DNA from: a virus
Lineage: Duplodnaviria; Caudoviricetes
DNA length: 50,467 nt
IMG/VR virus record: IMGVR_UViG_3300029821_000007
Span: 1-50,467 of that record
Reading direction: 5' to 3' (one strand)
The notes under the pieces were generated by a model. It was not told the DNA's origin. It saw only the letters and a list, made by a program, of their open reading frames with translations, and made no database searches. Below are positions 1 through 50,467 of the stretch, in pieces (positions within the stretch are counted from its first letter, which is position 1; the number at the start of each line of letters is the position of its first letter). A program made the position numbers and the translations under genes.

Positions 1-442
1 TTACAGCACCCTTAGACGTTGCATCAGCTACACCATGATACACACTGATGTTAGCAATGTAGCAGTTGTCAGCAGATACAGTAAAGAGGTCGTCCACATT
101 AGTAGCAGTAGAAAGCTGCGCTATACGAGAACGATTCTGGATACCATTACCAGAATTGATGCCAATAAGATGAACACCATCCTTATTCCAATCAAGAGCA
201 GTAGACTGGTAATCAGTACAATCAGCCGAGGCGTTACCCTCCGAGATGAAGTACACAACATCATTTTTGTTAGCGGTGCAGTACTGCAAAGCACGAGCAA
301 GAGTCTTGAACGCACGAGCAGGAGTCTTACCAGAGTTGCTGTCAGAACCAGTAGAGGGCTTAACAAAGAACGCCTTACCAGTAAAACCAACATCTACAGG
401 AACACCACCAAACTGTGAAACACCATCACTAAAAGTAGTCAT
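1..442 (-). CDS. Putative virion protein with DUF1565/beta-helix-like N-terminus; runs off the window edge and is not in the ORF track
   Basis: Manual translation MTTFSDGVSQFGGVPVDVGFTGKAFFVKPSTGSDSNSGKTPARAFKTLARAL... is open to base 1. AGGAG RBS at 449-453. The FV...GSDSNSG...AFKT motif is typical of such proteins. Confidence 0.75.
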   Translation of the reverse strand, partial: MTTFSDGVSQFGGVPVDVGFTGKAFFVKPSTGSDSNSGKTPARAFKTLARALQYCTANKNDVVYFISEGNASADCTDYQSTALDWNKDGVHLIGINSGNGIQNRSRIAQLSTATNVDDLFTVSADNCYIANISVYHGVADATSKGAV

Positions 443-523
443 TTAAATCTCCTAAAATAGTTAGTAGCCGGAGTAGCTGTAGGGGGGAGAGTAAAACTCT
501 CCCGCCCCACTAACTATCAGTTA

Positions 524-1426
524 TTACACACCCTGGGAACCGTAAACGGCCTTCGGGTCAGTCCAACCAGCAGAATAACGCTCAGTATACTTGAACTTGG
601 CGTTCTCAGTATCGAAGTCGTTATCGATGGTGAATTCCATACCACGACGCTGGAAATACTTCATACCTTCCTTGACGTTAGTACGAATGAACCACGCATT
701 GCTGTCGGTGAAGTAGTGATTAACGATAGCACCACCGGGGAACATGCCCTTGATAGTGTTGATATCGTTGTCAGCAGTACCAACACGATACGGGGTCATG
801 AGCAGACGCTCGGCTTCGTACTTCAGAGCCATGGGGATATGAAGCGACTTAGCCATCACAGCGATGCGAAGACCACGATCATTAGTCCAGTTGCTAATAT
901 CAATCATAGCCTGCTCAAGAGACGCCTCAGTGAGGTCAGCCGCAACAGACGGGATATTAGACCACGTACCACCAGACCAGTTGGGGTGGGCGGAGTTACA
1001 AAGAGAAACACCGTCACCACCAGTGTAGTTGGGATCAAAGGCACGGTTGTAAATGTTGGCCAACACAATCTCCTTAGTCTGGCGAGCAGAGAATGCCAGA
1101 GCAGAAGCCTTGCGGCGACCAATATATCCGTACTGATCATCCTCGTACATCTCACGAGTGATAATGAACCCGAGGGCCCATACGCTGTGAGCGTAGCGAG
1201 TGATGAACGCCTGTTCTTCCTCGTCGTAAGAAACAGCACCGCCGTCAGGCTTCTGCTGCGCCAAACCAAGACCCACTACTCCGATATCTTCCTCATACGC
1301 ACGGCTAGAAGAGAAAGTGTCGAACAAAGCGGTGTATTCCACCGGGTATTCGACATAATCCTTGCCGTAAATCGCATTAAGGCCGGGGTAGAGCAGCTTG
1401 GCAAAACTACCAGAATCAATAGCCAT
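524..1426 (-). CDS. Major capsid protein
   Basis: 300 aa with FAKLLYPGLNAIYG start and DFDTENAKFKYTERYSAGWTDP end, typical of a widespread capsid family. Strong codon bias; lies downstream of scaffold and portal. Confidence 0.9.
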   Translation of the reverse strand: MAIDSGSFAKLLYPGLNAIYGKDYVEYPVEYTALFDTFSSSRAYEEDIGVVGLGLAQQKPDGGAVSYDEEEQAFITRYAHSVWALGFIITREMYEDDQYGYIGRRKASALAFSARQTKEIVLANIYNRAFDPNYTGGDGVSLCNSAHPNWSGGTWSNIPSVAADLTEASLEQAMIDISNWTNDRGLRIAVMAKSLHIPMALKYEAERLLMTPYRVGTADNDINTIKGMFPGGAIVNHYFTDSNAWFIRTNVKEGMKYFQRRGMEFTIDNDFDTENAKFKYTERYSAGWTDPKAVYGSQGV

Positions 1427-1440
1427 TTTTTAGTTACTCC

Positions 1441-2016
1441 TTACTGGGTAGTAATAACGCTGAGGAACATTACCAAATGACGCGCATTGGCAAGGCTCGT
1501 ATCGTTATTAGGGGAGGTGTCATCCTCTACTACCATCACATCATTGTTACTAGCAGTAGTCAGTTCAGCAGTAGAACGACTGGTAGTACGACTACCATGT
1601 GCAGTAGCAGCAGCGATGTTAGTATCGGCCTTCTCACCAGGAGACAGGTCGAGGTCAAGGGCAGTCTGAACAGAGAACAGAACACCATTGACGGGAACAA
1701 TCCACACATACCCAGCTTCATCATGCGCAAGGTACTGCTTGGACAGGTTATCAGCATTAAACGGACCCTGATCACCATGAGTCACAGAATCAGTACCTAC
1801 AGCAACAACAACACCAACAACGGCAGTACCGGAGTCAGCTACGGAAACAACACCAGCGGTGCTTACAGTTACAGGATCACCGATGTAAATATCTCCGTGA
1901 TTGTTGGTGGCATCGGAACGAGCTGCGACAGTCATCTTACGCAGCATGGAGTTCCAAGGAGCACCAAGGAGGCTCTTTACAGGGGTAAAACCATTGGGCC
2001 GATCAACGTTGGCCAT
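1441..2016 (-). CDS. Putative capsid decoration/cement protein
   Basis: MANVDRPNGFTPVK start; small beta-rich protein immediately before the major capsid gene. Confidence 0.6.
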   Translation of the reverse strand: MANVDRPNGFTPVKSLLGAPWNSMLRKMTVAARSDATNNHGDIYIGDPVTVSTAGVVSVADSGTAVVGVVVAVGTDSVTHGDQGPFNADNLSKQYLAHDEAGYVWIVPVNGVLFSVQTALDLDLSPGEKADTNIAAATAHGSRTTSRSTAELTTASNNDVMVVEDDTSPNNDTSLANARHLVMFLSVITTQ

Positions 2017-2068
2017 GTTTTTTCTCCTAAGTTATTAAATTTGATGGTTTACCCATGTAAGATATTTG

Positions 2069-2545
2069 TTACTTCCGTTCCAACATAGGAACAGAGGTAC
2101 TAATTTTACCTTCACCATAGTCACCATCTTCATCATCAGTTTGACGTTTACGAGTGACCTTGCGTTCAGTCTGTAGAATTTGAGCAGCCTTAGCTGCCTT
2201 GTCTTCCTCAAACCATTCTTTAGGAATTCTCATAAGGTACAAGTAATTCCCACGACCACCAGGCACACGTACGATTGATCCAACATTTTCCGAAGTGAAT
2301 ACCATCTCAGAACCAATACTGAGGTTTTCCTTCGGCGCAAACTCCCAACCACCCATCAAGAAACGATGAATACGCTGCCCATTCTCACTGGAATCATTCA
2401 CCCATCGGTGTTCGTATGCAGGGTCTAGGCCCTGAACGGTGAGTATATCACGATTACCTGAAACAGGAATTCGTGTGGGGCGTTCTGCTCGTGAACGACG
2501 GGTCTTAGGGGTATTTGGCTTGCGCTGTTCTTCTATGTCACTCAT
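2069..2545 (-). CDS. Conserved head-module hypothetical protein
   Basis: RBS present; YEHRWVND...GWEF...LMRIPKEWFEED motif; lies between scaffold and capsid genes. Confidence 0.6.
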   Translation of the reverse strand: MSDIEEQRKPNTPKTRRSRAERPTRIPVSGNRDILTVQGLDPAYEHRWVNDSSENGQRIHRFLMGGWEFAPKENLSIGSEMVFTSENVGSIVRVPGGRGNYLYLMRIPKEWFEEDKAAKAAQILQTERKVTRKRQTDDEDGDYGEGKISTSVPMLERK

Positions 2546-2556
2546 CTCTATTCTCC

Positions 2557-3384
2557 TTAACCGATCTCACCGAGATCGACCAACTGATCTACGTATGCTT
2601 GAAGGTTGGGCAGTGCCCCAGTGTCCACGAAAACTTTACCGACACGGCGCTGTTCATCATTCAAGTCTTTGGGGCTGTACTTCTTAGTACCTCTGGAAGG
2701 AGAACCTCCCTTCTGATCAGGCTCACTTACTTTACTAGCACGAGGGCCTTTATTAAACCTCTCTGGGAACTCTTTCTTAATTTCCTTTACAACGTGACTA
2801 AACACCTCAGACGGTGAAGCATCGGGGTTTGCCGTAGCAAATACATACCCAATTTTATCAGCCGCACCAGCCATAACTATATCAGTTGTATACCAGGAAT
2901 TGACAGGATCTTGAATCCAAGCATTGTATGCTTCTTGCATAGCGTTTGCTTTGTTATTCACCGGCTCATTTTTTGTCTCCGGTTTCTGCTCATTAACTAG
3001 GTTATCACGAGCCTCATTAAGCTCATCAATCTGATCTCCAAGTTCAAGAGCACGATCCTCATCACCTTCACTCATTGCTCGCAGATGCTGTCGCTTCAGC
3101 TCCTTAACGGCTTTGCGATACTCCATTTCCGCAATCTTTGCATTATGTTCTCCAAGTTTACTGAGAGCAGCCCGGAGTTCCTCAATGGTCTCCCCCTGCT
3201 TGGACAACTGCTTAGTCTGGGTCTTAATCCGATCCATAAGCTCGCCTCGGAATACAAACTCCTTAGCGTCTACCCACTGATCAGGATCTCCATCCCACTC
3301 ATCCTTCGGTCGCCACCCATCTGCTGATGCCTTCTGCTCGATGGGACTAAGTTCAACAACATCATTGATATCTTCTTCAGACAT
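2557..3384 (-). CDS. Putative scaffolding protein
   Basis: Acidic coiled-coil protein with GWRPKDEWDGDPDQWVDAKEFV motif; position between portal and capsid. Confidence 0.7.
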   Translation of the reverse strand: MSEEDINDVVELSPIEQKASADGWRPKDEWDGDPDQWVDAKEFVFRGELMDRIKTQTKQLSKQGETIEELRAALSKLGEHNAKIAEMEYRKAVKELKRQHLRAMSEGDEDRALELGDQIDELNEARDNLVNEQKPETKNEPVNNKANAMQEAYNAWIQDPVNSWYTTDIVMAGAADKIGYVFATANPDASPSEVFSHVVKEIKKEFPERFNKGPRASKVSEPDQKGGSPSRGTKKYSPKDLNDEQRRVGKVFVDTGALPNLQAYVDQLVDLGEIG

Positions 3385-3398
3385 TTCTATGTACCTTC

Positions 3399-3704
3399 TT
3401 ATCGAATAACGGCTACAACGTCTTCGTCATTCACTATGACGAATATCTCCCCAGTTGTGGGGTCTTCAACTTCTTTACCAGCATACCTAGCGTATAGTAC
3501 TCGGTCTCCTTCTGAAGCCCAAGGTTCACCAGTATAGTCCTTAGAAAACGCTTTCCAAGCCTGCGGGCCTACACCAACAATGGTTCCACGCATCTGGTCA
3601 GCCTTAGCCAGACGCTCATCCATTACTATAACAATACCACCTGTAGTGGTCTTTTCTATAGGATCTGCTTTAATCAACACTCTATGTCCACACGGAGTAA
3701 TCAC
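3399..3704 (-). CDS. groES: Co-chaperonin GroES-like protein
   Basis: PCGHRVLIK..EKTTTGGIVI..G.IVGVGP..GDRVLYARYAG.EV..VNDEDVVAVI matches the Cpn10 pattern. Confidence 0.92.
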   Translation of the reverse strand: MITPCGHRVLIKADPIEKTTTGGIVIVMDERLAKADQMRGTIVGVGPQAWKAFSKDYTGEPWASEGDRVLYARYAGKEVEDPTTGEIFVIVNDEDVVAVIR

Positions 3705-3994
3705 TTATCTGCCCCCGGTTTGATGTTCTCTATCCACTCGTATAGGTTAACCACAGCCTGCACACTACCTAAAGCACGAACACTCTTTTGAAACGTACCA
3801 TCAGTAAGAGAGTCAGTATATCGTCCCTCTAACCAATCCGACACAAAACCTTCGTAATCTCCTTTAAGAGTAAGTAAAAGAGCCTTTGTAACTGGGTTAT
3901 TGGCCCATGCAACAACTTCCTCTTCAGAGGCTAAATCAATCAACTCTTGCGCTTTATCGTAAAAATCGTTTGGGTTATTCCTCAGTTTCAGCAT
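3701..3994 (-). CDS. Hypothetical protein
   Basis: 97-aa ORF overlapping both the portal and groES genes. Confidence 0.6.
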   Translation of the reverse strand: MLKLRNNPNDFYDKAQELIDLASEEEVVAWANNPVTKALLLTLKGDYEGFVSDWLEGRYTDSLTDGTFQKSVRALGSVQAVVNLYEWIENIKPGADK

Positions 3995-6005
3995 CGTCTT
4001 GTTTTTCCATTTCAGCCTGTTGGGCCTGATTATCTATTTGCCTCGCTTGAAGCATGTTTTTTATACGTGAATCCAGGGCTTCCTCACCCATCTTATACAC
4101 TTCCATGAGAGCCTTAAACTGCTCAATTCGTGTAGAATCGTCAGTCTTGTTAGCAGTAGCAACGTACAACATGGCTTGAGCTTGATCCCGCAACGACGTA
4201 AATTGGGTTCTAATTTTCTCCAGCTCTACCTCTTGGGTATCCATGTTAACCTGATGCTCAAACTTCTTCATCTCAAGCACAATATCCAACGGAGGTTGCG
4301 GAGGAGGAACATCCATCAACTTCTGGATATCTTCGTGACCCTCTGCTTCTAGCAACCGTCGTGTAACTTCTTGAACATTGAGTGGCATACCTATAGCTAA
4401 CTTCTGAGCTAGAGACTCAGCCTTCATCAGCTTCTGGGCCTCAGAAACAAGAGAAGGATCAGCGCCAGGACGAATATTGAAGTCTTTAAGATTGAAGTCG
4501 TTCTTCGATACCGGACCAGATGCACTATTGTCATCTATGACATGGACGTACAAACTATCATCCAGATACTGCCCATTCAACCTGAATAACTTCTTATATT
4601 CTTCAGTAAGGGATCGGTAAATACGCTTGTAAATACCAACAAACACCTTCTGGCCTTGCTCAAGAACGGCTACAGTAGTTGAGTATGGCTGGTTCTGACC
4701 AGGATTCTCGCCTACCATAATATCCGTTACACTTGATACTCGTTCACCACTGGCTATCAACGTACCAAGCAGATTGAACAGAACCATACTAGGTTCACGA
4801 ACAGGCAAAGGGAAAATACCATTCTTCATCTCTTCGCCAGAAGCTTGGGTCTGCTTCCACTCACCAGGAGTAAACCGATGTGCGCCCCCGCGCATCTTCA
4901 TTCCTCGGCTCAAATAACCACCACCAAGATTTGACAACGTACCAGCATCAATAAGCTGGTTCATGACAGTGTTTACAGCCGAATTAATTGGTCCCAGAGT
5001 GCTACCAAAACCAATACCATACAGAGGGCTATTAGGGTCTGGCAAGAACAAATACTGAGTAAATGTCTCTTCTGGGGTAATCTTTGCAATTTTGTCGCCG
5101 TCGTAGTACTCAACATCATCAATACTAAAACGAGCAACTATACGCAAGACCTTACTAGAATCATGGTCAACAGTGATTATATACGGCTCTTTATAACCAT
5201 CACCATCAAGATCCCACCAGCAATGGCACTCAAGAAGTTGGTACGGATCATCTCCATCCACAGATGAAGGATTAAGACCTTGTTCTTCATCCAATACTCC
5301 AGGATGTGTTTTAGAAGAGGGTGTACCTAAATCGCACTTCCTATAGATGCCTTGATTCTGGTACTCCATCACCTCATTGGGGAACATCCACATGCGATGT
5401 GTCTTTCGAGCCCTAGCAAAATCAACTGCGTGATAGTTTAGAGCCAAATCCTGCGGCAACACCAATTCGGATACGTTACGCCCACGAGCAGGTGAATAGT
5501 ACGTCTTCTTATACGCCATACCAAGAATAGGGAGTACAAACAGCAACCTATCCATACCATCATTCCAATCCACCATCTGTTCAAACAGCTGGAATGTCAT
5601 GAATGTCTTTACACGGTTAGCTCGCTTCAGCTTTGTTTGCTGCTCATCATCAGCACCAATAACGCTAATCTTGATTGGTGCAGCGTCATTTACAAGTGAC
5701 GGGTACGCCCTGGCATGGAACTGTATAGCAGCAGTAGTCAGCAACGGGTACTTAACGTTAGAGGCATTAGGCCACGGATAACTCTTGTTTTCCATAACCT
5801 GAGTTGTGAGTTTAATCCACCTGTCGTTGGCTTCCAACCAATCAGATCGTGAATCCTCATCAGCCTCGTACCACTCTACTACTCGTTCACCAATAGACTC
5901 AAGAAGTTCCTTATCAAGCAGTTCAGCGATATTGATGGACTGAATTAGTGTTTGGTTTACTGAAAGAGCACCATCAACGGCCTCATCTTCATATTCTTCA
6001 GCCAT
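3975..6005 (-). CDS. Portal protein (P22-like)
   Basis: YPWPNASNVKYPLLTTAAIQFHARAYP and NQLIDAGTLSN motifs; C-terminal coiled coil; follows TerL. Start placed at ATG 6005 behind a GGAGA RBS. Confidence 0.9.
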   Translation of the reverse strand: MAEEYEDEAVDGALSVNQTLIQSINIAELLDKELLESIGERVVEWYEADEDSRSDWLEANDRWIKLTTQVMENKSYPWPNASNVKYPLLTTAAIQFHARAYPSLVNDAAPIKISVIGADDEQQTKLKRANRVKTFMTFQLFEQMVDWNDGMDRLLFVLPILGMAYKKTYYSPARGRNVSELVLPQDLALNYHAVDFARARKTHRMWMFPNEVMEYQNQGIYRKCDLGTPSSKTHPGVLDEEQGLNPSSVDGDDPYQLLECHCWWDLDGDGYKEPYIITVDHDSSKVLRIVARFSIDDVEYYDGDKIAKITPEETFTQYLFLPDPNSPLYGIGFGSTLGPINSAVNTVMNQLIDAGTLSNLGGGYLSRGMKMRGGAHRFTPGEWKQTQASGEEMKNGIFPLPVREPSMVLFNLLGTLIASGERVSSVTDIMVGENPGQNQPYSTTVAVLEQGQKVFVGIYKRIYRSLTEEYKKLFRLNGQYLDDSLYVHVIDDNSASGPVSKNDFNLKDFNIRPGADPSLVSEAQKLMKAESLAQKLAIGMPLNVQEVTRRLLEAEGHEDIQKLMDVPPPQPPLDIVLEMKKFEHQVNMDTQEVELEKIRTQFTSLRDQAQAMLYVATANKTDDSTRIEQFKALMEVYKMGEEALDSRIKNMLQARQIDNQAQQAEMEKQDDAETEE

Positions 6006-6019
6006 AGTACTCTCCAGTA

Positions 6020-7300
6020 TCAATACCCAGTGATCCAATCTCTTCCGCTGTTAGCAAATAATGCTTCTTGTTCTTCTTCTTCCCACATTTCTTCTTCGAG
6101 TTCAGCATGTGTAGGTGCCTCTACCATTTTATCTAATGCAAGACCTATATGTGCAAGCGCATCTACTTGGTCTTTATACAATCCTCTGGGGAATTGCAGT
6201 AGTTCTGTCTGAAGATCAGGGAACCACTCCGCATCCATGTCAAACTCAACAGCACCAGCTCGCATTCGTGATTGAATAGATCTGGCACGTTTTAGCTTGT
6301 CTTGAGACGCATTTACTGGGTTCAGGTTAAGAAATACCCCTTGTTCACGCATCTCACGTTCAAGAACAGGGCCTATCGACTTAGCAATGTTTTCCTGTTC
6401 AATTGTGAATAATTCAGGGTGGTAACGTCTATGAACTGAAATCAATTCATTGATTATGGTGAGAGAATCACCACGAAATCGACGTACATCAACTACTTTT
6501 AGTACCCCTGAGTAGTTCATTCCAGCAGTAACTATAGCTGTGTAGGCTCTACCATCCTTCTCAGATATAGCCAAGTCGGCTGCTGAATAGTATTCTAGTA
6601 TTTCATCGTAGTCAGAGATAGGCAAAAAGTCCGATTTACGAAAATAGGCAGTAGCATCATCAATAGGATAGTTTAGGTACTCCTGGGCATAACCTTCTGG
6701 ATTACCTTGGCTAACATACCTACGTCTGATGGCCTCCAACCGCTTCCTTGAGAACTTCTCGGGCCACAAAATCTCGCTAAAATCTTCATTGTGGGCCTTA
6801 TATCGCTCAGTACTCCACTCTGGGTCGTTCAAAAGACGTTCCAACATGGAGTCAAGATGAAGAATTGTGCCTACGATGCGTACATCGCAGTCGTCACTAC
6901 CAGCAGGAAGCAAAGCACCAAAAAACCAATTTCTGAACTTAGCTCTGCGTTCCTCATTAAGAACGATTTCATCGTTTTCAAGGTCGTCTCCTATGATAAG
7001 ATCGGGGCGTTTGTTTCTCCACTTAGCACCACGTACCTTCTGCTCAGACCCTTTGGCGATTATCCTAAACTGTTTGCCACCATCAAGCTGGACAATTATG
7101 TCTGATTCCGAATCTTTAACGAATTTCTGGACACCAAACAGCCTAATCAGCTCATCATTTTCGTAAAGCTCTCGCTTTATGTCACTCAAAAACTGTATAG
7201 CCTGCCCCTCAGTGTCAGAAACTATCAAAACAAACTTCTTGACACGAAATAGTACGCTAGCTAAAACATAAGAATGGGTTACAGCGGTGCTTTTTGCATG
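6020..7300 (-). CDS. terL: Terminase large subunit, exon 2
   Basis: Begins HAKSTAVTH (second half of Walker A); Walker B IIGDDLE; VGTILH coupling motif; RNase H-like AADLAIS...DQVDALA. Confidence 0.92.
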   Translation of the reverse strand, partial: HAKSTAVTHSYVLASVLFRVKKFVLIVSDTEGQAIQFLSDIKRELYENDELIRLFGVQKFVKDSESDIIVQLDGGKQFRIIAKGSEQKVRGAKWRNKRPDLIIGDDLENDEIVLNEERRAKFRNWFFGALLPAGSDDCDVRIVGTILHLDSMLERLLNDPEWSTERYKAHNEDFSEILWPEKFSRKRLEAIRRRYVSQGNPEGYAQEYLNYPIDDATAYFRKSDFLPISDYDEILEYYSAADLAISEKDGRAYTAIVTAGMNYSGVLKVVDVRRFRGDSLTIINELISVHRRYHPELFTIEQENIAKSIGPVLEREMREQGVFLNLNPVNASQDKLKRARSIQSRMRAGAVEFDMDAEWFPDLQTELLQFPRGLYKDQVDALAHIGLALDKMVEAPTHAELEEEMWEEEEQEALFANSGRDWITGY

Positions 7301-7893
7301 TATGGTACTCCACTATTCCTAGTGGCATGGACTATACCTTCATTTAATCTAAGGAATTTTTTGTCCTAATTAGATCTGCCAGAAGTCCTCGGTATACTTG
7401 CATATCCTCAGACACTTTTTGTCCTCTTTCACCAACAGTTGAGCAGAACTCTAGAGCTAATTCTGCAACATTATTCTTATTTTTCATGTAGGGTAGTAGG
7501 CAGCCTAGCATGAATTCAGCTTGTTTTGTTGAAAGAGTCCATACATGACGTGGTTTTCTGTTCCCTATTACATTTGTATCTAGTCGTATATTACCACCAA
7601 ATACTCTTTGCATTTCAAGAAGCGGATCTACTTTAACGTGATTTATTCCTACTCGTAGGTAATACCCCCAGTAGTTTCCCCCACGTTTCTGTATTTTTAC
7701 CCATCCTTCCCCGTCAAAAAATCCGGCACACCACGCAAATTCATGCGATTTAGACATTTTAATTCCTTATTGATTAAAGCCCCTCGTCTAGTCTCTACAC
7801 CTTCCTCAACAATGAGGCTTGGCTCGGTATTGCCCGTTCTGGGTTTCACCGAATTTGGGGGGTGAATTTATATTCCGCGAGGCCATGATGTTA
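7301..7893 (-). mobile_element. Group I intron in terL
   Basis: P1 CCGCGUGGU/GCCUCGCGG with U-G at the 5' splice site; core AAUUCGGUGAA, AAUACCGAGCCAAGC, GUAGAGACUA, GGUAUAGUCC; P9 hairpin. Removal restores APRG|HAKST in frame (477 aa). Confidence 0.9.
7344..7757 (-). CDS. Intron-encoded single-motif LAGLIDADG homing endonuclease
   Basis: AWCAGFFDGEG motif; own AAGGA RBS; lies in the P8 region of the intron. Confidence 0.88.
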   Translation of the reverse strand: MSKSHEFAWCAGFFDGEGWVKIQKRGGNYWGYYLRVGINHVKVDPLLEMQRVFGGNIRLDTNVIGNRKPRHVWTLSTKQAEFMLGCLLPYMKNKNNVAELALEFCSTVGERGQKVSEDMQVYRGLLADLIRTKNSLD

Positions 7894-8046
7894 ACCACGC
7901 GGGGCGGCTACAGCAACAAATTGGTGGTTACTACAACACCTATCCCACAACTCAATATGAAATCGAGGTGTAGGCTGAGGATTATCAAATCGACTCAGTA
8001 GTAGAGCATTAGTAAACCCGTAAATTGATTCCGCTGTTAGTTCCAT
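7894..8046 (-). CDS. terL: Terminase large subunit, exon 1 (not in ORF track)
   Basis: Manual translation MELTAESIYGFTNALLLSRFDNPQPTPRFHIELWDRCCSNHQFVAVAAPRG (51 codons), followed by TAA inside the intron. Confidence 0.88.
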
Positions 8047-8048
8047 GG

Positions 8049-8318
8049 TCAATCCTTCGGGTTTTTCTTATGAGCACCCTTTGTCCGTTGATAACTCCTG
8101 TTCGTCTTGGCAGATACTACGCGTAAATTAGAACGTCTACCATCTCTGGCGTTGCCATTCTTATGGTCTACATCCTTACCATCTCCCTTTTTAACCTTAC
8201 CTTCACGCATCATCTGTCTACGAGCCTTATTTCGCATAGCACGCTTCTTTTTGCGGTCTTTTGACTCTGTAGCAGCCTCCTGCTTATAGTCCCGCTTGTA
8301 TCCAGGAGAGCTTGGCAT
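8049..8318 (-). CDS. Small HNH endonuclease, packaging-module associated
   Basis: GDGKDVDHKNGN...SNLRVVSAKTNRS motif; directly upstream of terL. Confidence 0.8.
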   Translation of the reverse strand: MPSSPGYKRDYKQEAATESKDRKKKRAMRNKARRQMMREGKVKKGDGKDVDHKNGNARDGRRSNLRVVSAKTNRSYQRTKGAHKKNPKD

Positions 8319-8357
8319 ACGATACTCCTAAAGTCGTTGTGCAGTAACAGCGTTGCA

Positions 8358-8870
8358 TTATTCAATCTCCGTATACTCTATATAGCTACCAGCCTTTGCA
8401 GTGACAGCACTGGCACTAACCGCAGACGCAAACTGCACCTGAAAAGTACCATCAGCAGCCGGAATTACCAATCCTTCCATGAAAACAACCCCACCAGGAG
8501 CTGTGTTCTTATTAGCTACAGCTGAAGTGGACGTTGCTGTTGCAGAAGCAGGGGCTCCATCATCAGTAATACGAGGAACCAGAGTAGACGTAGCTGTTCC
8601 AAGAGAAATATCTTCCCTAAGAGCCAATCGTGTACAATTAGGGGTGGATACAGTCCACCTAGATCCTGTAGTGGAAGCAGGCGTAGTAAAGTTTATCAAA
8701 ACTTTGACCCAATACTGCTTACCAAGAACCAGAGGAAAGGACAAACCAGTGACATCTGCTAGGGTATTGGCAGATACATCTGCATTAGCTACATCCGCCT
8801 GTAGAATAACCAGCTTAGAGTTTTGTTCTAAACCCGTTAGACCCTTAGCACCAAGGTTAAATAGTGCCAT
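8358..8870 (-). CDS. Hypothetical protein, possibly virion-associated
   Basis: 170 aa, Ala/Thr/Ser-rich and beta-strand-like; GGAGG RBS. Confidence 0.6.
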   Translation of the reverse strand: MALFNLGAKGLTGLEQNSKLVILQADVANADVSANTLADVTGLSFPLVLGKQYWVKVLINFTTPASTTGSRWTVSTPNCTRLALREDISLGTATSTLVPRITDDGAPASATATSTSAVANKNTAPGGVVFMEGLVIPAADGTFQVQFASAVSASAVTAKAGSYIEYTEIE

Positions 8871-8872
8871 AA

Positions 8873-9079
8873 TTAGCCTCCAGCTTCTTTGATCTTCTCA
8901 TCCAAAGTCTTTTTACGATCCTTTAGCTTCTGCTTTGCTTTGTCAAGCATACCAGTGCCCAAATTAATATCGTCTGGGCTAGGCTTACCCTTATAATCCT
9001 GATCCTTACCGTCTTTTGCATCAGGAGCATTGGGATCATCGTACTGACCACCACTCTTTTTAGATCTACTCCCCGCCAT
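8873..9079 (-). CDS. Hypothetical protein
   Basis: Start MAGSRSKK at 9079 behind GAGG; highly charged, 68 aa. Confidence 0.55.
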   Translation of the reverse strand: MAGSRSKKSGGQYDDPNAPDAKDGKDQDYKGKPSPDDINLGTGMLDKAKQKLKDRKKTLDEKIKEAGG

Positions 9080-9683
9080 TATCCTCTTCCTCCAAAAGCT
9101 CGTACTCCGTCTTGTGCGGAGCAGCATTAATTACCTTGTCACCCATTTTGCGAGCCAAATCTTCAAATTTGGTTATCATCTTGTCCAAGGTTGCTTCACT
9201 AGTAACCTTTTCTGTACGAGAAGTCGGGTCTCCGCGTATAAGGGCACGCTTGTCAAACAGGATAGCCAACACCATAGTTAGATCTCGGCTAGACAGCTTC
9301 TTCCTTCGTGGCTTACCATTCTTATCCAGAACTTCGTCACCATTCTCCAACCTATCCAGTATTTCGGCAGTAGCCTTTGAAATAATACCAGTTAGTTCAG
9401 CATCAAGCTGATCCTGCATATGCTTACGCACGTTCAGGAGGGCTTCTTCCCACCACACACCCCTGGTATGCCAATCTTTGATAGTCTGGTAGTTAATCCC
9501 AGTGTGCTTGGCACATGTCTCTAGATTACCAGTGAGAGCATACAATGTAACAACATTTAGCTTCTGCTCTGCTGTGTACTTAGAATGGGGATTGTACAAA
9601 TAGGTGAGATCTTCTGTTAATTCGATATCGTTATTAGCCATATTAAGCCTTTGTCTTTGTAAAAGCTGTGGATACAATTCCAC
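9066..9683 (-). CDS. Putative terminase small subunit
   Basis: N-terminal HTH (YTAEQKLNVV..GNLETCAKHTGINYQTIKDW) followed by helical region; first gene of the late operon. Start may be ATG 9641. Confidence 0.7.
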   Translation of the reverse strand: MELYPQLLQRQRLNMANNDIELTEDLTYLYNPHSKYTAEQKLNVVTLYALTGNLETCAKHTGINYQTIKDWHTRGVWWEEALLNVRKHMQDQLDAELTGIISKATAEILDRLENGDEVLDKNGKPRRKKLSSRDLTMVLAILFDKRALIRGDPTSRTEKVTSEATLDKMITKFEDLARKMGDKVINAAPHKTEYELLEEEDNGGE

Positions 9684-9868
9684 TAAAACTTGTACCTCTT
9701 TATGTTCTCCTACACTCCATGCTAGTCGAACACCAATTTCACTGTCGGGGTTTCCCTACCCCTCCTCGCTAACTCACGCTCTCACCAGAGAGCTACCAGC
9801 GGAGCCCCCAAGGCTTCCGCTTAGTTAGCTAAATAGTGAAATTAAATTAACTTTACTTTAGTATGTAC

Positions 9869-9895
9869 TTAGACAACAAGAAATACCAAAAGTTC
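9869..9895 (-). promoter_or_regulatory. sigmaE/AlgU (ECF)-type promoter for the virion operon
   Basis: Minus strand reads GAACTT-ttggtatttcttgttg(16)-TCTAA; intergenic and pointing into terS. Confidence 0.7.
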
Positions 9896-9928
9896 AATTT
9901 ATTTCACTTATGGTTTCATAAATTGACA

Positions 9929-10179
9929 TACACCTGTCGTATTCTGTGGAATACTGCCTAACCGAGGTAGTGTGTACCTCGTCTAGTCCCAGGTGTAACG
10001 TACTTCCTGATGGGAGGGCAGGAGCAGACTGCCTCTATTGTATAGCCGCTCTATACGGCTAGTTGTTTCAGTCTGCCCCCTGGGTGGGTCGCCTAGATCT
10101 ACCCCCTTGATTCCCAACACTGCCTGCTAGCCTGACGCCAGGAACAAGCATGGCTTGGGCCGCTAGCCCTTTGATTTTA
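9929..10179 (+). ncRNA. Putative structured non-coding RNA or ssDNA element
   Basis: Nested helices 9929-36/9990-97, 9939-44/9949-54, 9963-69/9975-81, 10024-31/10069-76, 10043-48/10056-61, 10082-90/10096-104; terminal GGGC/GCCC hairpin plus T-rich run. Confidence 0.45.
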
Positions 10180-10274
10180 TAGCGCCGACTGATTCATGTA
10201 CCCTTGAATATCCTCGATACCCCCTCTTTTGGCCCTTGGCCCCCCCGACCTGAAAGACCCCCTCCCCCCGTCCA

Positions 10275-10293
10275 ATTGAGAATGATTCTCATT
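10275..10293. promoter_or_regulatory. Fur-box-like 7-1-7 palindrome
   Basis: TGAGAAT-G-ATTCTCA at 10277-10291 versus Fur consensus TGATAATnATTATCA. Confidence 0.5.
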
Positions 10294-10422
10294 TACTTTG
10301 AGTGGGGGTGAAGGAGGGAGCCGGGCCCATTCAACCCCTATCTATCCCATTGGAGATAGGACTAGTTCCTAGCTCCCATCTGCTATACTTCCATGTAGAG
10401 TGGTAGCTAATGGGGGTTTACA

Positions 10423-10533
10423 ATGAGCAAGCTAAGGGTGATAATGCGTAGGGTGTGGGCCTTAGAGGGGCGCAAGTTGTCAAAGCGTCAAGCTAGGTGC
10501 CTGCTAATGGCGGGCCGTGGTGGCTCGTACTAA
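10423..10533 (+). CDS. Small basic early protein (36 aa)
   Basis: MSKLRVIMRRVWALEGRKLSKRQARCLLMAGRGGSY; G-rich RBS; extended -10 TGCTATACT at 10381-10389. Confidence 0.4.
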   Translation: MSKLRVIMRRVWALEGRKLSKRQARCLLMAGRGGSY

Positions 10534-10549
10534 CTGAGGGGCTACAATC

Positions 10550-10882
10550 ATGCTTACTAACCGTTATAACGTGGTACAATTCCCCATGGCTAAGAGTGAG
10601 CCTATCGTGGAAGGGTCAACAGTGGGCATTATCCGCGATGCAGCTATTAGCGTGTACATGAAGGCACGCGAACACGGGCAGAACCCAAAAGCATGGGATG
10701 AAGCCTTAGTGCTGTTGAGTCATTATTACAACGTAACTAACAGACTGGCCCATGTAACGGGTATTCAGGGCTGGTATGACCTGCTGACGGAGCTAACCGA
10801 GCTGTATTCCCATGCTCATGTACGGGGGTTATATGCCTATCATGAAGCTGCCAAGACTACACGCGGTTGGTGTGAGTTGTAA
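10550..10882 (+). CDS. Early hypothetical protein
   Basis: 110-aa ORF with GAGG RBS. Confidence 0.6.
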   Translation: MLTNRYNVVQFPMAKSEPIVEGSTVGIIRDAAISVYMKAREHGQNPKAWDEALVLLSHYYNVTNRLAHVTGIQGWYDLLTELTELYSHAHVRGLYAYHEAAKTTRGWCEL

Positions 10883-10905
10883 GCCGTCGCGCCGGGTGCA
10901 TCACA

Positions 10906-10933
10906 TTGACATCTGGTAATAGTGGTCTATTCT
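10906..10933 (+). promoter_or_regulatory. sigma70-type early promoter
   Basis: TTGACA-N16-TATTCT upstream of the 11013 gene. Confidence 0.65.
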
Positions 10934-10970
10934 TATAGTGCGGGGGTATGGTTAACACCCCATTATTGAA

Positions 10971-10988
10971 TTGTTAACCAGTTAATAA
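10971..10988. repeat. 18-bp palindromic motif, copy 1
   Basis: TTGTTAACCAGTTAATAA. Confidence 0.75.
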
Positions 10989-11012
10989 ATCGACTGTTAA
11001 GGAGTAAGAATC

Positions 11013-11885
11013 ATGAAAAAGACAGGTGAAGTTAACGCCACCGCTCAGGCCGTGGCAGAAGTGGTCAAGACCGGCGAAGTTGTCCACCCCGTCAATCTGT
11101 CCGCCTACAAGTTTCAGGTTGACACCAAAGGCGACGGCAAACCGCTGTTCATGACGATCAGCGATCTGGTGGAGGAGATCAAGGCACTGCAAACCTTGAC
11201 CGACAAGACCAAAGCCACGGCGGAAGACCTCGCCGCGCACATGTTCGCGTTGGCCGGTGTGTGCAAGACCCCGGAAGAGTTCGATGCTGTGTGTGAGCGT
11301 ATCGTGGAACAGAACCGCTGGGGGCGTCCGCCCAAGGGCACACCCAAGGAACAGCGGCACTTGTGGGACGACATGCCTACTGCGTTCCGTATCTACAGAT
11401 CTGACATCTTCAGCGGATGGAAGAAATACAATCTCTACCCCGGCAAAAAGATCGCCGCTCAGGTGGCTGGTCCCAACGGCAAGCCGGTTCAGGGTCATAT
11501 CGAGATCAAGACCCTTTCCACCCTTCGCCGCATGAAGTTGCAGGCCAGCACGGCTGAGGAGAAGCGCCGCCAAGCGGAAGAGGCAGCAAAGAAGGCAGCC
11601 GAAGGCGGAGCGGGAGTACACGTCACGCCCGACGGCCAGCAACAGCTGGTAGAGGTAGAGGCCGCTTCTGCGTCCCTCAAGCTCGATCCTGACGCACTGG
11701 CGCTGTTCTCCAAGCTGGCCCAGCTGTATATCGACTGCCCGCCTGATCTCAAAGAGGAGATCATTACCGGCCTGAATGGTGTCTATGATGATGCAGCGGC
11801 TACGCTGGAGATCATCCAGCTGGAACAGCATGCCGCCAACATCGAACAGGACACCGCTGCACAGGCCGCAGCTAACGCCCTGTAA
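11013..11885 (+). CDS. Early hypothetical protein (290 aa), GC-rich codon usage
   Basis: AAGGAG RBS; own promoter and terminator; strong C/G bias at third codon positions. Confidence 0.85.
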   Translation: MKKTGEVNATAQAVAEVVKTGEVVHPVNLSAYKFQVDTKGDGKPLFMTISDLVEEIKALQTLTDKTKATAEDLAAHMFALAGVCKTPEEFDAVCERIVEQNRWGRPPKGTPKEQRHLWDDMPTAFRIYRSDIFSGWKKYNLYPGKKIAAQVAGPNGKPVQGHIEIKTLSTLRRMKLQASTAEEKRRQAEEAAKKAAEGGAGVHVTPDGQQQLVEVEAASASLKLDPDALALFSKLAQLYIDCPPDLKEEIITGLNGVYDDAAATLEIIQLEQHAANIEQDTAAQAAANAL

Positions 11886-11902
11886 CACCCCAGCACCAAC
11901 TT

Positions 11903-11932
11903 AGCCGCCCCGTCATGGGGCGGTTTTCTTTT
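11903..11932 (+). terminator. Rho-independent terminator
   Basis: AGCCGCCCC-gtcat-GGGGCGGTT followed by TTCTTTT. Confidence 0.85.
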
Positions 11933-11959
11933 GCCTGTCAAAATGTAGGGGATATTGTC

Positions 11960-12028
11960 ATGTGCTTTCTTATGCTATTAATCGTGATACTTGCTGTGGC
12001 CCTGTTTTATATTGTGTGGCACTTGTGA
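11960..12028 (+). CDS. Putative 22-aa membrane peptide
   Basis: MCFLMLLIVILAVALFYIVWHL; AGGGG RBS. Confidence 0.35.
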   Translation: MCFLMLLIVILAVALFYIVWHL

Positions 12029-12131
12029 TTGATAGAGAAGAAGGTGGCTGATCACCAGATGAGTTACGTAAAGCACTACGGTCATCAGCCATATAAATGC
12101 GTTTTCATAGACGCCAGAAAAAGTAAATCCC

Positions 12132-12159
12132 TTGACTTTTCAAGGATATAGGCTATACT
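12132..12159 (+). promoter_or_regulatory. sigma70-type early promoter
   Basis: TTGACT-N16-TATACT with A-rich upstream sequence. Confidence 0.7.
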
Positions 12160-12191
12160 TATACTTATAATACCGCCATAAGGGAGGGCAG

Positions 12192-12266
12192 ATGAAAGGG
12201 TTAGGACTACGGCATATTTTCGTGTTAGTTGTATTAGTGGTGCTGTTCAAATTGTTAACTAATTAA
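12192..12266 (+). CDS. Putative 24-aa membrane peptide
   Basis: MKGLGLRHIFVLVVLVVLFKLLTN; GGAGG RBS right after the promoter. Confidence 0.45.
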   Translation: MKGLGLRHIFVLVVLVVLFKLLTN

Positions 12267-12269
12267 CAA
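12252..12269. repeat. 18-bp palindromic motif, copy 2
   Basis: TTGTTAACTAATTAACAA. Confidence 0.8.
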
Positions 12270-12279
12270 ATGAGGAGGG

Positions 12280-12654
12280 ATGATGAAACCTTTCGACCTA
12301 GAACGGGCTCTCGCTGGTGATCCTGTAGTCACACGCGGTGGCAAGGAAGTACAACAGATAGTTCACCTACATGCATGCAACCGTGTTTTTAATGTGTTTG
12401 CTGTGGTCAACGGTGAAACATACACATTTAATATTGAGGGAAAATACTCTGCGGGGCATGTGTTCAAGTCCATCTGCCCGCTGGGCTCCGATATGGATCT
12501 TTTCATGGCCCCCAAGAAACGCACTGTGTGGGTTAATTTGTACCCCAAGGGAGGGGGGACGTTCTACTACTATAATGACGAACAGGCCGCTGATCGTATG
12601 GCTGGATATGATCGCATTGGTGGCAAAGCTTATCCCGTGGAAATCGAGGAATAA
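12280..12654 (+). CDS. Hypothetical phage protein
   Basis: GAGGAGG RBS; KPFDLERALAGDPVVTRGG...DLFMAPKKRTVWVNLY is a common phage hypothetical pattern. Confidence 0.75.
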   Translation: MMKPFDLERALAGDPVVTRGGKEVQQIVHLHACNRVFNVFAVVNGETYTFNIEGKYSAGHVFKSICPLGSDMDLFMAPKKRTVWVNLYPKGGGTFYYYNDEQAADRMAGYDRIGGKAYPVEIEE

Positions 12655-12665
12655 GGAGAAACATC

Positions 12666-12893
12666 ATGGCACATGCATATTTCACTGATCACGACATGGA
12701 TCACACACCGCGCAAAATCATGCGCCCCGGCAAAACCAACAAAGATCACAAATCAGGCGCGCATGCCCAGCGTCTGGTCAATCAGCAGATTCGCGCCGAC
12801 TACTACAAGGATGGATGCAAGGGTCCGTGGCCCTACTACACCTGCAACGGCAAGCGCAATCGTCAGACTTCCTCCCCCGTGGTTAAGGAGTAA
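12666..12893 (+). CDS. Hypothetical protein
   Basis: AAGGAG RBS; 75 aa, basic. Confidence 0.65.
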   Translation: MAHAYFTDHDMDHTPRKIMRPGKTNKDHKSGAHAQRLVNQQIRADYYKDGCKGPWPYYTCNGKRNRQTSSPVVKE

Positions 12894-12899
12894 TAAATC

Positions 12900-13088
12900 A
12901 TGATTACCAGATGTGCAAACAAGGGTTGCCGCAGTGCCTACCAAGATGCTCGCTATGGTATGGGCATGCGTGTTTACAACGAGAAGTTCACCAAGCAACG
13001 TATGCTCGTCGGAACCTGCACTGTGTGCGGGGTCGAGAAGCACCTGACCGGTGAGCCTACGATTAAACTCACGGCCCCGAGTAAATAG
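12900..13088 (+). CDS. Small Cys-containing (Zn-ribbon-like) protein
   Basis: CxxxxC...YQDARYG.GMRVYN...CTVCG; AAGGAG RBS. Confidence 0.7.
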   Translation: MITRCANKGCRSAYQDARYGMGMRVYNEKFTKQRMLVGTCTVCGVEKHLTGEPTIKLTAPSK

Positions 13089-13090
13089 AC

Positions 13091-13336
13091 GTGTTCTGCA
13101 AACATAAGTGGGTGGTTCTTAATACCCACATCGTACCTTCTGCTTGCGTCGTTCGGTATGGCTGGCGGGCGGCGATGGCGGTAGTTAAGGCTGTTCATAA
13201 TACGTCCGAGTTTCGTAGAACAGGGCGTTTTTATCCAGACGAGTACGCAGAGATACATCACATAGCATACGCCTGTGAGAAGTGCGGTAAGTTAAGTGTG
13301 CATAACTTACAGATAGTTGGTGATAACAGTCCATAA
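13091..13336 (+). CDS. Hypothetical protein
   Basis: CKHKW...CEKCGK motif; tightly packed ORF. Confidence 0.55.
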   Translation: MFCKHKWVVLNTHIVPSACVVRYGWRAAMAVVKAVHNTSEFRRTGRFYPDEYAEIHHIAYACEKCGKLSVHNLQIVGDNSP

Positions 13337-13345
13337 GGAGAAATC

Positions 13346-13591
13346 ATGATCCATCTAACTGCATTGGTACTGGGCTACATCGCCTTGGTGTATGGTGCCG
13401 CTGGCCTGTTGCTGGGCTTGTCGTCGGTGTTCTACCACAGAAACGAGGTGGTAGCAGAGTTCGAGAAAGAACACACCAAGGAAGACACAGAGGATATGCT
13501 TGTAGCACTGGCAATCCTCTTTTTTGTTTCTCCCGTTCTCATATGGTTCAAGGACGGAAGAGACATTCTGTATGGTGATGTGAATTGTTAA
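13346..13591 (+). CDS. Hypothetical membrane protein (2 TM)
   Basis: Two hydrophobic stretches; AAGGAG RBS. Confidence 0.65.
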   Translation: MIHLTALVLGYIALVYGAAGLLLGLSSVFYHRNEVVAEFEKEHTKEDTEDMLVALAILFFVSPVLIWFKDGRDILYGDVNC

Positions 13592-13606
13592 CAAGTTAAC
13601 AATTCA
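13581..13606. repeat. Palindromic motif, copy 3 (perfect 12-2-12 inverted repeat)
   Basis: TGAATTGTTAAC-AA-GTTAACAATTCA. Confidence 0.85.
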
Positions 13607-13618
13607 TACAGGAGCATA

Positions 13619-13695
13619 GCCCCTTTAGCTCAATTGGTTAGAGCAGAGGACTCATAATCCTTTGGTTGTTGGTTCAAGTCCAACAGGGGGCACCA
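13619..13695 (+). tRNA. tRNA with CAT anticodon, most likely tRNA-Ile2 (lysidine type) rather than Met
   Basis: Cloverleaf GCCCCTT..TAGCTCAATTGGTTAGAGC..GAGGA-CTCATAA-TCCTT..GGTTCAAGTCC..AGGGGGC-ACCA; resembles enterobacterial ileX. Confidence 0.9.
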
Positions 13696-13711
13696 AACTC
13701 AGTGGGTGACA

Positions 13712-13849
13712 ATGAGTAACTACATACACAACAGAAAGGAAGCTCTGCGATTATTGGAGAATGCACCCAGGTCCGAAGGACCCCACGTGCTGTCATGGGT
13801 AGTGGAAGCCATTAAGTTTCTACTACTCAGATATGCCAACCACGACTAA
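13712..13849 (+). CDS. Hypothetical protein (45 aa)
   Basis: Manual ORF MSNYIHNRKEALRLLENAP... fills the gap between the tRNA and the next gene. Confidence 0.4.
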   Translation: MSNYIHNRKEALRLLENAPRSEGPHVLSWVVEAIKFLLLRYANHD

Positions 13850-13860
13850 GGAGAACGATC

Positions 13861-14070
13861 ATGGCTCAAGCTATCGTCAAGAAGTCTGTAACCATTCGCT
13901 TTGCCAACCTTCCGCCACTGTTTCAGTTCATGAAAGACGGGCGTGAGTATACCAAGGTAAGCAATGCTCTGAGTGTGGATAACATCACCGGCAAGGATGC
14001 GATCTTTGCTTTGGGAGATATGATCGAGCCAACCAACAAGGCTCTCGCTACTCGCGTGCGTGGGTGGTAG
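13861..14070 (+). CDS. Hypothetical protein
   Basis: AAGGAG RBS; 69 aa. Confidence 0.65.
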   Translation: MAQAIVKKSVTIRFANLPPLFQFMKDGREYTKVSNALSVDNITGKDAIFALGDMIEPTNKALATRVRGW

Positions 14071-14333
14071 CTGTGGACGTGGAGCGCACCTATAACTACC
14101 TACTCTGCCGCGTTGAGTACCCGGCTGAAGGTGGGTACAGAATGGAGCCTTCGCCACTACCCCCATGGATTAACTTACGTATAGTTGAATCGGATAGCGA
14201 CAAGAAGTTGATTGTCCATTCACGTATCCACGTAAACAAAGAAGTGAGAGTTGGTCCCATATATAGCAATGCCTTCTCAGATAGGGATATCATTAAGGAT
14301 TTGAGTGGGGAAATATCCAGCAGGTTTTTATGA
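14064..14333 (+). CDS. Hypothetical protein
   Basis: Overlapping ORF in the early operon. Confidence 0.5.
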   Translation: MVAVDVERTYNYLLCRVEYPAEGGYRMEPSPLPPWINLRIVESDSDKKLIVHSRIHVNKEVRVGPIYSNAFSDRDIIKDLSGEISSRFL

Positions 14334-14416
14334 AGTAAAAATCATGAATAAAGACAACGCAAAAGATTATCTTCCGCTGTGGCAGCTCATTACCGAGAAG
14401 TTATCGAGGAGTAGTC

Positions 14417-14653
14417 ATGCCGTTTAGTGAATTCCAGTATTCAAAGCAAGAGCAGGCAATCATCAATATGTTGAAGGATCGCATACTGACGCAAGTATCT
14501 GTTCTTGAGAAAGCTGATCCTCCGCATGATCTACCGGCCCTCATACGACTGGAGGCATTGTGTACCACATTGCACCAGCGTATTGTGTTGGGGCATAAAG
14601 AAGTCCTCCTCCTTGAGCATGACCGTAGTGCTCATTACAACGTAGGAGAATAG
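14417..14653 (+). CDS. Hypothetical protein
   Basis: GAGGAG RBS. Confidence 0.6.
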   Translation: MPFSEFQYSKQEQAIINMLKDRILTQVSVLEKADPPHDLPALIRLEALCTTLHQRIVLGHKEVLLLEHDRSAHYNVGE

Positions 14654-14655
14654 CT

Positions 14656-14874
14656 ATGCACGCCGAAAACGCAGAATTACCAGCGTGTGCAGAATGCAAG
14701 CATTACCATATAAAAGATGATGAATACCACATATGCAACCGCCCAGTTATGAGCATAATTACTGGAGAAATATCTACAAACACTCACTTCTGCAATACGG
14801 AACGCTACACAGCAGATAGGCGCGGTGTACAGGGTAAGTTCTCCGAGCGCAAGACAGGTGAACACGATGAATGA
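14656..14874 (+). CDS. Hypothetical Cys-rich protein
   Basis: CAECKHY...C...C; AGGAG RBS. Confidence 0.6.
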   Translation: MHAENAELPACAECKHYHIKDDEYHICNRPVMSIITGEISTNTHFCNTERYTADRRGVQGKFSERKTGEHDE

Positions 14875-15352
14875 TGAAGAGTTGGAAAAGAGTATTGCGA
14901 AGATGGAAGTTGAATTGGCCTACATGAAAGAACAACTCAAACAGAGTAAGAAATGGGAACCTAAAGCTGGCAACCACTTTGTAAACATAAATGGATTGAT
15001 ATACCCTTGTCTATATCACAGATCTAGTGGGCCACGCTTGTTTGGTGTAGAGAGAGAAACTAGTGGGCCACGCTTGTTTGGTGTAGAGAGAGAAACTAGC
15101 GAGCTGGCTAATAAAGCGCGTGATCAAATGCGTGTCTTCAATCGCCTGTTGGCGTATGTCCACGAATACGCCCCTGACTACGAACCAAACTGGTCGGACA
15201 CCAGTAGTAAGTGGTATGTTTACTACACCTCTGTCGGTATTTATGAATTGGCCTCCATCGTTCACGGAAACACTTTAGGTGTTGTATATATGCCTAAACC
15301 TGTGGCATTAGCTTTAGTACAAAAATTGAACAGCGGTGAGGTTATTCTTTAG
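14867..15352 (+). CDS. Hypothetical protein
   Basis: Start MNDEELEK; RLLAYVHEYAPDYEPNWSD..KWYVYY is a common phage hypothetical pattern. Confidence 0.65.
   Translation: MNDEELEKSIAKMEVELAYMKEQLKQSKKWEPKAGNHFVNINGLIYPCLYHRSSGPRLFGVERETSGPRLFGVERETSELANKARDQMRVFNRLLAYVHEYAPDYEPNWSDTSSKWYVYYTSVGIYELASIVHGNTLGVVYMPKPVALALVQKLNSGEVIL
15024..15099 (+). repeat. Perfect 36-bp in-frame tandem duplication
   Basis: CTAGTGGGCCACGCTTGTTTGGTGTAGAGAGAGAAA twice plus CTAG; encodes SGPRLFGVERET twice. Confidence 0.95.
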
Positions 15353-15386
15353 TTAACGAGTGCCATACTGGCGCTAGGCTCCTAGT

Positions 15387-15404
15387 TTATTAACTAGTTA
15401 ACAA
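15387..15404. repeat. 18-bp palindromic motif, copy 4
   Basis: TTATTAACTAGTTAACAA. Confidence 0.75.
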
Positions 15405-15418
15405 ATCAGGGGTATTAC

Positions 15419-15649
15419 ATGAACGTGTTCTTGATCATCTTGATGATGTGTGGCGAACCTAACATAGTGATTTTTCAGAACATTTACGGGCAGCAATATG
15501 TCGCTAATTGGAGCGATGTAGAGAACAACGAGGCGCTGGCTAATGAGCTGTCCGTGGTAATGGGAATGCTTCCAGAAGACGAGGAAGGAAATAAGCTGAA
15601 CGCATTACGAATTCCCATGGAAAATTTCAACCACTCTAAGTGCATGTAA
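15419..15649 (+). CDS. Hypothetical protein with hydrophobic N-terminus
   Basis: MNVFLIILMMCG...; AGGGG RBS. Confidence 0.55.
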   Translation: MNVFLIILMMCGEPNIVIFQNIYGQQYVANWSDVENNEALANELSVVMGMLPEDEEGNKLNALRIPMENFNHSKCM

Positions 15650-15652
15650 AAA

Positions 15653-16432
15653 ATGAACATGGAACCAGAAGTATCTTTAGCGACTAAGACAAATGGTGTA
15701 TTATCCAATGTTCTAACAACTACATGTTTTGCTGGGTTTCCAGATTTAAACCTACCAGCGGAGTACGTTGTTTACTTTCCTCGCGTCAGTTGCAGTATTA
15801 CTTACGCACGTATAAATATGTTCTTAGAGATTTTACGTAATGCATTTCCTAACAATCTGATTATCCATCCCAAAGATGCTAGAGATCTTTTTGTTAATGG
15901 AGTGCAGATGGAAACGGAACTAAACGCTCGATATGTTAATGTAGTGTTTCGTACATACAGGTTATTGCAGGAACAACCAATAAGCGTGCAGTCTATAAGA
16001 CAAATTTACAATTTATTCATAAACACGTCACTGTCTAAAAAAGATGCAGCACGCATAGCAATATTTACGGGTGCCATTAATGGACCAATAGAAGAACGTT
16101 ACGATTACTCAAAAATAAAGTTAATAAAAACATTAGTGACTGGTATGCGCACTGATGGACACTGGTGGTCTGATGCTGACCTGTCGTTGCGTAAAGTGCT
16201 CTCATTTTTAATATTCGATGATCAACTAACACAAGAAAAAGGTTTGTTTGCAAAGACAGTTGCGGCAGGCGACTACTCCATAGACAACTTCATGTTTTCT
16301 AATACCAATGTAAATGAGAAATACGTAAACATTGGCTCACCAAGTGTAACTGATTTAGATGTATTTGTATCGAAGATGGAAAAAATAGTTTTAGAGTTCA
16401 GAGGAGAATACAATGGCAATAAAGCCCAGTAA
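15653..16432 (+). CDS. Hypothetical protein at the head of the amidoligase cluster
   Basis: 259-aa AT-rich ORF overlapping the next gene. Confidence 0.65.
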   Translation: MNMEPEVSLATKTNGVLSNVLTTTCFAGFPDLNLPAEYVVYFPRVSCSITYARINMFLEILRNAFPNNLIIHPKDARDLFVNGVQMETELNARYVNVVFRTYRLLQEQPISVQSIRQIYNLFINTSLSKKDAARIAIFTGAINGPIEERYDYSKIKLIKTLVTGMRTDGHWWSDADLSLRKVLSFLIFDDQLTQEKGLFAKTVAAGDYSIDNFMFSNTNVNEKYVNIGSPSVTDLDVFVSKMEKIVLEFRGEYNGNKAQ

Positions 16433-17102
16433 AGCCAAAAAAGAAAGTATTTTGGTGTTTTCAGGAAATAGCACAGCCAGTTACCGCGAATTCTTTGAGT
16501 TTCGTGGATTCAAAACAATAAGATTGGAAGACCTGACACAGCTTAACTCAGACCATGTTGTTGGTGCTGTGTTCTGCGGTGGTGCTGATGTTGATCCAAG
16601 GATGTATGGGCAACTGCCACTACAGAATGCAGATGTGTCAGCTTCTGTGTCCCAAGACAAAGCTGACTTCCAGTTGTATGAGATGGCCAAGAATCTCTCC
16701 GTGCCCATGATTGGTATATGTCGTGGACTACAATTTATCAACGTGGTCCATGGGGGCACGTTAATCCAGCATCTTAACGAACACGGTGATGGCCTGCATG
16801 AGGTGCGAGCCTACGACGGCACTGAGCATACGGTCAATTCATACCATCATCAATCTGTAATTCTCCCGAAAAATGCGCGAGCAACTACAGTGGCGTACAT
16901 ACAACACCCTCTCTCTGAAGAAGAGGATACCATTTATCAACATGATAGTGAGGAGAAACACTTCGAAGTTGAGGCAGTGTTCTACGGAAAAACAAGATCT
17001 TTAGGCGTGCAGTGGCATCCTGAAATACCTGATCACGGTGGTAACTCAAAAAGCCTGTTCTGGAATTTGTTTACCCTAACGGATATAACTATCCCTGATT
17101 AA
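16413..17102 (+). CDS. Class I glutamine amidotransferase / peptidase C26 (gamma-glutamyl hydrolase-like)
   Basis: GGADVDPRMYG, IGICRGLQFINVVHGGTLIQH, VNSYHHQ and GVQWHPE; Cys-His-Glu triad intact. Confidence 0.92.
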   Translation: MAIKPSKAKKESILVFSGNSTASYREFFEFRGFKTIRLEDLTQLNSDHVVGAVFCGGADVDPRMYGQLPLQNADVSASVSQDKADFQLYEMAKNLSVPMIGICRGLQFINVVHGGTLIQHLNEHGDGLHEVRAYDGTEHTVNSYHHQSVILPKNARATTVAYIQHPLSEEEDTIYQHDSEEKHFEVEAVFYGKTRSLGVQWHPEIPDHGGNSKSLFWNLFTLTDITIPD

Positions 17103-17112
17103 GAGGTGACTC

Positions 17113-17904
17113 ATGTTTGTTGGAGGAGATCCTGAAGTCTTCCTGATTGATGGTTCTGGTAAAATTGTATCCGCTATCGAGAGGATACCCGGAACCAAGC
17201 ATGCTCCACACAAAACAAGGCATGGTGCCATACACCATGATAATGTTTTGGCGGAGATTAATTTCAAACCGGCTCGTACTGCAAGTGAATTCATCAAGAA
17301 TGTACGTGGTGTTCTGGTGGATCTACAAGAGTATCTGGATAAAGTGGGGTGCGGTATATCCATAATCTCCAGCTACGTTATGCCAGATGAAGAGGTGGCC
17401 CACCCACTCGCGCAACAATTCGGGTGTGAGGGTGATTTCGACGCATGGGGCCTTGATGAAGTGGTCGCCCCTGATGCAGGGGTGGTAGGTAATCTCCGCA
17501 CTGCTGGTGGCCATATTCACATAGGCTATGATGTGTCCGTGTACGGCCCGGATAAAATTGCCCGTGCCTGTGATGTTCAGATAGGATTGGCAACAGTTCT
17601 TCTTGATAACGACACACAACGTCGCCAGATGTATGGAGCAGCAGGGCGATATCGTCCGAAGCCCTACGGAAGTGAGTATCGTGTACCTTCCAATTTCTGG
17701 TTGAAGAGTGATGAACACATGACGTGGGTTTTCGAGTCAGCAGCAAAAGTGCTGCGTGATATTGAAAAATACGACGACATGTTCAAGTCGGCTACTGATG
17801 TTCATGAGTTAAAATATACCATCAACTCTGGTGATCGAAACCTCGCTGTGGCATTGGCGGATAAGTATAAAGTCGAGATTCCTTGGACTCTTGTTCCTAA
17901 TTAA
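17113..17904 (+). CDS. phiEco32-like COOH-NH2 ligase type 2
   Basis: GGDPEVFL..SAI..IPGTK, DNVLAEIN, FGC..DFDAW, LRTAGGHIHIG, RRQMYGAAG.YRPKPYG.EYRVPSNFW. Confidence 0.9.
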   Translation: MFVGGDPEVFLIDGSGKIVSAIERIPGTKHAPHKTRHGAIHHDNVLAEINFKPARTASEFIKNVRGVLVDLQEYLDKVGCGISIISSYVMPDEEVAHPLAQQFGCEGDFDAWGLDEVVAPDAGVVGNLRTAGGHIHIGYDVSVYGPDKIARACDVQIGLATVLLDNDTQRRQMYGAAGRYRPKPYGSEYRVPSNFWLKSDEHMTWVFESAAKVLRDIEKYDDMFKSATDVHELKYTINSGDRNLAVALADKYKVEIPWTLVPN

Positions 17905-17922
17905 CTGTTAACTAGTTAACAA
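17905..17922. repeat. 18-bp palindromic motif, copy 5
   Basis: CTGTTAACTAGTTAACAA. Confidence 0.8.
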
Positions 17923-17968
17923 TTCAACGGCTCACGTTGAGCCTGAGCGAACGCTAGAGAGCGTTCAA

Positions 17969-18832
17969 TTGGAGATTATGATGGACCTCAATTATCCTGT
18001 TACAAATGACAAGCTGTACATTCTTCGTGTGAAGAAGAACAATCCCGGAGTGGGCCAGAAGTTGGGCCGTGTTCTTGGAGCCGATCAACTGGTGTGCTCC
18101 GCCAAACCTATACGTAAAATTCCGCAAGGGTCTACGGTCATCAATTACGGCCGGTCGGAAGTTCCTGAGTGGTACAGGGATGATATACGAGTACTTAACA
18201 GCCCAGAAGCAGTGTCCCGCTGTGTGGATAAGCGAGTTACATTGAAGCTGCTGGCCGATCATGGTGTGGAACACCTGCGGTTTACCACCGACAAGCAAGT
18301 AGCTAAGTCGTGGTTGAAGGATGGCTTTAAGGTGATAGTACGAGCCATCGTTAACGGGAAAAAAGGAAACGGGGTTAGCCTCTGCGATCAGGCAGACAAG
18401 CTTCCTGATGCTCCTCTCTACACCATGTTTTATAATAAGACTCATGAATTCCGAGTCCATGTCTGTCGTGGAGCAGATGGTGAGTTGCATGTAATTGACT
18501 TCGTGCAGAAGAAGAAGATGGGTAAGGAGAAGCTGGCTAAACTCAATCTTACAGATGCCAACGATTTGGTGCGCAATCACAAGCGCGGATGGGTATTCTC
18601 CCACAATGATTTGATTACTCCTCCAGGATCAGAGGGGCATAAGATCATATCAAAACTGGGTCTGGATGCCGCAGCTGCTCTGGGGATGGATTTCTGCGCC
18701 GTAGATATACTGGCATACATAGCAGATGGCACTGTCAACGCTGTGGTGTGTGAGGTTAATAGCGCACCCGGAATGAGTTCAGAGACGACGTTCGCTGCGT
18801 ACAAAGCCGCATTCGAGAATCTGGTGAAGTAA
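17969..18832 (+). CDS. ATP-grasp ligase (RimK/glutathione synthetase-like)
   Basis: VINYG..LNSPEAV...DK, EFRVHV, VRNHKRGWVF, LGMDFCAVDI..CEVNSAPG. Start probably ATG ~17978. Confidence 0.9.
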   Translation: MEIMMDLNYPVTNDKLYILRVKKNNPGVGQKLGRVLGADQLVCSAKPIRKIPQGSTVINYGRSEVPEWYRDDIRVLNSPEAVSRCVDKRVTLKLLADHGVEHLRFTTDKQVAKSWLKDGFKVIVRAIVNGKKGNGVSLCDQADKLPDAPLYTMFYNKTHEFRVHVCRGADGELHVIDFVQKKKMGKEKLAKLNLTDANDLVRNHKRGWVFSHNDLITPPGSEGHKIISKLGLDAAAALGMDFCAVDILAYIADGTVNAVVCEVNSAPGMSSETTFAAYKAAFENLVK

Positions 18833-18833
18833 T

Positions 18834-19511
18834 ATGCCATACACAATCCAGGAAGAATCTGATCTCAAAAGAGATCTAGAATCAACAATAGCTGCCAAAA
18901 TACAGGCTGATGGTAGTTTGGTGCCGATTAATATTTTGAGTGTCGTTATGACAGACGCTCATACCAAACTCATGATCGGGTACAAAGAGAGTGTACTCGG
19001 GAAAGGTGGTAAATATGCTTGGGGTAATGCCCAAGCAGATGAATACAAGGATTTGCTCCCAAGAGTAAGTCTGACGTTTCCGCAGACTGGATATGTTAAC
19101 TATAAGGATTTCTGTATCCTGCTCACGAGGGCACCACATAGGCAGTGGAAGGTTCCATACAATGTGCGTGTTGCGAAAATGTTCGTCCCCAACGCACAAG
19201 AACTGAAGTTATTGGGTATCTCTGTACCGACAACCAACAACCCAGACTTCGTTCATTACGTTTTCAACAGGAAGTACGCAACTTCCGATGAGGCTTGGGA
19301 TAGCATCGCGTCAGGTGATAAGCTATCTGTGGCACTTAGCAGGAGATTCGCTGTTGTTTCCCTGCAAAGGTCAAGAAAACCAATCCTGTACATGAAGAAG
19401 AGTCCGATAGGCGTAGTTAATGGGCCGGACAATGTTGTGTTGTCGTCCGGCTATGAAATCTGGCAAGCCTCAGTTAGCCAATTCTTTAAGCATGTTCATC
19501 TGAAGGAGTAA
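18834..19511 (+). CDS. Hypothetical protein of the amidoligase cluster
   Basis: 225 aa, packed directly between the ATP-grasp and amidoligase genes; P..GYVN..RAPHRQW motif. Confidence 0.7.
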   Translation: MPYTIQEESDLKRDLESTIAAKIQADGSLVPINILSVVMTDAHTKLMIGYKESVLGKGGKYAWGNAQADEYKDLLPRVSLTFPQTGYVNYKDFCILLTRAPHRQWKVPYNVRVAKMFVPNAQELKLLGISVPTTNNPDFVHYVFNRKYATSDEAWDSIASGDKLSVALSRRFAVVSLQRSRKPILYMKKSPIGVVNGPDNVVLSSGYEIWQASVSQFFKHVHLKE

Positions 19512-19513
19512 AT

Positions 19514-20716
19514 ATGAAACCCTTGAAAATAGGAGGGTTACTTGGCAATGAAGAAGACATAAGGGCATACGAACAAGACTCTCTGCTGGTTGGTGGAGCT
19601 TCTTATTTCGTAGGTCTGGAGCTGGAGTTGGAAGAAGCTCCAGTCGATTTGGACCAACTGCCACATTGGTCTATGGTAAATGATGGGAGTCTTCGAGGTG
19701 AGAACTCAATAGAGTTAATCTCAAAATATCCCTACAAAGGTAAAGATATAACCGAATCTCTACAAGAAGTTGAGAAATTCTTCGTAAAGAAGAAGATAAC
19801 CCCGAGCTGTAGTAGTAGGACTAGTGTTCATGTACATATTGATGTAAGGGATTCCTCTCCGCAACAGTATATAAATCTTCTGGTTCTGTACGCTATAGTA
19901 GAGGATCTGTTGTTCACATACTGCGGATGCAACAGGAAGACGAACATCTACTGTATCCCGTGGTCTGAGACAGAAGCACAGCTAGAGACATGTAGTGATC
20001 TGTTTTCGTATCTGTACGGAATGAAGGATTCTTCTTCAAAATCCGTAGAACTTGCGAAGAGATCAATTTTCAAAATAAACCAAGATACACGTAAGTATAG
20101 TGCCCTCAATCTGGCAGCAACTGCGAAGCATGGGAGTGTTGAATTCCGAATGCATGCTGGAGAATGGAGGGCTGCTCCTATTCTTGAGTGGGTCAATATA
20201 CTGTTGTCCATCAAGAAGTACTCCATGGAATTTCAGGGGGAGCCGAAGGATATAATCAACCGTCTGTCAATAATCGGTCCGGCTGCATTCCTGAAGGAGG
20301 TATTTGCTGAGCATTATATAGTTCTCGCAAATGACGGCTATGAGTCCGATATGTTCAATGGTGCTCGCATAGCACAGGAAATACTAACAGGGGCCACTAG
20401 CTCTGAGGCGTTCTACAAAGAGTTCATGGACATGGCTGCCCCATCAATACACTCAACTCCGTTGATGATGTATGCAAAAAAGAGGCATTTGCTGGATTGT
20501 CTAGATGATGGGCAAAACGAAGTTTATACTTCCATGCACGAGAAGATACACGGAGTAAAGATCAGTGATAAAAAGTCTCCTCTTGGAGCAATCATGGTTG
20601 ATCCTGGGATGGATTGGGGTGCTGCTATTGTGGAGGACAACCACTTATTCTGGGATGTTGAGGCCCCAGCAGCATTAGATGAGGAAGACGAATTTAATGA
20701 AGAAGACGACGATTAA
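19514..20716 (+). CDS. Putative amidoligase (glutamine synthetase/GCS-like COOH-NH2 ligase)
   Basis: GLELELE, DGSLRG...ELIS, RTSVHVHIDV, R..N.YC, KYSALNL...GSVEFRMH. Confidence 0.9.
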   Translation: MKPLKIGGLLGNEEDIRAYEQDSLLVGGASYFVGLELELEEAPVDLDQLPHWSMVNDGSLRGENSIELISKYPYKGKDITESLQEVEKFFVKKKITPSCSSRTSVHVHIDVRDSSPQQYINLLVLYAIVEDLLFTYCGCNRKTNIYCIPWSETEAQLETCSDLFSYLYGMKDSSSKSVELAKRSIFKINQDTRKYSALNLAATAKHGSVEFRMHAGEWRAAPILEWVNILLSIKKYSMEFQGEPKDIINRLSIIGPAAFLKEVFAEHYIVLANDGYESDMFNGARIAQEILTGATSSEAFYKEFMDMAAPSIHSTPLMMYAKKRHLLDCLDDGQNEVYTSMHEKIHGVKISDKKSPLGAIMVDPGMDWGAAIVEDNHLFWDVEAPAALDEEDEFNEEDDD

Positions 20717-20743
20717 TCTATCCCAAATACGGAGTATAGTGTA

Positions 20744-22138
20744 ATGTGTGGACACGTTGGTTTTGTACGACTGACTTCAAACATAGACTCAGCGAAACTG
20801 GAAGATGTGATGTCGCATCTTCTATTCATCGACACACTGCGCGGCGGTGATGGTACTGGTGTTGCGTGTATCCCACGCAATAGTGAAAATCCAGTGGAGG
20901 TGTACAAGAAACCAATACCGGGATACGATTTCGTTGACACTGCTCTTTATTACCGTGCAGTTAGCGGTATGGCCGCAACGGCAGGTATCATTGGGCACAA
21001 CAGAGCGGCCACCAAAGGGGTAATCTCTGCAAAAACTTCCCATCCGTTTCAGCACGGCACCATAACGCTGGCTCATAACGGAACCCTATTCACTATGTAT
21101 GGGCTTGAGGGAACGTCAACCGTGGATAGTGAGCGTATAACTCAAACCGTAGCTACTCGTGGTGCAGCCGAGACTTTACCGGAGTTGGATGGTTCTTATG
21201 CCTTGGTGTGGCATGATTCTGCGGACAACACCATTAATTTTGCCAGAAATAAAGAGAGGCCGTTATATCTCGCGTTCTCAAAGAATAAGGACATTCTTTA
21301 TTGGGCCAGCGAGCCATGGATGATTAACGTAGCTGTTGGGAGAAATAGTCTTTCTCTTGAAGCAGCTGGTCCGTGGGAAATAAATCCAGGAGAATGGCAC
21401 AAAATACAACTAGGGAAGCCTAACTTTGAAGAGTGGCAAACTATCCCTTTTGTTGTAAAGGAGTGGGGCAAGGGACATGGAACTGGCAAAAATGGGCAGA
21501 ATCAGGGGAATACGGGAGCTGGGACTAGTGGTAAGCCCCCGAAGAAGAATACAGCATCTATGGATGCTCTGGCTAGTATAGGTCTTAAACCCGGTGATGA
21601 TATTGAGTTCTACATCTACCAAGTAACAGAGTACAAGAAATCCAAGGGATTGGGATCAATTGAAGGCTTTTACACAGCAGCAGAATCCTCATTCCTGTCT
21701 GGCACTGTAGTAAGCCATGGAATGAAAGTGAACATGGCTCCCTACAATTCCAAGAATGTGGTCATGAAAGACCTCTTATTCATGGGTAAAGTTGTAAGTG
21801 GTTATGTCCAGAATAGTTGGGTTACAATAGTTGTAGAGCAGGTTGAGTTACTAGGGGATAAGGACGAACTTCAAGAGGAGGACGACGACCACCCTTTTCG
21901 GGATGGGGCCAGCGAGGAATCTAACGTCAGTCAACTCGTTAAAGGCCCCCGTGGTAAACTCATATCGCTTAAAGACTTCAAGCAACACACTGTGTTTGGG
22001 TGTGTTATGTGTGGTGGGTATGTTAATCCTGCTTTTCATGAGTCCGTTGTTTGGACTCAAGATTATCAAGCATATTGTCATGAGTGTGTGGAAGCTGCTA
22101 AAAACGGCGATATACCACTTACTAATGTGGAGGGGTAA
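20744..22138 (+). CDS. Class II (Ntn) glutamine amidotransferase with C-terminal extension
   Basis: N-terminal MCGHVG, RG.DGTG, GHNRAATKG, HPF, AHNGTL, VDSE, RNKERPL, WASE; C-terminal CxxC...CxxC. Confidence 0.92.
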   Translation: MCGHVGFVRLTSNIDSAKLEDVMSHLLFIDTLRGGDGTGVACIPRNSENPVEVYKKPIPGYDFVDTALYYRAVSGMAATAGIIGHNRAATKGVISAKTSHPFQHGTITLAHNGTLFTMYGLEGTSTVDSERITQTVATRGAAETLPELDGSYALVWHDSADNTINFARNKERPLYLAFSKNKDILYWASEPWMINVAVGRNSLSLEAAGPWEINPGEWHKIQLGKPNFEEWQTIPFVVKEWGKGHGTGKNGQNQGNTGAGTSGKPPKKNTASMDALASIGLKPGDDIEFYIYQVTEYKKSKGLGSIEGFYTAAESSFLSGTVVSHGMKVNMAPYNSKNVVMKDLLFMGKVVSGYVQNSWVTIVVEQVELLGDKDELQEEDDDHPFRDGASEESNVSQLVKGPRGKLISLKDFKQHTVFGCVMCGGYVNPAFHESVVWTQDYQAYCHECVEAAKNGDIPLTNVEG

Positions 22139-22141
22139 TAA

Positions 22142-22936
22142 ATGAAATTAATACCAAATTATCCAAAGATGGATTTGATTGAGGTTGGGCAAAATATACA
22201 GAGTAGGTTTGCTTGGGCTACAGAAGTTGACGACAAGCTTCTGATGAATACACCGTGGGTTAAGTGTAGGGACTACCTTCTTGATTGCCTTGTGCATGAG
22301 AATACAGGAACCCATATACGTGTATATGGCTTTGTCCTGAGCAAGGATGTCAAAGTGCTGGATCTGGATAACCCCATTCTTCTGTTGGAAATAAAGAAAG
22401 GATATTCAGATAAGATAGATTTCTTCGTAAATGAAGTAAACGCCGATTTGTTGAAACTGGTTGGGGTTGAGGAGTGCATCACAAAATACGTACCTATAGA
22501 CGAGGATACGTTTGCTTTCTATCTCAATCCAGTTTGTGTAGCAAACACAGTTGTGCTGTCTCTCGTCACAGCTACGATGCGGTATGAAGTAAACACCCTC
22601 TACAATAAAGGTGGAAAAGCATCGGATGGAACCTCCACTATTGGGCAGATACATGTAGCCCTTGGAGGTTCTACTACATCTAAAAGTGATACGCTTAATT
22701 GTCTGAAGCGCCTTTTGGATACTTACGGAAATGAAATAGTATTTAATGAGTTTCTTTTAATAGAAAACTTAGATGATTATTTCTTTGAAGATTGTATTGA
22801 GTACAATGTACACGATGGATCAGGATTCTCTAATCTCGGTTACAATGTAGATTTTTATATTGTTAAAAATCATGAAATTCCTAATAGGTGTCTTTATAAA
22901 AAATTCCTGGACTCGTTGAAGCATCAAAAGAAATAA
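22142..22936 (+). CDS. Hypothetical protein of the amidoligase cluster
   Basis: 264 aa; GAGG RBS; PWVKCRDYLLD motif. Confidence 0.7.
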   Translation: MKLIPNYPKMDLIEVGQNIQSRFAWATEVDDKLLMNTPWVKCRDYLLDCLVHENTGTHIRVYGFVLSKDVKVLDLDNPILLLEIKKGYSDKIDFFVNEVNADLLKLVGVEECITKYVPIDEDTFAFYLNPVCVANTVVLSLVTATMRYEVNTLYNKGGKASDGTSTIGQIHVALGGSTTSKSDTLNCLKRLLDTYGNEIVFNEFLLIENLDDYFFEDCIEYNVHDGSGFSNLGYNVDFYIVKNHEIPNRCLYKKFLDSLKHQKK

Positions 22937-22948
22937 TGAGGAGCAACG

Positions 22949-23296
22949 ATGTCACATCTGGTGTTTGTGTATGGCAGTTTAAAGAGAGGATTCTATAACC
23001 ATTATGTTCTGGAGAAATCTTCTGCGAAGTATCGTGGGCCGTTCAAAACGAAAGCAGAGTATACGATGCTCAATCTTGGAAGTTTCCCCGGCGTTGTACA
23101 AAGTGGTTCAACACGAATAACTGGTGAAGTGTACGAAGTGGATACTCTTGAGTATCTTGATCACTTAGAAGGATATCCCAACTTCTATGATAGAATTCTG
23201 ATAGACACTCGATGGGGCCCTACGTATATGTATGTTCTCTTAGAGAGTGTCTTTTACAAAGATCATGATGTTGTAGAATCTGGTAAATGGGTATGA
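22949..23296 (+). CDS. Gamma-glutamylcyclotransferase (AIG2-like)
   Basis: VFVYGSLKRGFYNH..GEVYEVD..LDHLEGYP.FYDR. Confidence 0.92.
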   Translation: MSHLVFVYGSLKRGFYNHYVLEKSSAKYRGPFKTKAEYTMLNLGSFPGVVQSGSTRITGEVYEVDTLEYLDHLEGYPNFYDRILIDTRWGPTYMYVLLESVFYKDHDVVESGKWV

Positions 23297-23805
23297 GTGG
23301 GTACGTGCATATAAAAGTTACAGATAAGTTTGGGTTATTTTGGGATTATGATTGTTCCCAACTATACTCTTGTTGTGGAATAAGTGAAATCTCTGACTTT
23401 AGCTGTGACGTCGTACTGAATGAAAGAACTAAATGGTATTCATATCCGCACGCTAGCGAAAAAGACAGTCGTAGTATAATGTCTTTAATAAGAAAAGACA
23501 AAAAGTTATATAATATGGTCCTGTCGTCTGTGGTGAAATCATTCAAAAATGATTCAGTAGAAAACAGGAATCTAAAATTTATCGTAACTGATGTGGTTCG
23601 TAAAAAGATAAACAACAAAACACTATGGGAAAATCTATCTCTGTATGAGATTATGACAAACCATGAAGGATTTGTTGTAGGAACACCCGTAATTAACAAA
23701 CGATATGCTGACGGACATAAAGTTATTCTTGCTGAGTACGACATCAGCGTTAGAGAGTATAACAAGATCAGGAACTTTCAGAGTAAACAGATGTCTAACA
23801 CTTGA
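23293..23805 (+). CDS. Hypothetical protein
   Basis: ATGA overlap with the GGCT gene; SCCGISEI motif. Confidence 0.65.
   Translation: MSGYVHIKVTDKFGLFWDYDCSQLYSCCGISEISDFSCDVVLNERTKWYSYPHASEKDSRSIMSLIRKDKKLYNMVLSSVVKSFKNDSVENRNLKFIVTDVVRKKINNKTLWENLSLYEIMTNHEGFVVGTPVINKRYADGHKVILAEYDISVREYNKIRNFQSKQMSNT
23772..23798 (+). promoter_or_regulatory. sigmaE/AlgU (ECF)-type promoter for the replication operon
   Basis: (G)GAACTT-tcagagtaaacagatg(16)-TCTAA at the boundary before the replication genes. Confidence 0.7.
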
Positions 23806-23816
23806 TTAAATTTGAA

Positions 23817-23834
23817 TTGTTAACTAATTAACAA
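23817..23834. repeat. 18-bp palindromic motif, copy 6
   Basis: TTGTTAACTAATTAACAA, identical to copy 2. Confidence 0.8.
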
Positions 23835-23880
23835 ATCTAAGTGTTAGAATTTTTAATTTGGGATAGCGCCCGGAGGGCAT

Positions 23881-24159
23881 ATGAAAAACAGTGAAACTAA
23901 TCAGCCAATACTTGTCAGTTTGTCTGATGATGGATCTGAAATAGATCCTGTACAGTATTGTGAGCACTGCCGTCTACCTATCAACAGAGACGGAACAGTG
24001 CCTGACTGTCCTTACTCATGTGATCGTAACATCGTAGATGCGTCATCTGAGGATGACTACAAGGAATTGGATTTCAATAATGAGGTTGTTACTCAGTACG
24101 ATCTGGATGAACAACTGAATGAGGCTCTATTGAATTCCTTCGACGAAGAGGGCTGCTAA
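23881..24159 (+). CDS. Small acidic Cys-containing protein
   Basis: CEHC...CPYSC; acidic C-terminus; GGAGG RBS. Confidence 0.65.
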   Translation: MKNSETNQPILVSLSDDGSEIDPVQYCEHCRLPINRDGTVPDCPYSCDRNIVDASSEDDYKELDFNNEVVTQYDLDEQLNEALLNSFDEEGC

Positions 24160-24160
24160 C

Positions 24161-24397
24161 GTGCCTATGAAGCGCGGTCCAGCGCCATTAGAAGAGATAA
24201 AATACAGGCTTCAGGATCTGGAGACTGGTGAGTGGTTCACTGATGTTGGAGATTTCTTTGACAGTCAACAAGCTGTATCAGATCGAATGTCCATGTTTGT
24301 TGATAACACAAAGATTAAACTACCACGTCTGCGTATGTGGAAAGTATTCGTTACTCCGGCAGCCCGTGTCCCCACTGCAATTGAGGGGGGTATGTGA
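24161..24397 (+). CDS. Hypothetical protein
   Basis: 78-aa ORF following directly on the previous gene. Confidence 0.55.
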   Translation: MPMKRGPAPLEEIKYRLQDLETGEWFTDVGDFFDSQQAVSDRMSMFVDNTKIKLPRLRMWKVFVTPAARVPTAIEGGM

Positions 24398-24521
24398 TGT
24401 TTTTAAATAAAGCAGAGAGAATTAAGTATATAGATGCGTGGGGCAGAGTGTGGGGAGAGGGTGTATTGAATTTTAACAACTTCCCCAAATACTACAGTCC
24501 ATTCTGTTCCATAGGAGGGGG

Positions 24522-25370
24522 ATGAAATACAAAGAATTACGGGAGAACATAAAGCTACTGGCTTTAGAACTAGAAGAAGGGCAATCCGTCACCTGCCTGT
24601 GTCCTAAGTGTCGTGGAGGCAGTACAGGTGAGGAGAAGCTCTCTATAACAAGAACAAGTGCTGGACTTCTATACAATTGTTATAGAGCATCTTGTAAGTT
24701 CAAGGGGTTTGTATCCTCTCTCCCAGGAAGTTTACTTCCTGAACCTAACAATAAGAAGCATAAAAAGCCGCATCCATTTACAAGACCACTAATTCCTTTA
24801 CCAGAGGATATGGTTTTGTATCTAATGCAGAAATACAATCTAACCGAAAAAGATATTGCTAACAATGGTTTAGCATATGATGTAGATTATGATAGACTAT
24901 ATCTTCCTATCTACAATAGTCTTGGATACGAGATTGGTGGGTGTGCTAAGAAGCTTGGGTTCAAGCAACATGGCAACTCACAGGGTAGCAAGAACATAAT
25001 CTATTACAATGATCCAGACATACAATTATTGCATTTTGCTACCAAAGCATCGGAACTTAACACAATCATTGTTGTCGAAGATCAATTGTCAGCAATACGT
25101 GTATCTAAGTACGGACGTGGAGTAGCTTTGTTGGGCACCAATTGGAATGATACCACTACGGTCACATTACAGAAGGAGACGCGCAACATAATCCTAGCCC
25201 TAGATGCAGATACGTGGGATAAGGCTGTACCACTACCGATAGCTATTGCTAGGAAGTATTCCTTGTTCTTTGATACGTTTAAGTTGGTGAAGGTTAACAA
25301 AGATCCAAAAGATTCCACAGAGGAAGAGTTACAGGCTTTATTTGGAGATGCTATGAATAATGGAACATAA
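24522..25370 (+). CDS. DNA primase (Zn finger + TOPRIM)
   Basis: CPKC...YNCYRASC zinc finger; VVEDQLSAIRV..VALLGT..LALDAD TOPRIM motifs. Confidence 0.9.
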   Translation: MKYKELRENIKLLALELEEGQSVTCLCPKCRGGSTGEEKLSITRTSAGLLYNCYRASCKFKGFVSSLPGSLLPEPNNKKHKKPHPFTRPLIPLPEDMVLYLMQKYNLTEKDIANNGLAYDVDYDRLYLPIYNSLGYEIGGCAKKLGFKQHGNSQGSKNIIYYNDPDIQLLHFATKASELNTIIVVEDQLSAIRVSKYGRGVALLGTNWNDTTTVTLQKETRNIILALDADTWDKAVPLPIAIARKYSLFFDTFKLVKVNKDPKDSTEEELQALFGDAMNNGT

Positions 25371-26544
25371 AATACTTGCTGCTGCCCTATGCGATAGAAA
25401 GTCATTCTTTCAGCTGGTTGAGGCAGACGCCAAGGAAGACCTATCAGATAAAGGTAAGATAGTATACGAAGAAATAGAGACCTTTTATAACAACGACCTT
25501 AACGCAGAGACAGTAGACAAGGAGATTATACTTGCTCGGTTGTCAAGGCGATATCCTAAACACAGCGAGCAATTCAAGTTGCTGTTCGATAGTATGGTAG
25601 GTGTATCAGCACCTAATGTTATAGAAGACCTCATTGATTTAAAGCTTTACAATTTGAAATTGTCCCTAAGCGCAGCTTTTGCATCAGGCGCTGACGACAA
25701 GATAGCCAGCCTCCTAGAAAAATACAATAAATACAAAACAGGTGAGCTAGTAAATGTTACGCAAACTCTTGATGTTATCAAAGCTCCCGATATTGCTGAC
25801 ATCCTTAGCCGTACTTCCAGTAGTAATCGGATTAAGCTTTTACCTACAGTAGTCAATAACATGTTGGGTGGTGGTGCTCTTAGAGGTCATCACATAATTG
25901 TGTTTGGTAGGCCGGAAGTTGGTAAGTCTTTGTTTACCCTGAATATGGTGTATGGGTTTTTACAACAGAAACTGCGTGTGCTGTATGTAGGTAATGAAGA
26001 CCCTATGGCTGATCTTACACTACGCTTGTTGATTCGAGTAACTGGCATGCATAAGGAGGAAATACGTGCTAATCCAGACAAAGCAAAAGCACTTGCAAAA
26101 GAACGTGGGTATGATGAATTCATATTTGCTTCTCTAACTCCTGGAACTTTGGATGAGATACATGGTCTTATGGAGGACCATAAGCCAGATGTAATCGTCT
26201 TGGATCAGTTGCGTAACGTAAACATAAACGATAGCAACAAAGTTACACAGTTGGAAAAGGCTGCCCTTGGTGTACGAATGCATGGTAAGAAGTACAACTC
26301 CCTAGTGGTGTCTGTAGTTCAGGCAGGTGATAGTGCTCAAGGTAAGCTGTATCTAGATATGGGGGATGTTGATTTTAGTAACACAGGCATTCCTGCTCAA
26401 GCTGACCTAATGATTGGTATAGGTATGAATTCAGACTATGAGCGCAGCGGTATGCGGATGTTGTCATTCCCAAAGAATAAGATTAGCGGTATCAAAGAGA
26501 CAATTAGGGTTAAATTTGACCCAACTATGACGAGGGTAGAGTGA
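25360..26544 (+). CDS. Replicative helicase (DnaB/SF4-like)
   Basis: Walker A FGRPEVGKS, YVGNED, IVLDQ, VVQAGDSA, QADLMIGIG, PKNKISG. Confidence 0.92.
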   Translation: MEHKILAAALCDRKSFFQLVEADAKEDLSDKGKIVYEEIETFYNNDLNAETVDKEIILARLSRRYPKHSEQFKLLFDSMVGVSAPNVIEDLIDLKLYNLKLSLSAAFASGADDKIASLLEKYNKYKTGELVNVTQTLDVIKAPDIADILSRTSSSNRIKLLPTVVNNMLGGGALRGHHIIVFGRPEVGKSLFTLNMVYGFLQQKLRVLYVGNEDPMADLTLRLLIRVTGMHKEEIRANPDKAKALAKERGYDEFIFASLTPGTLDEIHGLMEDHKPDVIVLDQLRNVNINDSNKVTQLEKAALGVRMHGKKYNSLVVSVVQAGDSAQGKLYLDMGDVDFSNTGIPAQADLMIGIGMNSDYERSGMRMLSFPKNKISGIKETIRVKFDPTMTRVE

Positions 26545-26753
26545 TGCAAATAGATAGTTCTAAGATCGAACAATTAATAGTTGTCATGAAAGAACATATA
26601 GCAATCAGCGAGGAGGTTGCAAAAGAGGATACTAATGATGAATTTTTGCACGGATACGCAATTGGGCAAAAATCAGCCTACGAAGAATCTCTCTTCAACC
26701 TTGAACTCATTATTCGAGAGGCTACCAGAGTTCGTAAGGAAGCCCAATCCTGA
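26544..26753 (+). CDS. Hypothetical protein overlapping the 5' end of the polymerase ORF
   Basis: Start overlaps the helicase stop; FLHGYAIGQKSAYEE helix pattern. Confidence 0.5.
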   Translation: MQIDSSKIEQLIVVMKEHIAISEEVAKEDTNDEFLHGYAIGQKSAYEESLFNLELIIREATRVRKEAQS

Positions 26754-28061
26754 TATATACCTGTCCAATAACTACGTAGTCCTTGACTTTGAAACCACTG
26801 CGTTTGATAAAGGTGATCCAGCCAATCCAAACAACTCCATAATTCTTGGGGTGTGGAAGCTAGGTATTGGCCACCCTAATTACACTTGGTTTTGGGAGTC
26901 AGCTAAGTATTCGATAGGATCTGAATACAACTACAAAAGGCTTGTGGAGGATATCGAGGCCGCAGATTTTGTGATAGCTCATAACTCTAAGTTTGAGTTG
27001 GGCTGGTTGCATAGATGCGGGCTGGATCTACACAACAATCTCTCGTGGTGTACACAGGTTGGGGAGTATGTAATAGCTGGCAACAGATCATTGGAACTGT
27101 CTTTGGAATCCTCTCTACGTAGATATGGTTTGCCGGGCAAGGAAAGCCTTGTGAGTCGTATGATTAAGAAAGGAGTGGACCCCAGGGACATACCTATAGA
27201 TTGGCTTTTACGTTACTGTTCTATAGATGTTAGGCGCACAGAAGAGTTGTTCCTACTTCAAAGGGAGAGTATTATTAATTTGGGGCTCCTACCGACGCAG
27301 TTTACCAGATGCTTATTTACATCTGTGTTAGCTGATGTTGAGCGGTATGGCATGCACCTTGATGCAGAGCGCACTAAGATACTGTACGATAAGTATTCTA
27401 GCGAATTGCAGCAGGTGCAGGGGGATATGCATGCCCTGATGGGTAACATCAACATGAATTCCCCAAAACAGAAAGTTGAGGCTATATACACTGTCCTTGG
27501 GTTTGATATTCCAAAGGATTATAGGGGTAACCCGATAGTATCAGCTAAGACTGGACAGCCATCTACTGCACTAGATGTAATTCTAAAACTACGAGCTAAG
27601 ACAGCTAAACAAAAGAAGTTCGTTGAACTTGCAAAGAAGTCATCAAAGCTAGAAGCTCTTATGTCGAAAGCTCTTGATAAATTCTACGCTTGCACAACAG
27701 AAACAGAAGATCACATTCTTACAGCAGCACTTAACCAGACAAGAACTGGCACTCAGCGCCTATCCTCGACTGGTAAAAACTACAAAGCTCAGTTTCAGAA
27801 TTTCCCACGGGAACTGAAGCCCCTATTTAGTGCTCGTAATTCGGAATGGGATATAGGTGAAGCTGATGAGGCTCAGTTGGAGTATCGAGTAGCGGTATTC
27901 TTGGGGCAGGACGAGACTGGTCTGCAAGACATTCTCAACAAAGTAGATGCACATGGATTCACAGCATCTATCATCTTTAAGGAAATATGGGAAGCTTGTA
28001 ATGGGGATAAAAATACCCCGGAAGGCTCAGAGGCTAGGCAGGAGAGTAAGCCACATACTTT
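26617..28061 (+). CDS. polA: Family A DNA polymerase, exon 1 (3'-5' exonuclease + polymerase; true start uncertain)
   Basis: ExoI LDFETT, ExoII AHNSKFE, ExoIII YCSID, TQRLSS, QFQNFPR, motif A ADEAQLEYRV, motif B RQESKPHTF. Confidence 0.92.
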
Positions 28062-28718
28062 CGTTTGGAAGCTTCACTGAGTAATCAGTGTCGAATAACT
28101 AGGTGAATTGCTGGAACCCCTGGTAACAGGGCAATCAGCAGCTAAGCAAGAGGCATAAATGTATAACAAGGTTTGTGAGGTATGTTTACTAGGATACATA
28201 GCTACTGGTCCTGCTGGTAGATATTGCCCTACGTGTGCGAAAAAGATTAAGAAAGAGAGGCACATAATAAATTCATACAATCATAAACTTAAATACAACA
28301 AAATAAAAATGCCTGGGACAGGTAAAGGTGGAAATCCCTCACCACGTAGAGGCCCACTAGCTAATAATTCAGAATTGACAGCTAATGGGGTTAAGTGGAG
28401 ACAACTACAAGATACTATTCGTAATAATAGAATCTATTGTGAGCACTGTGGGATTGACACTAGGCTACTGTCCTCTCGTAAATGGAATATACACCATCGA
28501 GATAAAGACACATTTAACAACAATATTAATAACTTGTCTTTATTGTGCTGGTGGTGTCATAGGAAATTGCACAACGAGCTTGAAAGTTCAGAGACTATCT
28601 CGAAAGAGAGTAGGGCTGAAGAGGAATAAGCCCGAAGCGCCTAGCCCCTTTAAGAGGGTGATGATATAGTCCGATACCCGCAGTAATGCGGGAGAATATG
28701 GAAATTCGTAACTTAAAG
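28062..28718 (+). mobile_element. Group I intron in the DNA polymerase gene
   Basis: Exon ends in U, intron ends in G. Core GAAUUGCUGGAA, AAUCAGCAG, UUCAGAGACUA, GAUAUAGUCC; P3 CUAGG/CCUAG. Splicing restores KPHT-F-KPLYGG. Confidence 0.93.
28159..28629 (+). CDS. Intron-encoded HNH endonuclease
   Basis: CEVC..CPTC Zn finger; CEHCG..IHHRDKDTFNNNINNLSLLCWWCHRKLH. Confidence 0.88.
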   Translation: MYNKVCEVCLLGYIATGPAGRYCPTCAKKIKKERHIINSYNHKLKYNKIKMPGTGKGGNPSPRRGPLANNSELTANGVKWRQLQDTIRNNRIYCEHCGIDTRLLSSRKWNIHHRDKDTFNNNINNLSLLCWWCHRKLHNELESSETISKESRAEEE

Positions 28719-29256
28719 CAAGCCCTTGTATGGTGGTATGAGCGGTACGGATAGAGAGCGTGAGTATTACCAAGCGTTTAAGGATAAGCACAAAGGAATA
28801 ACAGCAGCGCAGGGACGCTGGATAGATGAGGTTTTAAAGACAAAGGAGTTGGTAACGGTAACAGGTTTGAGATTCTACTGGCCTGATACTAAAGTGACTA
28901 GAAGTGGGTATGTAGTTAATACCACAGCGATATGCAACTATCCTGTGCAGTCGTTTGCTACTGCTGATATAGTTCCAATAGGAATGGTATATCAGTGGCA
29001 TCTTATGAATGCAGCTGAGATGAGATCATTTCTAGTAAACACTATACATGACTCAACAATTGGAGAAGTAGCACCAGGGGAGCATGAACTTTATGAAGAA
29101 ATTGCGAACTTTTCGCTAACTGGTGCTGTCGTAGAGTATCTGAAAGTAGTATACAACATAGATTTTAATGTGCCACTGGAAGCAGAGATTAAGATCGGTA
29201 AACACTGGTCAGATAATAAGAACTGGAGGAATAAATACTTAAATGAATCAAGCTAG
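28719..29256 (+). CDS. polA: Family A DNA polymerase, exon 2
   Basis: KPLYGG, NYPVQSFATADIV, motif C NTIHDS. Confidence 0.92.
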
Positions 29257-29581
29257 TAGATTTAATGATGGGAAACCTCCACTGTCGTATCTGTTGGATT
29301 TTCCTAACGCAATTAAGGGTGTAGCAGTAGTATGTGATAGGGGTGCAAAGAAATACTCCAAGTATAACTGGAAGAAGGGTCTTCCTTATACTGGTGTTAT
29401 TGACAGCTTGCTTCGCCACACAACGGCATTTCAGAACGGCGAAGATTTGGACCCGGAGGATGGGATTCCTCATGTAGATCGTATAGTATGGAATGCTTTG
29501 GCATTAGCAGAGTATTGGCGCTCAAATCCTGAGCATGATGATAGATATAAACCTACCAAAGAGGTAAAAGAAAATGAGTAA
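29243..29581 (+). CDS. dATP/dGTP diphosphohydrolase-like protein (DUF5664)
   Basis: RFNDGKPPLS..V...GAKKYSKYNWKKG..SLLRH..GEDLDPEDGIPH..WNAL. Confidence 0.8.
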   Translation: MNQASRFNDGKPPLSYLLDFPNAIKGVAVVCDRGAKKYSKYNWKKGLPYTGVIDSLLRHTTAFQNGEDLDPEDGIPHVDRIVWNALALAEYWRSNPEHDDRYKPTKEVKENE

Positions 29582-29819
29582 GTTGGTATATAAGTTGATG
29601 GCCCTTTTCCCCGCGTCTGCACGTGTAGACGGGGCTATTAGTAGTTTGCGTAACGCCTACGACAATCTACTGATTGTAACTGATTCTTTGAGTACTCAGG
29701 CTCGCGCAGTTAACGAGGATATTGAATCTCTGAAACAGAAGCATGTAGATCTTGTAAAAGAGCTGGAACGAGCAGAAACTGTTGCTGAAAACATCAAAAA
29801 GATTATTGGGGTTAAGTAA
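29574..29819 (+). CDS. Hypothetical coiled-coil protein
   Basis: GAGG RBS; overlaps its neighbours. Confidence 0.6.
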   Translation: MSKLVYKLMALFPASARVDGAISSLRNAYDNLLIVTDSLSTQARAVNEDIESLKQKHVDLVKELERAETVAENIKKIIGVK

Positions 29820-30424
29820 TGGCTAAGATGGCAAGTGGTAAGGTTACATACGTAGGTAGTAAGGTATTTAAGGGGCGTACTTACTGGAGTTTTAAGATTG
29901 ACTCCATGCCTGACGACTTCTTTCGGACGGGTCTTGTTGAACCTAACTTCGCTAAAGGTAAGGTAATTTCCTTTAATTACGAAGTTACGCAATATGGAAA
30001 CGAAGTAGATGTTGCCAGTATTGTTCACGTTGATACTGATTCTCCTCCTACTGCGCATGTATCGCCGGTAGCCGGTAAACCCGACGCCCGTGCGGACAAG
30101 TCTAACCCAAAGGATAAGTACTGGGAAGACAAGGCTAAGGATGATCTGGATCGTCAGAAAATCATCTCTTATCAGGCCGCCACTAACACAGCTGTAGCTA
30201 TCATTCAGATTGCTATTAGTCAGGATGCACTTCCTGTAGCTGGTAAGACAAAGGCTGATAAGTGGGAATCTATTCGTAGTCTGGTAGCTGGTGTTGCAGA
30301 TGATTTGGTTGTTACTTACATGAACGCACCTGCACATGTGGATTCCTTGGTTCAGGAACATAAGGAGTTCATGACACTAGAGCCTTCGATTGTGATTGAT
30401 TCTGATGAGGTTTTCAGTGACTAA
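29819..30424 (+). CDS. Hypothetical protein, possibly ssDNA-binding
   Basis: Beta-rich OB-like N-terminus and acidic tail; located in the replication module. Confidence 0.45.
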   Translation: MAKMASGKVTYVGSKVFKGRTYWSFKIDSMPDDFFRTGLVEPNFAKGKVISFNYEVTQYGNEVDVASIVHVDTDSPPTAHVSPVAGKPDARADKSNPKDKYWEDKAKDDLDRQKIISYQAATNTAVAIIQIAISQDALPVAGKTKADKWESIRSLVAGVADDLVVTYMNAPAHVDSLVQEHKEFMTLEPSIVIDSDEVFSD

Positions 30425-30689
30425 CGTATTGTATAGTAACGCAATGTACGATGTTATAGTGGGTAAGAGCGACCATAACAACGACTTCTTGTATGATTTG
30501 TATAAGGTTGTTAATCGTTCTACTGGGGTAACTGAGGTTGAGGTTAGCATGCTATACCGTGCTATTGACTTCGCTAATGAACTGGTGAAGGCTTATAACG
30601 CGGTAATGTCTGATAACTTTACTGGGTTGGATATTGACATCAAAGACCTAGACGATTTCGACCCAGACGACGGCTCATTGCCTAACTAA
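30417..30689 (+). CDS. Hypothetical protein
   Basis: GTG start after GAGG; acidic C-terminus. Confidence 0.55.
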   Translation: MTNVLYSNAMYDVIVGKSDHNNDFLYDLYKVVNRSTGVTEVEVSMLYRAIDFANELVKAYNAVMSDNFTGLDIDIKDLDDFDPDDGSLPN

Positions 30690-30697
30690 TGGAATTA

Positions 30698-30773
30698 GCT
30701 GGTGTAGCTCAATTGGTAGAGCGGCTGCGTTGTAAGCAGATGGTTGTGGGTTCGAGTCCCTCCACCAGCTCCA
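30698..30773 (+). tRNA. tRNA-Thr(TGT)
   Basis: GCTGGTG..TAGCTCAATTGGTAGAGC..CTGC-GTTGTAA-GCAG..GGTTCGAGTCC..CACCAGC-TCCA. Confidence 0.9.
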
Positions 30774-30790
30774 TTTTATAGGATAGTGGT

Positions 30791-31054
30791 ATGAATCAAA
30801 CAAAGCTTGAGTCGTTTATAGAACAATGTTTAAACACAGCAAGTGGGTTTATAATTTCCCTTATTGTGTGGACTGCTATAATTGTACCTGTGTGGGATTT
30901 GCAGGTAAATATGATTCAAAATATAAATATCACCTTGATATTTACAATTTTATCAATTGTCCGTGGGTATGTTTGGCGGCGTTTCTTCAATGCTGGTGTA
31001 CATAACTTAGTTAAAAAGTGGGTGTCAACATATGCTATGTCTTATAGACGGTGA
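30791..31054 (+). CDS. Small membrane protein (conserved phage family)
   Basis: QTKLESFIE..NTASGF..FTILSIVRGYVWRRFFN. Confidence 0.75.
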   Translation: MNQTKLESFIEQCLNTASGFIISLIVWTAIIVPVWDLQVNMIQNINITLIFTILSIVRGYVWRRFFNAGVHNLVKKWVSTYAMSYRR

Positions 31055-31955
31055 CATTATTAGATACGCCGTTGGTTTTGCTGGGCAGAAAACTCACTAT
31101 CATGTAGGTAAAGCAACGTTTATTGGTAAGACAGACCTAAATAAATTTCTGTCGTACAACGATGTTGATGAAGCCTCTATAGTGGAAGAGTTGGTTGTTG
31201 ATCCAGTAGAAAATGTTCTTCATTCAGTGAAATTGATGATTGAAAGTATATTGGAAGTTACTGGTGGTGTGCCACGTATTTATCTGTCCGGGGATAGTAA
31301 CTTCAGGTACAATTTCTATTCTGCATATAAAGCTAATCGCAAGGATATGAAGAAGCCCTACCACTTTGATGCCATAACTAAGTATCTTGTGGATGTATGG
31401 GATGCCGAGATTGTAGAGGGAATTGAAGCTGATGATAAGTTAGGTATAGAGCAATACAAAAACTTTAGTTATGGTAAAGAGAATTTCATAGATAAGGAAG
31501 ATCTCGGCACCATTATATGCTCGATAGATAAAGACCTGAACATGATTCCTGGTTGGCACTACAACTTCAGGACAGGGGAGAAATATTGGATAAACGAACT
31601 ACAGGGCATGCGGAACTTTTATTCTCAGTTGTTGACCGGGGATTCCACAGATAATATTCCTGGTATTCCTGGGGTTGGACCTAAGACTGCTGAGAAGTTG
31701 TTGGCTAAATGTTCCACGGAACAAGAGTTTATGACCGTAGTGTTGGATAGTTACGCTGATTGGATTGCTGAACGTGAGTTTGGCTGCCCTGTAGCTGAAT
31801 CATGGGATAACATAGAGTGGATGGCTGCGGATGAAATTGAACGTAATGGTCATCTATTATGGATTCTACGAGAACCTGACGGTTGGTGGGAGATGAAGTA
31901 TGGCGAAGAAATTACTAAGGAGGTGTGCCATAGCCCGCAAAACGCCTCCGTTTGA
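31032..31955 (+). CDS. 5'-3' exonuclease / RNase H (T7 gp6/FEN-like)
   Basis: LIDGD, NFRY..YKANR, EADD, SIDKDL, GDSTDNIPGIPGVGPKTAEKLL. Confidence 0.92.
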   Translation: MLCLIDGDIIRYAVGFAGQKTHYHVGKATFIGKTDLNKFLSYNDVDEASIVEELVVDPVENVLHSVKLMIESILEVTGGVPRIYLSGDSNFRYNFYSAYKANRKDMKKPYHFDAITKYLVDVWDAEIVEGIEADDKLGIEQYKNFSYGKENFIDKEDLGTIICSIDKDLNMIPGWHYNFRTGEKYWINELQGMRNFYSQLLTGDSTDNIPGIPGVGPKTAEKLLAKCSTEQEFMTVVLDSYADWIAEREFGCPVAESWDNIEWMAADEIERNGHLLWILREPDGWWEMKYGEEITKEVCHSPQNASV

Positions 31956-32871
31956 GGAGTATCCTGAGTGGACTACTGCTAGATTCTTCAGTTTCCTTCG
32001 TTCAGCACTTAGATCGGCGTACAATCGTTACCCCCCTAAGTTTAAGGTTCTGGCTGATGCCAAACGGCCATCGCAAGTAAAGAGATTGAAGTGGGAATTT
32101 CAATGCGCGGAGTGTAAGAATTGGTTCCCACAGAAGGAAGTTCAAGTGGATCATAAGGAGCCCGCTGGTGAACTTAAAACTTACGCAGATTTACCGGAAT
32201 TTTGTAGAAAATTGTTTGTGGGTGTTGGTGGTCTTCGCGTATTATGCATAGATTGCCATAAAAAAATAACAGCCACGCAGCGTGACTCAGAGTCGAATAG
32301 AGTACTATTTCCGAGAGAGGAGTCTTCTTACAGAAATATGATGTCTAGGTGCTATAACCCAAATTCTACTGGGTATAAGTACTATGGAGGCAGGGGTATA
32401 GAAGTGTGTGATAAGTGGAAGGAGTCATTTATCAATTTTTATAGTGATATGGGGCCTAGACCAGAGGGGCATTCTTTAGATAGAATAGATGTTAATGGGG
32501 ATTACACACCAACTAATTGTAGATGGGCTACTTACGAGCAGCAAGCATCTAACAAATCTGATAATGTGCTACTGGAATGGGAGGATTCTAAAAAAACAGT
32601 ATCAGAATGGGCCAGAATATTAGGAATACTGCCAAATACTATCCAGTATAGATTATACCGTGGGTGGAGTGTCGCCGAGGCATTGGGGAAAGAGGCTAGA
32701 GTTATTCCTAAGAAATATACTACTATAAATACCAATTCTGAGTATATATTAGAACAACTTAATAATGGAAGAACCCAGAGTGATATAGCTAGAGAACTTG
32801 GTGTCGATTCTTCAAATATTAGTAGGTTTCTTAAAAAGACAAATGAAGAAAGGAATCAAAATGATTCGTAA
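31900..32871 (+). CDS. Fusion of a conserved phage HNH nuclease, a homing-type HNH domain and an HTH
   Basis: FLRSALR..CAEC..VQVDH..LCIDCH, then MMSRCYNPN..YGGRGI.VC..SLDRIDVNGDY..NCRWAT, then TQSDIARELGVDSSNISR. Confidence 0.8.
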   Translation: MAKKLLRRCAIARKTPPFEEYPEWTTARFFSFLRSALRSAYNRYPPKFKVLADAKRPSQVKRLKWEFQCAECKNWFPQKEVQVDHKEPAGELKTYADLPEFCRKLFVGVGGLRVLCIDCHKKITATQRDSESNRVLFPREESSYRNMMSRCYNPNSTGYKYYGGRGIEVCDKWKESFINFYSDMGPRPEGHSLDRIDVNGDYTPTNCRWATYEQQASNKSDNVLLEWEDSKKTVSEWARILGILPNTIQYRLYRGWSVAEALGKEARVIPKKYTTINTNSEYILEQLNNGRTQSDIARELGVDSSNISRFLKKTNEERNQNDS

Positions 32872-33037
32872 TATAACGCTTAAACGAGTACAAGCAGGTA
32901 AAGAAAAGGGTATTCTGGCTTCTGTTGACAACTTCCCTATCGAACATCTGTTCGTAGATGAAAAGGAAGCTTTGGAACATATATTGTACCACTTCTTCCA
33001 TGTTGACACCGAGGAAAAGGTCGATGAGCAAGGGTGA
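32861..33037 (+). CDS. Hypothetical protein
   Basis: MIRNITLKR start behind AAGGA. Confidence 0.5.
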   Translation: MIRNITLKRVQAGKEKGILASVDNFPIEHLFVDEKEALEHILYHFFHVDTEEKVDEQG

Positions 33038-33482
33038 TACTTGGGAAACACCAGACGATCTATTTGAAAGCATAGACCAGCATTTCTCCTTCGAGCTAGA
33101 TGCTTGTGCTAACTATGACAATGCCAAACTAGGCACCTACTTCACTGAGGAAGAGGACGCCCTAAAACAGGATTGGTGGCCGTACAAATCAGTATGGATG
33201 AACCCCCCGTATAGCCGTGGTAATATAGGACGGTTTATGGAGAAGGCCCTCTCAGAGTCCCGTAAAGGCTGCACAGTCGTTTGTCTAGTGAGGCTGGACC
33301 CTACGGCCGGGTGGTTTAAGAAATACGTCTGGGGGAAGGCTGAGGCTGTTTTAGCACTAGGAAAGAGGGTGAGGTTCAAGGGGGCTGACAGTGCCTATCC
33401 GTTTCCTAGCTGTTTGGTAGTGTACACACCCACTGAAGAAGAAAAAGTTAAGACATACTTCGATATATGGGAGAAATGGTAA
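33024..33482 (+). CDS. dam: Phage DNA N6-adenine methyltransferase (Dam-type)
   Basis: WETP..F...FELDACA...DALKQDW..WMNPPYSR..RVRF. Confidence 0.88.
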   Translation: MSKGDTWETPDDLFESIDQHFSFELDACANYDNAKLGTYFTEEEDALKQDWWPYKSVWMNPPYSRGNIGRFMEKALSESRKGCTVVCLVRLDPTAGWFKKYVWGKAEAVLALGKRVRFKGADSAYPFPSCLVVYTPTEEEKVKTYFDIWEKW

Positions 33483-33715
33483 TGGCGATTAGTGATATTC
33501 CTGTTAAGTGTAGGACATGTCGATTCTGCAAGAGGTTTGATGATGATGTTACTGGGCAGTGCCGAGCGTATCCGCCTGTGATATCTAAGGACAGTACTAA
33601 AGCAGAGTTTCCTGTAGTTATGCTTGACTCAGGTTGGTGTGGTATACACACTCCAGATACTGGCCTTCTAATGGGTCACATTGAATTTGATCATGAGGGG
33701 CATCTAAATGGCTGA
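33482..33715 (+). CDS. Small Cys-rich protein
   Basis: CRTCRF..GQCRAYPP..FPVV...WCG. Confidence 0.65.
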   Translation: MAISDIPVKCRTCRFCKRFDDDVTGQCRAYPPVISKDSTKAEFPVVMLDSGWCGIHTPDTGLLMGHIEFDHEGHLNG

Positions 33716-33959
33716 TAAAGAGATTAGTGAAGAACTTCTTGAGTATCATGGGCAGCACATTCGTACCTGTAAGGAGTTCCTGACATTTTGTTTCCAAAAA
33801 CAATACATGGGTATGGAACTATCTGATGATGAACTTGGTCTAAAGCAACTGGTACTTGCTTATTTGAACTTGGCGGAGATGTTCCTTCTGGAACCCGGCC
33901 AGAAACTGTATGGTAAGAATGAGGAAAAAGAAGATGATGGTGTCATTGACCTCTCTTGA
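33708..33959 (+). CDS. Hypothetical protein
   Basis: GAGGGG RBS; overlapping ORF. Confidence 0.55.
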   Translation: MADKEISEELLEYHGQHIRTCKEFLTFCFQKQYMGMELSDDELGLKQLVLAYLNLAEMFLLEPGQKLYGKNEEKEDDGVIDLS

Positions 33960-34125
33960 GGTAACAGCAGTTAAGGAGGCTATCGAAGCAGCTGTAAGCG
34001 AGCTTCGAGCCTGTGAGAGTGAGGAAGGGTGGGTAGTCACTACAGACTGCTTTGAATTGTGCAATCAAGCACTTCTTATTCTTAAAAGCGTTGAATTTGG
34101 GGAGGATAATTACGGTGATCGGTAA
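33934..34125 (+). CDS. Hypothetical protein
   Basis: Overlapping ORF within the operon. Confidence 0.45.
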   Translation: MMVSLTSLEVTAVKEAIEAAVSELRACESEEGWVVTTDCFELCNQALLILKSVEFGEDNYGDR

Positions 34126-34915
34126 TACTACTTTGGTTATTGGTGATAGTCATGCTGACCCAGATCATAGTAACGAGCGATACACGGCTCTTGGTAATAT
34201 GATCGTAGCCCTAAAACCTGATACTATAGTACAGATGGGGGATTTCCTAACCTTAGATAGTTTGTCAGATCACGACGCCAATAATATGATTGTTCGTGAG
34301 GGTCGTCGGCTTGCAGCTGATATAGCTGCTGGAGTTGATGCATACCAACGCATTATGACTCCTATGCGTGAGTATAACTCAAAGCAGGCAGCTAATAAAA
34401 AGGCGCAATATAACCCGCGTAAAATCTGGCTTCGAGGAAATCATGAGGAGCGCGCTGTACGATATATGCATGAGCATCCTGAACTTTTAGGTTTCATTGC
34501 TGACAACTCAATGGTTGGTGCTGAACTTGATGGTTGGGAACTTGTCCCATATAAGAGATATGCATACGTAGAGGGTGTTGCGTTTACCCACATACCTATG
34601 AACCCGTCTATCAACCAGCCTGTACGTGGTAAGTATCTAGCGGCCACTGTGGCGCAGGGGCAGCAACAGACATGTGTATATGGCCATGATCACAAACGTA
34701 GTTTGTATAGTATTCATCGTAATTCACATGACGGAGGCCAACGAGTAGAGGGTATAGGTGTTGGTTGCTTTATTGATTACGTGCCCGACTATATCAAAGG
34801 TAATGAGGAGCAGCTAAGCTGGTGGAGTGGTATTGTGGTGTTGACTCATGGGGACTCCTTGGATGTAGCCTATCATGGAATAGATAGTGTTAAGAGGAAC
34901 TTCCTTAATGGCTGA
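34115..34915 (+). CDS. Calcineurin-like metallophosphoesterase
   Basis: IGDSH, GDFL.D, GNHEER, FTH, GHDH motifs; GTG start after GGAGG. Confidence 0.88.
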   Translation: MIGNTTLVIGDSHADPDHSNERYTALGNMIVALKPDTIVQMGDFLTLDSLSDHDANNMIVREGRRLAADIAAGVDAYQRIMTPMREYNSKQAANKKAQYNPRKIWLRGNHEERAVRYMHEHPELLGFIADNSMVGAELDGWELVPYKRYAYVEGVAFTHIPMNPSINQPVRGKYLAATVAQGQQQTCVYGHDHKRSLYSIHRNSHDGGQRVEGIGVGCFIDYVPDYIKGNEEQLSWWSGIVVLTHGDSLDVAYHGIDSVKRNFLNG

Positions 34916-35114
34916 ATGCGCGGTATTGAAATTCAACTCTAAAGAACAGAGAATTGAGGCTTGGGCAGACCAATTCTATTACGTAATCAAACGTTATGGT
35001 TGGATATCTGCGTCTAGATGGTTGTTGGCTGATGTCCCATCACAACTAATACCTCAAGTACAACAACTTGTACAAAAAAGACTTAGCGAGGAAGATAATA
35101 AGAATGTCAAGTGA
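34908..35114 (+). CDS. Hypothetical protein
   Basis: GAGG RBS; overlaps the genes on both sides. Confidence 0.55.
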   Translation: MAECAVLKFNSKEQRIEAWADQFYYVIKRYGWISASRWLLADVPSQLIPQVQQLVQKRLSEEDNKNVK

Positions 35115-35950
35115 GTTCAGGAACAGTCTGGGGGAGAGGATATTTGATCATAAATATCGTCAGGGAGCAAATGATTCGTGGGCCAACTTGGCGAGACGTA
35201 TCGTAGATGATGTGTGCGGAACTCGTGGTGGAACGTTGCATCCACTTATGAGTAAAGAGGATAGGGAAGATCTAGTACATCTCATCCGCACTTTTAGGTT
35301 TGTTCCTGGCGGAAGATACTTGTATTACGCAGGACGTAAGGCTTCATTCTACAATAACTGCTACCTACTTAGAGCGGAAGAAGACACGAGAGAGGAGTGG
35401 GCGAATCTTGTACAACGTGCTCTGTCTTGTCTATCTACTGGAGGTGGTATTGGTATTGACTACTCTATACTCCGTCCTGAAGGGTATGAGCTAAAGCGTA
35501 CTGGTGGTCGTTCTTCAGGCCCACTACCACTAATGAAGGCAGTGAATGAAATAGGCCGCTGCGTTATGCAGGGTGGTAGCAGGCGGTCAGCTATATATGC
35601 CAGTCTCAATTGGCAGCACGAGGATGTTGATAAATTCCTCCACATGAAAGACTGGGAAACAATGCCCATTGGGGCGCAGAAGTTTTGGGAAGAAGAACGT
35701 CCATACACTTTTCGTGACGCAAAGATGGATGACTTTAACTTCCCATGCCCTATGGATATGACCAACATTAGCGTTAATTACGACAACGCTTTTCTTGCAC
35801 AGCAGGAACTACCAGAGGTATTTATCGAAAATGTGCGACAAGCAATGCGGACGGGCGAACCCGGCTTCAGTTTCAATTTCGGGGACAAAGAAAATGAAAC
35901 TCTTCGGAACGCCTGTACAGAGGTTACGTCTGAAGATGACTCTGACGTGT
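35104..35950 (+). CDS. nrdJ: Class II (B12-dependent) ribonucleotide reductase, exon 1
   Basis: PGGRYLYYAG..NNCYL, GGGIG.DYS, QGGSRRSA, NISV, GEPG, RNACTE; no nrdB small subunit recognisable in the genome. Confidence 0.88.
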
Positions 35951-36709
35951 AAATAAATGCACCCTCTAGGGGGGACCCTAGTTGCAAACTACCTAATATC
36001 GGTGGAAGCTTAATTGTAACACCGAGGCAGCCTATTAAGGAGCCGTAACGACTATGAAGATTAACATGATGCAGTTATCCAAGTTTGTCTCTTGGAGTGT
36101 GGCCGGTGATGGATACGTTGGGCATGGTACTCATAATAAAAACGCCCACTATTCTATAACCAGAAGTCCTGAACATAAAGACTACTTAACCGTAATCGCC
36201 AACAAATTTGTTGGTCTACAGGACTGTAAAGTACGAATCGACGAGTATGTGCGCAGTGATAATGGTAAGACTGTTCTTGATTTAAGAACTACGTCTCATC
36301 CACTATTTAGCCGCATTAGAGATCGTCAATACATCCAAAACCATCGAGTAATTGACCCACATCAGTGCACATTACTGGATTGGGAAGCTGCTGCTTTCTT
36401 ATACATGGATGATGGTTCTCTGTGTTTTAACAATAAAGGAGCTATGATTGTACGCCTATCTACGTGCGCGTATAGTTACGCTGAGCAAGAGTTGCTAAGA
36501 AAAACCTTTATTGAAAAACTTGGAGTTATTTGGAATATTAATAGAAATGGTAATCTCTGGCAATTGAATTTAGCTAAACAGTCCAGAGATCAATGGTTTG
36601 ATAACATTGCGCCATTTATAGTTGATTCGTATAGCTACAAACTGCCTGAATCTTTGCAAAAGGTAGCACCCAGAACGGGTGGTGATCTTGTCTAACCGAC
36701 CAAGCGGTG
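35951..36709 (+). mobile_element. Group I intron in nrdJ
   Basis: P1 GUGU/GCAC with U-G; AUAUCGGUGGAA, AACACCGAGG, GUAACGACUA; P3 CUACCU/AGGUAG; P8 CACCC/GGGUG; ends in G. Splicing restores DSDV-C-NLGSIN (560 aa). Confidence 0.9.
36054..36695 (+). CDS. Intron-encoded LAGLIDADG homing endonuclease (two-motif type)
   Basis: SWSVAGDGYV and AAFLYMDDGSL motifs; T.SHP.F motif. Confidence 0.85.
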   Translation: MKINMMQLSKFVSWSVAGDGYVGHGTHNKNAHYSITRSPEHKDYLTVIANKFVGLQDCKVRIDEYVRSDNGKTVLDLRTTSHPLFSRIRDRQYIQNHRVIDPHQCTLLDWEAAAFLYMDDGSLCFNNKGAMIVRLSTCAYSYAEQELLRKTFIEKLGVIWNINRNGNLWQLNLAKQSRDQWFDNIAPFIVDSYSYKLPESLQKVAPRTGGDLV

Positions 36710-37545
36710 GTAATCTTGGTTCAATCAATATGGGAGCTATCAGCAGTTTGGACGAGTTTACGTTCACTATCGAACTCGCCTCTAAGTTCCTTGTTTGCGG
36801 TACGCTTAGATCCGAACTCCCATACGAGAAGGTTTATCAAGTTCGAGAGAAAAATAGACGACTCGGGTTGGGACTTATGGGCATCCACGAATGGCTTCTC
36901 AAGCGTGGGTACAGGTACGAGGTCGTGCCGGAGTTGCACGCATGGTTGCGCGAATACGCAACAGAGTCAGAAAAAGCAGCCAACGAACACTGTGACCGAC
37001 TCTACATCAGCAGGCCAGTAGCGTATCGTGCTGTTGCACCTACAGGCACTATTGGTAATCTAGCTGGTACAACTACAGGTATAGAGCCAATCTACGCCGT
37101 AGCGTATAAGCGACGATATTTGAAAGATGCCGGTAAGTGGCACTACCAATACATGGTTGATAGTACAGCAGAACTGCTCATCAAAGAATATGGGCTAGAT
37201 CCAGATAAAATAGAAACAGCAACAGACTTGGCCAATGATTATGAAAGACGTATCGCATTCCAAGCAGATATTCAAGATTACGTTGACATGTCAATATCAT
37301 CCACGATCAACCTACCACAATGGGGGTCACGAGGAAATAACGAAGGACTTGTCAAAGCATTTGCTGAAACACTTAGAGCATATGCTCCAAGACTCCGAGG
37401 TTTTACTTGTTACCCAGATGGAAGTCGTGGAGGACAGCCCATAACTTCTATGCCCTATGAGGAAGCAATCAAGCATAAGGGTGTGGAATTCGTAGAGAAT
37501 GATATCTGTGAAATTTCCGGAAAAGGAGGCTCGTGCGGTGTTTAA
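36710..37545 (+). CDS. nrdJ: Class II ribonucleotide reductase, exon 2
   Basis: NLGSIN, RRLGLGLMG, APTGTI, TTGIEP, VDMSISSTINLP, GFTCYPDGSRGGQP; C-terminal CEISGKGGSCG. Confidence 0.9.
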
Positions 37546-38131
37546 GGCTATTGTTTTGGGGCTGGCTATGTTGTTGGCCCCATTCCAAGCCCCGCAGGCT
37601 TGGTACGACTATTCGTATAAACCCATAAAGGTTGGTATTTGTGTTTGTACTGAGGAAGAAGAAATGTCGATAAACAAAGAGCAACTAAAAGAATCTGTGG
37701 TTGTTCCTGTACTGAAAGTGTTGGAGTTGTACTCAGAAGCCGCTGTAGATCTTCTTATGGGTACAGCAGCAGTTGAAAGCAATCTTGGTGAATACATAAC
37801 CCAGGTAGGTGGTCCAGCTAAAGGTATATTCCAGATGGAGCCATCAACACATGACGATATTGTTCGTCACTACTTGTACTACAAGCCAGATCTAGTAGCT
37901 AAGATAAAGGAAGCTACGGGTGTTGATAAGTTGGATAGTAGGCACTTGGTTGGTAACATGTATTACGCAGCAGCGTTTGCTCGTATACACTACCTACGTG
38001 TTCCAGAGAAGTTGCCGTCAGCCGAAGATGTGGTAGCTCTTGCTTCCTACTGGAAACAATACTATAACACTAAGTATGGCAAGGGAACTGTTGAGAAATT
38101 TGTTGACAAATATGAGAGGTATGTAGCATGA
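37538..38131 (+). CDS. Putative endolysin (lysozyme-like fold); alternative start at 37664
   Basis: LLMGTAAVES..Q.GGPAKGIFQMEP.TH..ARIHY..YWKQYYNT; adjacent to a holin-like gene. Confidence 0.75.
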   Translation: MFKAIVLGLAMLLAPFQAPQAWYDYSYKPIKVGICVCTEEEEMSINKEQLKESVVVPVLKVLELYSEAAVDLLMGTAAVESNLGEYITQVGGPAKGIFQMEPSTHDDIVRHYLYYKPDLVAKIKEATGVDKLDSRHLVGNMYYAAAFARIHYLRVPEKLPSAEDVVALASYWKQYYNTKYGKGTVEKFVDKYERYVA

Positions 38132-38559
38132 GTGATCCTATCACTGCTGGACTACTCCTTGGGTCAAAACTTATGGATTTGATTGATAAGGGAGTGGAGG
38201 ATAAAGATAAGAAGAACGAACTAAACAAGGAGGTTATGGGAGCAGTTCTGGATTGGCAGAAGACAGTGTTGACTACTAAGACTACCCCAAAGGTAGATGC
38301 CTTTGTTAAGGTGCTGTATGCATTTAGGGATGTAGTTATTCCAATACTGCGTCCATTCGGTGCTGCCATCATAACTGGTATAGGTTTGTACTTCCATTAT
38401 AAAGGTGTACAAATAGATCCCACAATTCACGGAATTATTGATGGGACTTTCCCTGGATGGATGGCTAGTAGGCACGTAGATAAGGGTAAACAGAGAGATA
38501 TTGAAAAAGAAAAGGCAAAGCGTAACTCTGGTGACTTCATACTAGATTACAACAGCTAA
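38128..38559 (+). CDS. Holin-like membrane protein (resembles the 3TM GTA-holin family)
   Basis: LIDK...DK..RP..hydrophobic segments..R..DK pattern; follows the endolysin. Confidence 0.6.
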   Translation: MSDPITAGLLLGSKLMDLIDKGVEDKDKKNELNKEVMGAVLDWQKTVLTTKTTPKVDAFVKVLYAFRDVVIPILRPFGAAIITGIGLYFHYKGVQIDPTIHGIIDGTFPGWMASRHVDKGKQRDIEKEKAKRNSGDFILDYNS

Positions 38560-38566
38560 AAACAAC

Positions 38567-38605
38567 AAAGCCCCGACCAGAGAAATCTAGCCGGGGCTTT
38601 TTATT
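38567..38605. terminator. Bidirectional Rho-independent terminator where the two arms converge
   Basis: AAAGCCCCG...CGGGGCTTT with a T run after and an A-rich run before. Confidence 0.88.
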
Positions 38606-38607
38606 GC

Positions 38608-38763
38608 CTATCGTTTTGGTCCGTACCTCAGTCTGTCATATATCAGGAACCCTAACCATATTACAGAAAATAAAGAGGCTAACGCTGGTAACCACCCAGC
38701 TATCGTTGAGATGGCTACACCAACAGCAGACCAATCTATGACGAGTTTAACCTTCTCAAACAT
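38608..38763 (-). CDS. Small 2-TM holin-like protein (51 aa; not in ORF track)
   Basis: MFEKVKLVIDWSAVGVAISTIAGWLPALASLFSVIWLGFLIYDRLRYGPKR; basic C-terminus; last gene of the late operon. Confidence 0.65.
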   Translation of the reverse strand: MFEKVKLVIDWSAVGVAISTIAGWLPALASLFSVIWLGFLIYDRLRYGPKR

Positions 38764-38764
38764 A

Positions 38765-41700
38765 TTACTCACCCTGTTCATCTAGAGATTGGAGAATCGG
38801 CTGCTGAAGAATTTGCTGGGACATGTTACGCTTCATCATGGTTCTATCAAGAAGAGTAGTGTTCCACAACAGAATCTGAGATTTAACCCTATTCTGTATA
38901 GTAGTTGGATGCACCCCATGTTCAATTAACTTGTTAAAGGCAAATTCCGGCACTGGTAAATCATTAGTAACTGAGTATGCTATCAGATTGATAAGCGTTT
39001 CATCAGTTGCCGAAGCTTCTCGCTGTATACGAGTCATCTCATAGAATGCTCGTAGTTGTCTAGATTCCTCAAGAGATCTGCCACCAAGCATTCTGGCATA
39101 CCAATCATGCAATGATCTCTCCACTGTTCCCCTGTCTCTATGAGCAGGATCTGGTACAGGAACATCAATGATTTTGCCAAATTTCTTGTTGGTGTAGTAT
39201 GCTTCTACCAAACCCTTTAAAGAAGCAGGAGAAGCATTCATCCAGAACTCTTGATAGTCAGAAGGAGTTGCAGTTCCATTAGCACTCTTCACTAACAATT
39301 TGGTAGCAGAACTACCTATGTCATACGCGAACTCCAATCCAGGAGCCCTGAAGAACGGCTCTGATACAATACCAGGAGCATTCATTGTGGATGACATATC
39401 AACATTGATTCCAACTGAAGGAGCACCAAAATGTATTACATCAGGCATACCTGTGGTGATTGCTAACTCTTCAAGCGTAGGCCAACTAGTACCAAGATTG
39501 GTGTTTGCCATACTAACCAGTGCATTGTATTCACCAGCACCAATTACGCCAGTCAAACCAGCAGTCATAAGAGTACCTAGTGTGAGAGTAAGGAGAGGAC
39601 GAAAATCCCCCGTTCCCTTTGCTAACTTGGCGTACTCTATGTATTGAGCCAAAGCATTGAATTTAAATGTCTGGAACAATCCAAAAGGCTTACCAAGAAC
39701 ACCAAGCCCACCCTCAGTAAATATCATTGGGCGTTCTTGATTGTTGTACTCTACCATAGTCCTATCAGTCAGGTATGCGGCTGTTTTAACAGACTCTGCA
39801 TGGCTAGCGCCAGCAGATCTCAGATAGTTGTAGAACGTCAGGTTCGCAAAGTGACGAGACGCCTCCTCAAACAGAGCCGCTGGCTTCTCCAAAGTCAGCC
39901 ACTCCTTAGCCAACTCCCCAGCCTCTCGGCCAGTTATCCTAGTCTTAGTGGCCCCTCGAAGAACATCACCCTCAAGTCCCTCAGCAACATACTTAGGTGC
40001 TATAGTTCCTGTACGCACGGCATACCTTGTAGCATCCATAGACTCCTTATTTGGTATGAAGAAATCAAGGAACGCTTTCCCCATAGCTTTAGTTACTGAT
40101 CCCTTATACCCATCATGGGAAAGAGCCATTAACTTAGGGGGAACAGATACCATAGGCTGCCATGCCTGACTCATGAAGAATGTAAACCGGAACAACTTAA
40201 ACACTAGCGTTGCGTGGTTGATGTTACCGAAGGTTCGGCTAAGTCCGTGGGCTCCGATATACTCCTTCAATCCCTTTGATAGTGCTTTAGTAACAATGCT
40301 ATTCTGTCCAAACGCATTATTTTTGTATCGTTGCAGGTAACTCATTGTGTTGGGATACCTAGACACAATAGTTCCATCGGAGAAGACTGGATTCATAATG
40401 GCATCAGTTTGCTGCCTAGTAACCCAGTTTATACCACCTTTAACGAACAGCTCAATAGACTTTTCAAAGTTCTTTACACCAGTAATTCCTGCCTCGCTAC
40501 CAGTCCATCCCTCAACCCACTGGCGCTTAGTGCCATGTTTCATAAAGCCCTTTTCAGCCAGGACGGCCTTATAGGTCTTAGACACAGCCTCGGCTAGAGG
40601 GTGCTTATTACCAAGATACAGCATAGCTTCAGCGAACAGAGTAACAGACGGGTCTGATTTGTCGTAAAAACCCACATCCCTAGGCTCCTGTACCTCAAGC
40701 TCAGGGTGCTGTTTCTTGATCTTCTTCGCTATAAACTTAGCTCCAATCTTAGTGTCTGCGGGCACAGCCATAACTAGCTTACCCTTAGAGTCCTTCACGT
40801 ACACACGGAAGTCACCAAGGAACTGGTGGGGCAACCAGTTAGGAAGTTTTTTGACTTGCTTCAGGTCTGGGCGGTATGTAGCTATTGTGTCATTAACTAG
40901 ATCCAGAACACGATCATTCATGGTTCTGATAGCACGATAGGCTTTAATCTCTTCAGGAGACAACTTGTGTCTACGCGCCAACTCAGCGTCAGATGTAGAC
41001 ACACCCTTCTGCCCAGCAATCTCATCCTTAATCATTGCATCTAGAACACGCCTCTGCTGCTTCCTAAACATCCCATTCCATACAGTAAGACCACCAACTT
41101 CTGTTGGCACCATTTTAGCACCACGCATCGTGGTTATACCAAGGGTGCTAGTCATACGAGGTGCATACAGGAATTCCTGTACCATATTCTCTGTACGAAT
41201 ACGATGCTGATACAACGTGTCAACACCCCAACGTATCAGAGTATTATCCATCATGAACTTTCCTGGTTTAACAGATCCAACACCAAGTTCTGTAAACCCA
41301 CCTATATCTTTCTCAGTCCTGAGTTTCTTGAATATAGGTTCCCCAGCGTCGTCAACACCAGTTTGAACTTTCTTGATGATACGATCCTTCAAACTCCCAT
41401 GATCCATTATGATTGCACCAGGATTCTTAGATTCTTTTCTAAGATTGGCAGCAATATCTATCTGGTTTGGTAGTGTGTACTCAGGAGCCAGCTTAGGTAG
41501 AACTTTGTACAATTCATACCTAGGGTCTGTTCCATTCTCATTAGCAAGACGCTGCGCATACGCAAGGGTTGTTTGTATTTGGGACTCTATTGCCTTTACA
41601 GCCTTGAACTCCCTGTATTGAGTAATTGTGGTGTTCAGTCGCTGTCTAACATCATCCCTCATAACCCGCAGAGTGTCCTTCAACTCCGCCGACTTCTCTG

Positions 41701-42646
41701 ACCGTAGTTTAGTCCTAATCTCAGATAAGTTCGTATTGAGATCTGTTATTTTTGCAAACAACTCTTTGCCCACGGAATCTGATACAGGTGTGTAAGATTC
41801 CACAGGCTCCTTCACAGGAGATATTTCTTTGAAACTTTCCTTTGGCTGGTAGTGGGCCGGGGCCTTCCAGGCACCAGGAACCATCAACGTACCTAGAGTA
41901 GCAGCACCTGCCGCTATATCCTCAGTAGAACCACCCTCAGCAGCAGTTAAACCTCCACCCAACGCAGAGGCTGCTCCTATACGAGCCATACCTGAGAGGG
42001 GCTCCAGTGCCTTGAACATCTTACCAGTTAAGGCACCCTTAATACCTTCCTCCACGATTACATCAGTAGGCTGATCGGCAACAGAGATCATACTTACAGC
42101 AGTAAAGCCACCAACTGTTCCAAGGGCTTTAATAGCCGGTACATACTTCACTAATTCCGCCGGGGCAGAAGCCAGACCAGCTATGATTTTTGTTCCTAGA
42201 TCCTTCGGAGCATTCTCCTTTTCCCATTCAGCTGGCATAACTACTTCTGCGCGAGCCCGCATCCAATCAGCCAGCGGTCCAAGACCTATACTGCGTGACT
42301 CACGCTTGATAGCATCCTGTACAGATTCTCCTTCCTTAATGTCTTCTGGTACATAACCAGTCTTTTCTGACAACCAATTAGACAAACGTTCTATACCACC
42401 AGGAATATTGGCCATGTATAGATAGAGATTCTTTGCTCCCTCAGCAAATCCCCATTCTGCTGCCTTAGCACTCATGGCAAAGGAATCAACTATGTTGTCT
42501 ATGGTTGACCCATCTTGTGTTTGTTCTACTTCAGGCGAGCCAGTACCACCAGTTGCATATTTAGCAAACGGGTTTTGTTCTTCAGCATTCTCAATAGACG
42601 GAGTTGCGTCTATAGCATGGTACTTGGCAAACGGATTGTCTTCCAT
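38765..42646 (-). CDS. Large internal virion / DNA ejection protein
   Basis: 1293 aa; repeated NPFAKY at the N-terminus; terminal position in a podovirus structural module. Confidence 0.7.
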   Translation of the reverse strand: MEDNPFAKYHAIDATPSIENAEEQNPFAKYATGGTGSPEVEQTQDGSTIDNIVDSFAMSAKAAEWGFAEGAKNLYLYMANIPGGIERLSNWLSEKTGYVPEDIKEGESVQDAIKRESRSIGLGPLADWMRARAEVVMPAEWEKENAPKDLGTKIIAGLASAPAELVKYVPAIKALGTVGGFTAVSMISVADQPTDVIVEEGIKGALTGKMFKALEPLSGMARIGAASALGGGLTAAEGGSTEDIAAGAATLGTLMVPGAWKAPAHYQPKESFKEISPVKEPVESYTPVSDSVGKELFAKITDLNTNLSEIRTKLRSEKSAELKDTLRVMRDDVRQRLNTTITQYREFKAVKAIESQIQTTLAYAQRLANENGTDPRYELYKVLPKLAPEYTLPNQIDIAANLRKESKNPGAIIMDHGSLKDRIIKKVQTGVDDAGEPIFKKLRTEKDIGGFTELGVGSVKPGKFMMDNTLIRWGVDTLYQHRIRTENMVQEFLYAPRMTSTLGITTMRGAKMVPTEVGGLTVWNGMFRKQQRRVLDAMIKDEIAGQKGVSTSDAELARRHKLSPEEIKAYRAIRTMNDRVLDLVNDTIATYRPDLKQVKKLPNWLPHQFLGDFRVYVKDSKGKLVMAVPADTKIGAKFIAKKIKKQHPELEVQEPRDVGFYDKSDPSVTLFAEAMLYLGNKHPLAEAVSKTYKAVLAEKGFMKHGTKRQWVEGWTGSEAGITGVKNFEKSIELFVKGGINWVTRQQTDAIMNPVFSDGTIVSRYPNTMSYLQRYKNNAFGQNSIVTKALSKGLKEYIGAHGLSRTFGNINHATLVFKLFRFTFFMSQAWQPMVSVPPKLMALSHDGYKGSVTKAMGKAFLDFFIPNKESMDATRYAVRTGTIAPKYVAEGLEGDVLRGATKTRITGREAGELAKEWLTLEKPAALFEEASRHFANLTFYNYLRSAGASHAESVKTAAYLTDRTMVEYNNQERPMIFTEGGLGVLGKPFGLFQTFKFNALAQYIEYAKLAKGTGDFRPLLTLTLGTLMTAGLTGVIGAGEYNALVSMANTNLGTSWPTLEELAITTGMPDVIHFGAPSVGINVDMSSTMNAPGIVSEPFFRAPGLEFAYDIGSSATKLLVKSANGTATPSDYQEFWMNASPASLKGLVEAYYTNKKFGKIIDVPVPDPAHRDRGTVERSLHDWYARMLGGRSLEESRQLRAFYEMTRIQREASATDETLINLIAYSVTNDLPVPEFAFNKLIEHGVHPTTIQNRVKSQILLWNTTLLDRTMMKRNMSQQILQQPILQSLDEQGE

Positions 42647-42648
42647 TA

Positions 42649-43608
42649 TTACTCACCTACATTAGAGAGAACCAGCTCCTTAGATATACCAAACTTCAAT
42701 GCATCTTTAACTATTCCCTCAGCAGCATTAGGATTGGCTGCAAGAGCCTCTCTTGCCTGCCGAAGCCTAGTAACCTGAGTTGGGGATAAAGATTTATATG
42801 TGAACAGCAAATCCATCTGGCTTGAAGCAGCACCAACTGCCTGCATGAACGGAGCGGTATCACCTTTCATCAGAGCCTGGAATGCCTGCATATTCCCCAT
42901 AGCAGCCTGCATAGCAATACTCAAGCGGGTATCCTTGGTCGCTGAGTCAGCTAATGCGTCCTGGTCAGGAGTTAGTTGGAAAGGCACCTGCCCACCAGCA
43001 GCAGCTGCCTGTTGATTAGCTATACGCATAGCAAGAGCCTGGGCCTTTAGCTGGTCAGTTGATAGCTTACTAGTACGCTGCTTATATGACTCTATAGCAA
43101 GATCTGCCTCTATCTTCATATTGGCCAATTCCTTGGCTCGTACATGAGGGAGGTTATCACGAGCAGTCTCAGCAACGTACTTAATGTTCGACTTAGTTCG
43201 TGCGTCCAATGTAGGACCAAGACCAAACTCTTGTGGATTAAAGCCCTCACCATATCGTTCAGCCATAGCCCCAAGAGCAGCATCATACTGCTCCTGGTTC
43301 TTAACATTTCCGAGTAGCACCGCCAAATCAGTAAGTTCACTATCCTTCATGGATACAGCTGTATCTCGAATCTTCTTTTGAGTTTCAGCAATAGCTGCCT
43401 GTTCAGCAAGAGGAAGATTACGAAGCTGCATCTTGCTAGTCTCTTCGGCGAGCTTAGTGGCCGCCCTATCTGCTGGAGCCTGTTCCTCAGCCTTCTCAAC
43501 AGCACGCGACTTCTCACGGAGCATGAGCATTTTCTCAAGACGAGCCATCTCCCTGTCCTGAGTAGTAGGAGTGTTTATGATTTTATCAAATTGAGACGGC
43601 ATAATCAT
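42649..43608 (-). CDS. Putative internal virion protein
   Basis: Ala/Gln-rich helical protein between the ejection genes. Confidence 0.6.
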   Translation of the reverse strand: MIMPSQFDKIINTPTTQDREMARLEKMLMLREKSRAVEKAEEQAPADRAATKLAEETSKMQLRNLPLAEQAAIAETQKKIRDTAVSMKDSELTDLAVLLGNVKNQEQYDAALGAMAERYGEGFNPQEFGLGPTLDARTKSNIKYVAETARDNLPHVRAKELANMKIEADLAIESYKQRTSKLSTDQLKAQALAMRIANQQAAAAGGQVPFQLTPDQDALADSATKDTRLSIAMQAAMGNMQAFQALMKGDTAPFMQAVGAASSQMDLLFTYKSLSPTQVTRLRQAREALAANPNAAEGIVKDALKFGISKELVLSNVGE

Positions 43609-44519
43609 TACTCCATGTAGTACTTATACAGCTGACCAAGATCCGTGTACATACTCTGACGACCAGCAGCCATCTGGGAATATGCGTTGGAGGCTTCCGC
43701 AGGACTACCAGAATTAGCACCAGACAACTGCATTAGGCGATTAACTTCTTCGTTATACATCTGGCTAGCTAGTCCCTGTCCGTAATCAGCAAGAGCAACA
43801 TCAATGTTACCAGAACCAGAGTATCCTGCGCGAGCAGAGTTGCGCTTAATAGCCTCTACACCCTGATTGTAGCGGAACTTATACGCCTCAGTCTGAGTTA
43901 TACTATTGGGGTTAGCCATAAGTTGCTGAAGTTGCGTCTGGTAACCAGCACGCTGGCCTGCAAACGGATCAGCAGCCTCAGCGGCCTTCTGCATCTGTTC
44001 CTGGTAATCAAGTTGACCAGCTACATTAAGACCAGTCTGAACAAGAGGAGCGTATTTCTTAGCCATCTCAGAACCAGCAAGAGACGTGGTACCAGCCTGT
44101 GTAGCAGCACCATATCCTCCGCCTACAGCAGAGGCGGCCTTAGTACCAATACTAGCATCGCTAGGAGAACTAGCCCAACCAGCGTAAGCACCTTTACCAA
44201 AATTAGCAATAGTGTTAGCAGCACTACCAGTCAGATAACCGGCTGCTCCACCAGCTGCCCCACGAGCTAGCCAACCAGTTCCACCATTACCTGCGGCAAT
44301 GCCAGCCTGGGCACCAGCATTAGCCCACGCCGGGTTACCAGTCATACCACCAAGATAACCACCAACTCCACCAGCAGTGGCCCTACCAAGCCACCCGGAG
44401 CCACCTATCCTACCAGAACCAACACCAGCTCCCATGGCAGCACCAACCATAGCTGCGCCCATCGGACCCCCAAACATGAAGCCAATCGCTGGAGCTACTG
44501 ATTTAACTAAATCACCCAT
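43608..44519 (-). CDS. Putative DNA transfer/ejection protein (Gly/Ala-rich)
   Basis: Gly-rich N-terminus; YKFRYNQG..A..G..GSGN...YGQGLASQ.Y motif of P22-like ejection proteins. Confidence 0.7.
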   Translation of the reverse strand: MGDLVKSVAPAIGFMFGGPMGAAMVGAAMGAGVGSGRIGGSGWLGRATAGGVGGYLGGMTGNPAWANAGAQAGIAAGNGGTGWLARGAAGGAAGYLTGSAANTIANFGKGAYAGWASSPSDASIGTKAASAVGGGYGAATQAGTTSLAGSEMAKKYAPLVQTGLNVAGQLDYQEQMQKAAEAADPFAGQRAGYQTQLQQLMANPNSITQTEAYKFRYNQGVEAIKRNSARAGYSGSGNIDVALADYGQGLASQMYNEEVNRLMQLSGANSGSPAEASNAYSQMAAGRQSMYTDLGQLYKYYME

Positions 44520-44529
44520 TTGTGATCTC

Positions 44530-44952
44530 CTATACGTTTAGAGCGTATATATACTCATTCTTTTTCTCACCCTCTTTGGTGGTATATGATTCTATCATTG
44601 TTCCTTCGTGTGAAAAGCCAAGCTTGAGTAGAATAGAACCAAAGCGTTCATCATGAAATCTAGCCTCATATCGATCATAAGGAAGATCATACAAAGCTTC
44701 TTTGAACTCTTTGCAAGCTCGAACAAAAGTACGGAAGGAACTATATTTTGTAGCTATGTGTAAATTAGCACGATACTTAGTAGACCTAGTTACTACCATT
44801 ATAGCCTGATTCTCAACAGACTTGATTACGTGTAGTGTCCCAATTTGTTCATTGTAGTGTACATACGCCATTATAGCTTCAGGAGATAAATCCGGCTCCT
44901 GCATAACTTCAGGTGTTAGAGCATCGAGAATTAACTCATCTACCCAATACAT
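44530..44952 (-). CDS. Putative GNAT-like virion assembly protein
   Basis: KLGFSHEG...Y C-terminal GNAT-like motif; syntenic position. Confidence 0.55.
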   Translation of the reverse strand: MYWVDELILDALTPEVMQEPDLSPEAIMAYVHYNEQIGTLHVIKSVENQAIMVVTRSTKYRANLHIATKYSSFRTFVRACKEFKEALYDLPYDRYEARFHDERFGSILLKLGFSHEGTMIESYTTKEGEKKNEYIYALNV

Positions 44953-45353
44953 TATGGCTTACTCGTTCCCAAGTCCGACGTATTCAGAGCACCAGTATTA
45001 TCAACAGTAACTAACCAATAATGCCCATCAGGTGATTTAAGAACAACCCCTTTAGCACTATCATCAACTACCAAATAATCTGTGGTGTCGACACCACGAG
45101 TAGCACGAGTTGCTGTTGCTTCGGTGTGTTGGGTACTAGTTAAGTGGTAATACTCACCACTAGCGCCACCCTGTATAGTCTGCAAGGTATTGTGCAGTCT
45201 TGTTACAAGATCTGTTAGGTTGGAGCCTGTGAAGTCTATATTGGCCCATGCAACACTAGATAATTCGTTTACTCGTACTGTGACTAGCCTAAACCACTCA
45301 AGCCACCTAAAACTTCCCATCTCATCAATAAGCGGTGGAGGTGAAAGTGCCAT
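44952..45353 (-). CDS. Hypothetical tail-module protein
   Basis: LSPPP..WLEWF; HNTLQTIQGG..EYYHLT; VLKSPDGHYW.VTVDNTG.L. Confidence 0.6.
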   Translation of the reverse strand: MALSPPPLIDEMGSFRWLEWFRLVTVRVNELSSVAWANIDFTGSNLTDLVTRLHNTLQTIQGGASGEYYHLTSTQHTEATATRATRGVDTTDYLVVDDSAKGVVLKSPDGHYWLVTVDNTGALNTSDLGTSKP

Positions 45354-46993
45354 TATTTAACTCCAACAACAAGTCTCTGACTGGATCGTATACTTACTCG
45401 CAAAGACTCAAATCGCAAGTCATTTGTTCCAGTATACTTCAGCTTAAATGAACGTCGTGTAAATGCGCCGAAACGAGTAGGAACAGACCTAGAGTATAGA
45501 TTGAATGTACGAACATCAGAAGATGTAGTCAGCCAATCATCATCAGAGTAGTATAGTGTCACTGTGTCAGATGCTGACGGCCTATCAGAAACTACCTCAG
45601 CAGCATCCATAAACTTTATTGCGCCTATACCACCATCCCAAGGATCGGTTAGAATATACACTTCCCTGGTGGCTGCTACATCAAGACCACTAGTACTAAA
45701 TTTAGATACAACTTGGTTAGTCCTATCAATAGCCAGCATGTCTCCATTTAGAGACAGGAAAGAAGTATAGATAAACCTAGCAGGTGAACCAGAAACAAGA
45801 GACTGAAACTCAACCCAAATGCGCTCAGTCAAATCAAATGCTAGGGTTGTATCAACCGCAGGTATATTCAACACATAAAATTGATGACCGTACATACTAA
45901 CAGCACTAGCAGATATATTACCTACATTAGCGGACCCATCACTATCCTCCAAATACCTAATAACCCACGTAGGAGCTATTTGTTGTGGGGATAATCCCTC
46001 CATTAAATACACACCGAGCTGCCCCTCACGATCACGACCAACCCACATCAAATGTATACCGATATTAACAGCTGATTTTGGTGCAGGACATCCTATGAAA
46101 TTATTAGCACCCTGAACAGTTCCGTACACACTAGCTGTTGGGTTAGCGGCATCATAGAACACTTGGTATGTCCATTCACCAAAAGCCACAAGGTAATTAT
46201 TATGTTTAATTATTCGTGTACCATCATCAGGTTCCATCTCCGCTGTTAATACATTAAGAGCTGGCCAGTCAAGTGGATCATTTACAGCAGAATGATAAAC
46301 CTCAGCATCAGCTGTCATTAATGTCACATACCCATCAAGAAATACTAATCCAGGACCATGAGAAGTAGGTAGGGTTGTGTAATACCCCGTACATGTCCAG
46401 GATACTGTTCCATCAGTTATGGTGTTTCCTAATGTAGTCGGCCACGCGGGCTCAGATCCAGCCGACGTTCCAGCTGTAGTAACTTCGTAGAAAAATCCAT
46501 TTGGTGTTGTTGGAACGCGCCGCGCTCCTAATGAGTACGCTGTGGTCCCAGCCCAATCAGAGTATGTCGTACCACCACCAGCGAGTAAATATACATTATT
46601 AGACGTATCTACTATGTACAAATTACTCATGTCACTTATAACTAGTTTTTTGTTGGCACCTTGGGTGGAAGTAAAATATACATCACCAGTCGATGACAAC
46701 ATAGTTCCTATATTAGCTGCCCCCTTGTATATCTTATTACCCAGTACTGTGTATAAGTATCCTTCCCATGAATACTCACCACGCCAAGTAAGCATAGCAT
46801 CTGTGGGGTAATCAACTCCTGATGCTGATAACCCAGGACGAACTCTAACCCTATACCTCGTGTACGACTCACCACTGTCTGATTTACCCGCATGAACCAT
46901 CTCTGGAAAACAGTTTATAAAGTGTACATTCTTTTCAGTATTGGTAGCTCGTTCATCAGGAAATGTAACAAACGGGATATCAACGATAGGCAT
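45353..46993 (-). CDS. Packaged-DNA stabilisation / tail hub protein (P22 gp10-like)
   Basis: RPGL..RG, FLDGY, AEMEPD..LVAFGE, GC.A..S, GHQFYVL beta-propeller-like motifs. Confidence 0.8.
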   Translation of the reverse strand: MPIVDIPFVTFPDERATNTEKNVHFINCFPEMVHAGKSDSGESYTRYRVRVRPGLSASGVDYPTDAMLTWRGEYSWEGYLYTVLGNKIYKGAANIGTMLSSTGDVYFTSTQGANKKLVISDMSNLYIVDTSNNVYLLAGGGTTYSDWAGTTAYSLGARRVPTTPNGFFYEVTTAGTSAGSEPAWPTTLGNTITDGTVSWTCTGYYTTLPTSHGPGLVFLDGYVTLMTADAEVYHSAVNDPLDWPALNVLTAEMEPDDGTRIIKHNNYLVAFGEWTYQVFYDAANPTASVYGTVQGANNFIGCPAPKSAVNIGIHLMWVGRDREGQLGVYLMEGLSPQQIAPTWVIRYLEDSDGSANVGNISASAVSMYGHQFYVLNIPAVDTTLAFDLTERIWVEFQSLVSGSPARFIYTSFLSLNGDMLAIDRTNQVVSKFSTSGLDVAATREVYILTDPWDGGIGAIKFMDAAEVVSDRPSASDTVTLYYSDDDWLTTSSDVRTFNLYSRSVPTRFGAFTRRSFKLKYTGTNDLRFESLRVSIRSSQRLVVGVK

Positions 46994-46994
46994 A

Positions 46995-47936
46995 TTAATA
47001 CTCCGATGGCTGTATTCTGAATGACGTTTCAGTGTCCCCAGATTCTGCCATATCTTTGTACATTCTAGCTAGCAGTAGAATCTTCTGGAAGTCGCCAGAG
47101 GGTATTCCATATTTGGGAGCTAGAAGTACAGCCAAATTCAATGCTATGGCCATAAACCACTCCTGCGGGTAATCTACCTCATCCGTGGAAGCATCTACAT
47201 CTTCCAAGGTACGACGAACCCACAGGACAATGTAATCGTCTACACTAGACATCACTGGCCACAGAGTCAATACACCTTGTGTTCTTTGTGGCTCAAAATA
47301 GTACTGAAGTACAGATGAAGATGTTCCTTTAGTAGTTAGTGTAGTGTAGTCCCTAAGATTCATCCGCTCCAGAGGTGTGTCAGACTCATTAGACGCTGTG
47401 CGTCTTACAGCCTCAAGAACTTCCATAGGGCGGTTTGCTTTAGTCTGATAACAATACACTGTAGCACCAGCGGCTACAGAGGAAGTTACACCAGAGGCTA
47501 GGGTTATAGTTGTTCCAACAGGTGCCCCACTAACAGTAGTCCAATGAAGATAGCCAGTTGACATCTCAATACCAATGTTGTAGCCGTTGGCTATTCCAGT
47601 GGCAGAGTTAACAACTATAGATGTTGCATTTGCAGCAGCAGCTGTTGATACTGTCGTGTAAGCAAACGAAGTTGTAGAATGATCCCCGGTAGATGACAGA
47701 GTTACAGTCTTTGCAGCCTTCTGGGGAAACACATATATCTTCTGTATTGCAAACAGGTTGGTGCCCATAGGATCTGCTTGCCACGCCTTCAGCATCATGT
47801 TAAGTGTGCGCAGGCAGCTTGTATACTGAGCAGCCGAGGGGGCTTGCCCCTCAGCCAGCACAGACAGCTGCTCCAGCGCCTCAGTAACAATGGCTGCGCC
47901 ATCAGCAGAAAGATTTATCGAGCCTGAAGTAGCCAT
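46995..47936 (-). CDS. Head-tail adaptor (P22 gp4 / tail tubular A-like)
   Basis: IVTEAL..L..G..LNMMLKAW...LWPV...DYPQEW..A..NLAV.LAP.YG. Confidence 0.75.
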   Translation of the reverse strand: MATSGSINLSADGAAIVTEALEQLSVLAEGQAPSAAQYTSCLRTLNMMLKAWQADPMGTNLFAIQKIYVFPQKAAKTVTLSSTGDHSTTSFAYTTVSTAAAANATSIVVNSATGIANGYNIGIEMSTGYLHWTTVSGAPVGTTITLASGVTSSVAAGATVYCYQTKANRPMEVLEAVRRTASNESDTPLERMNLRDYTTLTTKGTSSSVLQYYFEPQRTQGVLTLWPVMSSVDDYIVLWVRRTLEDVDASTDEVDYPQEWFMAIALNLAVLLAPKYGIPSGDFQKILLLARMYKDMAESGDTETSFRIQPSEY

Positions 47937-48020
47937 TTATTATTCCTATATTACTATGATTAATAGGCGATTCTGCGTTCTAGCAGAACTCCGGCAGTGG
48001 GCGGGGGATGGTTTGCATTC

Positions 48021-50063
48021 TTAACTTCTGCGTAACCTATAAACTATGGTCACATTAACGTCCGCTGGAGGAGTCGCAGGAGACCCTGTTTGCACAAGGT
48101 TTGCACGCACCATAGACCCCGAACCCCAGTTCGCTGCGGCAAGATTTGTCGCCTGACCGAAGTTTACCGACCCACCATCCAGGCTCGTCTTGGTCACGTC
48201 CGCTAACGATCCGTCAAGAATGATTGATACCGTGGTAAACCCATTAGTTACGTTCAGGGACCAGTAGTTGCCGCCAGCATGATCTTCTGTCGGACCCGTT
48301 CCGCAAGTTACGTCGATCCGTAATATTTCAATGGTGAAATTCGTTGCAAGCGGGAATCTACGGGACATGAACGACTTTCCGGAAGTAACAAGGCCTATGT
48401 TTCCAGACCACTCTTGCAGCCCAACCGCGCGCCACTCCCCTCCTGCCCTGAACATCCACATGGTATTATGAACGGAGTTTCCTGACTGAGGGAAATCCAA
48501 CACGGCAGCTCCGCCATCTAATGCTATGTTATTCGCAGGAACAGAATCATGTTCGGCTACTCGAATTGACCGAAGGTAGTCCAGCCGGTAGCTGGTGTGC
48601 GGAGACGCTTTGGCATTAGACACCTCGAATCCTTTTGACGCAAATATATTAGAAGGCCCGATGAAATAAGCGTTGTCACCGACACTTGAGCCGATGTATA
48701 TGTACTTTGTGGCAGCCCTTGTGCCGTTGAACAAGGCGGCGTCAATTTCCAATTTCGCATTCGCATTCGATGGATCAAAGTATACAGCATATGTGTCGTC
48801 GGCTCCGATGGCATCAAACGATACCGGGCCATCAATACTTAGATGCGTAATACCAGTACCAGAAACTTTCACGGCTCCGGATGTTGCTCCGGTTCTAATC
48901 TGTGATATTTCAGTACCAGCCCCTAGTTTAACGTGCGTGAAGTCCTCGATATACAACGCCTCTTTAGACAACGCATAATCAGCATCCGTTAGCGCACGAC
49001 CATGTAGCTTGCAATCGACAATAGACAGGTGGGAGCCTATACGCGCACGCAATCCTATGCCGTAGCTACGCTCGATAGTAACCTTGTCGAGCTTAACCGT
49101 GTTTGTATTATCGTTCCCGGCCCCTGTCGTGTCGCCAATCTCTACGGCAGGGAGATCGGAAGTAGAGTGCCCGCAGGCGTATACCTTGACGTTATCCGCA
49201 ATAAAATCCCATGCTCTTGATGCTTTAATCGCGGTGTTTCTCACGTTAACAATGAGAAGGTCAGAGGCGTACATGTTTGTCGAATACGCCGAATTGATTG
49301 CAATACCATCATTCGCCGGATCGTTGTTTCCGTAGATGCTCATCCCGCCGATGTCGATGATATTCGAGCGATTTAGACTCGTTCCTTCGTAGTTGAACAA
49401 TTTATTTGATGTGCCGAAAGAAGCCCCCATTGTAATCGTGGTGGCACCTTTTGTGCCTCGCAGTTTTATGCGCTTATTGTAAGGAATGACCACCCCTGAG
49501 TCCCATGTCGCGGACTCAGGTGGTAGGCGAATTTCATATCCAGCGGACACTGGCACAAAATCGATACACGATTGTGTCGCGGCAGGTGTAAATCCTCCGT
49601 ACATCTCAGGGGATATGAATCCACTAAGAACACGCCTCCAGCACGCAGACCCATCGCCCGGAACAGCATAGATTCCGCCGTCATCCGTGTAAGTTCCAGG
49701 GGCCGCGCCGGTAAGCGCCTGGAACACACCGCCACCTACGCCTGCCACCGTGTGGCCTTTCAGGTATATAAACCGCCCGGCCACAGGATTGATTGTCTGG
49801 AGCGTGGCGAAGTCGTTGACCTGTTGAAGGACTCCTTCTTCAATGGTTTGTGAGGTTAAACCTAAATTTATTGATTGTTTCTCAGTATCTAACTCATTAA
49901 TAGCATCTTGTACAGTTGTTGCTGTTATATTCCCAGCTGGTGTATTGCTTATATGAGATCCAGAGTGCGCCGTTGTATTTTCGTCGTACACATGGGAATC
50001 AACACCATTAAGCCAATCCGCCTCAATAACTGTTATTTGATCTTGGAATGTAGTGGTAGGCAT
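48021..50063 (-). CDS. Tailspike / receptor-binding protein with putative beta-helix depolymerase domain
   Basis: Anchor IEADWLNGVD..ATTVQDAINELD; GGG.F..DDGG..CWRR..SPEMYG tailspike neck; Asn/Ile/Gly-rich beta-helix repeats. Confidence 0.8.
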   Translation of the reverse strand: MPTTTFQDQITVIEADWLNGVDSHVYDENTTAHSGSHISNTPAGNITATTVQDAINELDTEKQSINLGLTSQTIEEGVLQQVNDFATLQTINPVAGRFIYLKGHTVAGVGGGVFQALTGAAPGTYTDDGGIYAVPGDGSACWRRVLSGFISPEMYGGFTPAATQSCIDFVPVSAGYEIRLPPESATWDSGVVIPYNKRIKLRGTKGATTITMGASFGTSNKLFNYEGTSLNRSNIIDIGGMSIYGNNDPANDGIAINSAYSTNMYASDLLIVNVRNTAIKASRAWDFIADNVKVYACGHSTSDLPAVEIGDTTGAGNDNTNTVKLDKVTIERSYGIGLRARIGSHLSIVDCKLHGRALTDADYALSKEALYIEDFTHVKLGAGTEISQIRTGATSGAVKVSGTGITHLSIDGPVSFDAIGADDTYAVYFDPSNANAKLEIDAALFNGTRAATKYIYIGSSVGDNAYFIGPSNIFASKGFEVSNAKASPHTSYRLDYLRSIRVAEHDSVPANNIALDGGAAVLDFPQSGNSVHNTMWMFRAGGEWRAVGLQEWSGNIGLVTSGKSFMSRRFPLATNFTIEILRIDVTCGTGPTEDHAGGNYWSLNVTNGFTTVSIILDGSLADVTKTSLDGGSVNFGQATNLAAANWGSGSMVRANLVQTGSPATPPADVNVTIVYRLRRS

Positions 50064-50070
50064 AATGGCC

Positions 50071-50427
50071 TCATAAAGAATTAATAAATGTACCAACAGG
50101 AATTGGTGTGTAGGAGCTACTCATACCAGCTATACTACAACCAGCAATAGCAACGCCAGCTACAGAAGACCTAGTAGTACATATCCCACCTATGAATTCA
50201 TCTACTACTTCTGGACTAACTAAACCTTGAGCCGATTGGTTATCAGAGCGACCTCTAACGAAATCTTGTGGATGGCGAACCTCAAAGTCCTCTGGACAAA
50301 CAATTCTGTCATCCCAAGTAAGTTTAGCACTTGAGGCCCTGATAGCAAACCCGCAAACTTCGCATATAACCCAATGATTTCCTGATTGCCAACCTGGGTT
50401 TCTTGTTTTTTTGCCGTAAGAGCCCAT
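50071..50427 (-). CDS. Conserved virion-module hypothetical protein
   Basis: CEVCGF...WD..VCPEDFEVRHPQDFVR; AAGGAG RBS. Confidence 0.7.
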   Translation of the reverse strand: MGSYGKKTRNPGWQSGNHWVICEVCGFAIRASSAKLTWDDRIVCPEDFEVRHPQDFVRGRSDNQSAQGLVSPEVVDEFIGGICTTRSSVAGVAIAGCSIAGMSSSYTPIPVGTFINSL

Positions 50428-50467
50428 ATCTACTCTCCTTTAGGTAGCCATTACAACAGTTACAGCA

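What the first reader, a model, noticed from the sequence alone, without database searches (positions are those of the whole stretch)
10423..23834. Candidate system: sigma70 early arm triggers envelope stress that switches on sigmaE-driven middle and late genes
Seen: early genes have sigma70 promoters (10906, 12132) and encode several tiny membrane peptides plus the amide-ligase cluster, while both later operons have sigmaE-type promoters. No phage transcription enzyme is evident. Established: sigmaE/AlgU is held inactive by a membrane anti-sigma (RseA/MucA) until envelope stress. Inference: an early product, either an anti-anti-sigma peptide or cell-wall remodelling by the ligases, releases host sigmaE and so acts as the temporal switch. 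I do not know of this being described for such phages, but could not check the literature.
Basis: inference. Interest (0 to 1): 0.85.

Follow-up and report, generated by a model that had tools for sequence, protein, structure and literature searches.

The report
Phage late genes behind sigmaE-type promoters
A complete 50-kb phage genome with no detectable transcription enzyme of its own carries promoter-like sites of the host envelope-stress sigma factor (sigmaE) type at the head of its replication and structural gene blocks, and related phages do too, which suggests, without yet showing, that these phages time their development through a host stress response.

Summary
The window is a whole 50,467-bp podophage genome. 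A 27-nt site, GAAC-N17-GTCTAA, is close to the E. coli sigmaE consensus. It occurs exactly twice, both times between genes and correctly oriented. One copy (23772-23798, +) heads the replication block and the other (9895-9869, -) heads the structural arm. About 0.11 copies are expected by chance. The same site heads the late arm in four other phages and the replication block in one of them. One of the four infects Alcaligenes and one Xanthomonas. A GTCCAA variant occurs in a Stenotrophomonas phage. Sigma70-like promoters stand at 10906 and 12132. The amidoligase cluster and the small hydrophobic ORFs are present. No sigma domain was found in any of the six frames. All six motif-bearing phages carry amidoligase genes. 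The closest complete relative lacks them and has a sigma70 late promoter. The cluster also occurs without the motif, so the link is only a correlation. My best reading, at about 45%, is that host RpoE/AlgU-type sigmaE transcribes the middle and late genes. The proposed trigger, envelope stress caused by early products, has no direct support. I also found six copies of a 22-bp palindrome between early genes, and a terminator-like hairpin that overlaps the middle promoter.

The parts
10417..10445 (+). sigma70-like hexamer pair TTTACA-17-GATAAT before ORF 10550-10882
   Evidence: 10 of 12 matches. Such matches are not above chance as a class.
10906..10933 (+). sigma70-like early promoter TTGACA-16-TATTCT before gene 11013-11885
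11013..11885 (+). first early gene, 290 aa, function unknown; homologue heads the early arm of G001
11903..11925 (+). intrinsic-terminator-like hairpin with T run, ending the first early transcript
12132..12159 (+). sigma70-like early promoter TTGACT-16-TATACT
12192..12266 (+). 24-aa hydrophobic ORF with Shine-Dalgarno site; its stop codon lies inside a palindrome copy
13346..13591 (+). 81-aa ORF with two hydrophobic stretches; its stop codon lies inside a palindrome copy
10969..10990 (.). copy 1 of the 22-bp palindrome (consensus AATTGTTAAC-TA-GTTAACAATT)
12250..12271 (.). palindrome copy 2, identical over 22 bp to copy 6
13583..13604 (.). palindrome copy 3
15385..15406 (.). palindrome copy 4
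17903..17924 (.). palindrome copy 5
23815..23836 (.). palindrome copy 6, about 10-30 nt after the inferred start of the middle transcript
16413..17102 (+). class-I glutamine amidotransferase / peptidase C26
17113..17904 (+). phiEco32-like COOH-NH2 ligase type 2
17969..18832 (+). RimK-like ATP-grasp ligase
18834..19511 (+). 225-aa protein always placed just before Amidoligase_2; alpha/beta fold, not sigma-like
19514..20716 (+). Amidoligase_2 (glutamine-synthetase-like)
20744..22138 (+). class-II glutamine amidotransferase
22949..23296 (+). gamma-glutamyl cyclotransferase-like (GGACT)
23772..23798 (+). ECF/sigmaE-type promoter-like site (G)GAACTTT-N15-TGTCTAA heading the replication ('middle') block
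23794..23848 (+). RNA hairpin (-15.5 kcal/mol, z -3.6) followed by a U-rich tract; its 5' arm is the -10/start region of the promoter
9869..9895 (-). ECF/sigmaE-type promoter-like site (T)GAACTTT-N15-TGTCTAA heading the structural ('late') arm
9066..9683 (-). first late gene, 205 aa; read by eye as small-terminase-like with an HTH (no family match); homologues head the late arm in relatives
33816..33843 (+). weaker variant with one extra spacer base (GAAC-N18-GTCTAA) inside the replication block; status open

Best explanation
The window is a complete lytic podophage genome with two arms that diverge from a control region at about 9.7-10.5 kb. Host sigma70 RNA polymerase is read as starting the early arm at 10906 and 12132. 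That arm holds small ORFs and then the amidoligase cluster. The replication block (from 23881) and the structural arm (from 9683 leftwards, wrapping to 50467-38765) are each headed by a promoter of the ECF group to which RpoE/AlgU (sigmaE) belongs. Host sigmaE holoenzyme most likely reads these promoters, because no phage sigma exists that the motif-bearing phages share. Middle and late expression would then need free sigmaE, which infection has to supply. What is shown is the motif, its placement, its conservation and the lack of a phage sigma domain. It is inferred that sigmaE reads the sites, and that an early function raises sigmaE activity. The amidoligase cluster is the only early function that co-occurs with the motif, so it is the leading candidate for that role. 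I put about 0.45 on 'host sigmaE reads these promoters' and about 0.2 on 'the early arm actively triggers sigmaE release as the timer'.
For: 1. The two window sites read (G)GAACTTT and (T)GAACTTT, each followed by TGTCTAA, with 16 nt between GAACTT and TCTAA. The E. coli sigmaE motifs are GGAACTTTT and (T/C)GGTCAAAA with AT-rich DNA upstream (passages of PMC1312014). The X. campestris consensus is GAACTT / TCTCA (passage of PMC4229105).

2. GAAC-N17-GTCTAA counts against 200 shuffles each: window 2 (expected 0.11), G001 2 (0.10), Alcaligenes phage QDWS535 1 (0.10), Xanthomonas phage DES1 3 (0.12), MW202615 1 (0.13). The count is 0 in each of MW202796, VpV262, G004 and G005.

3. Placement. The site heads the late arm in the window, G001, QDWS535 and MW202615, and lies in a late-arm intergenic gap in DES1. 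It heads the replication block in the window and G001.

4. StenR_269 has GAACTTT-N14-GTCCAA between late genes.

5. No Sigma70_r2 match was found in six frames of the window, G001 or QDWS535.

6. Among window proteins, only the ATP-grasp ligase, Amidoligase_2, GATase-II and an exonuclease have homologues in all four other exact-motif phages. No candidate DNA-binding protein is shared. DES1 and MW202615 have structural modules unrelated to the window's.

7. MW202796 shares the window's structural and replication modules but lacks the cluster. It has TTGACA-N17-TATAAT before its late arm and no motif.

8. The hairpin at 23794-23848 would stop early read-through, but RNA started at the sigmaE-type site could not form it.
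Against: There is no transcript or start-site evidence, because no RNA run holds the sequence. The window's host is unknown. No middle-promoter copy was found in QDWS535 when I read 35700-32600. Two of the extra sites (DES1 35745, StenR_269 53456) overlap the start of homologous scaffold genes and may be a ribosome-binding site plus coding sequence. DES1 55683 lies inside a large gene.

The motif form was read from the window, G001 and QDWS535, so only DES1, MW202615 and StenR_269 are independent tests. Amidoligase genes occur without the motif in CW02 and PQ867841. They also occur in LUZ24-like phage tf, which has predicted sigma70 promoters on both arms. The co-occurrence rests on six phages and is confounded by kinship and host range.

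Phage sigmas can escape Pfam (discussion passage of PMC7826278). Several early ORFs have no homologues and were not folded. No early ORF carries a C-terminal aromatic-x-Phe motif, and no RseA-like sequence was found.
Confidence: 0.45

Rival explanations
1. A phage-encoded factor reads or creates the GAAC/GTCTAA specificity. It could be a very divergent sigma, or a sigma-appropriating pair in the manner of T4 MotA/AsiA. Pfam does not recognise it. Host sigmaE plays no part.
For: Phage sigmas are often too divergent for Pfam models (passage of PMC7826278). Phage PhiM9 carries its own RpoE-like sigma (passage of PMC4621102). From recall, phiEco32 carries both an ECF-like sigma and this ligase family. 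Many early ORFs of the window have no family: 15653-16432, 22142-22936, 23287-23805, 14825-15352 and the small zinc-ribbon-like ORFs.
Against: No Sigma70_r2 match at E<=10 in six frames of the window, G001 or QDWS535. A factor that kept the same DNA specificity in five phages should itself be conserved, yet no non-enzyme early protein is shared. The one conserved unknown (18834-19511) folds with mean pLDDT 95 into an alpha/beta protein and has no PDB match at E<=0.001.
Confidence: 0.25
2. Host sigmaE reads the sites, but no phage-made trigger exists. Basal sigmaE activity, or the activity that any infection provokes, is enough. Timing comes from elsewhere. Candidates are the terminator-like hairpin at 23794-23848, a protein bound to the six palindromes, or stepwise genome entry.
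For: The six 22-bp palindromes are confined to intergenic spots of the early arm (6 matches against 0.45 expected, 0 of 100 shuffles). They make weak RNA hairpins (-1 to -4 kcal/mol), which suggests protein-binding DNA sites. QDWS535 has its own palindrome, TCCTAA-NN-TTAGGA, in its early arm. Infection by a Pf4 phage variant is titled as activating the cell-wall stress response in P. aeruginosa (PMC7693463, search listing only).
Against: No DNA-binding protein was identified for the palindromes. From general knowledge, sigmaE promoters are weak without induction. The co-occurrence of the motif with the amidoligase genes is left unexplained.
Confidence: 0.15
3. The conserved 27-nt sites are not promoters. 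They could be binding sites for another protein, packaging or replication signals, or chance.
For: There are no transcript data. Two of the extra sites overlap gene starts. The late-arm copy lies in the long non-coding control region, which may also hold the genome ends or an origin.
Against: The two-block form with fixed spacing, the orientation that always follows the downstream operon, the occurrence at heads of operons in phages with unrelated structural modules, and the near-identity to a known sigma consensus all fit a promoter best. A related phage has a canonical sigma70 promoter at the same place.
Confidence: 0.08

Closest known systems
E. coli / Xanthomonas sigmaE (RpoE, ECF02) regulon promoters
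   Same: A -35 of GGAACTT, about 16 nt of spacer, a -10 with GTC/TCnnA, and AT-rich DNA upstream.
   Different: These sites head the replication and structural operons of a lytic phage, not envelope-maintenance genes. Dependence on sigmaE is untested.
phiEco32 (Kuravirus): a phage ECF-like sigma (gp36) switches on middle and late genes
   Same: A temporal switch by change of sigma. The genome carries the same COOH-NH2 ligase family: 93 of the 316 records with a match are Escherichia phages by name, and Pfam names the family after phiEco32.
   Different: phiEco32 brings its own sigma (recalled, not read here). This window has no sigma domain.
Sinorhizobium phage PhiM9 and Pseudomonas phage pf16
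   Same: PhiM9 encodes a canonical RpoE-type sigma proposed for late genes. pf16 encodes an SspB proposed to act on RseA-RpoE. Both are phage links to the sigmaE system.
   Different: Neither is reported to place host-sigmaE promoters before its operons. This window has neither gene.
LUZ24-like Pseudomonas phages (tf, PaP3)
   Same: Two-arm podophage genomes with amidoligase and amidotransferase genes in the early/middle arm and no RNA polymerase.
   Different: For tf, promoters on both arms are predicted to be sigma70-type and are said to correspond in position to experimentally identified LUZ24 promoters (passage of PMC3517423).
Mycobacteriophage L5 'stoperators' (recalled)
   Same: Many copies of one operator in short intergenic gaps inside transcription units, often overlapping stop codons.
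   Different: The window's element is a perfect palindrome, so it lacks the orientation that defines stoperators. No repressor was found and the phage looks lytic.

Membership tests
sigmaE (ECF02, RpoE/AlgU)-dependent promoter | -35 element GGAACTT | tested here: met
   GGAACTT at 23771-23777 and TGAACTT at 9896-9890. Consensus from PMC1312014.
sigmaE (ECF02, RpoE/AlgU)-dependent promoter | -10 element TCAAA-like with a preceding G(G)T, about 16 nt after GGAACTT | tested here: met
   TGTCTAA in both sites, with 16 nt between GAACTT and TCTAA. This is one base off TCAAA and one off the Xanthomonas TCTCA.
sigmaE (ECF02, RpoE/AlgU)-dependent promoter | AT-rich upstream region | tested here: inconclusive
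   The late site is preceded by AAGTGAAATAAATT. The middle site lies in coding DNA. This was read by eye and not scored.
sigmaE (ECF02, RpoE/AlgU)-dependent promoter | Transcription depends on sigmaE holoenzyme | not testable with these tools
   No RNA run holds the sequence. An in vitro or genetic test is needed.
sigmaE (ECF02, RpoE/AlgU)-dependent promoter | Host encodes rpoE with an anti-sigma (rseA/mucA) | not testable with these tools
   The window's host is unknown. For two relatives' host genera (Xanthomonas, Stenotrophomonas) rpoE-rseA-mucD is reported.
Phage-encoded sigma switch (phiEco32 gp36, T4 gp55, SPO1 gp28) | Phage gene with a sigma region 2 or region 4 domain | tested here: not met
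   PF04542: no match at E<=10. PF08281: only 12.9 bits, inside an HNH endonuclease. Very divergent forms are not excluded.
Phage single-subunit or virion RNA polymerase (T7, N4) | RNA polymerase domain in a phage protein | tested here: inconclusive
   The 1293-aa virion protein has no Pfam, PHROG or PDB match. The PF00940 search control matched nothing. The protein was not folded because it exceeds 1200 aa.
Phage amidoligase / peptide-ligase cassette (Iyer et al. 2009, not held) | COOH-NH2 ligase type 2, ATP-grasp, Amidoligase_2, amidotransferases and GGACT side by side | tested here: met
   PF14395, PF08443, PF12224, PF13522, PF07722 and PF06094 all score above their cut-offs.
Stoperator-type operators | Many intergenic copies within one transcription unit | tested here: met
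   Six copies, all in the + arm between genes.
Stoperator-type operators | Asymmetric site in one orientation, with a cognate repressor | tested here: not met
   The site is palindromic. No HTH protein was found among the early ORFs.

The most novel reading that the evidence does not exclude
The phage amidoligase cassette (ATP-grasp, Amidoligase_2, amidotransferases, COOH-NH2 ligase, GGACT and a 225-aa partner of new fold) makes or attaches a gamma-glutamyl-type product. That product frees host sigmaE, either through cell-wall or envelope perturbation or by tagging the anti-sigma. The host's envelope-stress sigma would then become the phage's developmental clock for replication and virion genes. 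This would give the widespread, unexplained phage amidoligase cluster a function, and it would be a temporal switch built on a host ECF sigma.
Probability: 0.15. Interest if true: 0.9.

Novelty: new variant of a known kind. Interest (0 to 1): 0.7.

Why it matters
Phages without their own RNA polymerase are known to time their genes with phage sigmas, activators or anti-sigmas acting on sigma70. A lytic phage that puts its replication and virion genes behind promoters of the host's envelope-stress sigma would be a different solution. Phage development would then depend on a stress pathway that infection itself perturbs. I found no description of this in the held library.

The idea is directly testable, because three relatives that carry the motif are cultured: QDWS535 on Alcaligenes, DES1 on Xanthomonas and StenR_269 on Stenotrophomonas. 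It also offers the first concrete, checkable hypothesis for the amidoligase cluster. The cluster's COOH-NH2 ligase is found in 316 phage records, and the OM43-phage paper calls its function unexplored (PMC10580990).

Tried and rejected
Search for a phage sigma or polymerase. PF04542, PF08281 and PF00940 were run on six frames, and PF04542 on relatives. Nothing was found, and PF00940 is uninformative because its control matched nothing. ORF 31900-32871 looked sigma-like by its weak Sigma70_r4_2 match, but it is an HNH homing endonuclease.

Unknown early proteins. PDB sequence searches on four of them, on the 1293-aa protein and with profile A4 gave nothing at useful E-values. The Atlas searches on 18834-19511 and 15653-16432 were uninformative. 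Pfam and PHROG scans of the small early ORFs gave only DUF7300 for 14064-14333. The search for RseA_N gave nothing. A scan for C-terminal aromatic-x-Phe motifs in early ORFs found none.

Search for more relatives. The small-terminase-like protein found none. The ATP-grasp ligase, alone and as alignment A1, found only G001. P0140 found nothing in metagenome contigs or viral contigs. The PF14395 search in G006-G010 is uninformative because its control matched nothing. The search for homologous proteins returned only the protein's own record for 18834-19511 and 15653-16432.

Expression. No RNA holder is listed. Read laying was not used, because only DNA contigs were on offer.

Rejected readings. 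I considered the palindromes as RNA processing hairpins, but their folds are weak. I considered them as hairpin promoters for an N4-like virion polymerase, but no polymerase is evident.

Tools and papers. Complex prediction was not used, because the host is unknown and a stand-in host is a poor test. Iyer et al. 2009 (PMC3268129) and Hardies et al. 2013 (PMC3754069) are not held, so what I say of them is recalled or taken from citing papers. Supplements were not opened. Table S1 of the tf paper and Fig. S2 of PMC4229105 may bear on promoter positions.

For every paper I cite I saw only the search listing and the passages that 'find' returned, never the whole text.

In one search the sigma70-type late promoters of the IMG/VR relatives were read by eye in the printed upstream stretches: L013, L014/L015/L017, L016, L019/L021/L023/L024, L029, L030 and L038. 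They were not scored. L012, L022 (only 95 nt available), L031 and L033 showed no clear promoter.

Full report
WHAT THE WINDOW IS

The window is one whole IMG/VR virus record of 50,467 bp, rated 100% complete. Genes run rightwards from about 10.5 kb to 38.6 kb. They run leftwards from 9.7 kb to 1 and on from 50.4 kb to 38.8 kb.

The rightward arm begins with small ORFs of unknown function. It then carries an amidoligase cluster with these members:
- peptidase C26 / class-I amidotransferase, 16413-17102
- phiEco32-like COOH-NH2 ligase, 17113-17904
- RimK-like ATP-grasp ligase, 17969-18832
- an unknown protein of 225 aa, 18834-19511
- Amidoligase_2, 19514-20716
- class-II amidotransferase, 20744-22138
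- GGACT, 22949-23296

From 23881 the arm carries replication and nucleotide genes: primase, DnaB-like helicase, a split family-A DNA polymerase, an exonuclease, Dam, and a ribonucleotide reductase interrupted by a LAGLIDADG ORF. The leftward arm holds terminase, portal, capsid and tail genes.

The closest named phage is Alcaligenes phage vB_Af_QDWS535, with 39.7% portal identity, and it has the same layout. No paper in the held library names it.

THE OBSERVATION

GGAACTTTCAGAGTAAACAGATGTCTAA lies in the 75-bp gap between the last cluster-side ORF and the first replication-block ORF. TGAACTTTTGGTATTTCTTGTTGTCTAA lies on the minus strand in the non-coding control region, 186 nt before the first leftward ORF.

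The loose pattern GAACTT-N14-18-TCNNA is enriched in the window: 11 matches against 2.38 expected, and 0 of 100 shuffles reach 11. The form common to both sites, GAAC-N17-GTCTAA, occurs only at these two places. The mean over 200 shuffles is 0.11 and the maximum is 1.

Rhodius et al. give the E. coli sigmaE motifs as GGAACTTTT and (T/C)GGTCAAAA, with AT-rich DNA upstream (passages of PMC1312014). A paper on S. maltophilia quotes GAACTT and TCTCA for X. campestris (passage of PMC4229105). The window's sites are therefore near-consensus sigmaE-type promoters.

The sigma70-like pairs at 10906 and 12132 exist and each matches 10 of 12 positions. The scan found as many such pairs as chance gives, 30 against 29.2, so only their position supports them. 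A strong terminator-like hairpin at 11903-11925 follows the first early gene. The small hydrophobic ORFs are present.

RELATIVES

A capsid-protein search gave 58 IMG/VR loci. Of these, 17, plus the QDWS535 locus L003, hold a homologue of the first late gene.

Record G001 (50,291 bp, 38% G+C) has the same gene order, including the cluster. It carries GAAC-N17-GTCTAA twice. One copy stands before its late arm (24235-24261). The other stands between the cluster side and the primase (11274-11248). QDWS535 carries the motif before its late arm (48815-48841). I found no middle copy there.

I then tested phages chosen by other criteria.
- Xanthomonas phage DES1 is the best DNA-polymerase relative (39%). 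It has 4 matches to GAAC-N16-18-GTCTAA on its late-arm strand and none on the other strand or in the reversed-pattern control. The copy at 28706-28732 lies in a 659-bp late-arm gap.
- MW202615 is the best COOH-NH2-ligase relative. It also has 4 on one strand and none on the other or in the control. One stands just before the small-terminase gene at the head of its late arm.
- Stenotrophomonas phage StenR_269 has GAACTTT-N14-GTCCAA between late genes.

Counts with fixed N17 against 200 shuffles are: window 2, G001 2, QDWS535 1, DES1 3, MW202615 1, against about 0.1 expected each. The count is 0 in MW202796, VpV262, G004 and G005.

Three points weaken this. DES1 35745 and StenR_269 53456 overlap the starts of homologous scaffold genes and may be a ribosome-binding site plus coding sequence. 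DES1 55683 lies inside a gene. The form of the motif was taken from the first three genomes, so only the last three are independent tests.

WHAT READS THE SITES

No sigma region-2 domain was found in six frames of the window, G001 or QDWS535, even at E<=10. Only three early-arm window proteins have homologues in all four other exact-motif phages: the ATP-grasp ligase, Amidoligase_2 and the class-II amidotransferase. An exonuclease is also shared, but the motif-free phages have it too. DES1 and MW202615 share neither capsid nor portal with the window, and MW202615 shares no helicase or polymerase.

A phage factor that kept the same DNA specificity in all five should be detectably conserved. None is. 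The one conserved unknown, 18834-19511, sits just before Amidoligase_2 in every genome. It has 137 representative relatives at E<=0.001. With an alignment of 81 sequences it folds at mean pLDDT 95.1 into a mixed alpha/beta protein. No PDB match reaches E<=0.001. It is not sigma-like.

Host sigmaE is therefore the simplest reader. Two of the known hosts belong to genera reported to have rpoE-rseA-mucD. A very divergent phage factor is still possible, because phage sigmas can escape Pfam (passage of PMC7826278). Several early ORFs have no homologues and were not folded.

THE PROPOSED TRIGGER

All six motif-bearing phages carry amidoligase genes. MW202796 shares the window's structural and replication modules but lacks the cluster. 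It has a textbook TTGACA-N17-TATAAT before its late arm and no motif. Most of the more distant IMG/VR relatives also show sigma70-type hexamers there by eye.

This fits a link between the cluster and the promoter type, but it does not show one.
- CW02 and PQ867841 have Amidoligase_2 and the COOH-NH2 ligase but no motif.
- The LUZ24-like phage tf has amidoligase genes and predicted sigma70 promoters on both arms (passages of PMC3517423).
- The ligase is almost confined to phages of Proteobacteria, so host range may explain the pattern.
- No early ORF ends in aromatic-x-Phe, and nothing resembles RseA.

The suggestion that such ligases modify the cell wall is cited from Iyer et al. 2009 by the OM43-phage paper (passage of PMC10580990). 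I could not read the original.

NEW ANATOMY

A 22-bp palindrome with consensus AATTGTTAAC-TA-GTTAACAATT occurs six times. All copies lie between genes of the rightward arm, at 10969, 12250, 13583, 15385, 17903 and 23815. That is 6 matches against 0.45 expected, and 0 of 100 shuffles reach 6. Two copies are identical over 22 bp. The core holds stop codons in all three frames on both strands, and it overlaps the stops of two small ORFs. As RNA the copies fold weakly, so a DNA-binding protein is the likelier partner. None was identified. QDWS535 has a different palindrome in its early arm.

At the middle promoter, the stretch 23794-23848 folds into a hairpin of -15.5 kcal/mol (z -3.6; 1 of 200 shuffles folds as well), followed by a U-rich tract. 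Its 5' arm is the -10 and start region of the sigmaE-type site. Read-through RNA from the early arm could form this hairpin and stop. RNA begun at the site would lack the 5' arm and run on. The start point is inferred from a recalled distance of about 6 nt between the -10 element and the start. G001 shows no equivalent hairpin.

LITERATURE

Searches for phage use of host sigmaE found only neighbouring ideas. These are a phage-borne RpoE in PhiM9, an SspB in pf16 modelled against RseA, and AlgU-linked stress on Pf4 infection (title only). The StenR_269 paper does not mention promoters or sigma factors. It speculates that a large virion protein is an RNA polymerase, arguing from its size and helical content. 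The window's 1293-aa counterpart has no match in Pfam, PHROGs or the PDB.

VERDICT

The reading that host sigmaE drives middle and late genes is the best available at about 0.45, but it is untested. The envelope-stress trigger remains a hypothesis at about 0.2. It rests only on a small co-occurrence that kinship and host range may explain.

Noticed in passing
window 7309-7939 (-): A group I intron (Rfam RF00028, 52.4 bits against a threshold of 50) interrupts the large-terminase gene. It holds a LAGLIDADG-like ORF at 7344-7757. Only the C-terminal part of the terminase is in ORF 6020-7228.
   Followed up: partly
window 26617-29256 and 35068-37545 (+): The family-A DNA polymerase is split into two ORFs (26617-28080 and 28726-29256) with a 156-aa ORF between them. 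The ribonucleotide reductase is split by a LAGLIDADG endonuclease ORF (36054-36695). An HNH homing endonuclease lies at 31900-32871.
   Followed up: partly
window 10277-10291; L074 (MW202796) about 18214-18232: A 7-1-7 palindrome, TGAGAAT-G-ATTCTCA, sits in the divergent control region of both phages. From memory it is one base per half-site away from the Fur-box 7-1-7 form. It could be a host-regulator site or an origin or end element.
   Followed up: no
window 18834-19511 (+): This 225-aa protein always sits just before Amidoligase_2. It has 137 representative relatives, folds at mean pLDDT 95 and has no PDB match at E<=0.001. It is a confident fold of unknown kind inside the ligase cassette.
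   Followed up: yes
window 10000-12000: G+C is 54% here against about 44% for the genome. The stretch covers the control region and the first early gene (11013-11885). A 53%-identical protein (P0140) is on record on a contig of 50,106 bp that I could not fetch.
   Followed up: partly
window 13619-13695 and 30698-30773 (+): tRNA-Met (CAT) and tRNA-Thr (TGT) genes. A 45-bp stretch of the tRNA-Met is 93% identical to the integrase region of Pseudomonas phage phi3, probably a tRNA-derived attachment site there.
   Followed up: no
window 29243-29581 (+): The ORF matches the N-terminal domain of dATP/dGTP diphosphohydrolase (PF18909, E 5e-27). I did not look for a PurZ-like partner.
   Followed up: no
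L003 (QDWS535) 34890, 35816, 45450, 47627: The Alcaligenes phage has its own palindrome, TCCTAA-NN-TTAGGA, in its early arm, three exact-type copies and one variant. It parallels the window's six GTTAAC-type palindromes.
   Followed up: partly
window 14825-15352 (+): The ORF holds an exact tandem duplication of a 12-residue peptide (GPRLFGVERETS) after a coiled-coil-like N-terminus.
   Followed up: no
L030 and L038, about 200 nt before the first late gene: Two distant relatives share a long conserved non-coding leader after a sigma70-type promoter. It may be a structured RNA.
   Followed up: no
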